Positions 1 to 64,000 of a stretch of 64,000 bases of DNA are shown one piece after another. Origin of the DNA: Macrostomum lignano (taxonomy: Eukaryota); the NCBI GenBank assembly GCA_002269645.1, contig NIVC01002325.1, positions 119,587 to 183,586 on the forward strand. Reading direction: 5' to 3'. How positions within the stretch are numbered: position 1 is the stretch's first letter; each line of letters opens with the position of its first letter. The notes beneath the pieces were generated by a model. That model did no database searches. It saw nothing but the letters and a program-made list of their open reading frames with translations, and had not been told where the DNA came from. Made by a program: the position numbers and the translations under genes.

Positions 1-212
1 ATCCTCGATACTTTACTGACAGATCCTCAATTCTCTACTGACAGATCCTCAATTCTCTACTGACAGATCCTCGATACTTTACTGACAGATCCTCAATTCT
101 CTACTGACAGATCCTCAATTCTCTACTGACAGATCCTCAATTCTTTACTGACAGATCCGCAGTTCTTTACTGACAGATCCTCAATTCTCTACTTACAGAT
201 CCTCAATTCTTT
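1..212. repeat. 22-bp tandem repeat (ATCCTCAATTCTCTACTGACAG)n
   Basis: About 10 units visible; mirror copy at 26461..26727. Confidence 0.95.
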
Positions 213-698
213 TCAGGGGAATCATCACCAGGCTCGGGGTGGGGGGGGGGTTGGCACACCCCCCTGACCCCTGGCTTCACTGGCGCTCGGTTATCTTCAA
301 CGAGAGCAAGCGAGCAGAAGTTCGAAAATAAATTTAGCTGCGGGTGCGGGCGAACTTCTCTTTTCTAACTCAAATACCCTTTTTGTGTACGAGAGACCCG
401 CAGCCGGTCTTTTTTGGGGCAGAGTTGCAAAGGCAGCTCGAGAATGAGTCAGAGAAACTTGCTTGTGGGTGAGACTCGTTAGAATGTCTCATTGATAATT
501 CTGTATAATGGGTAAGTCTGTATTCTGTGTTAGAGCGACTTATAAAATGAAGCTTAATGCGGATGGAATTGGTTGATTTAGAAGAATGTACAAAACTATG
601 AAATTAAAAATTCACTAAAACATGAGCATGGCGCTTTACATTGAGTTAAAAGTGACAAGATAAACGGGAAATCCCTTGAAAGCGGCAGGCAGCGCGGC

Positions 699-1361
699 TC
701 AGTAGTGATAGTCCAGCGGGTTGCGGTAGCCGTCGCCGTACATCCAGTTGGACGTTCGCTGCAGCCAGTGCTTTCGCCATTCGTATTCTCGCCGCTTGCC
801 CAGCCTCCGCTCCAACCCGCTGTCGAAGTAGCTGTACTCGCTGTCTTCGTAAACAGACGAGCTGGAGGTCCTCCTGCGCCTGCCAACCTCGAACAAGTCC
901 ACGTCCTTCTGGCGCAGGCTGAGCTCCTCCTCTCTCTGCTTCTCCTGCAGCTCCTCAGCTTCCAGACAGTCCGCCACCCACAGAGCTTGGTAGGTGCGGC
1001 TCTGCTCCCGCAGCAGAGCGAATTTGATGCCGATGAGGTGCCGCTCGCTGTTGCTCAGCTGCTGGGCTTCCCGCCTCTCCGCTGCGGCTGCCTCCTCTTC
1101 CACCGCTTCCTCCTCCGCGTTGTCGGCGCCGAACTCCTCCAGCTCGTCGTGGCTGGGCAGCCTCGGCAGGCTTTGCTGCGACGCCTCGTCACTGCCGGCG
1201 GTTCCGTCCAAGCTGTCGCGTCGCTGATCGTCGCTGCTGTAGCCGGAGTCGCTGCGAACCAGCCGGAGCTGCCGCAGCATCCTGGCGGTTGAGTCCGACA
1301 GCCGCCTCAGCCGAGAGCTCCGCCTGCCGTTCTCCTGACCTTGCTTCTCATGGCTGGACAT
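699..1361 (-). CDS. Hypothetical 220-aa protein, acidic/coiled-coil-like, with DSGYSS motif (left-arm copy)
   Basis: ATG-initiated ORF with GC-rich codon usage like the bona fide genes of the window; identical in both arms. No recognisable domain. Confidence 0.5.
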   Translation of the reverse strand: MSSHEKQGQENGRRSSRLRRLSDSTARMLRQLRLVRSDSGYSSDDQRRDSLDGTAGSDEASQQSLPRLPSHDELEEFGADNAEEEAVEEEAAAAERREAQQLSNSERHLIGIKFALLREQSRTYQALWVADCLEAEELQEKQREEELSLRQKDVDLFEVGRRRRTSSSSVYEDSEYSYFDSGLERRLGKRREYEWRKHWLQRTSNWMYGDGYRNPLDYHY

Positions 1362-1367
1362 TCCGGA

Positions 1368-1462
1368 TTGCCTGTGCTCTGCTGCCTGCGGTTGGGTGTC
1401 TGCTGTCTGCCTGCGGTTGGGTGTCTGCTGTCTGCCTGCGGTTGGCTGTCTGCTGTCTGCCT
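1368..1462. repeat. 24-bp tandem repeat (CTGCCTGCGGTTGGGTGTCTGCTG) upstream of the 220-aa ORF
   Basis: 3-4 units; mirrored near 25215..25300. Confidence 0.85.
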
Positions 1463-1564
1463 GCAGCCGGCATTCATTTTCTTGTTTTTATCGCTTAGCT
1501 GTGCGCAAGCGCACAAATAGGGAACTTGCCTAACAGACGGCACTATGCTGATGTCAAGTCTATT

Positions 1565-1652
<88 letters not shown>
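1565..1652. repeat. (CT)n microsatellite
   Basis: Direct reading; mirror (GA)n at 25026..25109 differs in length and interruptions. Confidence 0.97.
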
Positions 1653-1654
<2 letters not shown>

Positions 1655-3433
1655 CTGCTTTGTTCGCGCTCAGCACAATGTAGCTGGCCCAGTCATGGCA
1701 TTTTGGCAGCCGCTGTTGCACACAGGTGAATGCAGGACTGAAAAGTTGAGTCATCCGCCTGCACTAAACTCGAGCTGCGTGGGGCCGAGTTTGCTTTGGA
1801 TTATGACAGCTAGCTGACACAAGCAGCAAAAGTTCGGCTTTGTTCGAATGTAACCGTCAAAAGACTGCAGAAACTTATCATTTCATGAACTTTGCGAGTG
1901 AGACTTGCCTGCATGACAAAGAACTTCTTTGGTATCGCAGCTGTAAATCAAAGGCCGAACAAATTTGTCAATAATTTCAAAATAATTTGAGTTCAGCTTA
2001 TCAGCCTTTTTGAGTGTATTGAAAATCATCCTGAAAAAGATCGACGTTTTCCGTTCCGCTTCCAGCTCAGGCAGCTACAGAGGTCCTTGGTGTTACTATA
2101 AATAGCCTAGATCAGTAATTACGTGACAAGCGGAATCGAGAGTGGGCAGCACCATCCTGTTATTAGCTGACATTTTGGTGAAAAACAGGGACAACTAAAA
2201 CACTCATTTGGTATTTTATAAAGTTGTACTTTGGGTGAAAAATAGCACAAAAATTTTCGTTTTGTCTCCTCTCGGAGATTTTATGCACCTGACAGCTAGC
2301 TGCCACTCGGCTAGCGAATTTTTTGGACTAAAGACATGCATCAGTTTTATTCTCATCGTCTGCTTTCTGATCAAATTAAAGCAAATTTGTCAGCAATATT
2401 TGATTACTTAGATTATGACCAGATGGAAGCAAAAAAGTTTTTCTAAGACGTAGTCTGTAAGCACCGGCGATCTTGCACAGTTGCAGGGAAAGATTAAGTA
2501 TTACGCATGCAGAAGTACAGTATGAGCAGAAAATATCTAAACGGCATCCTGTGGTTCAAGTGCCGAATGCTGCAGGGCTTTAGTACTGAAAATTGTTGCA
2601 AATTTCCTGTGTTTAAATACATAGAAGAAACAGCGTAACTTCAGATGGATGTTGCTGTAGTACATGTTAGCTGCAGCTCAACAGATCATGATGGATTGGA
2701 GACTGCAGATTTGCCTATAACATGCGGACAAAGTAGGCTAAGAAATTTTGTACCTCCTATACATGTATCTACGTTCGTACCCAAATTATTAAGACTGATT
2801 TATACATTTTATAGTGGTAGCTCAAGCGAACGGTATCGCGGTTAAGTGCGGTATTTTAGTTTATTTGCAATAAAAAATGAGTGACATATAAGAAAGGGAT
2901 CATTGGGGGTGAGTAACAGTGGCTTGAGTCACTGTCAACCCAGACAGATAGCGCCCACACCCAGCCAGCAAGCTGAGGGAAGGAATTGGACGCCTCGACC
3001 AGGCTCGCACACCCCTGCAATGACCGCGACAATATCAATTTTATTAGATCCTTCAAACGGTCATTTACGTCATTTACAACGGACTGACAAAAATCGATTT
3101 AGGTGACAAGTAAAATTTATTTTCAACTTTGGTGGCCAATTTAAAACTGTCTTTGACACATATACTTGTCGAGGTCCTTAAGTCGTCCTATTTAAGTCGA
3201 TGACACATGCATGTAGCTTCAACCCGGCACACTTTTGATTTTTGCACTTGGTAAAAAATAAACAAAACAAAAAACAATTGATTACTTTTAATTTCCTCGG
3301 TTTCTTTTACAGGGCGATCTCGGACAGCTTTAACTGTTATTATAATTGACGCAAATCTTTCTAATAGATTTTGTCGAAAATAAAAGTCGCAGTTTCTTTT
3401 TTTCAAAAAGGTTGTTAAATTCGCTGAAAAAAT

Positions 3434-4126
3434 TTGCTAGCAAAATTTGCTAGCAACAGTGTGATATCATCAGAACTTGAGCTTACTCCAATCTCTCAAC
3501 GAATCGCTAAAACCTACCTCATCTATTGGCTGAAGATTAGACACAAAAAACTCTGCCAAACGACTCTAGAAATTTTCTACTCAAACACCGGCCAGAAAAA
3601 TCCATGGAAAATGAATGTACTAAAGAAACTGGAAAGTATAGACCTAAAAGCACTAACTGAAGATAAACTTTCCCAAAGCTTTAGTAACGAGAAATACCTA
3701 GTGAAAAAGCACCTCAAGATACACAGAGAAAGAGAACTTAGCCAAAAGCTAGAGAATCAGCAACATATTAAACTCTACAAAAACGCCTATCTCTACAAAA
3801 AAATCTGCAGGCCCGACCTTTCAGATTACTTTCCATGCACATTTAGAAACAAAAAATTCTTAACAACCCTCCTAAAACTGAAATGCGAGATTACACCCAA
3901 CTTTTTTTCTCAAGAACCATGTAAAATGTGTGGAGCGCAAAATGGTTCTGACATCCTGCACTACTTGACCGAATGTCCACAAACTGAAGAGATCAGGAAA
4001 AAATACTTCTGCCAATACCTCTTAAATGGCAATCAAATACACAAGATAGGATATGCTACAAATGAAAAAAGAGTCAGAAAAGAACTAACTGGTGTAGCTA
4101 AAATATTTGAAGTCATGAATAGCTAA
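3434..4126 (+). mobile_element. 5'-truncated non-LTR retrotransposon, ORF2 C-terminal region with CCHC-type knuckle
   Basis: 'SELELTPI..RI...YLIYWLKI' resembles the post-RT motif of LINEs; CKMC..x..HYLTEC knuckle. A-rich coding strand; starts at a TTG after a 13-bp duplication (AAAATTTGCTAGC x2). Confidence 0.7.
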
Positions 4127-5339
4127 AACAGTTAAACAAACTGACTCAGATACATCAGCAGTGTAACAAACCCGCTTTTCAGTCATTTATTCATTTACTG
4201 TCTTTTTTAATTTCCTATTTAAATCGTCGTTAATCGTTAGACGTTAAGTTCGTTCGAAGTATGTTTATGTTCGTTTTTCACGCTTTGATATATTACGCGC
4301 TTTCAAAAATACTACATGTCCTTTTACAAAAATCGCATAGTATTGAGAGCAATCCTTAATTATACTGATTATTTGTTATATTTGTTAAGATCTAACTACC
4401 TTTCCTGAATCGCATTCTAGAAGAATCGTTTTGCTTTAAGGTCCAGCCGTGTCCCACTCGTGAGGCCATTCTATCCTCGGAAAACACGGCCTTGCAGCCC
4501 AGTAATGAATGCAGCGGTGTAGCGCTGCATGTATTTCTGGCTTTATTTTACGTTGTATTTAATACATTTGCGCACGTATGCACCAGCCGGTTCTATAAGC
4601 CACCGTGGGTGATATTGGTAAACAAGTGTACAATTCAAATTGCATTTTAGCTAGCTATTAAAATAAGCCTGCCTATACATAAAATTTTACCACTTGCCAA
4701 TTAGTTAGGCTTAGATTTATTTATTGCTCTTTAGACTTTGGAATCATTTAAAATTTACATAACTATATCCTATTTTTTGTTTAGCCTAGGCAAAATGCAT
4801 ATTTAATAAGCTTTCTAGGCTTCTAAAATCTAATAGCAATAGATAAAAACTACCTACCTAGTAATTTTTTACCTAATAGTAATACAAAGCCAAGCCTTCT
4901 TTTGTGTTATAAAGCCTTTATGCTATGTTAGAATATGTTTTTTAATGATAATAAGATTAAGAATCTTTTTTTTCTTTGGATCTAAAATTCATTTGGTCCT
5001 TCTTTAATTTAAGTAGCTTAGGCCTATCTTTTTATAAGACCTAAGCCTAGCCTATGTTTATAATGTATTATATTAAAATGTTTTAATAATATTGTTTTAT
5101 GGAAATCAAAAGTAGGAATATAACTATATAAGATAAAGCATGCCTAAAAATAAAATAAAAATCTTTTTGAAATAATTAGCCATAGTCTAATCAACTATAG
5201 ACTAAGTAATAACTATTCATTGCCACTATATAAAGTCATGATATCCCTCTAGTTGTGACCTTTTCTTCCCCTCTAATGCTAGGCCTTACCTTTTTCTTTC
5301 TAGCCCATATTCTCTTCTCTAAAGCCTCACCTTCTTTTC

Positions 5340-7030
5340 CCTTCAGTATTACCCTCCTCCCCAGTCCCACAATGTTTTCCCATTAAATTCTTACCCTTTT
5401 TTCATAATCTCACCCTCTTACTCCTACCCTCTAGCCCCACCTTCCTAGCCTCTAGTCCCACTATCCTTCCCTCCAGCCCCACCCTCCTTCCCTCTAGCCC
5501 CGCCCTCCCTTCCAGCTTCCACCCTTTTCTCTCCTCTAGACCCATCCCTTCTCTCCAGCCCCACCCCTTCCTTCCAGCCCCACCCATTCCCTCCAGCCCT
5601 ATCTCTTCCCTCCAGCCCCTCCCCTTCCCTCCAGCCCCACCCCTTTCCTCTAGCCCCAACCCTCGCCTCCAGCTTCCACCCTCTTCTCCCCTCTAGCCTA
5701 ACCCTCCTACCCTCTAGCCCCACCCTCCTTCCCTCCAGCCCCACCCTCCTCTCTAGCCCCACCCTCCTTCCCTCCAGCCCCACCCTCCTACCCTCTAGCC
5801 CCACCCTCCTTCCCTCCAGCCCCACCCTCCTACCCTCTAGCCCCACCCTCCTTCCCTCCAGCCCCACCCTCCTACCCTCTAGCCCCTCTCCTTCCCTCCA
5901 GCCCCACCCCTTTCCTCTAGCCCCAACCCTCCCCTCCAGCTTCCACCCTCTTCTCCCCTCTAGCCCAACCCTCCTACCCTCTAGCCCCACCCTCCTACCC
6001 TCTAGCCCACCCTCCTTCCCTCCAGCCCCACCCTCCTACTCTCTAGCCCCACCCTCTTTCCCTCCAGCCCCACCCTCTTCTGTAGCCCCATCCCACCCCC
6101 TTCCCTCCAGCCCCACCCTCCTACCCTCTAGCCCTGCCCTCCCCTCCAGTTTCCAACCTCTTCTCCTTTCTAGCCCCACCCTCCCCTCCAGCTTCCACCC
6201 TCTTCTCCCTCCAGCCCCACCCTCCTACCCTCCAGCCCCACCCTCCCCTCCAGTTTCCAACCTCTTCTCCCCTCCAGCCTCACCCTCTTCTCCCCTCCAG
6301 CCCCACCCTCCTACCCTCTAGCCCCACCCTCCCCTCCAGCTTCCACCCTCTTCTCCCCTCCAGCCCCACCCTCCTTCCCTCCAGCCCCACCCTCCTACCC
6401 TCTAGCCCCACCCTCCTTCCCTCCAGCCCCACCCTCCTACCCTCTAGCCCCACCCTCCTTCCCTCCAGCCCCACCCTCCTACCCTCTAGCCCCTCTCCTT
6501 CCCTCCAGCCCCACCCCTTTCCTCTAGCCCCAACACTCCCCTCCAGCTTCCACCCTCTTCTCCCCTCTAGCCCAACCCTCCTACCCTCTAGCCCCACCCT
6601 CCCCTCCAGTTTCCAACCTCTTCTCCTTTCTAGCCCCACCCTCCCCTCCAGTTTCCAACCTCTTCTCCCCTCCAGCCTCACCCTCTTCTCCCCTCCAGCC
6701 CCACCCCCTTCCCTCCAGCCCCACCCTCCTACCCTCTAGCCCTGCCCTCCCTTCCAGCTTCCACCCTCTTCTCCCCTCCAGCCTTACCCTCCTTCCCTCC
6801 AGCCCCACCCTCCTACCCTCTAGCCCCACCCTCCTACCCTCTAGCCCTGCCCTCCCTTCCAGCTTCCAACCTCTTCTTCCCTCCAGCCTCACCCTCCTCC
6901 CCTCCAGACCCACCCCCTTCCCTCCAGCCCCACCCTCCTACCTTCTAGCCCCACCCTCCCCTCCAGCTTCCACCCTCTTCTCCCCTCCAGCCTCACCCTC
7001 TTCGCCTTTCTAGCCCCACCCTATTTTTCT
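5340..7030. repeat. Pyrimidine-rich minisatellite (~23-bp units, CTCCAGCCCCACCCTCCT..; G-rich on minus strand)
   Basis: Direct reading; mirror at ~19650..21340. Confidence 0.95.
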
Positions 7031-7120
7031 ATTCAGCCTCACCCTTTCTCGTAGCTCTGCTAATAAAATTTAATTATCCTTTTCAGAAGTGAAAAATAAT
7101 ATTTCTCTTTTCTCTCTTCA

Positions 7121-8010
7121 GAATGTCCTCGCACCGGTCTTGAGGTCATACCACGTGCCGGAGCGACTGGTCGCAGCAACCATAACTCTCTTCTAGGAGA
7201 CCCTGGCCGCCGTGGTGACACCTGACGGACTATCCGACCTGTTCAAAACGACCTCAGGGATGCTGCAAGGCGACACGCTTGCGTCCAACCGTTTCGTGTT
7301 GGTGCTCGATGGGGTGCTACGTAGGGCCCTGCCAAGGTGCTACGTAGGGCCCTGCCAACAGATGAGGACAGCTTCCTACTGTGCCGGCAAACAAGCAGCC
7401 GCCAATCGGAGAAGCGGCTGTCACTCATGGGTTACGCCGACGACCTGGCGCTGCCCGCCTCTACGGCTGAGGGAGCTCAGCGCATGCTAGACAGCCTGGT
7501 TGGTGGCAGCTGCGGCATCGGTCGGGCTAGCGGTGAACATCGAGAAGACGGAGGTGATGACTGTACCTGCGGAGCTGCCTATCAAAATCACCTGCTGGGA
7601 CACCCGACGGTCATGCAGCAGCTCTACCTCGCTGCGCGTGCTTCACGTACCCCGGCGATCTTGTGCCCAGTGTCCAGGAGGACTTGGCGCGACGCAGGGG
7701 CCTGGCCTGGGCGGCCTTCCGCTCCATCCGAGTCGTCCTGCAGAACGCCGCGCTGCCAGACTGCTGCGATCACCTAGCGAGACCCTCCGCAGGCGAAGAC
7801 ATCAGCTGGCGGGCCACACCATCCACGCGGAGGCCTACTGTTCTCAACCAGTGCAAGACGTCCTGCTGCTCACGATGCAGGGCCCCTGGCGCCGGGGCTA
7901 CGGCCGGGCGAGTCGCGTCGCGGATTGCCTGTTGGATGGCGCTGGGGTGATTGGCCAGGCGCACGCTGTTGCCGCCTTTAGAGAGCTCGCACTGAGAGAA
8001 CTGATCTGAC
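7121..8010 (+). mobile_element. Degenerate non-LTR retrotransposon reverse-transcriptase fragment (RTE-like)
   Basis: Motifs VTPDGLSDLF-TTSGMLQGDTLA, YADDL and VGLAVNIEKTEVM across frameshifts and stops; followed by DLARRRGLAWAAFRSI. Confidence 0.9.
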
Positions 8011-8596
8011 ATTGCCTCCCATTGTGAACTGTTACTTTTAACTCAACAATACTGGGTGTGCCTTGTTGTTATTTTCTCTTCAAAAAAATTTGCCTAGCTG
8101 CGAACTGTGATGGTGCATATCGCGTACTCGTGATTCAATAGCTTATACTTATTACTGTTTTACTTATTGCCTTCCGATGTCAATGCTATTTATTGCATGT
8201 AATATTATCGCAAAATTTAAGTTCGGGTGTCATTATTTAGCTACTGCCGCTGTTCTGCATTACAATTATTATAGTACTTCCTATCTACTGACGTAACATT
8301 GTACCAAAAATTTTACATTGCGTGGCGCCAAAACCAATCTTGTTGAATGCTACTAGCGTAATAGCCGTTTGAATCGCTTGAAATACATTGTAATGCCATG
8401 CTGTATTGCTTTTGACGATCTAAACGACACTGGCTAGACTTCACTGATCCATATGCTCCTCAAGCAAGGTATATGGAAAGCAGATTGAGCAGCAAACTTA
8501 GTGTTTGATTGATAGAGATATTGTATAGTTGGATCTTTGGATCACGGATAGAACCAAGGAATCTAGATCTGGAGGCATGGAGGCATGCGGGGGAGC

Positions 8597-9834
8597 CGCC
8601 GAAAGCAGCGGAGCTGTTGGGGGGAGCGGCGGAAAGCAGCGGAGCTGTTGGGGAGCGGCGGAAAGCAGCGGAGCTGTTGGGGGAGCGGCGGAAAGCAGCG
8701 GAGCTGTTGGGGGAGCGGCGGAAAGCAGCGGAGCTGTTGGGGGAGCGGCGGAAAGCAGCGGAGCTGTTGGGGGGAGCGGCGGAAAGCAGCGGAGCTGTTG
8801 GGGGAGCGGCGGAAAGAAGCGGAGCTATTGGTGGAAGTGGCGGAAAGCAGCGGAGCTGTTGGGGAGCGGCGGAAAGCAGCGGAGCTGTTGGGGGAGCGGC
8901 GGAAAGCAGCGGAGCTGTTGGGGGGAGCGGCGGAAAGCAGCGGAGCTGTTGGGGAGCGGCGGAAAGCAGCGGAGCTGTTGGGGGAGCGGCGGAAAGCAGC
9001 GGAGCTGTTGGGGGAGCGGCGGAAAGCAGCGGAGCTGTTGGGGGAGCGGCGGAAAGCAGCGGAGCTGTTGGGGAGCGGCGGAAAGCAGCGGAGCTGTTGG
9101 GGGAGCGGCGGAAAGCAGCGGAGCTGTTGGGGGGGGGAGCGGCGGAAAGCAGCGGAGCTGTTGGGGAGCGGCGGAAAGCAGCGGAGCTGTTGGGGGAGCG
9201 GCGGAAAGAAGCGGAGCTATTGGTGGAAGTGGCGGAAAGCAGCGGAGCTGTTGGGGAGCGGCGGAAAGCAGCGGAGCTGTTGGGGGAGCGGCGGAAAGCA
9301 GCGGAGCTGTTGGGGGGGGGAGCGGCGGAAAGCAGCGGAGCTGTTGGGGGAGCGGCGGAAAGCAGCGGAGCTGTTGGGGGAGCGGCGGAAAGCAGCGGAG
9401 CTGTTGGGGAGCGGCGGAAAGCAGCGGAGCTGTTGGGGAGCGGCGGAAAGCAGCGGAGCTGTTGGGGGAGCGGCGGAAAGCAGCGGAGCTGTTGGGGGGG
9501 GAGCGGCGGAAAGCAGCGGAGCTGTTGGGGGAGCGGCGGAAAGCAGCGGAGCTGTTGGGGGGGGAGCGGCGGAAAGCAGCGGAGCTGTTGGGGGAGCGGC
9601 GGAAAGCAGCGGAGCTGTTGGGGGAGCGGCGGAAAGCAGCGGAGCTGTTGGGGGAGCGGCGGAAAGCAGCGGAGCTGTTGGGGGAGCGGCGGAAAGCAGC
9701 GGAGCTGTTGGGGGGGGAGCGGCGGAAAGCAGCGGAGCTGTTGGGGGAGCGGCGGAAAGCAGCGGAGCTGTTGGGGAAGCGGCGGAAAGCAGCGGAGCTG
9801 TTGGGGGAGCGGCGGAAAGCAGCGGAGCTGTTGG
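8597..9834. repeat. G-run VNTR (GCGGCGGAAAGCAGCGGAGCTGTTGGGGGA, ~29-33 bp)
   Basis: About 1.24 kb array; the mirror at 17331..18082 is only about 0.75 kb. Confidence 0.97.
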
Positions 9835-10230
9835 TTTGATAACAGCTGACAGGCTTATTTGCATAGAGCGATGCTATGAGAATGAATTCAGTCAGTCAGT
9901 TTAAGGCAGAATGCTGGCTCTCTGCCTCTGCCTACCCTTCAACTGAATCGAGTGAACTCGCAGTGCCTGGAGTGCCCGAAGTTGGTTCTACATGTACGTA
10001 TGCATATTGTTTTGGCAAACTGGATTACAAAAAGGTACGGCTCATTTATTACAGTGTACTACATGTATTTGAGTGGCGAATTGGTGACGGTTTAAATGTT
10101 ACTAGGGCTACGTGTGTGTGACCCGGCCGGTGCTCTACTACCTTGAATTCATGCCCGTAAGGCTCAGCCTCCGATCATTTACTAATTATTTAATGTCGCG
10201 AGAGGGGACTCTCAGTCCCCAACATCCTGC

Positions 10231-13200
10231 TATTTAGTTACTCGAACCATGCAATTCCGACGCTCGGTGAAGCTCTAGTCGAAGTCACTCATGGAGGACT
10301 GCAGCATAAGCTGAAAGTTTTGGTGGTTAAGGGCAACGGATCGAATTTGCTAGGAAGGGACTGGCTGAATATCCTTAAGCTGGATTGGCAGAAGGTTGTC
10401 CACGTGGCTGAAATTGGAAGCACCTTTTCACCAAAATCCATCTTTGAGGCTTACCCGGAGGTGTTTTCGTCTGGACTCGGACTCATCAACAACGCGAAAG
10501 CAAGGATCATTGTTCGTGAGGATTACTGTCCGAAGTTTCACAAGAGCAGACCTGTACCGTTTGCAATGAAGAAGCTTATTGAGGACGAACTCAATAACCT
10601 TGTCAACGAAGGGATCATATCAAAGCTGAGTTCATCAGATTGTGCTTCTCCCATTGTGCCAGTGCTGAAGAAAGATGGGAAATCAATCAGGATCTGCGCG
10701 GACTTCAAGAGGACTATTAATCCACAGCTGGAAGTGGACAAGTATCCACTGCCTCGACAGGAGGAAATATTTGCTACTTTGAATGGTGGGAAGTACTTTT
10801 CCAAGCTGGACATTTCTCAAGCTTTTCTGCAGCTGGAGTTGGAAGAAAGCAGCAGAAAATTTACGACCATCAATACACACTTGGGATTGTATCAGTACAA
10901 TCGACTAACAATGGGCTTGGCTTCTGCTCCTGCTCAGTTCAAGAAGCGATTGAGAAAATTCTCTGTGGACTGGAAGTTGTTGCTTACATCGATGATATTC
11001 TAATATCGGGAAGGTCACTCGAGGAACACGATCAGAAACTGCATAAAGTGTTGAAGACACTGCAATACAGGGGTGTCAGACTCAACAAGGACAAGTGCAA
11101 GTTTCGGCTGCAAAAAGTAGAATTCATGGGTCATATTATCAATAATGACGGACTGCACCCATCTCCTGACAAGGTAATTGCTGTGAGAAACGCACCGAAT
11201 CCTACCAGTGTGTCCGAGGTTCGATCCTTGGTTGGACTTATTAACTACTATGGGAAATTCATACCCAACTCATCAACTGTTCTGGCGCCACTCAACCGAC
11301 TCCTGAGAAACGATGTGACATTCAGCTGGAGCAGTCAGTGCCAAGCTGCTTTGGACTCTGTGAAGTCAATTCTGACATCGGACCGGCTGCTGGTGCATTT
11401 CGACCCAAAGAAGCCGATCATCCTACACACTGATGCTTCGAAGTATGGGCTCGGATGTGTTCTGTCCCACACAATGCCAGGTGGTGCCGAGCTGCCTATC
11501 AGTTACGCATCAAGGACACTGTCACCAGCGGAGCAGAATTATTCTCAGCTGGAAAAAGAAGCGCTATCAATCATATTCGGGATCAAGAAGTTCCATCAGT
11601 ATCTATTCGGGAACAAGTTTATTTTGGTAACAGACCATAAGCCTCTAATTACTATTTTCGGAGAAAAGAAGGACATCCCGAGCATCGCAGCTAGCAGATT
11701 GCAACGTTGGGCAGTCTTGCTCTCTGCTCATCAGTACGAGATAAGATTTCGAAAGACAGAGGACCACGGCAACGCTGATGCGTTATCCAGGTTGCCATTG
11801 CCAAGTTCGACGTCCCGAGTGGACAAAGTCATGGAACGTCGACTTCAAGAACTGCCTATCACCGCTGTCGAGATTCGTCGAGAGACAGCCAGGCATCCTA
11901 TCCTGAGCAAGGTAATCAGGTTCTGCCAGAACGGTTGGCCGGAGAAATGTGAATTTGAGCTTGAGATATACCGTCAGAAAGGAAACGAACTCTGTCTTGA
12001 GCAGGGAGTCATCTTCTGGGGTATACGCGCCATCATTCCATCTAGCCTCCAACACCAAGTTTTGGACCTGCTGCACGAAGGACACCCTGGGATTGTATCG
12101 ATGAAATCGATCGCTCGCCTGCACGTTTGGTTTCCGGGAATCGACCAACAGATTGAAAGAGCTGTGAAACAATGCAAGGGATGCGAACTGCAGCGAAGCA
12201 AACCACCAGAATCTGCTGTTCACCCGTTGAGTTGGCCAGAAAAGCCATGGACGAGACTTCAGGCAGATTTTTTCGGACCGTGTTTCGGATTCAATTGGTT
12301 GGTAATCGTGGATGCCACATCAAAATGGGTAGAGGTTTTTCCAATGAAAGTTGCCAGTGCCGCGAACACCATTCAACGCTTTCGAGAGACATTTGCTCGG
12401 TTTGGAATACCTCGACAGATACTGACCGACAATGGAAGCCAGTTTGCATCACAGGAGTTTGCTGAATTCACCAAGCGAAATAACATCCATCACATCTTCA
12501 GTGCTGTAGGACATCAAGAACCAACGGGCTCAGTGAGCGAATGGTTCAAACAGCCAAGAATGCGATCAGAGCAGGCATGAAGAGCCACGGTGATGCCATG
12601 CTGAGCCTGCACAATTTCCTATTCCGCTATAGAAGCACGCCTCATAGCACAACGGGCAAGTCACCTGCCGAGATGATGCTTGCGTATGCAAGACGGACAA
12701 GGCTGGACTTCCTGAAGCCAGACACATACGGAGAGTCCTGGATTCGCAAAGTAAGCAGATGATGCGCCGGGAACATATTCCTCACCGAGAGTTTCAGGCT
12801 GGAGATATAGTGCTAGCTCTTGATTTCAGGAGGGAAAAAGAAAACAAGTGGGCTCAAGCCAAAGTGTTGAAACAGACTGGGCCGCTGTCCTACCACGTGG
12901 AAGTCAACGGACAAATCTGGAAACGACGCGTGGATCATCTGATCAAATCTGAAACCGAAGTTGTGCCCCAGCCACAGTGTGATTTCGACACAGAACTAAC
13001 GCAAGCACACAATGCCAAGAATAGCTACAAGTTGAAAAAGGATGCAAAAGAGGAAGCTGAATCGACGGGACCAAATCTAGAGCATCATGGTCAGACTGGC
13101 AAGTCTTCGCGGGCCATAGACAAAACTCGAAAGTTAGCCGCGTCATCAAGCTTCGATATCAAGCCAAAGGACGGCCAAGATGTGAAACAGCATCCGAACC

Positions 13201-13259
13201 AACGTGTTTTGCGTGACCGGTCAAAACTGAAGAAACCGGATTTTTTTGTTGCGAATTAA
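10231..13259 (+). pseudogene. Gypsy pol, interrupted by three apparent 1-bp deletions (~10940, ~12510, ~12735)
   Basis: ORFs 10320..11003, 11048..12580, 12541..12762 and 12759..13259 join into one pol if a single base is restored at each junction; no in-frame stops otherwise. Confidence 0.88.
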
Positions 13260-13293
13260 CTGAACTGAACTGTTTTGACTGAACAATTTTTTT

Positions 13294-13308
13294 AAAGAAA
13301 AGGAGGAA
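13294..13308 (+). promoter_or_regulatory. Polypurine tract (AAAGAAAAGGAGGAA)
   Basis: 15 purines immediately 5' of the TG that opens the LTR. Confidence 0.85.
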
Positions 13309-13510
13309 TGATATGTATGCCTTTTAGTACGAACTATGTCTATGGGCAAGCCTGCGAGCTGAAGTTGAGCTGGATTAAAAGAGAGACAGTTCGCTAAGTT
13401 AGACGCTAACGTGCGAGAAATACACACGGCGTAAAAGCCAGAGCCTTGAGCTGACTAAACTTCTAAGTTGCTTTACTTAGTGACTACGTGATTTGTGCAA
13501 AGACGTAACA
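13309..13510 (+). repeat. 3' LTR, 202 bp, TG...CA
   Basis: Starts TGATAT after the PPT and ends GTAACA exactly where homology to the other arm resumes (13511). Confidence 0.85.
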
Positions 13511-13927
13511 CTGCCGCAATTTGACTGGGGACTATGAACTCTAAACATTGGCACCTCAAGATTAGAGCGGCGGCACTCGAACCAAAATAATGTTGAAGGA
13601 CTACAGAATACATGTATATCATAAAATAGAGAGAAGCTAGTTCATTTAGATATTTTTTTAATCTCAATCCCCAATTTTCATTTTCATTTTCATTTCTAAA
13701 TCTCAATCCCCGATTGTTAATTCCCTTATATCCCTGATTCCTAATGTTGAAATCCGAATCCAGCTTGTTGATATCCCTCAGAGGGGAATGATGAGGGATG
13801 CTTCTGAGGACCGAGTTGCTGCTTTAGCTATACATGTATACATCTAAATATGATCCTGTTAGGAGTAGAGTAGAAATATGCGAGAGCAGAGAGGAGACAG
13901 AAAATAGTAGGGGAAGTTAAGGGGATA

Positions 13928-14309
13928 CCCTAGAGGACATTCTGTTTCTCAAACTTAGCAGATCTTGTCTCTGTGCCATTCTTAGCAGATCTTCTCAATC
14001 TGCTCGGTTCTTGCAGGATCTTCTAAGATGGAGGTACATTTGCTTTGTAATTCATTTGGCTAAAGTGTTCTAGCTGAACTATATTTATTTTATGACAAAA
14101 AGGAACAATAAATTTAAGAAAATATGCGATTCGAAGCTATAAAAGGATATAAAAGCTAAGCTCTTGTACGATGTAGCAAGTCGCCCAGATCTAGGTTTAC
14201 CTAAGTATTATTATAGCGAAGATCTTGCACGTTCTTGCAAGTACTTGCGCAGCAACCCAGGAAGATAGACAAGATCTGCTAAGAATCAACAAGTCAATGT
14301 CTTCTAGGG
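13928..14309. mobile_element. 382-bp non-autonomous TIR element, CACTA/EnSpm-like (CCC...GGG termini, TA TSD)
   Basis: TA|CCCTAGAGGACATT ... AATGTCTTCTAGGG|TA; inverted subterminal CTTAGCAGATCTTG repeats. Confidence 0.75.
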
Positions 14310-14479
14310 TATAGGGCATTGGCAACTTTTACGAGAAACTTGTATAAGACTGGTCGGGTCAGGTATCATATTCTTAAGTTGAATATGACGTAAGTTAGAA
14401 CTGGGGCACCTTTTACGAAATGTTTGAAAGCTGCCATGCAGCTACATGTATACAAGATCATAGAACAGAGCGAAGCTAG

Positions 14480-16626
14480 CTCATTTAGCCCAACCTCAAG
14501 AGCCAGAATTCCGAGTGGCAGTCGAAAAATTCTGCCCAGCCACTGAGACCATCAGTTCTGCGGCGCGCCAAGGGAGCCGACAAACTGATGATCATCGCAT
14601 CCCGGCGGTAAAAATCACGTCGAAATGACGTCGAAAAGCGACGTCGAAATTTCATGTCGATTTGAACCACGATTTCGACGTCGAAATTTTCGCATCAGAT
14701 GTCGAGTATGCGACGTCGTGTTTTCCACTATTGATGGCGAAAAATCGACGTCGTTTATACTCGTCGATCACAGAAAGTAAATGGCGATTTTCGACAAATT
14801 TTCGATTTTAATATTATGGCTATTAATACTAGTACTTAATATTATTAATATGCTAGTGCAATGTTTCATACAATTAGCCATAAACTACATGTACGTAACT
14901 TACAGCTGACGGAACATAAGTTTTATAACTCATACGCTGAAATACTCTAAGCAGTAAAAGAAGTGTTAAGGCATAAAAATGCTAATTAGGGCTGACGTTT
15001 CATTTGCTATCCGCGCAAATTGCAATAATCTTGCAACCATGAAAAAAGTATAGTACCGTGTATTCAATTCCAATTCAGCAGCAATTGGAAACGATCATGG
15101 AAATCGGCATCCAGCAATTGCTAACAGAAAGCAACGATGAGAAAAAAACGATGAAAAACTGTGAGCAATGATACACGGATACACGCAATGGCAACAGAGT
15201 ATACATTTAATACAGTAGTTACACTTAATCAATGGCAACATCTAAAATAATAAATGCACCTATACTAAATCTCTAATCTCAAAATATATATACTAAAAAT
15301 GGTCTGCTCTGATATACTAAACTACATACATCTACAAACACAAACTACAACTTCTTTACTTTCTGCAATTTTGACCTTGATAAAGAACTAGCAAAAGCAT
15401 GAAATAATGGACAAAAGATGATATTGAGTCTAACTAGAACTACACTCAAAAATGTAAAATGTGAAATAAAAAATGAGAAGTAACAATAACAGCAAAGCAA
15501 ATAAAAGAGGAAAATGAACAATTATCTTTGTTGTTCCTCTTGACTGGAAAGATAATTAACAGCAATGGCAGCAAAACAAACAATAAAAAAAATTATGGCT
15601 ACTTTATTGATTCGCTTATACATAAATAAACGATTAAAACTCTAGGCAGCAATATTGTGTTAAACCAAATTATAGCTACACACAATTTATGACACACAAT
15701 CACACATTAATACAGCGACAAATATAAAAAATGCATTGAAAGGAAGAAGCTGCCATGCGTAATACAGAAGTATAAGTTAAACATTTATGTATATAAGTTA
15801 GGCATCAAAAATAATAAATCGACATCGCATGGCGATATTTTTAAAAAATGCGCGTATCTAGCGCTGAGTTAAAACAAAAAATATAACCTCTGTTGTACTG
15901 AATTTTTAGGTCAATTTTGTAAACTCGCAATCACGTTAAAGAAAACATTGTAAAATATCATAAATGATATATTTGGCAAATGAGAAGATAAAATAATTCA
16001 TATCGAAATTTCGACGTCGAATGAAGGTTCAACCGACAACTAATTCGGCGATAGTCTTTAAAAGGCGAATATCGACGTCATTTCGACGTGGTTTTTACCG
16101 CCGGGATGCTACGACAGTTTTGGCATTATTCTCATCCAACGCATTTCTGAGGGCCAAAACATCAACCAAAAGTTTTATCGGAGCTTCCCCACCCACCATC
16201 TTCGGCCTGCCTGGCGCAAAAAGCGGCCAGACCCTGGAACTTGGTCCACTCCTTCCGCACGACAATGCCAGTTCGCACACAGCCCGCATTGTGCAGGACC
16301 TACTGCGGGACTATCAGTGGGAGGTGCTGCCTCATCCTACTTACTCCCTAGACCTCAGTCCCTGCGATTTCAGCCTTTCCCAAAGCTTAAGAACCAGCTT
16401 CAAGGGTATTCAAGGGAACCAGCATCCAGGCAGCGAGATCGGCCGCATTGCAAAAGACCTGTGCGAATCTGGCGCTGCTGACAGCGTCCACAAGTTGCCT
16501 GGCTGCTGGTAGCGCATGATTCAAACCAACGGAAGTTATTTTGAAGGTTTTTGAGCTGTTCACTGTTCTGAAACTCGTTTGTTGAAAATTAATAAGTGTT
16601 TAATGAAACTTTTGAGATGACCCTCG
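14480..16626 (+). mobile_element. 5'-truncated mariner (DD34D-like) transposon split by an insertion
   Basis: PNLKSQNSEW..KLMIIA|CYDSFGII..EGQNINQKFY rejoins in frame after removing 14601..16105 and one AT. HDNA..H and YSLDLSPCDF motifs; right TIR-like AACTTTTGAGATGACCCTCG at ~16607..16626. Confidence 0.85.
14601..16105. mobile_element. 1505-bp non-autonomous TIR element, CACTA/EnSpm-like, AT TSD
   Basis: 34-bp TIRs (CCCGGCGGTAAAAATCACGTCGAAATGACGTCGA, 1 mismatch), AT duplicated at 14599-14600 and 16106-16107, subterminal CGACGTCG repeats. Confidence 0.85.
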
Positions 16627-17330
16627 GTATAGATGGAAGAATATATTTAATGCCTCAAGCCTGCTATATGTACACTGTACATTCAGAAGTTACGTGCTCT
16701 TTTAGCATGGTATTAGATACTGTACATGTAACATTGATACATTGAGTGTAAGATGCGTTACATGTACGTATCTATATATACAGCATGTATTCTGTAGTCC
16801 TTCAACATTATTTTGGTTCGAGTGCCGCCGCTCTAATCTTGAGGTGCCAATGTTTAGAGTTCATAGTCCCCAGTCAAATTGCGGCAGTCACTTGTCGAAG
16901 GCCCCAAGGCCAAGACCCTAGGCCCTAAATACCATGCAGGATGTTGGGGACTGAGAGTCCCCTCTCGCGACATTAAATAATTAGTAAATGATCGGAGGCT
17001 GAGCCTTACGGGCATGAATTCAAGGTAGTAGAGCACCGGCCGGGTCACACACACGTAGCCTAGTAACATTTAAACCGTCACCAATTCGCCACTCAAATAC
17101 ATGTAGTACACTGTAATAAATGAGCCGTACCTTTTTGTAATCCAGTTTGCCAAAACAATATGCATACGTACATGTAGAACCAACTTCGGGCACTTCAGGC
17201 ACTGCGAGTTCACTCGATTCAGTTGAAGGGTAGGCAGAGGCAGAGAGCCAGCATTCTGCCTTAAACTGACTGACTGAATTCATTCTCATAGCATCGCTCT
17301 ATGCAAATAAGCCTGTCAGCTGTTATCAAA

Positions 17331-18082
17331 CCAACAGCTCCGCTGCTTTCCGCCGCTCCCCCAACAGCTCCGCTGCTTTCCGCCGCTCCCCCCAACAGCT
17401 CCGCTGCTTTCCGCCGCTCCCCAACAGCTCCGCTGCTTTCCGCCGCTCCCCAACAGCTCCGCTGCTTTCCGCCACTTCCACCAATAGCTCCGCTTCTTTC
17501 CGCCGCTCCCCCCCAACAGCTCCGCTGCTTTCCGCCGCTCCCCAACAGCTCCGCTGCTTTCCGCCGCTCCCCCCCCCAACAGCTCCGCTGCTTTCCGCCG
17601 CTCCCCCAACAGCTCCGCTGCTTTCCGCCGCTCCCCAACAGCTCCGCTGCTTTCCGCCACTTCCACCAATAGCTCCGCTTCTTTCCACCGCTCCCCCCCC
17701 CAACAGCTCCGCTGCTTTCCGCCGCTCCCCCAACAGCTCCGCTGCTTTCCGCCGCTCCCCAACAGCTCCGCTGCTTTCCGCCGCTCCCCCCAACAGCTCC
17801 GCTGCTTTCCGCCGCTCCCCCAACAGCTCCGCTGCTTTCCGCCGCTCCCCAACAGCTCCGCTGCTTTCCGCCACTTCCACCAATAGCTCCGCTTCTTTCC
17901 GCCGCTCCCCCAACAGCTCCGCTGCTTTCCGCCGCTCCCCCCAACAGCTCCGCTGCTTTCCGCCGCTCCCCCAACAGCTCCGCTGCTTTCCGCCGCTCCC
18001 CCCAACAGCTCCGCTGCTTTCCGCCGCTCCCCCAACAGCTCCGCTGCTTTCCGCCGCTCCCCCCAACAGCTCCGCTGCTTTC
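17331..18082. repeat. Mirror of the G-run VNTR, shorter allele
   Basis: Direct reading. Confidence 0.97.
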
Positions 18083-18672
18083 GGCGGCTCCCCCCGCATG
18101 CCTCCATGCCTCCAGATCTAGATTCCTTGGTTCTATCCGTGATCCAAAGATCCAACTATACAATATCTCTATCAATCAAACACTAAGTTTGCTGCTCAAT
18201 CTGCTTTCCATATACCTTGCTTGAGGAGCATATGGATCAGTGAAGTCTAGCCAGTGTCGTTTAGATCGTCAAAAGCAATACTGCATGGCATTACAATGTA
18301 TTTCAAGCGATTCAAACGGCTATTACGCTAGTAGCATTCAACAAGATTGGTTTTGGCGCCACGCAATGTAAAATTTTTGGTACAATGTTACGTCAGTAGA
18401 TAGGAAGTACTATAATAATTGTAATGCAGAACAGCGGCAGTAGCTAAATAATGACACCCGAACTTAAATTTTGCGATAATATTACATGCAATAAATAGCA
18501 TTGACATCGGAAGGCAATAAGTAAAACAGTAATAAGTATAAGCTATTGAATCGCGAGTACGCGATATGCACCATCACAGTTCGCAGCTAGGCAAATTTTT
18601 TGAAGAGAAAATAACAACAAGGCACACCCAGTATTGTTGAGTTAAAAGTAACAGTTCACAATGGGAGGCAAT

Positions 18673-19562
18673 GTCAGATCAGTTCTCTCAGTGCGAGCTC
18701 TCTAAAGGCGGCAACAGCGTGCGCCTGGCCAATCACCCCAGCGCCATCCAACAGGCAATCCGCGACGCGACTCGCCCGGCCGTAGCCCCGGCGCCAGGGG
18801 CCCTGCATCGTGAGCAGCAGGACGTCTTGCACTGGTTGAGAACAGTAGGCCTCCGCGTGGATGGTGTGGCCCGCCAGCTGATGTCTTCGCCTGCGGAGGG
18901 TCTCGCTAGGTGATCGCAGCAGTCTGGCAGCGCGGCGTTCTGCAGGACGACTCGGATGGAGCGGAAGGCCGCCCAGGCCAGGCCCCTGCGTCGCGCCAAG
19001 TCCTCCTGGACACTGGGCACAAGATCGCCGGGGTACGTGAAGCACGCGCAGCGAGGTAGAGCTGCTGCATGACCGTCGGGTGTCCCAGCAGGTGATTTTG
19101 ATAGGCAGCTCCGCAGGTACAGTCATCACCTCCGTCTTCTCGATGTTCACCGCTAGCCCGACCGATGCCGCAGCTGCCACCAACCAGGCTGTCTAGCATG
19201 CGCTGAGCTCCCTCAGCCCCAGAGAGCGGGCAGCGCCAGGTCGTCGGCGTAACCCATGAGTGACAGCCGCTTCTCCGATTGGCGGCTGCTTGTTTGCCGG
19301 CACAGTAGGAAGCTGTCCTCATCTGTTGGCAGGGCCCTACGTAGCACCTTGGCAGGGCCCTACGTAGCACCCCATCGAGCACCAACACGAAACGGTTGGA
19401 CGCAAGCGTGTCGCCTTGCAGCATCCCTGAGGTCGTTTTGAACAGGTCGGATAGTCCGTCAGGTGTCACCACGGCGGCCAGGGTCTCCTAGAAGAGAGTT
19501 ATGGTTGCTGCGACCAGTCGCTCCGGCACGTGGTATGACCTCAAGACCGGTGCGAGGACATT
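18673..19562 (-). mobile_element. Mirror copy of the RTE-like RT fragment
   Basis: Reverse complement of 7121..8010 with a small indel near the YADD region. Confidence 0.9.
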
Positions 19563-19649
19563 CTGAAGAGAGAAAAGAGAAATATTATTTTTCACTTCTG
19601 AAAAGGATAATTAAATTTTATTAGCAGAGCTACGAGAAAGGGTGAGGCT

Positions 19650-21340
19650 GAATAGGAAAATAGGGTGGGGCTAGAAGGCGAAGAGGGTGAGGCTGGAGGG
19701 GAGAAGAGGGTGGAAGCTGGAGGGGAGGGTGGGGCTAGAAGGTAGGAGGGTGGGGCTGGAGGGAAGGGGGTGGGTCTGGAGGGGAGGAGGGTGAGGCTGG
19801 AGGGAAGAAGAGGTTGGAAGCTGGAAGGGAGGGCAGGGCTAGAGGGTAGGAGGGTGGGGCTAGAGGGTAGGAGGGTGGGGCTGGAGGGTAGGAGGGTAAG
19901 GCTGGAGGGGAGAAGAGGGTGGAAGCTGGAAGGGAGGGCAGGGCTAGAGGGTAGGAGGGTGGGGCTGGAGGGAAGGGGTGGGGCTGGAGGGGAGAAGAGG
20001 GTGAGGCTGGAGGGGAGAAGAGGTTGGAAACTGGAGGGGAGGGTGGGGCTAGAAAGGAGAAGAGGTTGGAAACTGGAGGGGAGGGTGGGGCTAGAGGGTA
20101 GGAGGGTTGGGCTAGAGGGAGAAGAGGGTGGAAGCTGGAGGGGAGTGTTGGGGCTAGAGGAAAGGGGTGGGGCTGGAGGGAAGGAGAGGGGCTAGAGGGT
20201 AGGAGGGTGGGGCTGGAGGGAAGGAGGGTGGGGCTAGAGGGTAGGAGGGTGGGGCTGGAGGGAAGGAGGGTGGGGCTAGAGGGTAGGAGGGTGGGGCTGG
20301 AGGGAAGGAGGGTGGGGCTGGAGGGGAGAAGAGGGTGGAAGCTGGAGGGAGGGTGGGGCTAGAGGGTAGGAGGGTGGGGCTGGAGGGGAGAAGAGGGTGA
20401 GGCTGGAGGGGAGAAGAGGTTGGAAACTGGAGGGGAGGGTGGGGCTGGAGGGTAGGAGGGTGGGGCTGGAGGGAGAAGAGGGTGGAAGCTGGAGGGGAGG
20501 GTGGGGCTAGAAAGGAGAAGAGGTTGGAAACTGGAGGGGAGGGCAGGGCTAGAGGGTAGGAGGGTGGGGCTGGAGGGAAGGGGTGGGGTGGGGCTACAGA
20601 AGAGGGTGGGGCTGGAGGGAAAGAGGGTGGGGCTAGAGAGTAGGAGGGTGGGGCTGGAGGGAAGGAGGGTGGGGCTAGAGGGTAGGAGGGTGGGGCTAGA
20701 GGGTAGGAGGGTTGGGCTAGAGGGAGAAGAGGGTGGAAGCTGGAGGGGAGGGTTGGGGCTAGAGGAAAGGGGTGGGGCTGGAGGGAAGGAGAGGGGCTAG
20801 AGGGTAGGAGGGTGGGGCTGGAGGGAAGGAGGGTGGGGCTAGAGGGTAGGAGGGTGGGGCTGGAGGGAAGGAGGGTGGGGCTAGAGGGTAGGAGGGTGGG
20901 GCTGGAGGGAAGGAGGGTGGGGCTAGAGAGGAGGGTGGGGCTGGAGGGAAGGAGGGTGGGGCTAGAGGGTAGGAGGGTTGGCTAGAGGGGAGAAGAGGGT
21001 GGAAGCTGGAGGGAGGGTTGGGGCTAGAGGAAAGGGGTGGGGCTGGAGGGAAGGGGAGGGGCTGGAGGGAAGAGATAGGGCTGGAGGGAATGGGTGGGGC
21101 TGGAAGGAAGGGGTGGGGCTGGAGAGAAGGGATGGGTCTAGAGGAGAGAAAAGGGTGGAAGCTGGAAGGGAGGGCGGGGCTAGAGGGAAGGAGGGTGGGG
21201 CTGGAGGGAAGGATAGTGGGACTAGAGGCTAGGAAGGTGGGGCTAGAGGGTAGGAGTAAGAGGGTGAGATTATGAAAAAAGGGTAAGAATTTAATGGGAA
21301 AACATTGTGGGACTGGGGAGGAGGGTAATACTGAAGGGAA
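19650..21340. repeat. Purine-rich minisatellite (mirror of 5340..7030)
   Basis: Direct reading. Confidence 0.95.
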
Positions 21341-22551
21341 AAGAAGGTGAGGCTTTAGAGAAGAGAATATGGGCTAGAAAGAAAAAGGTAAGGCCTAGCA
21401 TTAGAGGGGAAGAAAAGGTCACAACTAGAGGGATATCATGACTTTATATAGTGGCAATGAATAGTTATTACTTAGTCTATAGTTGATTAGACTATGGCTA
21501 ATTATTTCAAAAAGATTTTTATTTTATTTTTAGGCATGCTTTATCTTATATAGTTATATTCCTACTTTTGATTTCCATAAAACAATATTATTAAAACATT
21601 TTAATATAATACATTATAAACATAGGCTAGGCTTAGGTCTTATAAAAAGATAGGCCTAAGCTACTTAAATTAAAGAAGGACCAAATGAATTTTAGATCCA
21701 AAGAAAAAAAAGATTCTTAATCTTATTATCATTAAAAAAACATATTCTAACATAGCATAAAGGCTTTATAACACAAAAGAAGGCTTGGCTTTGTATTACT
21801 ATTAGGTAAAAAATTACTAGGTAGGTAGTTTTTATCTATTGCTATTAGATTTTAGAAGCCTAGAAAGCTTATTAAATATGCATTTTGCCTAGGCTAAACA
21901 AAAAATAGGATATAGTTATGTAAATTTTAAATGATTCCAAAGTCTAAAGAGCAATAAATAAATCTAAGCCTAACTAATTGGCAAGTGGTAAAATTTTATG
22001 TATAGGCAGGCTTATTTTAATAGCTAGCTAAAATGCAATTTGAATTGTACACTTGTTTACCAATATCACCCACGGTGGCTTATAGAACCGGCTGGTGCAT
22101 ACGTGCGCAAATGTATTAAATACAACGTAAAATAAAGCCAGAAATACATGCAGCGCTACACCGCTGCATTCATTACTGGGCTGCAAGGCCGTGTTTTCCG
22201 AGGATAGAATGGCCTCACGAGTGGGACACGGCTGGACCTTAAAGCAAAACGATTCTTCTAGAATGCGATTCAGGAAAGGTAGTTAGATCTTAACAAATAT
22301 AACAAATAATCAGTATAATTAAGGATTGCTCTCAATACTATGCGATTTTTGTAAAAGGACATGTAGTATTTTTGAAAGCGCGTAATATATCAAAGCGTGA
22401 AAAACGAACATAAACATACTTCGAACGAACTTAACGTCTAACGATTAACGACGATTTAAATAGGAAATTAAAAAAGACAGTAAATGAATAAATGACTGAA
22501 AAGCGGGTTTGTTACACTGCTGATGTATCTGAGTCAGTTTGTTTAACTGTT

Positions 22552-23244
22552 TTAGCTATTCATGACTTCAAATATTTTAGCTACACCAGTTAGTTCTTTT
22601 CTGACTCTTTTTTCATTTGTAGCATATCCTATCTTGTGTATTTGATTGCCATTTAAGAGGTATTGGCAGAAGTATTTTTTCCTGATCTCTTCAGTTTGTG
22701 GACATTCGGTCAAGTAGTGCAGGATGTCAGAACCATTTTGCGCTCCACACATTTTACATGGTTCTTGAGAAAAAAAGTTGGGTGTAATCTCGCATTTCAG
22801 TTTTAGGAGGGTTGTTAAGAATTTTTTGTTTCTAAATGTGCATGGAAAGTAATCTGAAAGGTCGGGCCTGCAGATTTTTTTGTAGAGATAGGCGTTTTTG
22901 TAGAGTTTAATATGTTGCTGATTCTCTAGCTTTTGGCTAAGTTCTCTTTCTCTGTGTATCTTGAGGTGCTTTTTCACTAGGTATTTCTCGTTACTAAAGC
23001 TTTGGGAAAGTTTATCTTCAGTTAGTGCTTTTAGGTCTATACTTTCCAGTTTCTTTAGTACATTCATTTTCCATGGATTTTTCTGGCCGGTGTTTGAGTA
23101 GAAAATTTCTAGAGTCGTTTGGCAGAGTTTTTTGTGTCTAATCTTCAGCCAATAGATGAGGTAGGTTTTAGCGATTCGTTGAGAGATTGGAGTAAGCTCA
23201 AGTTCTGATGATATCACACTGTTGCTAGCAAATTTTGCTAGCAA
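22552..23244 (-). mobile_element. Mirror copy of the LINE ORF2 C-terminal fragment
   Basis: Identical 230-aa ORF. Confidence 0.7.
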
Positions 23245-25023
23245 ATTTTTTCAGCGAATTTAACAACCTTTTTGAAAAAAAGAAACTGCGACTTTTATTT
23301 TCGACAAAATCTATTAGAAAGATTTGCGTCAATTATAATAACAGTTAAAGCTGTCCGAGATCGCCCTGTAAAAGAAACCGAGGAAATTAAAAGTAATCAA
23401 TTGTTTTTTGTTTTGTTTATTTTTTACCAAGTGCAAAAATCAAAAGTGTGCCGGGTTGAAGCTACATGCATGTGTCATCGACTTAAATAGGACGACTTAA
23501 GGACCTCGACAAGTATATGTGTCAAAGACAGTTTTAAATTGGCCACCAAAGTTGAAAATAAATTTTACTTGTCACCTAAATCGATTTTTGTCAGTCCGTT
23601 GTAAATGACGTAAATGACCGTTTGAAGGATCTAATAAAATTGATATTGTCGCGGTCATTGCAGGGGTGTGCGAGCCTGGTCGAGGCGTCCAATTCCTTCC
23701 CTCAGCTTGCTGGCTGGGTGTGGGCGCTATCTGTCTGGGTTGACAGTGACTCAAGCCACTGTTACTCACCCCCAATGATCCCTTTCTTATATGTCACTCA
23801 TTTTTTATTGCAAATAAACTAAAATACCGCACTTAACCGCGATACCGTTCGCTTGAGCTACCACTATAAAATGTATAAATCAGTCTTAATAATTTGGGTA
23901 CGAACGTAGATACATGTATAGGAGGTACAAAATTTCTTAGCCTACTTTGTCCGCATGTTATAGGCAAATCTGCAGTCTCCAATCCATCATGATCTGTTGA
24001 GCTGCAGCTAACATGTACTACAGCAACATGCATCTGAAGTTACGCTGTTTCTTCTATGTATTTAAACACAGGAAATTTGCAACAATTTTCAGTACTAAAG
24101 CCCTGCAGCATTCGGCACTTGAACCACAGGATGCCGTTTAGATATTTTCTGCTCATACTGTACTTCTGCATGCGTAATACTTAATCTTTCCCTGCAACTG
24201 TGCAAGATCGCCGGTGCTTACAGACTACGTCTTAGAAAAACTTTTTTGCTTCCATCTGGTCATAATCTAAGTAATCAAATATTGCTGACAAATTTGCTTT
24301 AATTTGATCAGAAAGCAGACGATGAGAATAAAACTGATGCATGTCTTTAGTCCAAAAAATTCGCTAGCCGAGTGGCAGCTAGCTGTCAGGTGCATAAAAT
24401 CTCCGAGAGGAGACAAAACGAAAATTTTTGTGCTATTTTTCACCCAAAGTACAACTTTATAAAATACCAAATGAGTGTTTTAGTTGTCCCTGTTTTTCAC
24501 CAAAATGTCAGCTAATAACAGGATGGTGCTGCCCACTCTCGATTCCGCTTGTCACGTAATTACTGATCTAGGCTATTTATAGTAACACCAAGGACCTCTG
24601 TAGCTGCCTGAGCTGGAAGCGGAACGGAAAACGTCGATCTTTTTCAGGATGATTTTCAATACACTCAAAAAGGCTGATAAGCTGAACTCAAATTATTTTG
24701 AAATTATTGACAAATTTGTTCGGCCTTTGATTTACAGCTGCGATACCAAAGAAGTTCTTTGTCATGCAGGCAAGTCTCACTCGCAAAGTTCATGAAATGA
24801 TAAGTTTCTGCAGTCTTTTGACGGTTACATTCGAACAAAGCCGAACTTTTGCTGCTTGTGTCAGCTAGCTGTCATAATCCAAAGCAAACTCGGCCCCACG
24901 CAGCTCGAGTTTAGTGCAGGCGGATGACTCAACTTTTCAGTCCTGCATTCACCTGTGTGCAACAGCGGCTGCCAAAATGCCATGACTGGGCCAGCTACAT
25001 TGTGCTGAGCGCGAACAAAGCAG

Positions 25024-25109
<86 letters not shown>

Positions 25110-25312
25110 AATAGACTTGACATCAGCATAGTGCCGTCTGTTAGGCAAGTTCCCTATTTGTGCGCTTGCGCACAGCTAAGCGATAAAAACAAGAAAATGA
25201 ATGCCGGCTGCAGGCAGACAGCAGACAGCCAACCGCAGGCAGACAGCAGACACCCAACCGCAGGCAGACAGCAGACACCCAACCGCAGGCAGCAGAGCAC
25301 AGGCAATCCGGA

Positions 25313-25975
25313 ATGTCCAGCCATGAGAAGCAAGGTCAGGAGAACGGCAGGCGGAGCTCTCGGCTGAGGCGGCTGTCGGACTCAACCGCCAGGATGCTGC
25401 GGCAGCTCCGGCTGGTTCGCAGCGACTCCGGCTACAGCAGCGACGATCAGCGACGCGACAGCTTGGACGGAACCGCCGGCAGTGACGAGGCGTCGCAGCA
25501 AAGCCTGCCGAGGCTGCCCAGCCACGACGAGCTGGAGGAGTTCGGCGCCGACAACGCGGAGGAGGAAGCGGTGGAAGAGGAGGCAGCCGCAGCGGAGAGG
25601 CGGGAAGCCCAGCAGCTGAGCAACAGCGAGCGGCACCTCATCGGCATCAAATTCGCTCTGCTGCGGGAGCAGAGCCGCACCTACCAAGCTCTGTGGGTGG
25701 CGGACTGTCTGGAAGCTGAGGAGCTGCAGGAGAAGCAGAGAGAGGAGGAGCTCAGCCTGCGCCAGAAGGACGTGGACTTGTTCGAGGTTGGCAGGCGCAG
25801 GAGGACCTCCAGCTCGTCTGTTTACGAAGACAGCGAGTACAGCTACTTCGACAGCGGGTTGGAGCGGAGGCTGGGCAAGCGGCGAGAATACGAATGGCGA
25901 AAGCACTGGCTGCAGCGAACGTCCAACTGGATGTACGGCGACGGCTACCGCAACCCGCTGGACTATCACTACTGA
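25313..25975 (+). CDS. Hypothetical 220-aa protein (right-arm copy)
   Basis: Same protein sequence as 699..1361. Confidence 0.5.
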   Translation: MSSHEKQGQENGRRSSRLRRLSDSTARMLRQLRLVRSDSGYSSDDQRRDSLDGTAGSDEASQQSLPRLPSHDELEEFGADNAEEEAVEEEAAAAERREAQQLSNSERHLIGIKFALLREQSRTYQALWVADCLEAEELQEKQREEELSLRQKDVDLFEVGRRRRTSSSSVYEDSEYSYFDSGLERRLGKRREYEWRKHWLQRTSNWMYGDGYRNPLDYHY

Positions 25976-26460
25976 GCCGCGCTGCCTGCCGCTTTCAAGG
26001 GATTTCCCGTTTATCTTGTCACTTTTAACTCAATGTAAAGCGCCATGCTCATGTTTTAGTGAATTTTTAATTTCATAGTTTTGTACATTCTTCTAAATCA
26101 ACCAATTCCATCCGCATTAAGCTTCATTTTATAAGTCGCTCTAACACAGAATACAGACTTACCCATTATACAGAATTATCAATGAGACATTCTAACGAGT
26201 CTCACCCACAAGCAAGTTTCTCTGACTCATTCTCGAGCTGCCTTTGCAACTCTGCCCCAAAAAAGACCGGCTGCGGGTCTCTCGTACACAAAAAGGGTAT
26301 TTGAGTTAGAAAAGAGAAGTTCGCCCGCACCCGCAGCTAAATTTATTTTCGAACTTCTGCTCGCTTGCTCTCGTTGAAGATAACCGAGCGCCAGTGAAGC
26401 CAGGGGTCAGGGGGGTGTGCCAACCCCCCCCCCACCCCGAGCCTGGTGATGATTCCCCTG

Positions 26461-26727
26461 AAAAGAATTGAGGATCTGTAAGTAGAGAATTGAGGATCTG
26501 TCAGTAAAGAACTGCGGATCTGTCAGTAAAGAATTGAGGATCTGTCAGTAGAGAATTGAGGATCTGTCAGTAAAGTATCGAGGATCTGTCAGTAGAGAAT
26601 TGAGGATCTGTCAGTAGAGAATTGAGGATCTGTCAGTAAAGTATCGAGGATCTGTCAGTAGAGAATTGAAGATCTGTCAGTAGAGAATTGAGGATCTGTC
26701 AGTAAAGAATTGAAGATCTGTCAGTAT
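26461..26727. repeat. 22-bp tandem repeat at the outer end of the right arm
   Basis: (CTGTCAGTAGAGAATTGAGGAT)n, about 12 units. Confidence 0.95.
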
Positions 26728-26892
26728 AAAGTACAGGAAAATTGCAAACAGTTTGAAGAAGGCAGTTGCCGCAGGTTTGTAGGGCCGACAATTTATTGCT
26801 ACAAGGCGAGTTGTAAAAATACTCAGCAGCTTATTAATTTTATTATTCGTGATAAAACAGTTTTAAAACAGCATGAAACTAATTTCAGTGCA

Positions 26893-27323
26893 TCAGAGCA
26901 GCAGGGACAACATCAGCGGATTCGCCACTACAGCGCAGGCCACAATGGTGAGCAGCCGGGCGTTCTGGGAGACCGCCGAGCACTCGCTTACTTCGGCTGC
27001 ACCAGGCAGCAGGCCGCAGACGTCAGAGGCCCGGCTGGTGAAGATGGCGTCAGACTTGGCGCGGGGGCCCGCTTTGAGATGGCACCGGCCGTAACGCTTG
27101 CCGTACTCTGTGTTCCTGATCTTGAAGGTGTAGTGGGTGCAGCCGCTCTTCTGGGCGCAGTACCGAGGACAATTTATCAGCAACACATCAAGGACTTCGA
27201 TGTCCCAGTGCTGAAGTCGCAGCGCCGGGCCCAGCCCTCGGGATTCCACTCGATGCCGGCGGCCGCCGCTCGGCCCGCGAGGCAGAGAAGGGCGATGGCG
27301 GCAGCGACGAGGGCTTGCAGCAT
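26893..27323 (-). CDS. Secreted/GPI-anchored PAN/apple-like (PAN_4-type) small protein, ~143 aa; one frameshift at ~27213
   Basis: Signal peptide MLQALVAAAIALLCLAGRAAAA; W-N-x-x-x-W-A-x-x-CDF..C..C...CTHY...C.LK pattern; hydrophobic C-terminal tail. ORFs 27177..27488 and 26893..27249 join if one C is restored (TTC CAG). Confidence 0.65.
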
Positions 27324-27900
27324 TTCAGTGCTTTCTGGCGGCTCGTGGGCTGTTGGCGCCACTTGTTTTATTGCACCAGAGGTCTGCGCTGATTGGCTGG
27401 CTGAGCACAGGGGCGATAATTGTTGCTGACAATTCCTGCACGCTGGCGACTGAAAACCAGCAGACTTGCGTCTAGCATTGAGAGGCACGTTGGAATCGAA
27501 CTGCTAGGTCAAATTAAATTAGTTGACTTTAATTGAGTGAGTGCACGTAGTGGGGTGAAGACAGGAGTAAACAGGGTGTGGGGGCCTCACATCTATAAGC
27601 TACACCCAACTGCACTGCTGGGGTGCAGCTGGGGCTGTGTAGTCATGCAGGTAGATGTGAGCTTTTATTGTTAAGTTGTGCCGCAGCAACCCAATGTACT
27701 CTGGCCTCTAGCTTTGTCCCACACGCCCGTACACTCACGGCCAGCCAATCAGAGAAGGGGAGACACCAAACTCCCCGCTCACTCTGCGAGGCGAATAAAA
27801 ATAGAATTGGAATTGATGGCACACGTCACTGCTGCCCACCTGGCCGTCCTGCCCCAACATCCCAGCAACGATAACTCTGACCGCCAAGCTGGAGAAGCCC

Positions 27901-28665
27901 GCAACCTACGCCAGCCGGGTGCCCGCCAGGGTGCTCCGCGCCCACGTGGTCCTCGGCGCCCTGCAGCTCAGCGTCGGGTTGCTCGCCATCGTTTTCAGCA
28001 TCGCGGGCGCCGTCTCGGGAGTTGGCGCCGCAGTGCAAGTCACCGCCAACGGCGTCTGGTCAGCGCCGTTTTTCATCGCGGCGGGCATCTCCGGCCTGGT
28101 GGCTGGCAAGAGCAAGCGGCGCTGCACCATGGGCTGCGTGGTCACCTGCCTGGTGTTCAGCATCCTGGCCTCCGTGTTCAGCGCCTCGGCCCTCATTCAG
28201 GAGGCCGTCGTTACGTCAGCCAACAGGGAGATTTTCCAGGCCAGGCCGAACCGCTGCCGCTACGAGCGCGACTTCAAGGTGTCGCACGCCATGGGCATCC
28301 TCTGCTGCCTGCTGTTCGCCGCGGAGTTCCTCCTGGCCATCGTGCACAGCGCCTTCGCCTGCCGCGCCTCCTGCTGCTGCGTGCCATCCGCCGCAGCCGC
28401 CAGCAGAAGCGAGCAGCAGCCGCAGGGCCCTCAGATCGTCACCATCGTGTCCCCAGACGGGCAGCAGCAGCAGCACGAAATCGTGTTCCTGCAGACCGCC
28501 TCCGACTTCGAGCCTCAGCCGGCCTTCAACCCGAGCTTCCAGCAGCAGCTGCCGAGCTTCCAGCAGGTGCTGCCGCATTCTTATGCGCAGCAGCCGCCGG
28601 GCTACGAAGAGCCGGATGCGGCGGCCGTCTCCGGAGCCCCCCAGGTGAAACAGGCTCTGCCGTGA
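27901..28665 (+). CDS. CD20/MS4A-like four-TM protein, copy A (5' end unresolved; PPGY motif in tail)
   Basis: LGALQLSVG / GVWSAPFFIAAG / CLVFSILAS / [20 protein letters not shown] match the four-TM pattern of CD20/MS4A. No in-frame ATG; an ATG at 27816 is in another frame. Confidence 0.85.
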   Translation, partial: ATYASRVPARVLRAHVVLGALQLSVGLLAIVFSIAGAVSGVGAAVQVTANGVWSAPFFIAAGISGLVAGKSKRRCTMGCVVTCLVFSILASVFSASALIQEAVVTSANREIFQARPNRCRYERDFKVSHAMGILCCLLFAAEFLLAIVHSAFACRASCCCVPSAAAASRSEQQPQGPQIVTIVSPDGQQQQHEIVFLQTASDFEPQPAFNPSFQQQLPSFQQVLPHSYAQQPPGYEEPDAAAVSGAPQVKQALP

Positions 28666-29344
28666 CGCGGACCATCTGCCATTCTGACAGCAAATTTTTT
28701 ATTTTTAAAGAGACTTATTTAGCCGTGACGCACTTGCTGCCAGTCCCCCCTGGGAGCCACAGCCAGTTTGTGTTTTAATTTGGTTTTTAGTTTTAATCAG
28801 TGGCACGGAAATACAATAGCGGGCTTTCGGCCCCGCGTGTCGAGTGTTCGACCTCGTTTTAATTGCAAGCTGACTCGATCGATGCTGCAATAATATTTCG
28901 CTAAAACTGCTGTTTGATTCGTTATTTTCTGTAAATGCGCAACTCCGAGCAGAAACAGCGAATGGCTTCACTCTTATTGCCACCAACACCTTCGACTCTC
29001 GCAATCGCGCTGAGATCACAAAATGAAGAACTTTTACGAGAAACTTCAACAGCAGGTCACTCTAGTGTAGTTGCACCTGCTCGCTTAGCGATCGCTGCTC
29101 TGCATTCTGTAAGTCTATTTATTGTTAGTCTCTATCATTTGACGGGTCTACGCTTAGCAACAGTCACAATTGCCACCCGCGCATATCGTGCGATAAGTTA
29201 AGAGACCACTTCTCACTCCCAACTCAACCCACTGGTTGCGCAACCACTTCGGTGTGCCGTAAATTGTGCGTCACTCGCAGTAAGAAGTGCGAAAAACCGT
29301 CGGCTTGTGCGTGCAGGGTGGCAGTTGTGAGCCACAATCAATTT

Positions 29345-32300
29345 TTTGTGAATTATTCCAAATTTGTGAATGATGCTCAATTTGTGAATGCTGCTCAATT
29401 TGTGAATGAAGCTCAGTTTGTGAATGATGCTCAATTTGTGAATGGTGCTCAATTTGTGAATGATTCTCAGTTTGTGAAAGATGCCCAGTTTGTGAATGAT
29501 GCTCAGTTTGTGAATGATGCTCAATTTGTGAATGGTGCTCAATTTGTGAATGATTCTCAGTTTGTGAAAGATGCTCAGTTTGTGAATGATGCTCAATTTG
29601 TGAATGGTGCTCAATTTGTGAATGGTGCTCAATTTGTGAATGAAGCTCAGTTTGTGAATGGTGCTCAATTTGTGAATGGTACTCAATTTGTGAATGATGC
29701 TCAGTTTGTGAATTATGCTCAGTTTGTGAATGATGCTAAATTTGTGAATGAAGCTCAGTTTGTGAATAGTGATCAATTTGTGAATGATTCCCAATTTGTG
29801 AATGATGCTCAATTAGTGAATGATACTCAATTTTTAAATGATACTCAATTTGTGAATGATACTCAATTTGTGAATGATGCTCAATTTGTGAATGAAGCTC
29901 AGCTTGTGAATGATGCTCAATTTGTGAATGAAGCTCAATTTGTGAATGGTGCTAAATTTGTGAATGGTGCTCAATTTGTGAATGAAGCTCAATTTGTGAA
30001 TGAAGCTCAATTTGTGAATGGTGCTAAATTTGTGAATGGTGCTCAATTTGTGAATGAAGCTCAGTTTGTGAATGGTGATCAATTTGTGAATGATTCCCAA
30101 TTTGTGAATGATGTTCAGTTTGTGAATGATGCTAAATTTGTGAATGAAGCTCAGTTTGTGAATGGTGATCAATTTGTGAATGATTCCCAATTTGTGAATG
30201 ATGTTCAGTTTGTGAATGATGCTCAATTAGTGAATGATACTCATTTTTGAATGATACTCAATTTGTGAATGATGCTCAATTTGTGAATGATACTCAATTT
30301 GTGAATGATTCCCAATTTGTGAATGATGTTCAGTTTGTGAATGATGCTAAATTAGTGAATGATACTCATTTTTGAATGATACTCAATTTGTGAATGATGC
30401 TCAATTTGTGAATGATACTCAATTTGTGAATGATGCTCAATTTGTGAATGATGCTCAGTTTGTGAATGATACTCAATTTGTGAATGATGCTCAATTTGTG
30501 AATGATACTCAATTTGTGAATGATACTCAATTTGTGAATGGTGCTCAGTTTGTGAACGATGCTCAATTAGTGAATGATACTCAATTTTTGAATGATACTC
30601 AATTTGTGAATGATGCTCAATTTGCGAATGATGCTCAATTTGTGAATGATACTCAATTTGTGAATGGTGTTCAGTTTGTGAATGATGCTCAATTTGTGAA
30701 TGATGCTCAATTTGTGAATGAAGCTCAGCTTGTGAATGATGCTCAATTTGTGAATGATACTCAATTTGTGAATGGCGCTCAATTTGTGAATGATGCTCAA
30801 TTTGTGAATGATGCTCAGTTTGTCAATGATACTCAATTTGTGAATGATACTCAATTTGTGAATGATGCTCAATTTGTGAATGATACTCAATTTGTGAATG
30901 ATACTCAATTTGTGAATGATACTCAATTTGTGAATGGTGCTCAATTTGTGAATGAAGCTCAGTTTGTGAATGGTGATCAATTTGTGAATGATTCCCAATT
31001 TGTGAATGATGCTCAGTTTGTGAATGATGCTCAATTAGTGAATGATACTCATTTTTGAATGATACTCAGTTTGTGAATGATGCTCAATTTGTGAATGATA
31101 CTCATTTTGTGAATGATGCTCAGTTTGTGAATTATGCTCAGTTTGTGAATGATGCTCAATTTGTGAATGAAGCTCAGTTTGTGAATGGTGATCAATTTGT
31201 GAATGATTCCCAATTTGTGAATGATGCTCAGTTTGTGAATGATGCTCAATTAGTGAATGATGCTCAATTTGTGAATGAAGCTCAATTTGTGAATGGTGCT
31301 CAATTTGTGAATGGTGCTCAATTTGTGAATGATGCTCAGTTTGTGAATGATACTCAATTTGTGAATGATGCTCAATTTGTGAATGATACTCAATTTGTGA
31401 ATGGTGCTCAGTTTGTGAACGATGCTCAATTAGTGAATGATACTCAATTTGTGAATGATACTCAATTTGTGAATGATACTCAATTTGTGAATGGTGCTCA
31501 ATTTGTGAATGAAGCTCAGTTTGTGAATGGTGATCAATTTGTGAATGATTCCCAATTTGAGAATGATGCTCAGTTTGTGAATGATGCTCAATTAGTGAAT
31601 GATACTCATTTTTGAATGATACTCAATTTGTGAATGATGCTCAATTTGTGAATGATACTCAATTTGTGAATGATGCTCAGTTTGTGAATTATGCTCAGTT
31701 TGTGAATGATGCTCAATTTGTGAATGAAGCTCAGTTTGTGAATGGTGATCAATTTGTGAATGATTCCCAATTTGTGAATGATGCTCAGTTTGTGAATGAT
31801 GCTCAATTAGTGAATGATACTCAATTTTTGTATGATACTCAATTTGTGAATGATGCTCAATTTGTGAATGATGCTCAATTTGTGAATGATACTCAATTTG
31901 TGAATGATTCCCAATTTGTGAATGATGTTCAGTTTGTGAATGATGCTAAATTAGTGAATGATACTCATTTTTGAATGATACTCAATTTGTGAATGATGCT
32001 CAATTTGTGAATGATACTCAATTTGTGAATGATGCTCAATTTGTGAATGATACTCAATTTGTGAATGGCGCTCAATTTGTGAATGATGCTCAATTTGTGA
32101 ATGATGCTCAGTTTGTGAATGATACTCAATTTGTGAATGATGCTCAATTTGTGAATGATACTTAATTTGTGAATGATACTCAATTTGTGAATGGTGCTCA
32201 GTTTGTGAACGATGCTCAATTAGTGAATGATACTCAATTTTTGAATGATACTCAATTTGTGAATGATGCTCAATTTGCGAATGATGCTCAATTTGTGAAT

Positions 32301-35300
32301 GATACTCAATTTGTGAATGGTGTTCAGTTTGTGAATGATGCTCAATTTGTGAATGCTGCTCAATTTGTGAATGAAGCTCAGCTTGTGAATGATGCTCAAT
32401 TTGTGAATGATACTCAATTTGTGAATGGCGCTCAATTTGTGAATGATGCTCAATTTGTGAATGATGCTCAGTTTGTCAATGATACTCAATTTGTGAATGA
32501 TACTCAATTTGTGAATGATGCTCAATTTGTGAATGATACTCAATTTGTGAATGATACTCAATTTGTGAATGATACTCAATTTGTGAATGGTGCTCAATTT
32601 GTGAATGAAGCTCAGTTTGTGAATGGTGATCAATTTGTGAATGATTCCCAATTTGTGAATGATGCTCAGTTTGTGAATGATGCTCAATTAGTGAATGATA
32701 CTCATTTTTGAATGATACTCAGTTTGTGAATGATGCTCAATTTGTGAATGATACTCAATTTGTGAATGATGCTCAGTTTTTGAATTATGCTCAGTTTGTG
32801 AATGATGCTCAATTTGTGAATGAAGCTCAGTTTGTGAATGGTGATCAATTTGTGAATGATTCCCAATTTGTGAATGATGCTCAGTTTGTGAATGATGCTC
32901 AATTAGTGAATGATGCTCAATTTGTGAATGAAGCTCAATTTGTGAATGGTGCTCAATTTGTGAATGGTGCTCAATTTGTGAATGATGCTCAGTTTGTGAA
33001 TGATACTCAATTTGTGAATGATGCTCAATTTGTGAATGATACTCAATTTGTGAATGATACTCAATTTGTGAATGATACTCAATTTGTGAATGGTGCTCAA
33101 TTTGTGAATGAAGCTCAGTTTGTGAATGGTGATCAATTTGTGAATGATTCCCAATTTGTGAATGATGCTCAGTTTGTGAATGATGCTCAATTAGTGAATG
33201 ATACTCATTTTTGAATGATACTCAATTTGTGAATGATGCTCAATTTGTGAATGATACTCAATTTGTGAATGATGCTCAGTTTGTGAATTATGCTCAGTTT
33301 GTGAATGATGCTCAATTTGTGAATGAAGCTCAGTTTGTGAATGGTGATCAATTTGTGAATGATTCCCAATTTGTGAATGATGCTCAGTTTGTGAATGATG
33401 CTCAATTAGTGAATGATACTCAATTTTTGTATGATACTCAATTTGTGAATGATGCTCAATTTGTGAATGATACTCAATTTGTGAATGGCGCTCAATTTGT
33501 GAATGATGCTCAATTTGTGAATGATGCTCAGTTTGTGAATGATACTCAATTTGTGAATGATACTCAATTTGTGAATGATGCTCAATTTGTGAATGATACT
33601 CAATTTGTGAATGATACTCAATTTGTGAATGGTGCTCAGTTTGTGAACGATGCTCAATTAGTGAATGATACTCAATTTTTGAATGATACTCAATTTGTGA
33701 ATGATGCTCAATTTGTGAATGATGCTCAATTAGTGAATGATACTCAATTTTTGTATGATACTCAATTTGTGAATGATGCTCAATTTGTGAATGATACTCA
33801 ATTTGTGAATGATGCTCAATTTGTGAATGATACTCAATTTGTGAATGGCGCTCAATTTGTGAATGATGCTCAATTTGTGAATGATGCTCAGTTTGTGAAT
33901 GATACTCAATTTGTGAATGATACTCAATTTGTGAATGATGCTCAATTTGTGAATGATACTCAATTTGTGAATGATACTCAATTTGTGAATGGTGCTCAGT
34001 TTGTGAACGATGCTTAATTAGTGAATGATACTCAATTTTTGAATGATACTCAATTTGTGAATGATGCTCAATTTGTGAATGATGCTCAATTTGTGAATGA
34101 TACTCAATTTGTGAATGGTGCTCAGTTTGTGAACGATGCTCAATTAGTGAATGATACTCAATTTGTGAATGATGCTCAATTTGTGAATGATGCTCAATTT
34201 GTGAATGATACTCAATTTGTGAATGGTGCTCAGTTTGTGAATGATGCTCAATTTGTGAATGATGCTAAATTTGTGAATGAAGCTCAGCTTGTGAATGATG
34301 CTCAATTTGTGAATGAAGCTCAATTTGTGAATGGTGCTAAATTTGTGAATGGTGCTCAATTTGTGAATGATGCTCAGTTTGTGAATGATACTCAATTTGT
34401 GAATGATACTCAATTTGTGAATGATGCTCAATTTGTGAATGATACTCAATTTGTGAATGATACTCAATTTGTGAATGGTGCTCAGTTTGTGAACGATGCT
34501 CAATTAGTGAATGATACTCAATTTTTGAATGATACTCAATTTGTGAATGATGCTCAATTTGTGAATGATGCTCAATTTGTGAATGATACTCAATTTGTGA
34601 ATGAAGCTCAGCTTGTGATAATGCTCAATTTGTGAATGAAGCTCAATTTGTGAATGGTGCTAAATTTGTGAATGGTGCTCAATTTGTGAATGAAGCTCAA
34701 TTTGTGAATGGTGCTCAATTTGTGAATGAAGCTCAGTTTGTGAATGGTGATCAATTTGTGAATGATTCCCAATTTGTGAATGATGCTCAGTTTGTGAATG
34801 ATGCTCAATTAGTGAATGATACTCATTTTTGAATGATACTCAATTTGTGAATGATGCTCAATTTGTGAATGATACTCAATTTGTGAATGATGCTCAGTTT
34901 GTGAATTATGCTCAATTTGTGAATGATGCTCAATTTGTGAATGAAGCTCAGTTTGTGAATGGTGATCAATTTGTGAATGATTCCCAATTTGTGAATGATG
35001 CTCAGTTTGTGAATGATGCTCAATTAGTGAATGATACTCAATTTTTGTATGATACTCAATTTGTGAATGATGCCCAATTTGTGAATGATACTCAATTTGT
35101 GAATGATGCTCAATTTGTGAATGATACTCAATTTGTGAATGATACTCAATTTGTGAATGGTGCTCAGTTTGTGAACGATGCTCAATTAGTGAATGATACT
35201 CAATTTTTGAATGATACTCAATTTGTGAATGATGCTCAATTTGCGAATGATGCTCAATTTGTGAATGATACTCAATTTGTGAATGGTGTTCAGTTTGTGA

Positions 35301-35634
35301 ATGATGCTCAATTTGTGAATGATGCTCAATTTGTGAATGAAGCTCAGCTTGTGAATGATGCTCAATTTGTGAATGATACTCAATTTGTGAATGGCGCTCA
35401 ATTTGTGAATGATGCTCAATTTGTGAATGATGCTCAGTTTGTCAATGATACTCAATTTGTGAATGATACTCAATTTGTGAATGGTGTTCAGTTTGTGAAT
35501 GATGCTCAATTTGTGAATGATGCTCAATTTGTGAATGAAGCTCAGCTTGTGAACGATGCTCAATTAGTGAATGATACTCAATTTTTGAATGAAGCTCAAT
35601 TTGTGAATGATGCTCAATTTGTGAATGATGCTTA
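29345..35634. repeat. 6.3-kb 18-bp satellite (TTTGTGAATGATGCTCAA)n with higher-order structure; one + frame reads (FVNDAQ)n
   Basis: About 350 units; diagnostic variants recur with ~1.65-kb spacing (TTTGCGAAT at ~30622 and ~32276). Confidence 0.97.
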
Positions 35635-35906
35635 ATTCAAGAGTCGTTTGCTCATTTCCCCCAGCAGTGACCATCACCATTGAGCAGCAGCATCTTTGTG
35701 GCCCAGGCAGTTCTGTGAGCCCGGCTGACGTGTAGAATCACCACCTAAAGCCAAATTAACAAAGACCCGTAAATGCAGCGGCAAACTTCAATAGAAATTC
35801 TCCAATCAGTTGAAAAATGCTGGGCGCCAGTCCAGAGGCGGTCAAGTGTATTCACAGCTTACTCCAGGTGGACATGGCACTGATAAGAACACCCCACTAA
35901 GGCCAG

Positions 35907-37660
35907 TTAAATGCTGATGGTCTTGAAGATGTTGAGGCCGTCCAGCGCGGTGCTGAGCACCAAGCCGGGAAGCTGCGGGTGCCAGTGTCCCTCCTTCATC
36001 TCCTGCTGGCCCATATGGATGAACAGCAGCTGCGGCGGCAGACCGGCTGTCGAGACGCCTTCGCAGGCGAGGTCCCACAGCGTCAGCTGGTTGTCCTCGG
36101 AGGTGGCCAGGAACACCGAGCTGTCCGTGGGGTGCCACTGCACCGAGGTGATCGGGCCCTTGTGGTAACTGCGGGTGGGGCGGTGTTGCGGTACATGTCG
36201 GTAGCCAGGGATAAGCAGCACTACCTGATATTGGGAAGGCACAACCCGATATTGGGGAGGCACTACCTGATGTTGGGGAGGCACAACCTGACATTGGGGA
36301 GGCACTACCTGATGTTGGGGAGGCACTACCTGATGTTGGGGAGGCACTACGAGCTACCTGATGTTGGGGAGGCACTACCTGATGTTGGGGAGGCACTACC
36401 TGATGTTGGGGAGGCACTACCTGATGTTGGGGAGGCACTACCTGATGTTGGGGAGGCACTACCTGATATTGGGGAGGCACTACCTGATGTTAGGGAGGCA
36501 CTGCCTGATTCGGGCACCCAGCAGCCAAGCTGCACCCACCTGAGTTCGCAGGCAGGCGGCGCCTCGCTGGCGAAGCGGCGCAGGTCCCAGACGCGCAGAG
36601 CGCAGTCGTCGCCGCCGCTGACGATGTACTGGGACTCCAGCCGGTTCCAGGCGATGACGTTCACGTCGCTGCCGTGGCAGTCCGGCCGGGTCAGCATGCA
36701 GGCCTTGTCGGGCTTGGCGCGCACGTCGAACACGCGGAGGCTGCGGTCGACGGAGCAGCCGGCCAGCACGCTGGCCTCGGTGGGCGACCACTGCAGGTCC
36801 TCCACCGAGCCGCTGTGGCCGGCCAGCGGCCGCGGGTCCACCCGCCAGCCGGCGCCGCCCTCGGCCGGCTGCCAGACGTGGATGGCGCCGGTGCAGTCGC
36901 CGCTGGCCAGGCGGCCGGGCACCAGGCGGCTCCAGTCCAGCCCGAAGCCCTCGGCCGAGTGGCCGCGGAAGGCGAACAGCGGCGCGGGCGACTCTGGCCG
37001 GCGGGTGAACTCGGTCAGCAGGTGGTGGTCGGCCACGGCGGTCAGGGCCTCGGTCAGGTCGAAGATGTACACAGCGCCCGCCTCAGACCAGGTGGCCGCC
37101 AGCGGCCGGCCCGTAACGTCCGAGGCTCGAATCCGGTTGACCGTCCGGTTGTGGCGGAGCTGCGCCACGGACACGTCGCCGCGTCGGTCCGCCCCCTCCT
37201 CGTCCGAGTCGTCTTCTGAGTCGGAGTCCTCGCCGTCCTCGCCGTCCTCGCCGTCCTCGCCGGCGCGCCGGCGCCGCATGGGGAACAGGCCGGCGGCGCG
37301 CATCACACAGACAGCGTTGCGGCCGGCCTCGGGGGCCTGCGTGCCGCACACCAGGAAGCAGCTCAGCGACCGCTCGGCGTCGTCAAAGTCGAAGGCGGCA
37401 CCACTGGCTGCGTTCTCCGGGTCGGGCAGCACATCGATGCTCAGGCAGGGCCACTCCACGCTCATCTGGTAGTACAGCTTGTAGGCCGTGCGGTCCATCA
37501 CCAGCTCCTCGTCCGGCCCGGGCTGCGGGTCGCCGCTGTTCGGCAGGTAGGGCCGCGCCGGCTCCTGCGGCTCCCCCTCTTCTGCCTCCTCGTCCAGCAT
37601 CTCCTCGTCATCACTGCCCTCTGCATCCTGCTGCTGCTCCGCGTCTCCTTCAGTTGTCAT
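35907..37660 (-). CDS. GRWD1: Glutamate-rich WD40 repeat protein 1 (Rrb1), two exons 37660..36540 and 36168..35907, 460 aa
   Basis: ELVMD..AY..Y....EWPCLSIDV, acidic loop, GHSAEGFGLDWS, GHSGSVEDLQWSP, HPTDSSVF..TSEDNQLTLWDL, LPPQLLFIHMGQ. GT..AG intron 36539..36169 restores the frame. Confidence 0.95.
36215..36510. repeat. 21-bp minisatellite inside the GRWD1 intron (GAGGCACTACCTGATGTTGGG)
   Basis: About 13 units within the 371-bp intron. Confidence 0.95.
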
Positions 37661-37689
37661 CTGGCAGCAATGTTCAGGAGGTAGATAAG

Positions 37690-38210
37690 TTGGTCAGGGG
37701 ATGGTTGAGTTGGTCAGGGGTAGGCTGAGTTTGTCAGAGGGTGGCTGAGTTTGTCAGGGGGTGGCTGAGTTGGGCAAGGGTAGCTGAGTTGGTCAGGGGT
37801 GGCTGAGTTTGTCAGGGGGGTAGGCTGAGTTGGTCAGGGGTAGGTTGAGTTTGTCAGGGGGTGGCTGAGTTGGTCAGGGGGTGGCTGAGTTGGTCAGGGG
37901 GTGGCTGAGTTGGCCAAGGGATGCCTTGAGTTTCTCAAGGAAGGGCTGAGTTTTTCAGGGGTTCGCTGAGTTGGTCAGGGGTTGGCTGAGTTTGTCAGGG
38001 GTGGCTGAGTTTGTCAGGGGGTGGCTGAGTTTTTCAGGGGTTCGCTGAGTTGGTCAGGGGTTGGCTGAGTTTTTCAGGGGGTGGCTGAGTTGGTCAGGGG
38101 TAGGCTGAGTTTGTCAGGGGGTGGCTTGAGTTTGTCAGGGGTAGGCTGAGCTTTTCAGGGGTTTGCTGAGTTGGTCAGGGGTTGGCTGAGTTGACTAGGG
38201 GATGGCTGAG
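37690..38210. repeat. 20-21-bp minisatellite upstream of GRWD1 (GTGGCTGAGTTTGTCAGGGG)
   Basis: Direct reading. Confidence 0.95.
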
Positions 38211-38805
38211 GCAATTACGCTATATCAGGTGCGAGTTTTGAAGCAAAGAGGCGGAGAAGGTAGTCATATTGGGCACAATGGCAACAGCCTGTAAATATAT
38301 ATATTTTTCAATTTACTGTCAGTTTCAAAATTTGTTATAACTGATTCGCTGAGCGCTGAGCAGACATCCGGTTAGCAACCAGTGAGGTCGTGGAAGACCA
38401 GGTTTAATTACAATGCCTACAGCAACAGTCATAATTAAAAAATCACAGCCAAAGTAGTGGTGTTCGCTCTTACCAGATAAAAAGCGGTTGGCATAGAAAA
38501 TCACAAACAACAAAGGTATTAAAATTGACGCGTGAAGCGAATGGTAAAAATGGAGTGAAGTTACAAAAAAGCGAGCAAGGCGATATTTGTACAGCTGGAC
38601 ACGAAATTATTAATTAAAGCTGGAATGCCATTGGAATCCGCGGACACACGCTCGCAACATTTTTGCACACACAAAGAAATTTGCTTCATATTCTTGACTT
38701 GCTACTCATAAGTAGGCGATATCTCATACAGTAGGCCTATCTTATATCACTGAGGCAGCCCGAATGGCAGCCCGAATGCACACAGCTCAGTTTGCTGACA
38801 GCTTC

Positions 38806-39991
38806 TCATTTTTCATCAGCCACTTCGGAGTAGGGCGGCGGCGGCGGCGGCGGCTCCAGCGGGTCGGCAACAGGCGAGTACGGCGGCGGCTCCAGCGGTC
38901 GGGGCTGCGGGATTCGCAGCGACAGCGGCTCGGCCGAGGCCTCCGTGACGGCCGCCAGGCTGAGGCCGCCAGCCCGCCGTTCAGAGAGGAGCCGCCGGTA
39001 GAAGCCGAGCAGGCAGACGAGCTGCGCAGTGGACAGCAGCAGCGACAGGCACTCCACGACCGTCTTGGCCACGCCCAGGTAGAACACCGCCAGATAGGCC
39101 TGCAGACATGCCAGATTGGTAGGTCACATTTGTTTCAAGCTGCAGATCACACTTGACCCAAACAGCCAAAACCCAAACCCAAACAACTCTTAAGTGACGA
39201 CTTAAGAGACGTGGCAGATTACACCAGGTTCAAGCGGCAGGTCACACCTGGTTCATGTGACAGATCACATCTGGATTAAGCCGTATGTAACACCTGACTC
39301 AAGTAGATCACACCTGCTCAAGCAGATCACACCTGCTCAAGCAGATCACACCTGCTCAAGCAGATCACACCTGCTCAAGCAGATCACACCTGCTCAAGCA
39401 GATCACACCTGCTCAAGCAGATCACACCTGCTCAAGCAGATCACACCTGCTCAAGCAGATCACACCTGCTCAAGCAGCAGATCACACCTGCTCAAGCATA
39501 TCACACCTGGCTCAAGCATATCACACCTGGCTCAAGCAGATCACACCTGGCTCAAGCGGCAGATCACATCAGGTTAAAACGGCAGGTCACAGGCACAAAA
39601 CGAGTCGCACCTGCTCCCGCATCCGCATGCGAGTTCGCTCGTAAAGGCGCCGATTTTCGGCCAGAGTGGCCGCCTCAGCGGTGGCCGCAGCCGTCGTCAC
39701 CAGGAGGGCCGCAGCGGCGACCAGTCCGGCCGCCAGGCAGCGCCGGCGCAGCCGGTGGCGGGCGGTGGCGGCGGAGACGGCGAGGCCGCCAGACAGCAGC
39801 AGGACGGCGCCGCACCAAAGTCCGGTGCCGCGGATGGCGCAGCCGGAGCGCATGACGATGGCGAGGACCTCCAGCAGGGCCAGCGAGCAGCCGCAGAGCA
39901 CCGCCAGGGTGCCGAAATTCTTGTGCGCGCTGCGCTGCCTGACGGGGAACTGAGGCTCCTCAAGCATGACGGAACCTCCCTGCGGTGGCAT
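38806..39991 (-). CDS. Divergent MS4A-like four-TM protein, copy B; exons 39991..39611 and 39099..38806, ~224 aa, two PPPY motifs
   Basis: GTGLWCGAVLLLSGG and EAATLAENRRLYE (cf. [13 protein letters not shown] in copy F). Phase-0 GT..AG intron 39610..39100; TM4 lies in exon 2. Confidence 0.8.
39295..39570. repeat. 19-bp minisatellite inside the copy-B intron (GCAGATCACACCTGCTCAA)
   Basis: About 14 units. Confidence 0.95.
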
Positions 39992-41131
39992 GCACGAAGC
40001 GGAAGCAGCTGAATATTTCTGGCATGGAAGTTCATACTCGTAAATGATAAACAAGAAGCCGCTTGAAACCGCACGACAGGTCAAAATCAACAACCATACG
40101 GCAGTGCGCATTGGCAAACTGTTTATTTAGCAAAAGTACTGTTCAATTAAAACGGGTAAGCAGCTGGACAGAAGCAAGTCCCGATAAAAACGGTGCCAAG
40201 GCTAAGAAGCGCCCAAGACTCGTTTCAAACTCATTCCATCTTGCACAGGTAAGATAGGGAAGAATTGACTCCACACGACGCTAAAAAGTCGCCTAAGAGT
40301 CAATTCGAAGCTTTTTTATTGTCTGCGACTCTGGGGTGACCCAAGTGACTCTGGCGCTTCTATAATGACTCTTGGCCCGTAGAGTCGTATCTGAGCCGTA
40401 CTTGAGAGCCGTCACTTTATGAATTGCAATCACATTTCACATTTTAACAACTCTATTTAGTCTACTAAGGTCATTAGAGAGTTTAGTAATAACAAAACGA
40501 CTCTTGGACGACTTTTTCGCAACTCTCTTTATGATTCTAAGACTGCATCACTCGTGACTAAAAGTCGTCTCTCTGTGGCACAGCTGTTGGCAAGGACTCT
40601 AGCGACTCCTGTCTTTTCGCTTTCAATGGGAGCAGAAAGCTAAGAAAGCGAGATGCAGACAAGCCAAAGAGCATGAATGATGTATAAAAATAGATTGAAA
40701 CAGCCAAGGATGCGGAGTGAATGGCATTCAAAGCTGCAAAACAGATCAGCATATATTGAGTAAACATCAGCTTAATTTGAATTCGGCATGCAGAGCCAGT
40801 AAATATGAATAGCAAAACAATGCAACTATTGACAAGCGGAGTAACAGGGAACATTGGAAGCGGCGACTTGAAATGACAGCTAAAGACAAACAGAAATATT
40901 GTGGGAAAAGATTCGATGTAGACAAGGCAGAACTGCCAGAGACTCCGTTTAAAAAGTGCATCCTTGAAGAAGCATGGCGCCAATATCAAGGCTGAAGCAG
41001 AGGCAACACAGGGAGCAGTTGCCAAGCTCGCATAAAATTATTCCGAAGTTAAAAAAATTAATAAATTTCTTAGCATGCAGACGATTAAGTGAGGTCTGCG
41101 GTCAACCCGAGGACGCTATACCGGCAAAGCA

Positions 41132-42142
41132 TTATGGAGTCGGCCGGACCTTTTCAGCCTCACCAGCGCTCTGTTCGTACGGTGGAGGACAATCCGCGAA
41201 TTGATAGGCGCTTGAGCCGGCCTGCTGACCCGGATACCCGGCCTGCTGACCCGGATACCCGGCCTGCTGACCCGAATACCCGGCCTGCTGACCCGGATAC
41301 CCGGCCTGCTGACCCGGATACCCGGCCTGCTGACCCGGATACCCGGCCTGCTGACCCGGATACCCGGCCTGCTGACCCGGATACCCGGCCTGCTGACCCG
41401 GATACCCAGCCTGCTGACCCGGATACCCGGCCTGCTGACCCGGATACCCGGCCTGCTGACCCGGATACCCGGCCTGCTGACCCGGATATCCGGGCTGAGC
41501 CAAATAGATGACCTGCTGCGGCTGCTGGGAGCTTGCAACAGGCGGCACGCAGCAGCAGGAAGCGCGGCAGGCGAAGGCGGAGTGCACGATGGCCAGCACA
41601 AAGTCCAAGGCGCACAGCAGCGCGCAAACGACGCTGATGGCGTAGGCCTTGCGGAAGGCGACATCGACGTCATCGCGGGAGCCGCTGGTCGCGGTGTACT
41701 GATCCATCAGGTGCTGATTGAATACCGAAGTGACAGAGCTAGAGACCATGGCGAAGAAAGCCGCAACAGAGGCGATGATGGAGAGCACCAGGCAGGTGAT
41801 CACGCAGCCCAGGGCGCAGCCGCAGCCATTGCGGGCAGCCGACATTCCGGAGATGCCAGCGGCCATGACAAACGGGCCGGTCCAGAGGCCGGCGGAGGAA
41901 ACCCGAAAGTAGTAATACCCGCGCCTCTTCATCACAATGCTGAAGCCGTCGGCCAGGCCAAAAATGCCGATGACTAAGAGCAGACCGCCTGTCAGCAGCT
42001 GCAGTAAGCCCATGATGCGGTGGCCCCGCAGCACCCAGGGCGGCAGTCGGCTGGCATAGTTTGTGGGGCCGCTCGGGGCAGCCGGTGCCCCAGTCACCAC
42101 CTGCGGCGTCACGAGAGGCACCGCCTGACTCTGTGGCTGCTG
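41132..42142 (-). CDS. MS4A-like four-TM protein, copy C, with 13 x GYPGQQA and PPPY; no local start codon
   Basis: Intact ORF with four TM segments and [12 protein letters not shown]; the coding exon starts after a pyrimidine tract + CAG at 42143. Confidence 0.87.
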
Positions 42143-42589
42143 CTGCGGGAGATGGGGCGGAGCATGGATAGACTGGGTTGGCTCGCTACTGTTAGTGCTG
42201 ACCTGCTGAGTGAATCTGCACTGCCACCTCCCGCCCTCTGGACTCAGTGACTGCCTAAAGTAAAAATCCCAAATAACCTCGCCCACTCTCACTATCTCAA
42301 ACCTCATATCTCATTGTTGCACTTGATCTCAATCTCAACCGCATAATACATGAGTCATATGAGTCTAATAGAACATGATGCTTGAGAACAGCGAAGTAAC
42401 AGCTGAAAACAGGATATATTAATTGATAAACAGAAAGCAAAGCAAATTAAGTTAAATTGGGCGCAGCTTAAAAGCAGCTGAGCAAAATGAATGCGAATAA
42501 ATAATGCGAGAACAGGGCTTCTCGGAAGAGTGGGCGAAATTTTGAATGCAATGTAATACGGTAAGACATAAATAACCTGCTGGAATGCC

Positions 42590-43165
42590 CCCAAAGCAGC
42601 ATCCAATTATGCAATAAAACATCAGCTGATGCGAACAGCAGCACCCAATTATGCAATAAAACATCAGCTGATGTAAACAGCAGCATCCAATTATGCAATA
42701 AAACATCAGCTGATGCGAACAGCAGCATCCAATTATGCAATAAAGCATCAGCTGATGTAAACAGCAGCATCAAATTATGCAATAAAACATCAGCTGATGT
42801 AAACAGCAGCATCCAATTATGCAATAAAACATCAGCTGATGCGAACAGCAGCATCCAATTATGCAATAAAACATCAGCTGATGTAAACAGCAGCATCCAA
42901 TTATGCAATAAAACATCAGCTGATGTAAACAGCAGCACCCAATTATGCAATAAAACATCAGCTGATGTAAACAGCAGCATCAAATTATGCAATAAAACAT
43001 CAGCTGATGTAAACAGCAGCACCCAATTATGCAATAAAACATCAGCTGATGTAAACAGCAGCATCAAATTATGCAATAAAACATCTGCTGATGTGAACAG
43101 CAGCATCCAATTATGCAATAAAACATCAGCTGATGCGAACAGCAGCATCCAATTATGCAATAAAA
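42590..43165. repeat. 42-bp minisatellite
   Basis: (GCAGCATCCAATTATGCAATAAAACATCAGCTGATGTAAACA) x ~13-14. Confidence 0.95.
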
Positions 43166-43204
43166 CAAAACTGCGTATCTCGTAGCTTTGCCCCTTCTAT
43201 AATA

Positions 43205-43415
43205 CGAGGGCTGTCTCAAAAGTAGTATTACTTTTCAAAATAACTCGTTTTGATGATCGAAGTGACATCATTTCGCACAATTTTATAGCTTTAACTCTTC
43301 TCTATATAAAATCTTAACATGTTTTAAAATTCAGACAATTGAAAGAAAAGTTATGAACAAAAATGTAGCAGAAAATGATTTGCAGTAGCAAAAGTACTTT
43401 TGATTGAATGCACTT
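43205..43415. mobile_element. Mariner-type MITE remnant
   Basis: TA|CGAGGGCTGTCTCAAAAGT resembles the mariner end at ~16607..16626; degenerate opposite end near 43390..43415. Confidence 0.5.
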
Positions 43416-43551
43416 AGACTGGTTCGGCTGCTGTGACAAAGCGATATCTATTTAAAAACTTGAAGAAACATAAAACCAAAATAGTTTCCACTGGGCTTCA
43501 GCTTCACTGCTTTTTGTTCCCTCATTTTGCTCACGAATGTGCATTCAAGTG

Positions 43552-43925
43552 TTGCGGCGGTCACCCCTCAGAAGCCATGGCGGAGAAGGCGGTCAGACAG
43601 GTAGCAACGATGGACAGCCCCAGGCAGGTGACCACGCAGCCCAGGGTGCAGCGGCAGGCCTGCCTTGAAGCCATGAATCAGGAGATGCTGGCGCCGATGA
43701 AGAACGGACAGGCCCAGATTCCGCTGCCGAACAGGCTGAACTCGCCTCCAGCGTATTTGAGCTTCATCTTCTTGACGGTGTCGATGCTCAGGCCCACCTC
43801 GCTGAAGATGATGGTGAGGGCGCCGGTCACCAACTGGATGATGCCCATGTGATGATGCTCCTATTGTTGCCGGACGCCTCCGTGTCTGAGGGCGCCACCA
43901 TCACAACCCGCGGCGCAGGCTGCTC
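43552..43925 (-). pseudogene. MS4A-like pseudogene, copy D (TM1-TM3 only)
   Basis: MGIIQLVTG, SGIWACPFFIGASIS* (in-frame TGA) and [10 protein letters not shown]; frameshift before TM1 and truncation after TM3. Confidence 0.85.
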
Positions 43926-44003
43926 CTGAAGAAGACAGACGGACGGAACATTGCTGACAGATGGATAATGGTGCTAACCGAGGTGGAATGAAATATGGAT
44001 GCG

Positions 44004-44560
44004 TGCTAGCTATGGGGCTACTGATAGTAGGCTATTGCAGCTGTGCTAGCTATGGGGCTACTGATAGTAAGCTATTGCAGCTGTGCTAGCTATTGGGCTA
44101 CTGATAGTAGGCTATTGCAGCTGTGCTAGCTATGGGGCTACTGATAGTAGGCTATTGCAGCTGTGCTAGCTATTGGGCTACTGATAGTAGGCTATTGCAG
44201 CTGTGCTAGCTATTGGGCTACTGATAGTAGGCTATTTCAGCTGTGCTAGCTATTGGGCTACTGATAGTAGGCTATTGCAGCTGTGCTAGCTATGGGGCTA
44301 CTGATAGTAGGCTATTGCAGCTGTGCTAACTATGGGGCTACTGATAGTAGGCTATTGCAGCTGTGCTAGCTATTGGGCTACTGATAGTAGGCTATTGCAG
44401 CTGTGCTAACTATTGGGCTACTGATAGTAGGCTATTGCAGCTGTGCTAGCTATGGGGCTACTGATAGTAGGCTATTGCAGCTGTGCTAGCTATGGGGCTA
44501 CTGATAGTAGGCTATTTCAGCTGTGCTAGCTATTGGGCTACTGATAGTAGGCTATTGCAG
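44004..44560. repeat. 40-bp minisatellite upstream of copy D
   Basis: (CTGTGCTAGCTATGGGGCTACTGATAGTAGGCTATTGCAG) x ~14. Confidence 0.95.
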
Positions 44561-45153
44561 GTTCAGAATAAAAAAGTCCTCTGAACCAAACTGTTTAGAA
44601 TCTTCCATAGAAAAATCTATATTTCTGAGTTATTGAACTTTTAAGCTGGCGAGTCATCACAAACAGTTAAGAGAGCCTGAGATTTTCAATTTTGCGGTTA
44701 CACATTCAGTTGCGAGGCCAGACGAATGTTATAGTTTGCTAATCAAAGCTAAAAAAGACTGAAAAGTTTTGCTGAAACAGTGTCTGATAGATATACAGCT
44801 TAATTATAGGCTTGCCAAAGGCATGTGGAATAAAAGTGCATGGGCAGAGCGAATTTTAAGTCGGGATTCAATAATTATTTAATAAATTTTTGCAATAAAA
44901 AATTCCGCAGTTTCCGGGCATATCGGATCGAAGGAGCAGAAAAAATATGTAAAAATTTGGTGGCAAATTTGTTCATGGACTAAAGCCGGAACATAAAACA
45001 TCTTTGTGTGCAAGTTGGGCGAAAAATGCTGCCACTAAGGCCACAAGATACATGCCCGACCTGCAGCAGAAAAACTGGCGATAGGTAAAACAACGTGTAG
45101 AAAAAGTTTCACATCACAGCTGCAAGTCCAAAACAGGATGGCGCTTCAGAGCT

Positions 45154-46260
45154 TCACTTCCGAGCAGCTTCTGCCATGCTGGCCTCGTACGATGGCGGCG
45201 CATCCGGGATCCGGCCGCCCGTGGAGCTGCCCTGCGGACCCGGATATCCGCCCTGAGGACCCGGATATCCAGCCTGAGGACCCGGAAATCCGCCCTGAGG
45301 ACCTGAATATCCAGCCTGAGGCCCCGGATATCCAGCCTGAGGACCCGGATATCCAGCCTGAGGACCCGGATATCCAGCCTGAGGACCCGGATATCCAGCC
45401 TGAGGACCCGGATATCCAGCCTGAGGACCCGGATATCCAGCCCGAGGACCCGGATATCCGCCTTGAGGACCCGAATATCCAGCCTGAGGACCCGGATACC
45501 CAGTCTGAGGACCCGGATACCCGGCCTGCGGACCCGGATACCCAGTCTGAGGACCCGGATATCCAGCCTGTTGACCCGGATACCCGGCCTGTGGACCTGA
45601 ATACCCGGCCTGCGGGCCAGAGGAACTTCCAGGCTGGTTGGTGACCACATGCTGCTGATGCTGCCGCTGCTGTGTCTCGCTGCTTACAGCCGATGGCACA
45701 CAGCAGCAGGAGGCACAGCAGGCGAAGGCGGAGTGCACGCTGGCCACCGCCAGCTCGATGCCGCAGAGCAGCGCGCACACGATGCCGGTGCTGTAGACGA
45801 CGTGGTAGGCGGTGAAGTCGCTGCCGCTGCCAGCATTCTCATACAGGGTGCGGTTCTGCGCGACCGCAAACGCCTCCGTGATGATGGCAGAGAAGGCGGA
45901 GACGGCGGCGAGGATGGACAGCACGAGGCAGGTGACCACGCAGCCCAGGGGGCAGCAGCAGCCTGGGCGGGAGGCGATGATGCCGGAGATGCCGGCGGCT
46001 ATGAAGAACGGGCCGGCCCTGACGCCGCTGCCAAGCTGGCTCAGCTCGCTCTCGGCGCCGCTGTCTTTGTCCACCATCTTCTTGTCGGTGCCGATGACCA
46101 GACCGGCGATGCTGACGCCCATGGCGAAGATACCGACCAGCACCTGAATGATGCCCATGATGCGGAGGCCGCGCAGCACCCGAGCCGACACGCGGTCCAG
46201 GTAGTTGCCGGGGGTCGCCACCCGCGTGCCCGGCTGTTGAAGCTGATGTGACTGCTGCAT
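45154..46260 (-). CDS. MS4A-like four-TM protein, copy E, 368 aa, ~18 x GYPGPQA and PPSY
   Basis: Intact ORF; [45 protein letters not shown]. Confidence 0.88.
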
Positions 46261-46299
46261 GAAGCGAAGAATTGGTTAAATACTAGCATTCCCTGATCT

Positions 46300-46460
46300 C
46301 GCGGACTGAGAGGGTGCTGGCGTGATGGGGCTGAGAGGGTGCTGGTGTGATGGGGCTGAGAGGGTGCTGGCGTGATGGGACTGAGAGGGTGCTGGTGTGA
46401 TGGGGCTGAGAGGGTGCTGGCGTGATGGGGCTGAGAGGGTGCTGGCGTGATGGGGCTGAG
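46300..46460. repeat. 25-bp minisatellite upstream of copy E
   Basis: About 6 units of GAGAGGGTGCTGGCGTGATGGGGCT. Confidence 0.9.
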
Positions 46461-46606
46461 GATGCTGTTTCATAGATCTGGGGGCTACAAACTCAGGTTA
46501 AATATTTAAAACGAAGATTTAAATAAGGTAACCAGTCAAATAGGGTCATGACGACAAAGTTTTACAGGATGCTTTGAGAGTAAGTAGAAGTTTTGAATTT
46601 TCATTT

Positions 46607-46612
46607 TTTATT
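46607..46612 (-). terminator. Candidate polyadenylation signal (AATAAA) of copy F
   Basis: AATAAA on the minus strand ~430 nt after the copy-F stop. Confidence 0.4.
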
Positions 46613-47042
46613 TAAAAAATAGTTTTTAATAGTAGTATGAAAGATGCAGCGCACGCTATAAAATATCACGCATTCATGCAGCCCGCATCATGCCGGTCAA
46701 CTTCAGCTGAGGCCGGTCATAAAAGTCCATTAAAGTACAATCTCCGCAGCTAAAGTGAATGAGGACCGAAGTCGCATGAGATGACACGCTTGATTTAGTT
46801 CAACACGAAAAGCATGATTTCAGCTGTCAATAGGAGGTCGTACACAGCGTCTGCAGAAAGAGAACTTACAGAAATAAACAGAATGAAAAATATTGCAACA
46901 AGAAGTTCGCGCCATATTCGGCAATTAGAGTGCGTCTGGACCCACTGAATCTTGCTGACGGCTTAGAATTTGGATCAGCTTTCAAGTGGGAGGTGTCTTT
47001 TAAACAACCGTCTGATCCAATGTACGCGCCTTGATAGCAGTT

Positions 47043-48035
47043 TCAAAATTTCACCGCGTGACCTTCAATGCTGGATTCATAGGGCGGCGGAGCTGTGCTG
47101 CTGCCGGCCTGCGGACCCGGATACCCGGCCTGCGGACCCGGATACCCGGCCTGCGGACCCGGATACCCGGCCTGCTGACCCGGATACCCAGCCTGCTGAC
47201 CCGTATACCCGGCCTGCGGACCCGGATACCCAGCCTGCGGACCCGGATACCCGGTCTGCTGGACAGGATACCCGGGTGGCGGTGGGTGGCCTGACTGAGG
47301 AGCAAAGATGACCTGCTGGCCAGGGTAGACTACGACCTGGCCAGGGTAGGGCCCTGCATGCTCCGTGACGTAGGCGCGCTGGCCGGTCATGAAAACCTGC
47401 TGGTGCGGCTGCTGCTGGTTGCTCACAGCTGATGGCACGCAGCAGCAGGAGGCGCGGCAGGCGAAAGCGGAGTGCACGATGGCCAGCACGAACTCGAAGG
47501 CGCACAGCAGCACACAGGCGATGCCGGTACCGTACACGGCCCGAAAGACGTCTTCAGAGCTGCTACTTGAGTACGACTTGGAGTACTCGTACATTCTGCG
47601 GTTCTCAGCAGCCACAATGGCCTCGGTGACCATGGCGGAGAAGGCCAAGACCGAGGCGATGATGGAGAACACCAGGCAGGTGACCACGCAGCCCAGGGTG
47701 CAGCCGCCACCGGGACGACCTGCCGAGAGCCCGGAGATGCCGGCAGCGATGAAGAACGGGCCGGACCAGACGCCGCCGCCGACCAGGCTGAACTGAGTCG
47801 ACAGGCCGTACCGAGTGATGATTTTCTCGCCAGAGCCGACGGCCAGGCCCGCAATGTTGATGATGATGACGAGAGCGCCAGTCAGCAGCTGCAGGAAGCC
47901 CATGATGCGGTGGGCCCGCAGTACCGAAGGCGGCACGCGGCTCGCGTAGCTGCCAGGGGCCGCGGCAGAGGGTGGCGCCACCACCTGCGGCACTGGTGAC
48001 ACCCCGGGGCCAGGCTGTTGCTGTGGCTGCTGCAT
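47043..48035 (-). CDS. MS4A-like four-TM protein, copy F, ~330 aa, 8 x GYPG(P/Q)QA and PPPY
   Basis: Intact ORF from ATG 48035 (MQQPQ); [14 protein letters not shown] and [20 protein letters not shown]. Confidence 0.88.
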
Positions 48036-48169
48036 CAAAAGCAAGATTCACATTTCTATTTCAATCTTTTCGAACCCTAAAACTGAAGTGGAAAAGGGAA
48101 TGCGTCCATCCCCAGTCAGCAAGACGGCCGCCAGAAGTGCATGGCGCATCTGAGGACTTTGGGTGGGAC

Positions 48170-49265
48170 TTGTGCAGCACTGAGACTACTGGGGCCCACA
48201 GGACAGCACTGAGACTACTGGGGCTCACAGGACAGCACTGAGACTACTGGGGCCCACAGGACAGCACTGAGACTACTGGGGCTCACAGGACAGCACTGAG
48301 ACTACTGGGGCCCACAGGACAGCACTGAGACTACTGGGGCCCACAGGACAGCACTGAGACTACTGGGGCTCACAGGACAGCACTGAGACTACTGGGGCTC
48401 ACAGGACAGCACTGAGACTACTGGGGCCCACAGGACAGCACTGAGACTACTGGGGCCCACAGGACAGCACTGAGACTACTGGGGCCCACAGGACAGCACT
48501 GAGACTACTGGGGCCCACAGGACAGCACTGAGACTACTGGAGCTCACAGGACAGCACTGAGACTGCTGGGGCCCACAAGACAGCACTGAGACTACTGGGG
48601 CCCACAGGACAGCACTAAGACTACTGGGGCCCACAGGACAGCACTGAGACTACTGGGGCTCACAGGACAGCACTGAGACTACTGGGGCTCACAGGACAGC
48701 ACTGAGACTACTGGGGCTCACAGGATAGCACTGAGACTGCTAAGGCTCACAGGACAGCACTGAGACTACTGGGGCTCACAGGACAGCACTGAGACTACTG
48801 GGGCTCACAGGACAGCACTGAGACTACTGGGACTCACAGGACAGCACTGAGACTACTGGGGCTCAAAGGACAGCACTGAGACTACTGGGGCTCACAGGAC
48901 AGCACTGAGACTACTGGGGCTCACAGGACAGCACTGAGACTACTGGGGCTCACAGGACAGCACTGAGACTACTGGGGCTCACAGGACAGCACTGAGACTA
49001 CTGGGGCTCACAGGACAGCACTGAGACTACTGGGGCCCACAGGACAGCACTGAGACTACTGGGGCTCACAGGACAGCACTGAGACTACTGGGGCTCACAG
49101 GACAGCACTGAGACTACTGGGGCTCACAGGACAGCACTGAGACTACTGGGGCTCACAGGACAGCACTGAGACTACTGGGGCTCACAGGACAGCACTGAGA
49201 CTACTGGGGCTCACAGGACAGCACTGAGACTACTGGGGCTCACAGAACAGCACTGAGACTACTGG
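48170..49265. repeat. 29-bp minisatellite upstream of copy F
   Basis: (CACAGGACAGCACTGAGACTACTGGGGCT) x ~37. Confidence 0.97.
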
Positions 49266-51262
49266 GTAGCAGAGATTTATAGGAAATGAGAGCCTGTTGG
49301 TAAGATAGTGTAACTTAAATGAAATGATGGCACTAAAAATTGACTCTAAGCAAATGAAACATCAGACAATATAAGCAGTGAATAGGTGAATAGCATGTAT
49401 TGTTACTTCATAATTAAATCTAACAAAATTCAAGTATATGTGCCACAAGATTAAAAAAAATGGTGTACCAAATGTACACCAGCTGTCACAAGTGTTTACC
49501 AGAAATTTCTAGCATAAATGACATGATCTTAAGTGTAGAACACAGGCTGCTATTAGCTTGGGATGCAACAATCATGCACACCTACACCTCAAGTCATCTG
49601 CATATCCCTGCTATCACTTCCCATGTAGCTGCTATTTTAGCCAAGGCTTACAAATCAGCCAAGTATACTGATTACTAACCTAGGCAACTACCACAGCTCC
49701 CAACTGGTCAGTATAGACTCTAGGTACCTTTGGTCCCCATGCCCTAGAGCTTATTATTGCTCTTATGGCTTGAATCTAGGCCCATTCTAGCAAGCAGAGG
49801 TCACAAAGGCACTTTTTACTAGTAAATTGGGATAGCCCCTTTTATAGCTTTTATAATATTATAGCTTTTATAATATTAAGATGACCTTTATCAATCTCCA
49901 TTTTTAATTCTTTGTTTACTTTTTACTTAATATATTTTTACAATTTAAATGGAATAATGAATATATATTTTTGCTATATTTTATGTTCATTAAAATAATA
50001 ATGACTTATGTTATACTGGTATGTATACTTGTAGCATGCCATAGTTTAGAAAGTGACATACGCTAAGATTTTCTAGTATACAATAGAGATACTTATTTTT
50101 TTCAGTATATATCAATGTATATTCTGATATATATGCTGCATATGATACATATGTATAGGTTATATGATGTGCCTTAAAATATATTATGCAAATACAAAAA
50201 AGCATTTAACTTTGGGTATATATACCCTACATTCTGGATCATGTAATATATATCCAAAAATTGGCCTAGCATGCCAAAAGTTAGATGTACACAATTGGCA
50301 TACATTACTCTTAAGAAAGTAGTATATATGCATACCTGGCATGCACTTTCTAAAATCACATGGGAGTTAGTATTAAGTTAAGTTAAAAGAACAATGAAAA
50401 ATTCATTTTTAAGTATAAATTTTAAGCTTTCTGGTTTTAAATCATTCAAACTATAGCATTTTACATTGAAATTAGTATAAGCATAAATGAAAAAAAAATT
50501 GATGAAATTATGAGCCAAAAAGGGTCCTTTATGCAACACAGAAAGGTCATTCATTGTTGCATACAAAAAAGGTATTAATTGTCATAATACTATATTGGCC
50601 TAGATTTGAGAGTGTAGATGTGCACTCAATTTTTTTGGTATGCATTTGAAATTATTCAATTTTTATTTGGGCATGCACTTAGCATGATCCAGACTGTGGA
50701 TGACATAGGCAGGCCCCCTAGTAAAAACATTTTTAGTCCAAAAAATGTTTGACTAATAATAGGGTTAGACTACTAGGCCTTAGCTAAATAATATCAAGCT
50801 TGTTTGAAAAATATTAATGCTGGTTAAATAAGCATTGCCTTAAAAACAAGCTAGGCCCTAGCATAGGCTCATTCTAGATAAGATAGATATATTTAGAAAA
50901 TAGAAAAAAGTCAATATTTTTGCTTGCCATTCATTGCCTTATTAGCCATTTTTTGCCAATGGCAAATTTTTTAAATTTGTAATATACAATCTAAGAATAA
51001 ATGAATGGGAAAATGTTAAATTAGTATGTTATCAATTGGCAAAAAGTCATTTTTGTAAAAATTCAGACATTTTTCTAAGCAAAAGACATCATTAAGTTTG
51101 TGTACTTTTAAAAACAAATAGAAAGCTTTGGAAGGTTGAAACAAACTATAGATAAAATTATAGTACTTGAATAATCAGATAAAAACATTAGTGACTATAT
51201 AATCTATTATATTTTTAATACATTAGTACCTCAAAGTTATTGAATTGACAGTAAAAAATATG

Positions 51263-51372
51263 GGCTATCCTGTAGTTTCGCACGTTTAATTATTTCCGGA
51301 ATTATTTCGCCCTCTATTCAAGGGTGGTGGGGGTGGGGGTTGGAATTAAACGTGCGAAACTACAGGATAGCC
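51263..51372. mobile_element. 110-bp MITE, perfect 29-bp TIRs, 8-bp TSD AAAATATG
   Basis: GGCTATCCTGTAGTTTCGCACGTTTAATT ... AATTAAACGTGCGAAACTACAGGATAGCC, flanked by AAAATATG on both sides. Confidence 0.9.
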
Positions 51373-51418
51373 AAAATATGTTATGACCATTTAATAAGAT
51401 TAGGCCATACAGAATTGG

Positions 51419-51997
51419 CCATAGTCTGGATCATGGCCTATACGCCAAATTAATTTGGCGTACAGTCACCCCTTGCTAACCCTATTGGCGTACATTAGCG
51501 TACAACCAAAAAATTGGGCTCTACCTATTGGCGTGAGTGGCATACACGCTGTTGCTGTTGCAACTTGCAATGTAATGTGTACACATAAACATCGTTTTTT
51601 TAGGAATTTGCACCATAATTTAAAAAATGGAATTTTTGTTAGAAATACATTTACTTTAACAAAATATATTCCCATCTATTGTTCTATTGAATAATTTTAA
51701 TATTCTAATAAACCTGCTGCTAGAGGCATAATATATATTTTACTTGCTTGCAGTATAACAGGGATATATATAACATAGGTGTAACTGTATTTAAATTGCG
51801 ATATGCTCCATTTTTCGTTAACTTATATTTTTCGTTTCGTTAATTTTTCATTGAATAGTTTTGAAGTAGGAAATTTGTACCTGTAAAAGTGGCGTACAGT
51901 TAGGGAAGGAAGAAAAAATTTGGCGTACATTGGCGTACAAACTGTGGATCCATCAAGTTTTAGTTTGGCATACACCCTGCCATGATCAGGACTATGG
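51419..51997. mobile_element. 579-bp non-autonomous TIR element, 8-bp TSD AGAATTGG (hAT/P-like)
   Basis: CCATAGTCTGGATCATGGC ... GCCATGATCAGGACTATGG; subterminal TTGGCGTACA repeats; TSD at 51411..51418 and 51998..52005. Confidence 0.85.
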
Positions 51998-52821
51998 AGA
52001 ATTGGCTATGCTTCTTTAGATTTAAAAATATAAATAGGCCATAGCAGAAAAGAGCAAAAGGACAAACTCAAACTCAAAAAATTGACTGGCTTCAATGCCT
52101 AGGGGCCTATCAATATAAATAAATAGAAATAGTTCTATCGCCATGACATACTATAGGCCTAGGACAGGTAGCTAATTCTATCAAAGGCTACAAAGCCCAC
52201 CTACACTAGGCCTAGTGACCTACGACCTATCCTATACATCAGACAGTCTGAGACAGAACAGCACATACAATATAGGCCTATTCATTGACATTAGATTAAA
52301 TAATTTCTAGCATGACCTCAGCACAAAGAGTTCAGCATAGGTCGGTCAGTCGGAGGTCCATTAAAAACTTTAGACGTAAGAATGAAGAAGTAGTAGTAGA
52401 CTAGTAGTTAGTTTGGCTCAGGCAGGAAGCCTGTTTGGCCAGTATATGTCAATGTTTAATAAAAATTCAAGAGTAGGCCTAGAAAGAAATATTCATGCAT
52501 AAGTATGTGAGGGCCCCGCCGCGGTTTCGGTTTCCCAATAGTTTTATGTATTCAGACAGTACATTCAAAACGATCGTGTGTAACTTAACAAAATTGACCT
52601 GCTTCAACCATCTTTAAGCATATATTTACGCAATTGTTGGGCGTCGAATGAGCTTTAATTCAATGTACTGAAGTAAAAATCTTTTGAAGATACATTGATT
52701 CAAAAATTGCTTAGCAACACTCTGATTAGACATCGCTTTACCGTTGACTTAAAGTTTTTTCAACCGTAGCAGCAGCCTAAAAGCAGATGCTGGATTAAAA
52801 AATGCCTCGATTAACTTTTTA

Positions 52822-53150
52822 CGCATGTCTCAGCTTTTAAATGACACCTCAGCCACCGCAAAAAAACGGCTCCGAATCCGGAATTTTCGACACTAAACAA
52901 TGGCTTAGCGCAAACTCACATTCGGAAATTTTACTTATTTTTTATCAATATTTGTTGAGCTGCTGTGTCCTTGTTTTTCATCAGAATCTCGTCAAATTCT
53001 AGTCATGTCTATATTCGCATGTCTTAGCTTTAAATAACACCTCAGTCACCGCAAAATACGGCTCTGATACAGTGATACTGAGATATTCGACACTAAACAT
53101 TGCTTTGCGCATGAAACTCACATTCGGAAATTTTACTCATTTTTATGATG
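52822..53150. repeat. Imperfect ~195-bp tandem duplication
   Basis: CGCATGTCT..CACCTCAG..CACATTCGGAAATTTTACT occurs at ~52822 and ~53017. Confidence 0.75.
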
Positions 53151-53239
53151 TTTGATGCTATGATCTTATCAATATTTGAAGCCCACACTCTCAACCTCTT
53201 TCAGTGCTTACAGGGGTCTCCATATCCCATTATGGGATG

Positions 53240-53935
53240 CTGTGAGGTTCAAATTGTTACACGGACGGATCCATCAAAGACAGCTACAACGCCAGCTTTC
53301 GGAGTCCAGCACAGCACACTGGCGGACTCTCCACCGTCTTCTAGAAAGAAGTCCTTATTATATCAGCTCCTGCGCCGCAGAGCTGAATGCCAAGGGTATG
53401 AGAGGAGAGACTATCGTCATCCATTCTGACAGCCAAGCGGCTTTAGGCGGCCTTTGCCACACCACTAAGAACTCTCGGAAAGTCGCTGCGCTCGGGCAGC
53501 TCAACCTATATGGCCAGTAGCAATAATACTGTCATCCGAAGTGGATCCCATAGTACGCATGCAGGGTTTCCGGGGAACGAGCTGGCAGACACCCTCGCCA
53601 AAAATTTCGGCTTTGGCTCTTTCCTTGGCCCTGAGCCCATGGCCCATATCCCTTCTACGGTCATCAATCGTCAGATCGTCAGCAATCACACACTGCGGTT
53701 CAGTCCTTCCTAACCAAAGCGGAAGGATATTCGCACCCTTGTTATGACTTTTACGGGCCATAGTTGCTACCTCGACAGGTACTGCTTCCTCCGAGGCGAC
53801 CTCGAGAGTAAACTTTGCCCTTTTTTGATTACGGCAACGAAGATGCTCAGCAACATTGTCTGCCACTGCTCTTTCTTTTACCTTTCATTTACCAGAGACC
53901 GGATATGCTACCTATGGATAGGCTTAGGCTAGGGA
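53240..53935 (+). mobile_element. Degenerate non-LTR retrotransposon RNase H domain (I/Loa/R1-type)
   Basis: YTDGS, STVF*KEV, IHSDSQAAL, H-GFPGNELADTLAK and FLGPEP motifs across frameshifts. Confidence 0.85.
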
Positions 53936-53994
53936 TCGGCAAACATTTTACCTAAAGGGCCAGATAAGTAACCTAACGCATGACTGCGGGCCAG

Positions 53995-54325
53995 AGGAGG
54001 GCAGAGAGGAGAAAAAAGAGGCGAGAGAAGAGAGACGAAATAGGAGAAGAGAAGAGACGAGAATAAAATAGAAGAGAAGAGAGGACAGAAGAGGAGATGA
54101 GAGGAAAGGAGAGGAGAGAAGAGGAGAAGAGAAGAGAGGAGATGAGAGGAGAGGAGAGGAGAGGAGAGGAGAGGAGAGGAGATGAGAGGAGAGAAGAGGA
54201 GAGGAGAGGAGAGGAGAGGAGAGGAGAGGAGAGGAGAGGAGATGAGAGGAAAGGAGAGGAGAGGAGAGGAGAGGAGAAGAGAGGAGAGGAGGGGAGACGA
54301 GAGAAGAGAAGAGAGGGGAGAGGAG
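53995..54325. repeat. (GAGGA)n-type microsatellite
   Basis: Direct reading. Confidence 0.95.
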
Positions 54326-54382
54326 AGCTGAGAAGGCACAAACCTTCAGCGGACCGGATTGCTATAGTGTATAGTCTCAAAG

Positions 54383-54670
54383 GCCATCACAAAACTGCAA
54401 TCGCCAATTCTCAAAGCCCGGCTCTGCCATCACAAAACTGCAATCGCCAATTCTCAAAGCCCGGCTCTGCCATCACAAAACTGCAATCGCCAATTCTCAA
54501 AGCCCGGCTCTGCCATCACAAAACTGCAATCGCCAATTCTCAAAGCACGGCTCTGCCATCACAAAACTGCAATCGTCAATTCTCAAAGCCCGGCTCTGCC
54601 ATCACAAAACTGCAATCGCCAATTCTCAAAGCCCGGCTCTGCCATCACAAAACTGCAATCGCCAATTCTC
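54383..54670. repeat. 43-bp minisatellite x ~7
   Basis: AAAGCCCGGCTCTGCCATCACAAAACTGCAATCGCCAATTCTC. Confidence 0.95.
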
Positions 54671-55254
54671 TCAGCTGCCAACAGCGATTTGTGAGCTAGA
54701 CGGCAATAGCATTTGCTGGAGTATTTACTGCATAAAATGGCAAATATTCCAGCAGCTGAAAGGCAAAGCATTGCGCCGCATCATACGCTGGCAAAGGAAA
54801 GCAGATTAATCTGGGCCGTCATGGAGTGACAGCAAATAAGCAGAAAAGTTAAAGGAATAATCATAAACGATGCGCACTGCAACATCCTGCAGCTAATAAA
54901 TAAAGCTTAAGATCAACATTTATGGCGAAAACCAACGCGTTTCAACCCACTAGGGCCGTCGTCAGGGTATATTTTATCATTGAACGAAACACTCAATATA
55001 AATAAGCAAACGATTGTACTATCTCAAGTGTCATTTGAAAACGGAAAATTAAGCGAGCAACTTGAATATGACTTTAACCTGAACTTGCCATGGCTTTAGC
55101 CAGTTACCTGAACTAAATAAACTTAGTTCAGCAACACAACCGATTGCTTTTAAAATATTATTGCTGGTGATAAGAGGTTGAAGAAACCTCGGAATACGGT
55201 CCAATTTTCTTGGTTCAGCTGCCAAAGGAGATTCAAATTTCAAAAATGCAGTCT

Positions 55255-56115
55255 TGGAGCCCGTCGGCCTCTCCGGCATCTCCGCGATAGAGGAGCCGGC
55301 CTCAGCCATTCTGGACGGGGCTGGAATGATTGGGTAATGTTTGATAGCACTCTGCCTGGCACTCTGCCTGGCACTCCGTCTAGCACACCGCCTGGCACTC
55401 TGTCTAGCACACTGCCTGGCACTCTGTCTAGCACACTGTCTGGCACTCTGTTTAGCACACTATCGAACACACTACCTGGCACTCTGTCTAGCACAGGCCT
55501 GGTACTCTGTCTAGCACACTGCCTAACACACTACCTGGCACTCTGTCTAGCACACTGCCTGGCACTTTGTCTAGCACTCTGCCTGGCACTCGTTCTAGCA
55601 CACTGTCTAACACACTACCTGGCACTCTGTTGGGGACTCTATCTAGTTATCTGCACAGCACTTATCTAGCACTCTGTCTTGTAGGCCCCCTTATCTTGCC
55701 CTCTGCCTAGCACTATCCACCCTTCTATCTACCCCTCAATCTACCCCTATCTAGCCCTTTATACACCCCCTATCTAGCTCCTTATCTAGCCTTCTATCTA
55801 CCCCTCTATTTTACCCTCTATCTAGCTCTCTACCGGGTCGTCTATCTACCATTCTGACTACTCGTACCTAGCACTGACGATTCTGACGGACAGGTAAAAT
55901 TGCTGAAGCAGCATCGCGTGGCACTGCTAGAGTGTCGGGTAGAAGCCTAGAAGGTTATAATATATTACCACATTAATACCAAACTCAACTTTAGCCATTC
56001 GAAAATGTTGAAACTTTTATTTTATATTTAAATCATATAAAAACAAAAAAGCCGCTAAACGGTAAAATCGGAAAAAGCGTCACACCGGCTGCAGCAGGCC
56101 CACAGAGTCTGCCGG
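55255..56115. repeat. Direct-orientation paralogue of ~62481..63450 (22-bp-unit repeat plus 3' end of copy J)
   Basis: Shared GGAGCCCGTCGGCCTCTCCGGCATCTCC start, GATTCTGACGG.CAGGTAAAA, and GCGTCACACCGGCTGCAGCA (~56078 and ~63416). Confidence 0.75.
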
Positions 56116-56213
56116 GGGGGTGAGAACTATTGAAATCTCTGAGTCTATTGAAAGACTTCAGGCTCCATGAGGGAATTTAGAATCTGTAAACAGGACTTCA
56201 CGATCTTAGCATC

Positions 56214-58140
56214 TATTATGGAACTTAGGGATCTATAATGGAACTTGGGGATCTATAATGGAACTTAGGGATCTATTATGGAACTTGGGGATCTATAATG
56301 GAACTTGGGGATCTATTATGGAACTTGGGGATCTATAATGGAACTTAGGGATCTATAATGGAACTTGGGGATCTATAATGGAACTTAGGGATCTATTATG
56401 GAACTTGGGGATCTATAATGGAACTTAGGGATCTATTATGGAACTTGGGGATCTATTATGGAACTTGGGGATCTATAATGGAACTTGGGGATCTATTATG
56501 GAACTCGGGGATCTACTCGTATTATCGAACTTGGGGATCTATTATGGAACTTGGGATCTATTATGGAACTTAGGGATCTATTATGGAACTTCGGGATCTG
56601 TCATGGAACTTGGGGATCTATTATGGAACTTCGGGATCTGTCATGGAACTTGGGGATCTATTATGGAACTTCGGGATCTGTCATGGAACTTGGGGATCTA
56701 TTATGGAACTTCGGGATCTGTCATGGAACTTGGGGATCTATTATGGAACTTGGGGATCTATTATGGAACTTCGGGATCTATTATGGAACTTCGGGATCTG
56801 TCATGGAACTTGGGGATCTATTATGGAACTTCGGGATCTGTCATGGAACTTGGGGATCTATTATGGAACTTCGGGATCTGTCATGGAACTTGGGGATCTA
56901 TTATGGAACTTCGGGATCTGTCATGGAACTTGGGGATCTATTATGGAACTTCGGGATCTGTCATGGAACTTGGGGATCTATTATGGAACTTCGGGATCTG
57001 TCATGGAACTTGGGGATCTATTATGGAACTTGGGGATCTGTCATGGAACTCGGGGATCTATTATGGAACTTGGGGATCTATTATGGAACTTGGGGATCTA
57101 TTATGGAACTTGGGGATCTATTATGGAACTTCGGGATCTGTCATGGAACTTGGGATCTATTATGGAACTCGGGATCTATTATGGAACTTGGGGATCTATT
57201 ATGGAACTTGGGGATCTATTATGGAACTTGGGGATCTATCATGGAACTCGGGATCTATTATCGAACTTGGGGATCTATTATGGAACTTGGGGATCTATTA
57301 TGGAACTTGGGGATCTATTATGGAACTTCGGGATCTGTCATGGAACTTGGGGATCTATTATGGAACTTCGGGATCTGTCATGGAACTTGGGGATCTATTA
57401 TGGAACTTCGGGATCTGTCATGGAACTTGGGGATCTATTATGGAACTTCGGGATCTGTCATGGAACTTGGGGATCTATTATGGAACTTGGGGATCTGTCA
57501 TGGAACTCGGGGATCTATTATGGAACTTGGGGATCTATTATGGAACTTGGGGATCTATTATGGAACTTGGGGATCTATTATGGAACTTCGGGATCTGTCA
57601 TGGAACTTGGGATCTATTATGGAACTCGGGGATCTATTATGGAACTTGGGGATCTATTATGGAACTTGGGGATCTATTATGGAACTTGGGGATCTATCAT
57701 GGAACTCGGGGATCTATTATCGAACTTGGGGATCTATTATGGAACTTGGGGATCTATTATGGAACTTGGGGATCTATTATGGAACTTCGGGATCTGTCAT
57801 GGAACTTGGGGATCTATTATGGAACTTCGGGATCTGTCATGGAACTTGGGGATCTATTATGGAACTTGGGGATCTATTATGGAACTTGGGGATCTATTAT
57901 GGAACTTCGGGATCTGTCATGGAACTTGGGGATCTATTATGGAACTTGGGGATCTGTTATGGAACTTGGGGATCTATTATGGAACTTGGGATCTGTCATG
58001 GAACTTGGGGATCTATTATGGAACTTGGGGATCTATTATGGAACTTGGAGATCTATTATGGAACTTGGGGATCTATTATGGAACTTGGGGATTTATTATG
58101 GAACTTGGGGATCTATCATGGAACTTGGGGATCTATCATA
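56214..58140. repeat. ~1.9-kb 20/21-bp satellite (GGAACTTGGGGATCTATTAT)n
   Basis: Direct reading; two alternating unit variants. Confidence 0.97.
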
Positions 58141-58654
58141 GACTTTTGGGTCTATTAAGAGACTTTTGGATTGGAAAGCAGTGAAAAAACCTGACTGACT
58201 GAGGGCTGATTTCCCCTAGCATAGCGGGAATCGGTTGCAAGTTTCTTAGCAAGCGCGAAATTTCTTAGTGAGCCGCAGTAACTGCAGAAACAGGTAAAAA
58301 TGAGCACCGAAGCTGGTTTGAAGATGCAGACACTGCATGCGCACAGCTACTATATTTCAAGTGAAGAGAAATATACCAGAGCTGGAGTCGCCACGGTCGT
58401 GTCTCATTCGCACGGCTAAAAATGTGCAGATTCAGCAGCCCGGCTCAGTTCGGCGGCTTGCCGTCATCTCCGGCCAGCAGCCCCCGGCGCTCCTCGGCCT
58501 CGCCAGCCAGCTGGCCGCTGAAGAGCCGCAGAAACTCGGAGCCGCAGGCGAAGTGCAGCAAGAGGAAAATGGCAAATATGAGGCTCTGCAGGGGGTGCGG
58601 ACAGAACTCGATTCACAATTTAGCTCTGGCCAGTGACCTCAAGTGAACCCTGCC

Positions 58655-58830
58655 TCCATGCCAGCCTAGCGGTTACAGTGTCGGACTCCCGACTTGAAGG
58701 TGAGGGGTTCGATTCCCGATCCCACTGGAACAGAGTGTGTCCATGAGCAAGACACTTAAGTCTGCATTGCTTCAGTTCACTCAGCTGTAAAATGGGTGCC
58801 AGCATTAGCTGGGGTAATTGAGGGTGTGTG
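58655..58830 (+). mobile_element. tRNA-derived SINE with CORE(MIR)-like central domain
   Basis: B box GGTTCGATTCC at 58706..58716, then GTGTCCATGAGCAAGACACTTAA..CTTCAGTTCACTCAGCTGTAAAATGGG, which resembles the CORE consensus as recalled. Confidence 0.7.
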
Positions 58831-58936
58831 GCGCCCCCCCCCCCCTGATGTGCGAGGATCCCAAAAATCCCTGGGTCGAATTGAACCTGGGTACTCCAGA
58901 TTCAGACGCATTAACTACTGCTCTGCTCTATTCGAT

Positions 58937-59348
58937 CTACTTGTGCTGTCTGAGTTGCTGGGCGGCGGCAACATCAAGGCAAATTACCATGAAAAAAGCA
59001 GAAAGCAGCAGAAACAGGCCGCATCCAAAAGAGAGCGCAGCAGGGACCTCGCTTAAGTCTCCCCGGCCGACAACGCCAGGTAGGCAGACTCCGATAGCCG
59101 GCAGGTTGAGCAGCAGGCCGCAGACCCAGTAAGCCGGGGATGGAGCTGCGCTGCTTCAAAACTCGCCACGCAGCCGCGATGCCCAAGGCCGAAGTCACCG
59201 CGATGACGGGGCTGCTCCAGTAGACGGCCGGAACGCCAGAGCCGTCAGTCGCGCACCAGATGCACGCGGCGAACAGGACCCAAGCCACGATAAACTGCTG
59301 CCCGTACCAAAACATGCTTCTTATCATGTAGGTCCTGGTGGCCACCAT
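58937..59348 (-). CDS. Small divergent four-TM protein, copy G (possible MS4A-like); one frameshift at ~59137
   Basis: Four hydrophobic segments if one C is removed from a C4 run (…SSIPAYWVCGLLLNL…LFLLLSAFFMVICLDV…HK*); YWSSPVIAVTS resembles TM2. CAG acceptor 2 nt before the ATG. Confidence 0.5.
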
Positions 59349-59391
59349 CTCTGCAACTGAGAAGTAGCGAGGGAAAGATGAAAGCTACAGC

Positions 59392-59922
59392 CACTCACTC
59401 ACTCACTCACTCTCTCACTCACTCGCTCACTCACTCACTCACTCACTCACTCACTCTCTCACTCACTCACTCTCTCACTCACTCGCTCGCTCACTCACTC
59501 ACTCTCTCACTCACTCACTCACTCTCTCACTCACTCACTCGCTCACTCACTTACTCACTCACTTACTTACTCACCCACTTACTCACTCACTCACTCACTC
59601 ACTCACTCACTTACTCACTCACTCACTTACTCACTCACTCACTCTCTCACTCACTCACTCACTCTCTCACTCACTCGCTCACTCACTTACTCACTCACTC
59701 GCTCACTCACTCACTCACTCACTCACTCACTCACTCTCTCACTCACTCACTCACTCTCTCACTCACTCGCTCGCTCACTCACTCACTCACTTACTCACTC
59801 ACTTACTTACTCACCCACTTACTCACTCACTCATTCACTCACTTACTCACTCACTCACTCTCTCACTCACTCACTCACTCACTCACTTACTCACTCACTC
59901 ACTCATTCACTCACTTACTCAC
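59392..59922. repeat. (ACTC)n microsatellite
   Basis: Direct reading. Confidence 0.97.
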
Positions 59923-60275
59923 ATTGATCGGGTTTGATTTTAATCTGTTTAACACTGTTTTGAGAGAAACGATTGTTCTCGCTTATACTGTATGCCATGG
60001 TTTTGCATTCGCATGTTTTGATTGGTTTCTCTAAAATCAAATTCTTAATGTCAATCGTTTTTTGATATGCCATCTGTTTGCAGACGTTATTTCAGTGAAG
60101 TTATTCGTGAAGGATATACGAGCACTGTGGAAAAGATTAATAGCGCGCCCAGACTCTCAAATTGGTTGCTCCATAGACCCCCTTTTGGAGCATAGACAAT
60201 AAAAAGCAAGTCTTCAACAGCTTGATTCTCCCAACAAGGAATAAATTGCTTGCTAATAGGCTCAGTTAGTTTGGT

Positions 60276-60391
60276 ATGTCTATTTATAGCAATCAGATGT
60301 GTTACAAACACGTGGTATGTCTATTTATAGCAATCAGATGTGTTACAAACACGTGTATGTCTATTTATAGCAATCAGATGTGTTACAAACA
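60276..60391. repeat. ~40-bp tandem repeat x 3
   Basis: GTATGTCTATTTATAGCAATCAGATGTGTTACAAACAC. Confidence 0.9.
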
Positions 60392-61389
60392 CGGCCGGTC
60401 GGCGGTCGCCCGATCCCACAGACGCAGGTGTCATCTTTAGTAAGTAGAAAAAACATTTTAGTATATTGGATAACCTAGATAGGTTTAAATAAACTGTAGA
60501 CGGGTTTCGTGTTAAATCAATGAAGAAGAGTCACGCCGTGGTTTGCCTTCGCTTTGCTTCTTTTATTGCTTGAGTTGTCTTGAGTGTAGAAGAGGGTAAG
60601 CGAGAGAAAATGCTAGCCAGCTGCTGCGTACTTATCATTTATTTTTGGCCTTCCGGAAATTTCTAAATTATTTGAGTACAGTAAAACATTCTACACTTGG
60701 TATTGTTTGTACAGTATTCATATCAAGTATGATGATAAATAACAGTAATTAAATAAATATCGAGTTATTACAAAACCCCATGCGAGCGTATAACATCTGC
60801 ACCAGAAGCAATCAAGCACTGAAGAGCATCAAATAAACATTGGATCTACATCTACAAATGTACTACAGAAAGAAACGATACAATGCACTGCAAGCTATTC
60901 ACACAAGAAATATTTTCCTTTCTTTCATTAGGCTCAAGATGCTCAAAAGACGTCTTTTTCGTCTGTCGTTAGATAAATAACATCAATAGCTGCGATTTTA
61001 GATATTGAATCATAATGTTGTGATTGGGATCCGTTGTAAAGACGCCACTCCGAATCACTCGTATCAACTAAATAGGTTGACCAAACTCTTTACATCTACA
61101 TAGATTTACTTATGAAAAGAAATGGCTTATTCAGAGTACATGCAATTATGCACAGTATAAAATAACATTCAGGCTTCAGCCTAGTATGCACGTTCATGTA
61201 CACTCGGACACATCCATCTCTGTAAGAGTTCAGACTGCCTTCTGAAGAGGTTGAGATTCTGGCTGATGCTGCTGAACCTGTTGGTAAGTTCGAGAAGCCG
61301 ATGCCGCATTGGCGGCCGAAAAGTAGGCCTTGATAGGGCGATAGCAAAGCTGCGTCCTTATGAGGTTATGAGATCAATGTGCGGCTGGT

Positions 61390-61690
61390 TCATCCGCTGC
61401 TGCATGCACTGCTGCTGCTGCGTGGCTGGCTGTATTTGCAGCAGCAGGAGGCGCGGCAGACGTTGCAACTGTGCACCAAGGCGATGACCAGGCCGAAGGC
61501 TAGCAGCAGGAGCAGATCAGGCTGGTTGCAGGCAGCGACTCGACGATCATGGCGGTGAAGGCCATGAGAGCGTTCAGGCAGCTCAGCACCAGGCAGGCCA
61601 CCACGCCGCACTTTGTGCCGGCACGCCGGCCAGCAGTAAGAAGGTCTGACGTCAGACCAGACGCCACCGGCCGCCAGCGAGCATCCGTTG
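61390..61690 (-). pseudogene. Degraded MS4A-like fragment, copy H
   Basis: GGVWS, CGVVACLVLS and LVIALVHSCNVCRASCCC lie in different frames, with internal deletions. Confidence 0.7.
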
Positions 61691-61913
61691 CCGATGCCCG
61701 AGCGGAGTATCGCTTAGGTGTAGCTCTGAGCTCAGTTGTGGTAGCTCAGGTGTGGTACTCATGATGGTAGCTCAGGTGTGGTGCTCATGATGGTAGCTCA
61801 GGTGTGGTGCTCATAATAATAGCTCAGGTGTGTGATGCTCGTGATGGTAGCTCAAGTAGCTCAGACCAAGTACGTAGCTGGGGGAGGCTGCTTGCTGTCC
61901 CCGCCACAATTTA

Positions 61914-62478
61914 TCAGTGGCTGCTGCTGCTGGAAGCCGCCAAGAGGCTGCAGCTGCACCTGGAAGGCCGGCTGCTGGTCGCGGCTCCGTCATGGGGCAC
62001 GAGCTGCACCTGGTACCGCGGCCGGTCGGACTGGGAGACGCAGCCGGCGGCGGTGCGGATGTGACTCACACCGAATGCCAGCTGCAGCAAGCAAGAAATG
62101 ATGACCAGCAAGAGCAGGACTGCGCTGCGGATGTACAGCACCCGGAATGCCGTTGGCGAACTCACGCTGCCTCGGGGCCTACGTAGTTCTTCTCATTCTT
62201 GCCCGGGAACAGCTGCACCAGCCAGAAGGCGGCGCCGCAGCACAGCAGGATGGCGATGCCGCTGATGGCGACGCTGACGACGAAGTTGCAACGCACGCAG
62301 GTGTGCCGCAGTCCGGCCACAATGGCCGCCGCGCCAGACAGAACCACCGCGGGGCCGCACACGCAGCCGCTGTAGGCGGACAGGTAGCGCTCGTCCTGCC
62401 GCATCGACACGCTGCCGAGGCTCAGCGAAGCAGCACACAGCCAACCAGGATCTCTATGGAGCACAGATCACGTGAGCC
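61914..62478 (-). CDS. Divergent MS4A-like gene or pseudogene, copy I, with a 41-bp intron (62165..62125)
   Basis: AHVI-CSIEILVGCV (needs two 1-bp fixes), YLSAYSGCVCGPAVVLSG, and TM4 joined in frame by GTGAGT..CCGCAG splicing. Confidence 0.5.
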
Positions 62479-63356
62479 TGGGAGCCCGTCGGCCTCTCCG
62501 GCATCTCCACGGTGGGGTTGTCGGCCTCAGCCATGCTGGACAGGGCTGGAATGGTTGGGTAATGTTTGATAGCACTCTGCTTGGCACTCTATCTGGCACT
62601 CTGTCTGGCACTCTGCCCGGCACTCTGTCTGGCACTCGATCTAGCACTCTGCCTAGCACCTATGCAGCACTCTGTTGGGGACTCTACCTAGTTATCTGCA
62701 CAGCACTCCTCTAGCACTCTGTCTTGAAGGCCCTCCTCTATCTTACACTCTGCCTAACACTATCTACTACTCATTTCTATCTACTACCACTCTACCCATC
62801 AAACCACTCCATCTACTCCTCTATCTAGCTCTCTACCTTGTCATCTATTTACCATTTTGTCTATCTAGCACAGAGGATTCTGACGGGCAGGTAAAAATTG
62901 ATGAAGCAGCATCAAATTATAACCTATTGTTGATAATAGGTAAAAAAGCAGTGCTAGAGTTTTATCTAGAAGGTTATAGGTTATAATATAGCTTGTTAAT
63001 GGCGTTGGCTGCAATTAACGCCATTGAGAGGGCCAACCACCAAGGCACAGTGAAGTGTACATGCCTAACGATAAATAAAGTTAGGACCGCTTATATATTA
63101 ATGCATTAACATCAGAATAAAATTAAAATTCGAAAAAAAAGATTTTTCTATTTAAAATCTAAACGGAATCACGGAATGTGCAAGACACTCAGAAATAGAC
63201 AGATGGCCTGATTTTAAGTGCGAGTAGCGATGTAATAAGAGATTCTCACTGCCGAATAGAGTCGGACAGACAGGCACTCAGCAGTACTAAAAGTTTCCGG
63301 TCAGATTTCTAATAATAAATAAATCGATATTCGCTGTTCTTTGTTCGAGCAATTCA

Positions 63357-64000
63357 CTAAAAACGGTGAACTCGTTGACAGGTGTTGCTTCTGCTAGCAG
63401 CGGACAGCGCCGCCGCGTCACACCGGCTGCAGCAAGCGCACGTCCGAGTCCGCCTGCGGCTCCGTCCCGGCGTCAGGAAGTCCGTCAGCGGCTGCCTGTC
63501 GGGCTCCTCGGCCACGCAGCAGCAGGAGGCGCGGCAGGCGAAGGCGGCCTGCACGATGGCCACCACCAGGCCGAGCAGGAACACTAGGAACCAGAGCACA
63601 TCGGCCAGCGTGAAGTACACCGGAAACATTGCTGTTACAGTCCCCGGCATGACCCCGACCTGCGCCGCCATCACGGAGCCCATTACGATGGCCACCACCG
63701 ACACCATGGCGGAGATGACACTGAGCCACCAAACAGCCGATGATGCAGCAGAAGGTGAGCACGCGGCCCTTGCCGGCCAGCAGTCCGAAAGTCCCGGCCG
63801 AGATGAAGAACACGCCGGTCCAGAACCCCGCGTACATGTTCGGGTTCACCGAGTAGTCATGCGCCAGCCGGCTGTAGATGTTCAGAAAGATAAGCAGGCA
63901 TCCCACGGTGATTTGGATGGCGCCCATGATCACGTGAGCTCTGAGGACGCTGGCCGGCAGCAGCTTGGCGTAGCGGCTGAGGGCGGGACCGCTCGGCGAT
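63357..64000 (-). CDS. MS4A-like four-TM protein, copy J (5' end outside window; one frameshift at ~63727)
   Basis: RYAKLLPASVLRAHVIMGAIQITVG, YAGFWTGVFFISAG, CLV-LSVISA (one extra G), [13 protein letters not shown]. Confidence 0.8.

What the first reader, a model, noticed from the sequence alone, without database searches (positions are those of the whole stretch)
1..26651. Giant (>26 kb) near-perfect inverted duplication with a 3.2-kb spacer
Seen: the arms 1..13614 and 16784..~26651 are reverse complements. Unique sequence differs only by scattered SNPs and indels, while VNTR lengths differ and one arm has a retrotransposon. Inference: this is a real fold-back-type segmental duplication (breakage-fusion-bridge or template switch), possibly homogenised by arm-to-arm gene conversion. 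A read-through hairpin transcript could yield dsRNA/siRNA against the LINE remnants in the arms. The alternative is two haplotypes joined head-to-head by the assembler.
Basis: partly seen in the sequence, partly recalled or inferred. Interest (0 to 1): 0.7.

Follow-up and report, generated by a model that had tools for sequence, protein, structure and literature searches.

The report
Giant inverted repeat, flatworm contig end
The last 64 kb of a published Macrostomum lignano (flatworm) contig folds back on itself over at least 79 kb, but the two arms behave like two of the genome's three known homologous copies, so most of the "palindrome" is probably an assembly join around, at most, a smaller real inverted repeat.

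Summary
The inverted repeat is in the sequence, but it is far larger than reported. The window is exactly the last 64,000 bp of contig NIVC01002325.1 of the Macrostomum lignano Mlig_3_7 assembly (Canu, PacBio CLR). The apparent outer end at about 26.65 kb is only the window edge. With sequence fetched to the left of the window, the arms run at least 36,986 bp (left) and 39,063 bp (right, window 16784-55846) around the 3,169-bp spacer. Divergence is a mosaic: 0-0.1% at 18-28 kb and 47-56 kb, and 3.4-5.8% at 36-39 and 42-47 kb. About a quarter of the length lies in large indels. Every arm gene checked has two or three annotated copies in the assembly and no fourth: left arm, right arm and, for three of the four, one on another contig. 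This is the published S/L1/L2 three-copy norm for this neopolyploid, and mean arm divergence (1.3%) matches L1-L2 divergence. The best reading (about 0.5) is a genuine fold-back-type junction at the core, with most of the mirrored sequence being two homologous chromosome copies joined by the assembler. A fully real giant palindrome (about 0.2) and a fully artefactual join (about 0.25) remain open. Only reads can decide.

The parts
1..10237 (.). Left arm, the part visible in the window. It continues at least 23,371 bp to the left of the window, to record position 96215.
   Evidence: Reverse complement of 26673-16925. The continuation comes from loci L002 and L005.
699..1460 (-). Left copy of the 253-aa arm gene (protein P0002; the 220-aa ORF is 699-1361). 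It is transcribed away from the centre.
   Evidence: P0002 is annotated twice on this contig in opposite orientations. No Pfam domain.
5421..7022 (.). 21-bp minisatellite, about 77 copies. Its mirror lies at 19662-21256.
   Evidence: Tandem Repeats Finder.
7200..8010 (+). Degraded, frame-shifted reverse-transcriptase remnant. Its mirror lies at about 18670-19470.
   Evidence: RVT_1 at E = 6e-6 and 26.5 bits, below the 29.6 cut-off, and only after frames were joined by hand. The single ORFs give no hit.
8589..9834 (.). 30-bp minisatellite with 41 copies. Its mirror at 17331-18094 has 25 copies.
10238..13509 (+). Ty3/gypsy-type pol fragment (end of protease, RT, RNase H, integrase), present only in the left arm. 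It has no LTRs and no target-site duplication.
   Evidence: Pfam RVT_1, RT_RNaseH, rve and Integrase_H2C2. No direct repeat in 9800-17400. Junction sequences.
13510..13614 (.). Innermost 105 bp of the left arm, 100% complementary to 16784-16888.
13615..16783 (.). Spacer: 3,169 bp, 38% G+C, not self-complementary. Both ends carry a short AT-rich inverted microhomology.
   Evidence: Only a 38-bp internal inverted repeat. Composition and junction sequences.
16021..16512 (+). Remnant of a mariner/Tc1-like DDE transposase inside the spacer.
   Evidence: Weak DDE_3 hit, E = 0.026. The motif '...HDNASSH...LPHPTYSLDLSPCDF' resembles mariner transposases (own knowledge).
16784..16888 (.). Innermost 105 bp of the right arm.
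16889..16925 (.). 37 bp that stand in the right arm where the left arm has the gypsy fragment.
16926..26673 (.). Right arm, mirror of the visible left arm. Divergence is 0-0.4% per kb beyond the VNTR.
25214..25975 (+). Right copy of the 253-aa arm gene, transcribed away from the centre.
   Evidence: locus L003.
26674..55846 (.). Continuation of the right arm, mirrored by record positions 119586-96215 to the left of the window. It holds CD20-like genes, the GRWD1-like gene and a 6.3-kb satellite.
   Evidence: Per-kb divergence.
29345..35637 (.). 18-bp satellite, 6.3 kb in the right arm and about 0.3 kb in the left arm. This is the largest structural difference between the arms.
36347..37660 (-). 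GRWD1-like WD40 gene (main ORF) inside a block where the arms differ by 3-4%. Both arm copies are annotated as full length (457 and 458 aa).
   Evidence: Pfam CAF1C_H4-bd and WD40. Gene tables. Three-way distances.
55847..64000 (.). The last 8.2 kb before the contig end. Whether it is also mirrored could not be tested, because the left side beyond record 96215 was not obtainable.
   Evidence: No annotated gene gave access, and the exact look-ups failed.

Best explanation
The window is the 3' end of Canu contig NIVC01002325.1 of the M. lignano DV1 assembly Mlig_3_7. One gene-bearing block lies there head-to-head with its own homologue around a 3.2-kb spacer. I read it as a hybrid. (a) The inverted junction at the core comes from a real DNA molecule. 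It is a fold-back or template-switch type join, in which synthesis running to window 16783 resumed on the complementary strand at the position equivalent to 13614. That gives a genuine inverted repeat of unknown length, from about 1 kb up to roughly 11.6 kb, where the near-identical block ends at about 28.4 kb. (b) Most of the 37-39 kb mirrored on each side is not a duplication on one chromosome. It is two of the three homologous copies that this neopolyploid carries for most loci, most likely the L1 and L2 variants of the large chromosome MLI1. Inside the near-identical repeat the assembler could not tell right-arm reads from reverse-complemented left-arm reads. It then left the right arm into the other copy's outer flank and ran on to the contig end. 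Shown: the geometry, the source contig, the copy count, the divergence mosaic and the structural differences. Inferred: the reality of the junction, the assembler switch, and the assignment to L1 and L2.
For: Source and extent: the window matches NIVC01002325.1:119587-183586 exactly, and the arms were traced to record 96215 and window 55846. Why the junction came from a real molecule: there are no Ns in the window or in loci L001-L006, so this is a contig, not a scaffold join. The spacer is not self-complementary. The arms differ by a 3,272-vs-37-bp replacement 105 bp from the spacer and by VNTR lengths. A missed-adapter or same-molecule chimera would not produce any of this. Why the arms look like homologous copies rather than an extra duplicate: the 253-aa gene and two CD20-like genes each have exactly three annotated copies, namely left arm, right arm and NIVC01000140.1. 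A third CD20-like gene has only the two arm copies. None has a fourth. In Mlig_3_7, 69.6% of the assembly lies in 3-copy S/L1/L2 blocks, and L1 and L2 are heterozygous MLI1 homologues (PMC10733133). Arm divergence is 412 substitutions in 31.7 kb, or 1.3%, against 1.39-1.91% published for L1-L2. In the divergent GRWD1 block the three copies are nearly equidistant: 3.3%, 4.0% and 4.8%. About a quarter of the arm length is in large indels, against about 32% published for L1-L2 pairs. The same paper reports that 36% of the assembly length lies in S/L-chimeric scaffolds and that L1/L2 chimerism went unmeasured. The right arm was followed to within 8 kb of the contig end. False duplication of diverged haplotypes is a common error of CLR assemblies (PMC8081667).
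Against: No read, depth or k-mer dosage data could be examined, so neither the junction nor the proposed switch point is demonstrated. The copy count rests on annotated proteins, not on a DNA search of the whole assembly. The third copy is 4-8% diverged from the arms, about two to three times the published L-S mean of 2.41%. The trio is therefore not a textbook S/L1/L2 set. The 0% blocks also occur far from the centre (47-56 kb), so there is no single clean step in divergence to mark a switch point. Published false heterotype duplications are usually tandem or at gaps, not inverted inside a gapless contig.
Confidence: 0.5

Rival explanations
1. Fully real giant palindrome. An inverted segmental duplication of at least 79 kb exists in cis on one chromosome. 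It would have been made by fold-back or breakage-fusion-bridge type repair at a post-polyploidy rearrangement breakpoint. Arm-to-arm gene conversion would create the 0% tracts, and unconverted tracts would retain 3-6% divergence.
For: The contig is gapless and the arms are structurally distinct. Both arms break colinearity with the third copy at the same base, window 3429/23249, and share about 6.8 kb of TE/VNTR sequence inward of it. The third copy's inward neighbour, a TAFH gene, is single-copy in the protein collection. This fits loss of the distal side, as expected after a fold-back at a break. Sharp transitions between 0% and about 5% divergence are what conversion tracts look like. A 3.2-kb spacer with AT-rich inverted microhomology at its ends fits fold-back priming.
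Against: A cis duplicate on top of S, L1 and L2 predicts four or five copies of each arm gene. Only three are annotated, which requires L1 and L2 to be identical or collapsed here. That holds for roughly 15% of the assembly (PMC10733133). Mean divergence, indel load and near-equidistance of the three copies all match ordinary L1-L2 homologues without needing a palindrome. No outer boundary with unique flanks was found, and the right arm runs towards the contig end.
Confidence: 0.22
2. Complete assembly artefact. No multi-kilobase inverted repeat exists in the genome. The L1 and L2 copies were joined head-to-head through one chimeric fold-back molecule, with its subreads supporting each other, or through a 3.4-kb segment that is inverted between the two homologues and flanked by the 105-bp repeat.
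For: The copy-number, divergence and contig-end evidence is the same as for the best explanation. Mlig_3_7 is known to be highly chimeric between subgenomes. A single junction joining position f on one strand to position e on the other, with f - e = 3.2 kb, is enough to create the whole picture, so no coincidence is needed. The perfect 105-bp repeat lies directly next to an allelic structural difference.
Against: From my own knowledge of the assembler, Canu's overlap-based trimming splits reads at junctions that other reads do not span, and it screens specifically for hairpin subreads. Fold-back molecules with a 3.2-kb loop should be very rare in native-DNA SMRTbell libraries. A 105-bp repeat is below Canu's minimum overlap. 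At 130x coverage (PMC5730564), reads spanning a 3.4-kb segment should resolve its true flanks.
Confidence: 0.23

Closest known systems
Large genomic palindromes with spacers, for example the ampliconic palindromes P1-P8 of the human Y chromosome (own knowledge)
   Same: Two gene-bearing inverted arms of tens of kilobases lie around a spacer of a few kilobases. Long tracts are essentially identical, which in those palindromes is explained by arm-to-arm gene conversion.
   Different: Here identity is a mosaic of 0% and 3-6% blocks, and about a quarter of the arm length is in large indels. Linkage of the arms in cis is unproven. The total copy number does not show an extra copy.
Fold-back inversions, meaning inverted duplications with a short single-copy spacer, produced by breakage-fusion-bridge cycles or replication template switching (own knowledge)
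   Same: There is a single inverted junction with a kilobase-scale spacer. Short inverted microhomology sits at the spacer ends. The ancestral neighbour on the far side is apparently absent.
   Different: No ancestral, unduplicated copy of the spacer region is available to show the microhomology that would have been used. Loss of the distal segment is inferred only from annotation. The event, if real, may involve only the inner few kilobases.
Heterotype false duplications in long-read assemblies, where both haplotypes are retained in the primary assembly (PMC8081667)
   Same: The two copies differ by the haplotype-level divergence. They occur in a heterozygous, repeat-rich genome assembled from CLR reads. 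One copy sits at a contig end. The assembly is known to be about 1.5 times the expected size.
   Different: The described cases are separate contigs or tandem copies next to gaps. This one is inverted, lies inside a gapless contig, and has a unique spacer.
Palindromic chimeric reads from SMRTbell templates whose hairpin adapter was missed (own knowledge)
   Same: Reverse-complement arms in PacBio-derived sequence.
   Different: Those reads have no spacer, or only the adapter, and their arms come from one molecule. Here the spacer is 3,169 bp of genomic sequence, and the arms differ by kilobase-scale indels.

Membership tests
Genuine cis palindrome (inverted segmental duplication) | Two long arms that are reverse complements of each other | tested here: met
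   Arms of at least 36,986 and 39,063 bp.
Genuine cis palindrome (inverted segmental duplication) | Both arms lie on one DNA molecule, shown by single reads or maps that span the spacer and both arms | not testable with these tools
   No reads, optical maps or independent assemblies were accessible. Only the one Canu contig shows the linkage.
Genuine cis palindrome (inverted segmental duplication) | One more copy in the genome than the number of homologous chromosome sets predicts | tested here: not met
   Two or three annotated copies per arm gene and no fourth: three for the 253-aa gene and two CD20-like genes, two for another. The norm for this assembly is three (PMC10733133). Caveat: the count is annotation-based, and collapsed copies cannot be excluded.
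Genuine cis palindrome (inverted segmental duplication) | Defined outer boundaries with different unique flanks on the two sides | tested here: inconclusive
   The mirror still holds at 99.6% at the last comparable base (window 55846). The remaining 8.2 kb to the contig end could not be compared.
Heterotype false duplication (two haplotypes or homeologues in one sequence) | Divergence between the copies equals the known haplotype or subgenome divergence | tested here: met
   1.3% substitutions overall against 1.39-1.91% for L1-L2. In the GRWD1 block the distances are 3.3% arm-to-arm and 4.0-4.8% to the third copy.
Heterotype false duplication (two haplotypes or homeologues in one sequence) | Each copy at haplotype (half) read depth, with copy-specific variants at haplotype dosage | not testable with these tools
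   Needs the DV1 PacBio reads and the DV1_8 and DV1_10 Illumina reads.
Heterotype false duplication (two haplotypes or homeologues in one sequence) | The duplicate abuts a contig end or gap | tested here: inconclusive
   The window ends at the contig end (record 183586 of 183586). The right arm was traced only to 8.2 kb from it. Whether the mirror reaches the end could not be tested.
Missed-adapter SMRTbell chimera | Arms meet without genomic spacer and are identical apart from read errors | tested here: not met
   The spacer is 3,169 bp and non-palindromic. There is a 3,272-vs-37-bp replacement, and VNTR lengths differ.
Fold-back inversion from a broken end (BFB type) | Loss of the sequence distal to the junction | tested here: inconclusive
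   The third copy's inward genes (TAFH/TAF4-like, TAF13-like) have no homologue in the window, and the TAFH gene is single-copy in the protein collection. Unannotated copies elsewhere cannot be excluded.
Ty3/gypsy LTR retrotransposon (left-arm-only segment) | RT, RNase H and integrase domains in pol order | tested here: met
   RVT_1 1.8e-8, RT_RNaseH 1.2e-35, Integrase_H2C2 3.8e-12, rve 1.9e-15.
Ty3/gypsy LTR retrotransposon (left-arm-only segment) | Flanking LTRs and a target-site duplication, which mark an insertion by retrotransposition | tested here: not met
   No direct repeat in 9800-17400. The junctions show no duplication, and the segment replaces 37 bp.

The most novel reading that the evidence does not exclude
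The whole structure of at least 79 kb is a genuine palindrome on chromosome MLI1. It would have been created by fold-back (breakage-fusion-bridge type) repair at a rearrangement breakpoint that arose after the whole-genome duplication, and it would be partly homogenised by arm-to-arm gene conversion. It would carry duplicated, apparently intact genes: GRWD1-like, several CD20-like genes and the 253-aa ORF. It would be a sequence-level footprint of the chromosome instability that built the large chromosome of M. lignano.
Probability: 0.2. Interest if true: 0.6.

Novelty: new member of a known kind. Interest (0 to 1): 0.3.

Why it matters
If the core junction is real, it is an ordinary but datable fold-back rearrangement. 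It lies where the large-chromosome copies lose colinearity with the third copy, which is useful for reconstructing how chromosome MLI1 was rearranged after genome duplication. If the giant form is real, it would be one of few gene-bearing autosomal palindromes described outside vertebrate sex chromosomes. The more likely practical value is a warning. Mlig_3_7 was still the assembly used in a December 2025 study (PMC12801592). This contig probably strings two homologous chromosome copies together in opposite orientation, which would mislead gene-copy counts, knock-out design, synteny and small-RNA mapping at this locus.

Tried and rejected
(1) Rfam scan of the whole window found nothing.

(2) Exact-protein look-ups were run to find the source or other assemblies. 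The 220-aa, 230-aa, 163-aa, 248-aa and 169-aa ORFs were not on record. Ten further ORFs from 53-64 kb were not in the collection. As a result the left side beyond record 96215 could not be fetched, and the last 8.2 kb of the window could not be compared.

(4) I searched the third copy (NIVC01000140.1) for the spacer or inner-arm sequence. There is no homology inward of window 23249 in about 14 kb, so it cannot show the ancestral, unduplicated state of the centre.

(5) I looked for a source of the 37-bp filler, which would indicate a templated insertion. None exists in the DNA held (the first attempt timed out).

(6) I considered that the spacer plus the 105-bp repeats might be a DNA transposon with terminal inverted repeats. 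Only a remnant of about 350 bp of a mariner-like transposase is present. No target-site duplication can be checked, so this is neither shown nor excluded.

(7) A missed-adapter chimera and an SSPACE scaffolding join were rejected. The first fails on the spacer and the unequal arms, the second on the absence of Ns.

(8) A literature search for palindromes in M. lignano found nothing relevant.

(9) The hairpin-transcript/siRNA idea has no annotated transcript near or across the spacer, and no small-RNA data were available.

Full report
WHAT IS THERE

The reported inverted repeat is real in the sequence. Window 1-10237 is the reverse complement of 26673-16925. One BLAST segment, 1-9347 vs 26673-17331, has 98.98% identity over 9,373 columns. 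A global alignment finds 39 differences. Of these, 26 lie in three minisatellites. Only 7 substitutions and 6 small indels fall in the roughly 7.2 kb of unique sequence.

Next to the spacer, a perfect 105-bp stretch (13510-13614 vs 16888-16784) is separated from the rest of the arms by a replacement. The left arm has 3,272 bp (10238-13509) where the right arm has 37 bp (16889-16925). The 3,272 bp encode the end of a protease plus RT, RNase H and integrase of a Ty3/gypsy-type element. They have no LTRs and no target-site duplication. This is therefore an internal fragment, not a clean retrotransposition.

The spacer (13615-16783) is 3,169 bp long with 38% G+C. It is not self-complementary and holds a short remnant of a mariner-like transposase. 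The 'LINE remnants' in the arms are a degraded RT. It reaches RVT_1 at E = 6e-6, below Pfam's cut-off, and only after I joined frames by hand.

WHERE IT COMES FROM, AND ITS TRUE SIZE

A 220-aa ORF in the arms is 95% identical to a Macrostomum lignano protein. A 253-aa member of the same cluster contains the ORF exactly. That member is annotated twice, in opposite orientations, on contig NIVC01002325.1 (183,586 bp) of assembly Mlig_3_7, GCA_002269645.1. String comparison shows that the window is exactly positions 119587-183586, the last 64 kb of that contig.

The end of the right arm at about 26.65 kb in the finding is therefore only the mirror image of the window's left edge. Sequence fetched to the left of the window (loci L002 and L005) mirrors window 26652-55846. 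The arms are at least 36,986 bp (record 96215-133200) and 39,063 bp (window 16784-55846), and the whole structure is at least 79 kb. The last 8.2 kb of the window could not be compared, because no annotated gene gave access to the contig left of 96215. There are no Ns anywhere, so the join lies inside a Canu contig and is not a scaffolding join.

HOW THE ARMS COMPARE

Per-kb divergence is a sharp mosaic.
- 0-0.1% at 18-28.4 kb and 47-55.8 kb.
- 0.3-0.7% at 39-41 kb.
- 3.4-5.8% at 36-39 kb (the GRWD1-like gene) and 42-47 kb.

Overall there are 412 substitutions in 31.7 kb, or 1.3%, leaving out the satellite. The large differences are the gypsy fragment (3.3 kb, left only), an 18-bp satellite (6.3 kb right vs about 0.3 kb left) and several minisatellites. 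Together they make up about a quarter of the arm length.

THE CONTEXT THAT CHANGES THE READING

Mlig_3_7 was made with Canu 1.4 from PacBio CLR reads of the inbred DV1 line, polished with Pilon and scaffolded with SSPACE (PMC5730564). Zadesenets et al. (PMC10733133) report the following.
- 69.6% of this assembly consists of 3-copy paralogous blocks that correspond to three subgenomes.
- S lies on the small chromosomes. L1 and L2 are two diverged, permanently heterozygous copies of the large chromosome MLI1.
- SNP divergence is 1.39-1.91% for L1-L2 and 2.41% for L-S.
- About 32% of L1-L2 alignments lie in long insertions.
- 36% of the assembly length lies in S/L-chimeric scaffolds, and L1/L2 chimerism was not measurable.

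Here, the 253-aa gene and two CD20-like genes each have exactly three annotated copies: left arm, right arm and one on NIVC01000140.1. Another CD20-like gene has only the two arm copies. No gene has a fourth. The third copy is colinear with window 23249-38109 at 87-92% identity. In the divergent GRWD1 block the three copies are nearly equidistant: arms 3.3%, arms to third copy 4.0% and 4.8%. So the copy number, the mean divergence and the indel load of the two 'arms' are what two ordinary homologous copies show in this genome. A duplicate in cis on top of S, L1 and L2 would predict four or five copies.

WHAT CANNOT BE AN ARTEFACT SO EASILY

A missed-adapter read gives a spacer-less palindrome with identical arms. 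Here the spacer is 3.2 kb of unique sequence and the arms differ structurally right next to it. The whole picture needs one junction that joins position 16783 on one strand to the position equivalent to 13614 on the other. Such a junction must have existed in at least one sequenced molecule.

From my own knowledge of the assembler, Canu trims reads at junctions that other reads do not span. It needs overlaps far longer than the 105-bp repeat. At 130x coverage, reads spanning a 3.4-kb segment are abundant. I therefore consider the junction more likely genuine than not, at roughly 75%. Its ends carry a short AT-rich inverted microhomology, and ATACATGTAT at the left junction is a perfect 10-bp palindrome. 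This is compatible with fold-back priming but is not strong evidence.

SYNTHESIS

Three readings remain.

H3, my best at about 0.5: there is a real inverted repeat at the core, with true arms of between about 1 kb and about 11.6 kb. Inside its near-identical sequence the assembler switched from the right arm into the reverse complement of the other homologue's outer flank. The outer 25 kb or more per side are then L1 and L2 alleles, not a duplication.

H1, about 0.22: the whole palindrome is real. It would have been made by fold-back repair at the point where both arms lose colinearity with the third copy (window 3429/23249). The third copy's inward neighbours, a TAFH/TAF4-like gene and a TAF13-like gene, have no counterpart in the window, and the TAFH gene is single-copy in the protein collection. 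Gene conversion would then explain the 0% tracts. This reading needs L1 and L2 to be collapsed or identical here.

H2, about 0.23: nothing but a chimeric molecule, or a small inverted segment, joined L1 and L2.

The sequence alone cannot separate these three. The 0% blocks occur both next to the centre and 30 kb away, so there is no single step in divergence to mark a switch point. The third copy is two to three times more diverged than the published L-S mean, so the trio is not a textbook one.

Arm-to-arm gene conversion is possible but not required. A read-through hairpin transcript has no support. No gene is annotated within about 8.4 kb of the spacer on the right, or about 8.8 kb from the left arm's break at 10237 (about 12.2 kb from the spacer edge). 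The nearest genes, the two 253-aa ORFs, point away from the centre.

VERDICT

Biologically this is at most an ordinary member of a known kind, an inverted duplication or palindrome. The giant form is more likely an assembly construct of two homologous chromosome copies. The main value is as a caution for users of this reference. The decisive tests are read mapping across 16783/16784, dosage of arm-specific SNPs in DV1_8 and DV1_10, and junction PCR. All of them use data and lines that already exist.

Noticed in passing
window 29345-35637 (left-arm counterpart at record about 116.6 kb, locus L005 about 20375-20660): An 18-bp satellite (TTTGTGAATGATGCTCAA) spans 6.3 kb in the right arm, with a higher-order periodicity of about 1.6 kb. 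The left arm has only about 0.3 kb of it. This is the largest length difference between the arms.
   Followed up: partly
window 27816-28778(+), 41132-42307(-), 45154-46260(-), 47043-48044(-), 61390-62464(-), 63357-63933(-): A tandem family of CD20/MS4A-like four-transmembrane genes whose C-terminal tails are encoded by minisatellites ((P/A)GYPGQQ repeats). The two copies nearest the contig end are split across reading frames, so they are either pseudogenes or carry uncorrected CLR indel errors.
   Followed up: partly
L001 3523-4719 and L006 10001-21197 (NIVC01000140.1:529461-550657): In the third copy, the arm homology is followed inward by a TAFH/TAF4-like gene and a TAF13-like gene. The TAFH gene has no second copy in the protein collection, although most genes of this assembly have three. 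Both arms lose colinearity with this copy at the same base, window 3429/23249.
   Followed up: partly
window 13608-13620 and 16760-16794: The spacer ends carry a short AT-rich inverted microhomology: ...AATACATG|TATATCAT on the left and, reverse-complemented, ...AATACATG|CTGTATATATAG on the right. ATACATGTAT at the left junction is a perfect 10-bp palindrome.
   Followed up: no
window 10238-13509 vs 16889-16925: An LTR-less internal fragment of a gypsy-type pol replaces 37 bp of the other arm. It has no target-site duplication, and no source for the 37 bp was found. This looks like break repair with captured or deleted DNA rather than transposition.
   Followed up: partly
window 35842-36480 and 36347-37660: The GRWD1-like WD40 gene ends in a coding minisatellite (SGSASPT repeats). 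It lies in one of the most divergent blocks between the arms (3-4%), yet both copies are annotated as full length (457 and 458 aa).
   Followed up: partly
window 42468-43160, 44003-44560, 48175-49266, 53929-54699, 56438-58184, 59378-60034: Minisatellite arrays are unusually dense. Unit sizes include about 29 bp at 48175-49266 and about 40 bp at 44003-44560, read off the BLAST offsets. Many arrays are open in several reading frames, so the long ORFs listed there are repeat artefacts, not genes.
   Followed up: no

What the first reader, a model, noticed from the sequence alone, without database searches (positions are those of the whole stretch)
27901..64000. Tandem birth-and-death cluster of about 10 CD20/MS4A-like four-TM genes in an invertebrate
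Seen: copies A-J share the TM1 LG.lQ...G, TM2 G.W.GPFFI.AG and TM4 E..[16 protein letters not shown] signatures but diverge strongly in the extracellular loops (TM1-2 and TM3-4). Intact, frameshifted and decayed copies coexist, and the cluster runs off the window. Established: vertebrate MS4A genes form tandem clusters acting as immune-receptor subunits, ion-channel-like proteins and non-GPCR chemosensors of necklace olfactory neurons. Inference: an independent expansion that may be an uncharacterised chemosensory or immune recognition repertoire.
Basis: partly seen in the sequence, partly recalled or inferred. Interest (0 to 1): 0.75.

Follow-up and report, generated by a model that had tools for sequence, protein, structure and literature searches.

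The report
Flatworm cluster of MS4A/CD20-like membrane genes
The window is the end of a Macrostomum lignano (flatworm) contig and carries a real cluster of about nine small four-helix membrane-protein genes distantly related to vertebrate CD20/MS4A; this is a modest lineage-specific addition to a known superfamily, and the "frameshifted" copies look like sequencing errors.

Summary
Between 27.8 kb and 64.0 kb there are nine loci of one four-transmembrane family. A, C, E and F have full-length reading frames. B is a divergent two-exon gene and G2 is a divergent member. H runs off the contig end. D and G are half-gene relics.

The CD20/MS4A assignment is supported, though not by a direct Pfam pass. 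PF04103 is the best hit but stays below its cut-off (10.6-25.9 vs 27.9 bits). A profile of the copies finds 170 proteins, and 91 of 100 tested are Pfam CD20. Their joint profile hits FcεRIβ (3.7e-22) and CD20 (5e-12). The AlphaFold model best matches FcεRIβ (TM 0.72/0.78).

Corrections:
- The window is the last 64 kb of M. lignano contig NIVC01002325.1.
- The whole cluster is mirrored on that contig.
- The frameshifts in H, G2 and G are window-unique 1-bp indels with no substitutions, so they are probably consensus errors.

The family is small (about 8 distinct types). It has no ITAM and shows no clear positive selection.

The cytosolic side is conserved: a post-TM4 Cys cluster and a C-terminal PPxY. 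This points to palmitoylated proteins sorted through NEDD4-type ligases. A chemosensory or immune role remains speculation. Ciona MS4A clusters are a published precedent.

The parts
27817..28665 (+). Copy A. Complete four-TM core (27907-28386), Cys cluster 28360-28380, PPGY 28594-28605. It has no in-frame ATG; CTG stands where the singleton paralog P0002 has ATG.
   Evidence: The mirror-arm copy A' is the same and also lacks an ATG.
38806..39967 (-). Copy B, a divergent two-exon member. Exon 1 (39611-39967) carries TM1-3. A 511-nt intron contains a 19-bp array. Exon 2 (38806-39099) carries TM4 and two PPPY motifs. There is no Cys cluster.
   Evidence: The called gene model was reconstructed. 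Exon 1 scores 48 bits against the family profile A2 and 17 bits against Pfam CD20. The spliced protein gives no Pfam hit. B falls outside the main M. lignano clade.
41132..42307 (-). Copy C, intact ORF of 391 aa. Core 41543-42058, Cys cluster 41549-41569, 13 GYPGQQA heptads (21-bp array 41217-41497), PPPY 41177-41188.
   Evidence: Pfam CD20 19.3 bits. The mirror copy C' (P0001) differs mainly in the TM1-2 loop and has 5 heptads.
43564..43860 (-). Copy D, a decayed relic. Only TM1 to TM3 remain, with an in-frame stop, and the copy is then truncated.
   Evidence: The same 56-aa stub is called in both arms.
45154..46260 (-). Copy E, intact ORF of 368 aa. Core 45694-46203, Cys cluster (CCASCCC) 45700-45720, 18 heptads (array 45231-45612), PPSY 45187-45198.
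   Evidence: This copy gives the best direct Pfam CD20 score, 25.9 bits.
47043..48032 (-). Copy F, intact 329-aa gene (= P0003). Core 47433-47948, Cys cluster 47439-47459, 7 heptads (array 47104-47275), PPGY 47268-47279, PPPY 47079-47090.
   Evidence: AlphaFold models were built on this core.
61393..61745 (-). Copy G, a relic with TM3, TM4 and the Cys cluster only. In the window it is split over two frames by a window-unique 1-bp deletion at 61511.
   Evidence: The mirror arm reads it in one frame as a 92-aa ORF.
61857..62408 (-). Copy G2, a divergent and weakly matching member. In the window it is broken by window-unique 1-bp indels (62172, 61979). In the mirror arm it is an intact ORF of 181-183 aa.
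   Evidence: The mirror product scores 21.5 bits (E 2e-5) against profile A2.
63418..64000 (-). Copy H. Its 5' end is cut by the contig end. There are two window-unique 1-bp indels (+G at 63727, -C at 63478). It has the Cys cluster but no PPxY.
   Evidence: Intact sister copies are P0006 (mirror arm, 197-199 aa) and P0153.
36347..37660 (-). An unrelated gene lying inside the cluster: a GRWD1/RRB1-like WD40 protein (CAF1C_H4-bd plus WD40).
   Evidence: It is called as a 457-458-aa gene in both arms.

Best explanation
Shown. This is a lineage-specific cluster of CD20-like/MS4A-superfamily genes of the flatworm Macrostomum lignano.
- Each full copy encodes a compact four-helix membrane bundle.
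- Directly after TM4 comes a near-invariant cysteine cluster, C(R/C)ASCCC.
- The tail that follows is disordered and rich in Pro, Gln and Tyr. In C, E and F it is built from a 21-bp coding minisatellite (GYPGQQA heptads).
- In five of the nine loci (A, B, C, E, F) the tail ends in, or B's tail contains, a PPxY motif.

Inferred.
- N and C termini are cytosolic, as in CD20 and FcεRIβ.
- The Cys cluster is S-palmitoylated and anchors the start of the tail to the membrane.
- The PPxY motif, and perhaps the YP-rich heptads, recruit WW-domain HECT ubiquitin ligases of the NEDD4 family.
- Through this coupling, surface abundance and endosomal sorting of the protein and of whatever it partners with are controlled by ubiquitination.
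- The two fast-diverging extracellular loops give each paralog a different extracellular or partner specificity.
- The proteins therefore most likely act as small auxiliary or scaffolding subunits, as non-sensory vertebrate MS4As do for other receptors, rather than as autonomous channels.

The cluster grew by old tandem duplication. Homology between units is limited to the CDS, at about 70-72% nucleotide identity. The cluster was later copied again by large segmental duplication, giving a mirror arm on the same contig.
For: Identity of the DNA:
- 100% match to NIVC01002325.1 of assembly GCA_002269645.1.
- The closest proteins are M. lignano hypothetical proteins.

Family assignment:
- Pfam CD20 is the top hit for A, C, E, B and H.
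- A profile of the copies retrieves 170 proteins at E<=1e-3 from 1.84 billion.
- 91 of 100 of these are Pfam CD20, best E 8.7e-50.
- They include Ciona 'membrane-spanning 4-domains subfamily A member 8'.
- The joint profile hits FcεRIβ at 3.7e-22 and CD20 at 5e-12 to 3e-11 among PDB sequences.
- The AlphaFold model has pLDDT 87.7 and pTM 0.85. Its best Foldseek matches are FcεRIβ chains, at TM 0.72/0.78 and rmsd 3.9 Å.

Cytosolic motifs:
- The Cys cluster is 94% identical among paralogs.
- Cx(1-4)CC occurs in 91 of 100 homologs.
- PPxY occurs in 53 of 100 homologs, against 5.3 expected from shuffles; 44 of these lie in the last 40 residues.
- PPxY is present in A, B, C, E and F.
- That PY motifs bind NEDD4-family WW domains is established knowledge (e.g. 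PMC8509885, PMC2824488, listed).

Expansion:
- NJ clade of the M. lignano copies.
- CDS-only homology between units.
- Mirror arm.

Transcription:
- The deposited annotation is transcriptome-derived (PMC5730564), and gene models exist for C', F, E, B and H'.
Against: - No window protein reaches Pfam's gathering score.
- Foldseek E-values are only about 3e-3, because four-helix bundles are generic.
- H and its sister copies lack PPxY, and B lacks the Cys cluster, so neither motif is universal.
- Palmitoylation, membrane topology and WW-domain binding are inferred from motifs only. No tool here tests them.
- No vertebrate MS4A that I know of uses a PY motif, so the analogy to MS4A function is loose.
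- Copy A has no start codon in frame.
Confidence: 0.6

Rival explanations
1. One reading: a chemosensory receptor repertoire. Each paralog would be a ligand-binding MS4A-type chemoreceptor, with loops tuned to different cues, expressed in sensory or epidermal cells as in mouse necklace olfactory neurons or Ciona palps.
For: The genes are clustered and the loops are the most divergent parts. The two arm copies C and C' differ mainly in the TM1-2 loop. There is a published precedent: ascidians have clustered, lineage-specifically expanded MS4A genes. Ciona has 29. Some are enriched in palp cells, and positively selected extracellular sites were found in Botryllus (bioRxiv 10.1101/2022.08.15.492342).
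Against: The repertoire is small, about 8 distinct types in the species. Loop dN/dS is 0.43-1.5 with saturated, poorly alignable loops, and pS is raised there too, so there is no demonstrable diversifying selection. There are no expression data. The conserved trafficking-type cytosolic motifs are shared with homologs across phyla, which argues for a general cell-biological role.
Confidence: 0.15
2. An immune-receptor signalling subunit like FcεRIβ (MS4A2). The proteins would pair with a ligand-binding receptor and signal through tyrosine motifs in the tail.
For: FcεRIβ is the closest solved structure and the best PDB sequence match of the family profile. The tails are tyrosine-rich.
Against: No ITAM (YxxL/I-x6-9-YxxL/I) occurs in A, C, E or F. 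The tyrosines sit in GYPGQQA or PPxY contexts. No partner receptor is known in flatworms.
Confidence: 0.05
3. Not MS4A at all. On this view the resemblance is convergent similarity of transmembrane helices, as Zuccolo et al. 2010 argued for invertebrate 'MS4A-like' genes, and the family belongs elsewhere (for example MARVEL, as UniRef labels P0002 and P0004).
For: Every window protein is below the Pfam CD20 cut-off. A profile of the six closest sequences finds no MS4A chain in the PDB by sequence. Zuccolo et al. concluded that invertebrates lack MS4A-like genes (PMC2826416).
Against: The homology chain is strong and covers all four helices. Window profile to invertebrate CD20-domain proteins gives E down to 1e-15. 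91 of 100 of those are Pfam CD20. Their profile to FcεRIβ gives 3.7e-22 and to CD20 5e-12. There is no Pfam MARVEL hit in any copy or in 100 homologs. FcεRIβ is the only high-TM structural match; the others have TM of about 0.3-0.5.
Confidence: 0.05
4. The apparent birth-and-death dynamics are largely an assembly artefact. The palindromic contig end would be a mis-assembly of a long-read hairpin or of collapsed homeologous copies, and the true genome would hold one simpler cluster.
For: The arm copies differ by 0 substitutions and 11 one-base indels over the terminal 3.65 kb. The window ends exactly at the contig end. The assembly is PacBio/Canu/Pilon with 180 Mb of >=95% identical duplicated blocks, from a neopolyploid line (PMC5730564; PMC10733133).
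Against: Elsewhere the arms truly differ. The C/D/E region is 94-97% identical, with substitutions and different repeat numbers, and the 18-bp array is 6.3 kb against less than 1 kb. A third, clearly diverged copy of the H-G segment lies at the other end of the contig, with 16 substitutions in 3.65 kb. This rival concerns copy number only and does not touch the identity of the genes.
Confidence: 0.3

Closest known systems
Vertebrate MS4A family (CD20/MS4A1, FcεRIβ/MS4A2; Pfam PF04103 CD20-like)
   Same: Both have a four-helix bundle of about 160-170 residues. Both carry the TM1 'LG..Q(I/L)..G' and TM2 'W.G..F(I).(A/S)G' signatures, a short TM2-TM3 turn, and variable TM1-2 and TM3-4 loops. Both occur as clustered paralogs. 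FcεRIβ is the best structural and PDB-sequence match.
   Different: Sequence identity is only about 17-18%. The window proteins fall below Pfam's cut-off when scored singly. They lack an ITAM and a conserved ECL2 disulfide. Instead they carry a post-TM4 CxxSCCC cluster, minisatellite-encoded GYPGQQA tails and a C-terminal PPxY. As far as I know, none of these features is found in vertebrate MS4As.
Ascidian (Ciona, Botryllus) MS4A clusters
   Same: These are invertebrate CD20-like genes in tandem clusters with lineage-specific expansion and divergent extracellular regions. Ciona proteins are direct hits of the window profile (P0014 at 1e-10, P0017 at 5.8e-10). P0017 also has the Cys-rich TM4 exit and a C-terminal PPDY.
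   Different: Ciona has 29 genes and some expression evidence in palp cells. The flatworm set is smaller, protostome, and has no expression or selection evidence.
PY-motif membrane adaptors and substrates of NEDD4-family ligases (NDFIP1/2, LAPTM4/5, PLSCR-type Pro-rich tails)
   Same: These are small multi-pass membrane proteins whose cytosolic Pro/Tyr-rich tails carry PPxY motifs. Juxtamembrane cysteine clusters are typical palmitoylation sites. This comparison rests on my own knowledge.
   Different: There is no sequence homology. The resemblance is functional, at motif level only, and binding is untested.

Membership tests
CD20-like / MS4A superfamily (Pfam PF04103) | A single sequence scores above Pfam's gathering threshold (27.9 bits) | tested here: not met
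   Scores are A 17.9, C 19.3, E 25.9, F 10.6, B exon 1 17.2 and the H fragment 18.6 bits. CD20 is the top family for all but F.
CD20-like / MS4A superfamily (Pfam PF04103) | Profile-level homology to accepted members over all four helices | tested here: met
   Profile A1 finds 170 hits. 91 of 100 are Pfam CD20, best E 8.7e-50. Profile A2 hits FcεRIβ at 3.7e-22 and CD20 at 5e-12.
CD20-like / MS4A superfamily (Pfam PF04103) | Four-TM helical bundle superposable on solved MS4A structures | tested here: met
   The model has pLDDT 87.7. The best hit is 8y81_B (FcεRIβ), TM 0.72/0.78, rmsd 3.9 Å; 8k7t_B gives 0.69/0.74. Foldseek E-values are only about 3e-3.
CD20-like / MS4A superfamily (Pfam PF04103) | Both termini cytosolic | not testable with these tools
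   This is inferred from basic residues before TM1 and after TM4, and from cytosolic-type motifs (Cys cluster, PPxY) in the tail.
Vertebrate MS4A clade proper (orthology) | Nests within, or as sister to, vertebrate MS4A in a phylogeny that includes TMEM176 and sarcospan | not tested
   No vertebrate sequences were available for a tree. The NJ tree used invertebrate hits only.
FcεRIβ-type signalling subunit | ITAM in the cytosolic tail | tested here: not met
   A regex for YxxL/I-x6-9-YxxL/I finds nothing in A, C, E or F.
MS4A chemoreceptors | Diversifying selection in extracellular loops | tested here: inconclusive
   Loop dN/dS is 0.43-1.5, but loop pS is also 0.46-0.70 and the alignment there is poor.
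MS4A chemoreceptors | Expression in sensory cells and ligand-evoked responses | not testable with these tools
   No expression or functional data were reachable. The literature searches found nothing on flatworm MS4A.
MARVEL domain (Pfam PF01284), the UniRef label of P0002 and P0004 | Match to the MARVEL profile | tested here: not met
   No MARVEL hit at E<=1 in the window proteins, and none at E<=1e-3 in 100 homologs.
PY-motif clients or adaptors of NEDD4-family ligases | [LP]PxY motif in a cytosolic segment | tested here: met
   The motif is present in A, B (two copies), C, E and F (two copies). It is ten-fold enriched in homologs and concentrated at the C-terminus. It is absent from H.
PY-motif clients or adaptors of NEDD4-family ligases | Physical binding to WW domains and ubiquitin-dependent sorting | not testable with these tools
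   This needs an experiment.

The most novel reading that the evidence does not exclude
The ancestral metazoan MS4A-like protein would have been a palmitoylated membrane adaptor coupled to NEDD4-type ligases through a PY motif. That architecture would survive in spiralians, echinoderms and tunicates and would have been lost in vertebrate MS4As. The flatworm cluster would use this chassis, with rapidly diversifying loops and expandable minisatellite tails, as a recognition repertoire for chemical cues or microbes.
Probability: 0.12. Interest if true: 0.6.

Novelty: new member of a known kind. Interest (0 to 1): 0.3.

Why it matters
The cluster extends clearly homologous CD20-like/MS4A genes to a flatworm. 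Together with the annelid, nemertean, crinoid and tunicate hits, this contradicts the older conclusion that invertebrates lack MS4A-like genes (PMC2826416).

The conserved Cys cluster plus C-terminal PPxY gives a concrete, testable handle on what non-vertebrate MS4A-like proteins do. M. lignano is transgenic-tractable, so reporters and knock-downs are feasible.

Practically, the analysis flags three problems in the deposited assembly. The contig end is palindromic and indel-ridden. At least one deposited gene model (copy A') is in the wrong frame. Apparent pseudogenes here should not be taken at face value.

Tried and rejected
- The word-indexed homolog search with one copy, and then with an 8-sequence profile, found only M. 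lignano proteins. It was too insensitive for distant relatives.
- A PDB sequence search with the 6-sequence profile gave only chemokine-receptor noise at E>0.1. The link to MS4A appeared only with the 100-sequence profile.
- Spliced copy B gave no Pfam hit at E<=0.1, although its exon 1 alone scores 17 bits and scores 48 bits against the family profile.
- ORF 58974-59348, which looks hydrophobic, is not a member.
- Pairwise NG86 dN/dS by region was uninformative. The loops are saturated or misaligned, and pS differs between regions.
- The first NJ attempts failed: one timed out and one gave NaN distances. The Poisson-distance tree was used, and its support is only moderate.
- I looked for a splice or trans-splice rescue of copy A's missing ATG. 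The obvious AG acceptor upstream would not put a leader-supplied AUG in frame, so this was left open.
- Literature searches for MS4A/CD20 in Macrostomum or flatworms, and for an MS4A-PPxY/NEDD4 link, found nothing relevant.
Full report
**Source of the window**

The window matches record positions 119,587-183,586 of contig NIVC01002325.1 at 100% identity. This contig (183,586 bp) belongs to the Macrostomum lignano Mlig_3_7 assembly, GCA_002269645.1. The window's last base is therefore the contig's last base. The nearest database proteins are M. lignano hypothetical proteins. The assembly was built from PacBio reads with Canu and polished with Pilon. It comes from a neopolyploid line and contains 180 Mb of duplicated blocks at >=95% identity (PMC5730564; PMC10733133).

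**Checking the observation**

tblastn with the four long ORFs, and HMM scans of all six frames, find one paralogous family only between about 27.8 kb and 64.0 kb. I count nine loci.

| Locus | Coordinates (strand) | State |
|---|---|---|
| A | 27817-28665 (+) | full four-TM core; no in-frame ATG |
| B | 38806-39967 (-) | divergent, two exons, 511-nt intron |
| C | 41132-42307 (-) | full-length ORF |
| D | 43564-43860 (-) | N-terminal half, in-frame stop |
| E | 45154-46260 (-) | full-length ORF |
| F | 47043-48032 (-) | full-length ORF |
| G | 61393-61745 (-) | TM3-TM4 only |
| G2 | about 61857-62408 (-) | divergent, weak match |
| H | 63418-64000 (-) | cut by the contig end |

The B gene model was reconstructed.

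The loops are indeed the divergent parts. Mean pairwise identity among A, C, E and F is 48-68% in the four helices and 94% in the Cys cluster. It is 20% in the TM1-2 loop and 24% in the TM3-4 loop.

Only about 6.6 kb of the 36.1-kb interval codes for the family. The rest is minisatellite arrays, including a 6.3-kb 18-bp array, and an unrelated GRWD1-like WD40 gene at 36347-37660.

**The 'frameshifted' copies**

The contig carries a giant inverted duplication.
- Within the window, 1-10230 mirrors 26673-16936 at about 99% identity.
- The duplication continues outward, so F', E', D', C', B', GRWD1' and A' lie left of the window.
- H', G2' and G' lie further left.
- A third, diverged H copy (P0153) and another paralog (P0151) lie near the start of the contig.

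I aligned the terminal 3.65 kb three ways.
- The window differs from its mirror arm by 11 single-base indels and no substitutions.
- The mirror arm has no unique differences.
- The third copy has 16 substitutions.
- Every frameshift in H (63727, 63478), G2 (62172, 61979) and G (61511) is one of the window-unique indels.
- In the mirror arm, H is an intact 197-aa ORF, G2 an intact ORF of 181-183 aa, and G reads in a single frame.

The frameshifts are thus best explained as residual long-read consensus errors at a contig end, not as pseudogenisation.

Genuine decay remains for D and G, which are half genes in both arms. It may also apply to A. In both arms A has CTG where the singleton paralog P0002 has its ATG.

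The arms are not identical everywhere. The C/D/E region is 94-97% identical. C and C' differ chiefly in the TM1-2 loop, and heptad numbers differ: 13 against 5 in C, and 18 against about 13 in E. At least part of the duplication is therefore real.

**What the genes are**

Scored singly, the proteins have Pfam CD20 (PF04103) as the top hit for every copy except F, but they miss the 27.9-bit cut-off, scoring 10.6-25.9 bits.

A profile of the six closest sequences was searched exhaustively against 1.84 billion representatives. It returned 170 proteins at E<=1e-3, most aligned across all four helices. Of 100 of these, 91 match Pfam CD20, best E 8.7e-50, and none matches MARVEL.

Named members include:
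- Ciona 'membrane-spanning 4-domains subfamily A member 8';
- uncharacterised proteins of Owenia (annelid), Lineus (nemertean) and Anneissia (crinoid).

The 100-sequence profile, which includes copy F, hits FcεRIβ/MS4A2 at 3.7e-22 and CD20 at 5e-12 to 3e-11 among PDB sequences. The next hit is a tetraspanin at 1.5e-3.

AlphaFold2 on copy F gives pLDDT 77.6 with 6 sequences and 87.7 (pTM 0.85) with 100 sequences. Foldseek ranks FcεRIβ chains first with both models. For the better model the values are TM 0.72/0.78 and rmsd 3.9 Å. The E-values, about 3e-3, are modest, as expected for a four-helix bundle. All other hits have TM of about 0.3-0.5.

I conclude that the family is a divergent branch of the CD20-like/MS4A superfamily. 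The 2010 conclusion that invertebrates lack MS4A-like genes (PMC2826416) does not hold against profile and structure evidence.

- Directly after TM4 comes C(R/C)ASCCC, the most conserved segment of the protein. Cx(1-4)CC occurs in 91 of 100 homologs.
- The tails of C, E and F are encoded by in-frame 21-bp minisatellites that give GYPGQQA-type heptads (13, 18 and 7 units).
- A, C, E and F end in PPxY, and B has two PPPY motifs.
- PPxY occurs in 53 of 100 homologs, against 5.3 expected from shuffling, and 44 of these lie within the last 40 residues.
- There is no ITAM.
- PY motifs are the canonical ligands of NEDD4-family WW domains (PMC8509885 and PMC2824488, listed).
- Juxtamembrane cysteine clusters are typical S-acylation sites. 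This last point rests on my own knowledge.

**Mechanism proposed**

Shown: a four-helix MS4A-type bundle, a conserved Cys cluster, a Pro/Tyr-rich tail with PPxY, variable loops, clustering, and a lineage-specific clade.

Inferred:
- The termini are cytosolic.
- The Cys cluster is palmitoylated.
- The tail recruits NEDD4-type HECT ligases, so abundance and endosomal sorting of the protein and its partners are ubiquitin-controlled.
- The loops confer paralog-specific extracellular or partner recognition.

I put about 0.9 on the family assignment and about 0.45 on the PY/palmitoyl trafficking mechanism. For the combined statement I give 0.6.

**Expansion and selection**

In an NJ tree of 64 family members the M. 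lignano copies A, C, E, F, P0002, H, P0004 and P0010 form one clade. Bootstrap support is 69% for the first five, 60% with H and P0004 added, and 38% for all. B falls elsewhere.

Homology between tandem units is confined to the CDS at about 70-72% nucleotide identity, so the tandem duplications are old.

The species has only about 8 distinct 90%-identity types.

Region-wise NG86 estimates give dN/dS of 0.56-0.89 in the helices and 0.43-1.5 in the loops. Synonymous divergence is also higher in the loops (pS 0.46-0.70 against 0.25-0.40). This could reflect gene conversion in the helices or misaligned loops. There is no defensible signal of diversifying selection.

**Comparison with what is known**

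The closest known kinds are vertebrate MS4A proteins, with FcεRIβ the nearest solved structure, and the clustered, lineage-expanded ascidian MS4A genes. For the ascidian genes, palp expression and positively selected extracellular sites have been reported (bioRxiv 10.1101/2022.08.15.492342).

No paper in the searchable library links MS4A/CD20 to flatworms or to PY motifs.

The finding is therefore a new member of a known kind. The gene family and the clustered organisation are both precedented. New here are a protostome flatworm instance and the recognition of a conserved Cys-cluster/PPxY tail in the non-vertebrate branch. Chemosensory or immune roles remain speculation.

**Verdict**

Interest is modest, at 0.3.

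Noticed in passing
window 1-26673 (arms 1-10230 and 16936-26673; spacer 10231-16935): There is a large inverted duplication at about 99% identity. Its spacer holds gypsy-like LTR-retrotransposon pol ORFs (RT, RNase H, integrase; 10320-13259). The duplication extends beyond both arms, so the whole 27.8-64 kb cluster is mirrored left of the window on the same contig.
   Followed up: partly
window 60355-64000: This stretch has 11 window-unique single-base indels and no substitutions relative to the mirror arm. That is a signature of unpolished long-read consensus at the contig end. Any ORF here is unreliable.
   Followed up: yes
window 29345-35637: A 6.3-kb array of an 18-bp unit (about 350 copies, TTTGTGAATGATGCTCAA). 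The corresponding interval in the mirror arm is under 1 kb, so the array length differs greatly between the two copies or was collapsed in assembly.
   Followed up: partly
window 36347-37660 (-): A GRWD1/RRB1-like WD40 gene (CAF1C_H4-bd plus WD40 repeats) sits between copies A and B. Downstream of its WD40-coding part lies a 21-bp repeat array (36218-36509).
   Followed up: no
window 41217-41497, 45231-45612, 47104-47275: In-frame 21-bp coding minisatellites encode GYPGQQA-type heptads in the tails of C, E and F. Copy number differs between the nearly identical arm copies (C 13 vs 5; E 18 vs about 13). The arrays of C and F are more alike (about 93%) than the rest of their CDS (about 72%).
   Followed up: partly
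window 27678-28778 (+) and L007 17038-18126: The deposited gene model for the mirror copy of A (363 aa) corresponds to the alternative-frame Arg/Pro/Ala-rich ORF, not to the four-TM frame. The likely reason is that the true frame lacks an ATG. This is probably a wrong-frame annotation.
   Followed up: partly
cores of A, C, E and F (27907-28386, 41543-42058, 45694-46203, 47433-47948): Synonymous divergence is markedly lower in the TM-coding segments (pS 0.25-0.40) than in the loop-coding segments (0.46-0.70). This could be gene conversion among paralogs, codon constraint in the helices, or loop misalignment.
   Followed up: no
window 699-1361 (-) and 25313-25975 (+): An identical 220-aa Ser/Glu/Arg-rich ORF with no recognised domain is present once in each arm of the inverted duplication. 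A 253-aa gene is called there in the deposited annotation (L007 19991-20752).
   Followed up: no
P0002, P0004 (UniRef entries A0A267...): UniRef names these paralogs 'MARVEL domain-containing protein'. No Pfam MARVEL hit is found in any copy or in 100 homologs, so the label looks wrong.
   Followed up: yes
window 42595-43167, 44003-44560, 46306-46460, 48175-49266, 56211-58136: Each intergenic space of the cluster is filled by a different minisatellite (42-, 40-, 25-, 29- and 20-bp units, at 89-96% matches). It is unclear whether these arrays promote the duplications.
   Followed up: no

What the first reader, a model, noticed from the sequence alone, without database searches (positions are those of the whole stretch)
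42142..48035. Paralogues start at a phase-0 acceptor and may take their initiator Met from a spliced leader or a shared first exon
Seen on the minus strand: C reads CTCCCGCAG|CAG CAG CCA CAG with no ATG, and D reads TCTTCTTCAG|GAG CAG CCT with no ATG at the homologous point. F (TTTTGATGCAG|CAG CCA CAG) and E (TTCGCTTCATGCAG|CAG TCA) have a pyrimidine tract + CAG at the same position. Adding ATG to C gives MQQPQ, identical to F's N-terminus. E's start lies only ~350 bp below F's candidate poly(A) signal. Established: flatworm spliced leaders end in AUG that can serve as the initiator. Inference, two testable models: (a) an SL-resolved polycistronic receptor array whose Met comes from the leader; (b) one upstream promoter/exon spliced to alternative terminal exons, the reverse of a protocadherin/UGT1-type cluster.
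Basis: partly seen in the sequence, partly recalled or inferred. Interest (0 to 1): 0.78.

Follow-up and report, generated by a model that had tools for sequence, protein, structure and literature searches.

The report
Flatworm genes borrowing leader's start codon
This is a tandem cluster of four-pass membrane-protein genes in the flatworm Macrostomum lignano. At least one copy has no start codon of its own and almost certainly takes it from the trans-spliced leader RNA, a mechanism already known in flatworms and already implied by the public annotation of this locus.

Summary
On the minus strand, C (exon start 42142) and D (43925) begin directly after a pyrimidine tract plus CAG, with no ATG at the point where F (48035) and E (46260) have one.

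The window is the last 64 kb of Macrostomum lignano contig NIVC01002325.1. This species' spliced leader ends in ATG.

GenBank gives these genes 5'-partial coding regions that start inside the same CAG runs: C at 42136, E at 46251 and F at 48032. In the mirror copy of the locus, five adjacent genes (F', E', D', C', B') carry one transcriptional-unit name, Mlig001419 g1-g5.

Comparison of three copies adds new evidence:
- The in-frame upstream ATG of C (42307) is put out of frame in one copy.
- F has CTG instead of ATG in a third copy.
- Neighbour B has ATG in two copies and a strong acceptor (ctttgCAG|) at the same codon in the third.

Model (a), trans-splicing with a leader-donated Met and probably a polycistron, is therefore well supported for C. 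Leader-donated Met is optional for E and F, which keep their own ATG. D is a pseudogene. Model (b), a shared cis exon, has no support. The proteins are CD20/MS4A-like; no evidence here shows they are receptors.

This is a good example of a known mechanism, not a new one. I saw no RNA reads directly.

The parts
47043..48035 (-). Gene F. Intronless CD20/MS4A-like protein of 330 aa from its own ATG (48035-48033), followed by CAG CAG (48032-48027). It has a C-terminal PQAGYPG heptad array and a PPPY motif. The GenBank CDS is 5'-partial and starts at 48032.
   Evidence: fold and family
46607..46612 (-). AATAAA poly(A) signal of F, 347 nt upstream of E's ATG. A 155-nt minisatellite (46306-46460) lies in between.
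45154..46260 (-). Gene E. 368 aa from its own ATG (46260-46258), then CAG CAG (46257-46252). The GenBank CDS is 5'-partial and starts at 46251, directly after the second CAG. The predicted product with the SL AUG is M-SHQLQQ...
43560..43928 (-). D, a pseudogene with a retained consensus acceptor cttcttCAG| (CAG at 43928-43926, exon start 43925). The N-terminal frame stops after 32 codons. The TM frame is interrupted and truncated. GenBank keeps only a 56-aa ORF (43848-43678).
41132..42145 (-). Gene C. The ORF has no ATG at the start. A run of three phase-0 CAG acceptors (42145-42137) is preceded by ccgccccatctcccg. The GenBank CDS is 5'-partial, starting at 42136 here and one CAG earlier in copy L002. 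The next in-frame ATG is codon 44, inside TM1.
42143..42307 (-). Upstream in-frame extension of C with an ATG at 42307. It is judged to be non-coding outron: in copy L002 a 2-nt insertion puts this ATG out of frame, so that copy has no in-frame ATG upstream of the ORF.
40122..40127 (-). Distal AATAAA of C. It lies 136 nt upstream of B's ATG (39991) and 169 nt upstream of B's annotated 5' end (39958), which is operon-like spacing.
38806..39991 (-). Gene B, TMEM176A-like, with two exons (intron 39610-39100). Its own ATG is at 39991. The GenBank 5' end is at 39958, after cttgag|. In copy L003 the ATG is replaced by a strong acceptor, ctttgCAG|, at the same codon.
48175..49266 (-). 29-nt minisatellite (about 38 copies) immediately upstream of F. 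Comparable but unrelated minisatellites fill the other spacers (44003-44560, 42595-43167, 39211-39591).

Best explanation
F-E-D-C-B is a same-strand tandem cluster of CD20/MS4A-like genes in Macrostomum lignano. Its pre-mRNAs are processed by spliced-leader (SL) trans-splicing.

The 35-nt SL ends in AUG and is joined to one of several tandem phase-0 CAG acceptors at the very start of each ORF. Everything upstream, the outron, is discarded, including E's and F's own ATG when a downstream CAG is used.

For C the SL AUG is the only available initiator for the conserved N-terminus. The product is M-(Q)(Q)PQSQ..., depending on which CAG is used. For E and F the leader AUG and the gene's own ATG give almost the same protein, so both routes work.

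The genes are most likely transcribed, at least in part, as one precursor (an operon in the M. lignano sense) and resolved by 3' cleavage plus trans-splicing.

Shown: the sequence anatomy, the organism, the annotation boundaries and names, the differences between copies, and the family.

Inferred: that the annotated 5' ends are SL junctions (from the published annotation method), that the SL AUG is translated, and that transcription is polycistronic.
For: - Organism and locus: NIVC01002325.1, Mlig_3_7 assembly.
- The SL is CGGTCTCTTACTGCGAAGACTCAATTTATTGCATG, with a trans-acceptor motif [T/C]TNCAG. About 30% of genes are trans-spliced and 15% lie in operons. Repeats inflate operon spacers, so the operon criterion is a repeat-adjusted distance under 1 kb (PMC8629364).
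- In the annotation, gene 5' ends are cut at peaks of SL-containing reads (PMC5730564).
- 5'-partial coding regions start right after an AG in phase 0: C at 42136, C' one CAG earlier, E at 46251, B at 39958.
- Mlig001419 g1-g5 are five adjacent, dissimilar genes under one transcriptional-unit (TU) name in the mirror copy. Window C and B are Mlig011713 g2 and g3.
- No conserved genomic ATG exists for C.
- The N-terminal 43 codons of C have dN/dS 0.42 against F, lower than the TM core at 0.62.
- F'' in L003 has CTG in place of ATG with the ORF intact. B'' in L003 has a stronger pyrimidine tract plus CAG| exactly where the other copies have ATG.
- Distances from poly(A) signal to the next acceptor are about 136-350 nt, or under 1 kb after subtracting minisatellites.
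- Use of the SL AUG as initiator is established in flatworms by Cheng et al. 2006, as cited in PMC12582326 and PMC9851317.
Against: - I could not see any SL-containing read or cDNA. No RNA-derived contig was reachable.
- The annotation boundaries are noisy. Identical sequences in different copies carry different 5' ends. Six boundaries fall directly after a genomic ATG or CTG rather than an AG: F in all three copies, E in two copies and B' in one. A related paralogue's protein, P0020, shows the same pattern. RNA-seq reads were mapped with up to 1000 multiple placements (PMC5730564), so junctions cannot be assigned to one copy.
- In L003, F'' and E'' carry different TU names. The TU in L002 could be a read-through or assembly merge.
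- Window C does have an in-frame upstream ATG that would work on an unspliced RNA.
- The CAG-run acceptor of C (ccgCAG) fits the published motif only partly.
Confidence: 0.7

Rival explanations
1. The genes are trans-spliced but not polycistronic. Each gene has its own promoter in the repeat-rich spacer. The SL only trims a monocistronic outron and supplies C's AUG. The single transcriptional unit (TU) in the annotation is a read-through or assembly merge.
For: - Most trans-spliced M. lignano genes are not in operons (PMC8629364).
- In L003, F'' and E'' carry separate TU names.
- GRWD1, the next gene downstream, is a separate TU.
- The spacers are 0.8-1.4 kb raw, and canonical poly(A) signals follow F, E and C.
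Against: - Five dissimilar adjacent genes share one TU name in L002, and C and B share one in the window.
- The C poly(A) signal lies only 136-169 nt from B's start.
- Repeat-adjusted spacers are under 1 kb.
Confidence: 0.2
2. C is not leader-dependent. It starts at the upstream ATG (42307) or at Met44 in TM1, or it is a decaying copy. Under this reading the annotated 5' ends are artefacts of cross-mapping or of SL trimming.
For: - Window and L003 C have an in-frame ATG at -165.
- Boundary noise and boundaries directly after ATG show that the annotation can mislead.
- D shows that copies in this array do die.
Against: - In L002 the upstream ATG is out of frame and no in-frame ATG precedes the ORF.
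- The ORF is intact in all three copies, at 283-336 codons.
- The N-terminal 43 codons evolve like coding sequence and carry the family motif YASRxPxxVLRxH.
- Reads starting CAGCCACAGAGT or CCACAGAGT are specific to C-type genes, and every C copy lacks an ATG at the ORF start.
Confidence: 0.07
3. One upstream promoter and a first exon ending in ATG are cis-spliced alternatively to F, E, D or C, as a reversed protocadherin/UGT1-type cluster.
For: Only the anatomy supports it: phase-0 acceptors at the start of each ORF.
Against: - No exon or gene is annotated in the 10 kb upstream of F in any copy, although the annotation is RNA-seq-guided.
- There is no minus-strand ATG|GTRAG site in the whole window.
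- The coding regions are left 5'-partial rather than joined to an exon.
- F, E and C have their own stop codon and poly(A) signal.
- The organism has an SL that does exactly this job.
Confidence: 0.03

Closest known systems
Schistosoma mansoni mRNAs that need the SL 3'-terminal AUG as initiator Met (Cheng et al. 2006, J Biol Chem 281:733; cited in PMC12582326 and PMC9851317)
   Same: The flatworm SL ends in AUG. The acceptor is in phase 0. The ORF has no usable AUG of its own.
   Different: The species is a free-living macrostomid. Here the evidence is annotation plus comparison of copies, not cDNA or translation assays. Sister paralogues and copies keep or regain their own ATG at the same codon.
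Macrostomum lignano operons and transcriptional units (Wudarski et al. 2017, PMC5730564; Ustyantsev & Berezikov 2021, PMC8629364)
   Same: Same-strand genes, downstream genes trans-spliced, repeat-rich spacers under 1 kb after repeat subtraction, and one TU name covering g1-g5.
   Different: Published operons are enriched in conserved, stem-cell-related genes. This one would consist of lineage-specific tandem paralogues, including a pseudogene.
NAGNAG tandem 3' splice sites
   Same: CAGCAG(CAG) runs in which the annotated junctions differ by 3 nt between copies and the frame is kept.
   Different: Here the junctions are in trans-splicing and sit at the first codons. The result is a variable number of N-terminal Gln residues after the leader Met. 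Use of each site is inferred, not counted.
Dinoflagellate tandem gene arrays and retrogenes with relic spliced leaders
   Same: Intronless tandem copies in an organism with SL trans-splicing.
   Different: Tested and not met. The 45 nt upstream of F, E, B, C and D resemble the SL no more than background ATG-ending 45-mers do.
MS4A/CD20/TMEM176 four-pass membrane proteins (Pfam PF04103)
   Same: Four long helices. The best structural matches are to the FcεRI β chain (MS4A2). Relatives pass the Pfam cut-off. UniRef names the neighbour B 'Transmembrane protein 176A'.
   Different: These proteins carry a long C-terminal (P/Q)QAGYPG heptad array of variable copy number plus a PPxY motif. The window proteins themselves score just below the Pfam cut-off.

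Membership tests
mRNA initiated at the flatworm SL 3'-terminal AUG | The organism's SL exon ends in AUG | tested here: met
   The organism was identified as M. lignano. The SL sequence ending in ATG is given in PMC8629364 and PMC5173321. No SL gene lies in the window itself.
mRNA initiated at the flatworm SL 3'-terminal AUG | The mature mRNA's 5' end lies at an AG acceptor with no cis donor upstream | tested here: met
   The evidence is indirect. GenBank 5'-partial coding regions start right after an AG at C (42136 and one CAG earlier in L002), E (46251) and B (39958). For F the boundary follows ATG or CTG, so F is inconclusive.
mRNA initiated at the flatworm SL 3'-terminal AUG | SL-containing reads or cDNA joined at that site | not testable with these tools
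   No RNA-derived contigs could be reached. Only the published method says that boundaries come from SL reads (PMC5730564).
mRNA initiated at the flatworm SL 3'-terminal AUG | The acceptor is in phase 0 with the ORF, with no stop in between | tested here: met
   All CAGs of the runs in C, E and F, the D acceptor and the B acceptor are in frame.
mRNA initiated at the flatworm SL 3'-terminal AUG | No genomic AUG is available for the conserved N-terminus | tested here: met
   Met for C: there is none in L002, the -165 ATG is not conserved in frame, and the next ATG is codon 44. Met for F'' in L003, which has CTG. Not met for window E and F, which have their own ATG.
mRNA initiated at the flatworm SL 3'-terminal AUG | Translation from the SL AUG is demonstrated | not testable with these tools
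   This needs N-terminal proteomics, ribosome profiling or a reporter. There is only indirect support: dN/dS is 0.42 over the 43 N-terminal codons.
M. lignano operon (criteria of PMC8629364) | Adjacent same-strand genes, the downstream ones trans-spliced, with a repeat-adjusted spacer under 1 kb | tested here: met
   All genes are on the minus strand. Stop-to-start spacers are about 780-1420 nt raw, and about 630-850 nt after subtracting minisatellites. The C poly(A) signal lies 136-169 nt from B. Trans-splicing is inferred from the annotation.
M. lignano operon (criteria of PMC8629364) | One precursor transcript spans the genes | tested here: inconclusive
   TU Mlig001419 covers g1-g5 in L002, and Mlig011713 covers at least C and B in the window. 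F'' and E'' have different TU names in L003. No reads were seen.
Variable-exon cluster with a shared cis exon (protocadherin/UGT1 type, reversed) | A common exon with a donor site spliced in cis to each variable exon | tested here: not met
   No annotated exon lies within 10 kb upstream in three copies. There is no minus-strand ATG|GTRAG site in the window.
Retrogene with relic spliced leader | A degenerate SL sequence immediately upstream of the ORF | tested here: not met
   Local alignment scores of 8-12 compare with a background mean of 12 and a 95th percentile of 18.
CD20-like / MS4A family (PF04103) | Pfam model at or above the gathering score | tested here: inconclusive
   Window proteins score 18.7-25.9 bits against a cut-off of 27.9; F has no hit. 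Precomputed PF04103 is listed for P0003 and P0011. Seven of 10 profile-found relatives pass the cut-off.
CD20-like / MS4A family (PF04103) | A four-helix membrane fold matching solved MS4A members | tested here: met
   The model has pLDDT 72.5 and four long helices. The top PDB fold hits are the FcεRI β chain (8k7t_B, 8y81_B), with TM-score 0.71-0.73 on the target and E = 5e-3.

The most novel reading that the evidence does not exclude
The genomic start codon and a phase-0 trans-splice acceptor are interchangeable at one and the same codon among very recent gene copies. B has ATG in two copies and, in the third, a strengthened pyrimidine tract plus CAG|. F has ATG or CTG. C and D have CAG. E and F keep both an ATG and downstream CAGs.

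Because the leader always brings an AUG, start codons would become dispensable. Genes could then toggle quickly between promoter-driven, self-initiated expression and operon or SL-dependent expression without changing the protein.

The annotated 5' ends that sit directly after ATG or CTG would then reflect allele-specific trans-splicing, or rare TG acceptors, rather than artefacts.
Probability: 0.3. Interest if true: 0.55.

Novelty: new member of a known kind. Interest (0 to 1): 0.3.

Why it matters
The finding gives a clean, checkable example in a transgenic model flatworm of a gene (C) that seems to depend on the leader's AUG. Sister copies beside it keep their own ATG, which makes a natural control set. 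A Macrostomum reporter with the C upstream region and an ATG-less GFP would test directly whether the conserved flatworm SL AUG is used as initiator.

The finding also matters for annotation. Gene finders that require an ATG will miss or truncate such genes. The GenBank models here are all 5'-partial, and their 5' ends are blurred by cross-mapping between near-identical copies.

It does not reveal a new mechanism.

Tried and rejected
- **Relic-SL or retrogene origin of the intronless copies.** The upstream 45-mers are no more SL-like than background. Rejected.
- **An SL RNA gene in the window.** No match to the SL 3' half with up to 3 mismatches, and no Rfam family in the window.
- **Direct RNA evidence.** Exact-protein look-ups for E, F and G found nothing outside the NCBI genome. 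Leader-Met versions may not be looked up. The gene IDs occur in no searchable paper or held supplement.
- **Shared ATG-exon donor for model (b).** None on the minus strand.
- **Sigma-70 promoter and terminator scan.** Irrelevant for a eukaryote; ignored.
- **PDB sequence search.** No hit; the fold search was needed instead.
- **Trimming details of the annotation pipeline.** I looked in PMC5730564 and PMC5173321 for details that would explain the 5' ends directly after ATG. They are not given.


Full report
**What is there**

The minus strand of 38.8-48.0 kb carries a head-to-tail row of related genes.
- F: 47043-48035.
- E: 45154-46260.
- D: about 43560-43925.
- C: 41132-42142.
- B, a more distant two-exon relative: 38806-39991.
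- An unrelated GRWD1 homologue follows, with its first long exon at 36347-37660.

F, E and C are intronless. They encode four-pass proteins with a conserved cytosolic N-terminus (YASRxPxxVLRxHRIMG), a [14 protein letters not shown] motif after TM4, and a tail of (P/Q)QAGYPG heptads. The heptads are encoded by a 21-nt tandem repeat, and the tail ends in a PPxY motif. Each spacer holds a different minisatellite.

**Check of the observation**

- C reads ccgCAGCAGCAGCCACAG. Its first CAG (42145-42143) aligns with the ATG of F (ttttgATGCAGCAGCCACAG).
- D reads cttcttCAG|GAGCAGCCT.
- E reads cttcATGCAGCAGTCA.
- F's AATAAA lies 347 nt upstream of E's ATG.

Three qualifications apply.
- D is a pseudogene. 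The frame entered from the acceptor stops after 32 codons, the transmembrane frame has two stops, and TM4 and the tail are missing.
- In E and F the CAGs are also ordinary Gln codons behind the gene's own ATG, and an in-frame stop lies 15-18 nt upstream of that ATG.

**Where the window comes from**

A protein search returned only Macrostomum lignano entries. The exact locus is NIVC01002325.1 of assembly GCA_002269645.1 (Mlig_3_7). The window is the last 64 kb of that contig.

Two further copies of the array exist.
- L002 is on the same contig in the opposite orientation.
- L003 is on NIVC01000140.1.

The window and L002 are arms of a very large inverted duplication. Window 1-9347 is 99% identical to the reverse complement of 17331-26673, centred near 13337.

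**What is known for this species**

- The M. lignano spliced leader (SL) is CGGTCTCTTACTGCGAAGACTCAATTTATTGCATG. It therefore ends in ATG, and this is its only ATG.
- The enriched trans-acceptor motif is [T/C]TNCAG.
- About 30% of genes are trans-spliced and about 15% are placed in operons.
- Repeats inflate operon spacers, so a repeat-adjusted threshold of 1 kb is used (PMC8629364).
- In the GenBank annotation, RNA-seq-assembled transcriptional units (TUs) were cut into genes at peaks of SL-containing reads and at poly(A) sites. ORFs were then called with TransDecoder (PMC5730564).
- Use of the flatworm SL 3' AUG as initiator Met is established. Cheng et al. 2006 reported it in frame in 28% of S. 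mansoni trans-spliced transcripts and required by more than 40 cDNAs, as cited in PMC9851317 and PMC12582326.

**What the annotation says about this locus**

The annotated coding regions of F, E, C and B are 5'-partial in every copy where they are annotated. D is annotated only as a complete 56-aa ORF.

In window coordinates the starts are:
- C at 42136, directly after the third CAG.
- E at 46251, directly after the second CAG.
- B at 39958, after cttgag|.
- F at 48032, directly after its own ATG.

In L002, C' starts one CAG earlier (QPQSQ...).

Every boundary that follows an AG is in phase 0 with the ORF.

In L002 the five adjacent and mutually dissimilar genes are named BOX15_Mlig001419 g1 (F'), g2 (E'), g3 (D'), g4 (C') and g5 (B'). 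This means they were cut from one transcriptional unit. In the window, C and B are Mlig011713 g2 and g3. In L003, F'' and E'' have different TU names. GRWD1 is a separate unit, Mlig002290.

**New comparative evidence**

1. The upstream in-frame ATG of C is not conserved. In L002 a 2-nt insertion between that ATG and the CAG run shifts it out of frame. The C frame in L002 then has a stop at -117, no upstream ATG, and its next in-frame ATG at codon 44 inside TM1.
2. The 43 codons of C before that Met align with F without frame breaks. Their dN/dS is 0.42, lower than the TM core at 0.62. They carry the family's N-terminal motif. Translation must therefore begin upstream of them.
3. In L003 the start codon of F is CTG instead of ATG, while the 351-codon frame is intact.
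4. In B, the window has cttccgcttcgtgcATG|CCACCG and L002 has ...cgttcATG|CCACCG. L003 has ctttctcttctttgCAG|CCACCG over the same length. That is a pyrimidine-richer tract plus CAG at exactly the codon where the others have ATG. With the leader's AUG the protein is unchanged (MPPQGG...).
5. A UniRef model from the earlier assembly, SSLQPPQGG..., is a read-through of this CAG allele.

Across paralogues and copies, the codon before the conserved N-terminus is therefore ATG, CTG or CAG. This is what one expects if the leader can supply the Met.

**Operon question**

The spacing fits the published criteria.
- The distance from F's poly(A) signal to the E acceptor is about 350 nt, of which 155 nt is minisatellite.
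- The distance from E's signal to D is 958 nt, of which 558 nt is minisatellite.
- C's distal AATAAA lies 136-169 nt from B's start.

Together with the single TU name in L002 this makes a polycistronic precursor likely but not proven. TU assembly can merge read-through transcripts, and L003 is split.

**Model (b)**

- No exon is annotated within 10 kb upstream of F in any copy.
- The minus strand of the whole window has no ATG|GTRAG site.
- F, E and C each have their own stop codon and poly(A) signal.

I give this model about 3%.

**What the proteins are**

- Pfam gives sub-threshold CD20-like hits for E and C.
- A profile of the cores finds 651 relatives, and 7 of 10 sampled pass PF04103.
- UniRef names the B cluster 'Transmembrane protein 176A'.
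- An AlphaFold model (pLDDT 72.5, four long helices) matches the FcεRI β chain (MS4A2) best.

They are MS4A/CD20-like proteins. Nothing here shows they are receptors.

**Unexplained**

Six annotated 5' ends lie directly after a genomic ATG or CTG rather than an AG: F in all three copies, E in two copies and B' in one. The protein P0020 of another paralogue shows the same pattern.

For B and for GRWD1, a sister copy has an AG at that very position (L003 ttgcag|c against L002 ttgctg|c). Cross-mapping of SL reads between copies can therefore produce such boundaries, because RNA-seq mapping allowed up to 1000 placements (PMC5730564). For E and F no CAG allele is in the assembly.

Three explanations remain open: an unassembled allele, over-trimming of reads that begin with the leader's last bases, or rare TG acceptors next to the CAG run.

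**Verdict**

The main interpretation is right in substance for C, optional for E and F, and moot for D. The alternative model lacks support. The mechanism is known and the public annotation already encodes it, so the interest is modest. The ATG/CTG/CAG interchange between copies is a small new point worth a read-level check.

Noticed in passing
window 27817-28665 (+): A further paralogue (G), about 52% identical to the complete protein P0004 (MENPTYASRVP...). It has no in-frame ATG between the stop at 27814 and the conserved TYASRVP. CTG stands where P0004 has ATG, directly after a phase-0 AG (gccaag|CTGGAGAAG, exon start 27889). It is not annotated in the protein collection.
   Followed up: partly
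window 1-26673 and L002: Window 1-9347 is a 99% identical inverted copy of 26673-17331, centred near 13337. The window's gene array and the L002 array (contig 96215-117213) are the two arms of a giant inverted duplication at the end of contig NIVC01002325.1. The arms differ by 0-3%. This could be a real palindrome or a head-to-head join of haplotypes or homeologues.
   Followed up: partly
window 48032, and 46257 equivalents in L002/L003; L002:16079: Annotated 5'-partial coding regions begin directly after a genomic ATG or CTG: F in three copies, E in two, B' in one. The same pattern appears in protein P0020 of another paralogue. Likely causes are cross-mapping of leader reads between copies or a trimming artefact. 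A rare TG acceptor is not excluded.
   Followed up: partly
window 41217-41497, 45231-45612, 47104-47275: The 21-nt coding repeat, (P/Q)QAGYPG heptads, varies in copy number between the three copies. ORF lengths are F 330/330/351, E 368/333/361 and C 336/283/315 codons. The 147-nt 'intron' in the GenBank model of window C lies inside the repeat, has no GT-AG model that reproduces the product, and looks like a transcript-to-genome length mismatch.
   Followed up: partly
C-termini of F (about 47070), E (about 45190), C (about 41180) and B (about 38830): A PPxY motif (PPPY, PPSY, PPPY; two in B) follows the repeat tail. These are possible WW-domain (Nedd4-type ligase) ligands. This was not tested.
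   Followed up: no
L003:17815-17823 vs L002:18175-18183 and window about 37665-37675: The GRWD1 homologue has a good out-of-frame acceptor, ttgcag|cCAGATGACA, in L003. In L002 and the window the same position reads ttgctg, yet L002 carries the same annotated 5' end. This is a clear case of a boundary transferred between copies.
   Followed up: partly
window 48083-48100 (-): The consensus-like acceptor cccttttccacttcag| lies 48 nt upstream of F's ATG. Leader AUG + TTT TAG would give a 2-codon ORF. It could be an alternative trans-splice site that leaves F's own ATG in use. It is not annotated.
   Followed up: no
window 29345-35637: A 6.3-kb satellite of an 18-nt unit (about 350 copies) lies between paralogue G and GRWD1. 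Many other minisatellites occur across the window, for example 5421-7022, 8589-9834 and 56211-58136.
   Followed up: no
window 61390-64000 (-): More distant multi-exon CD20-like genes, including P0011 (199 aa, 5'-partial). A UniRef model of 580 aa (P0021) fuses several of them, which is probably a gene-fusion artefact.
   Followed up: no
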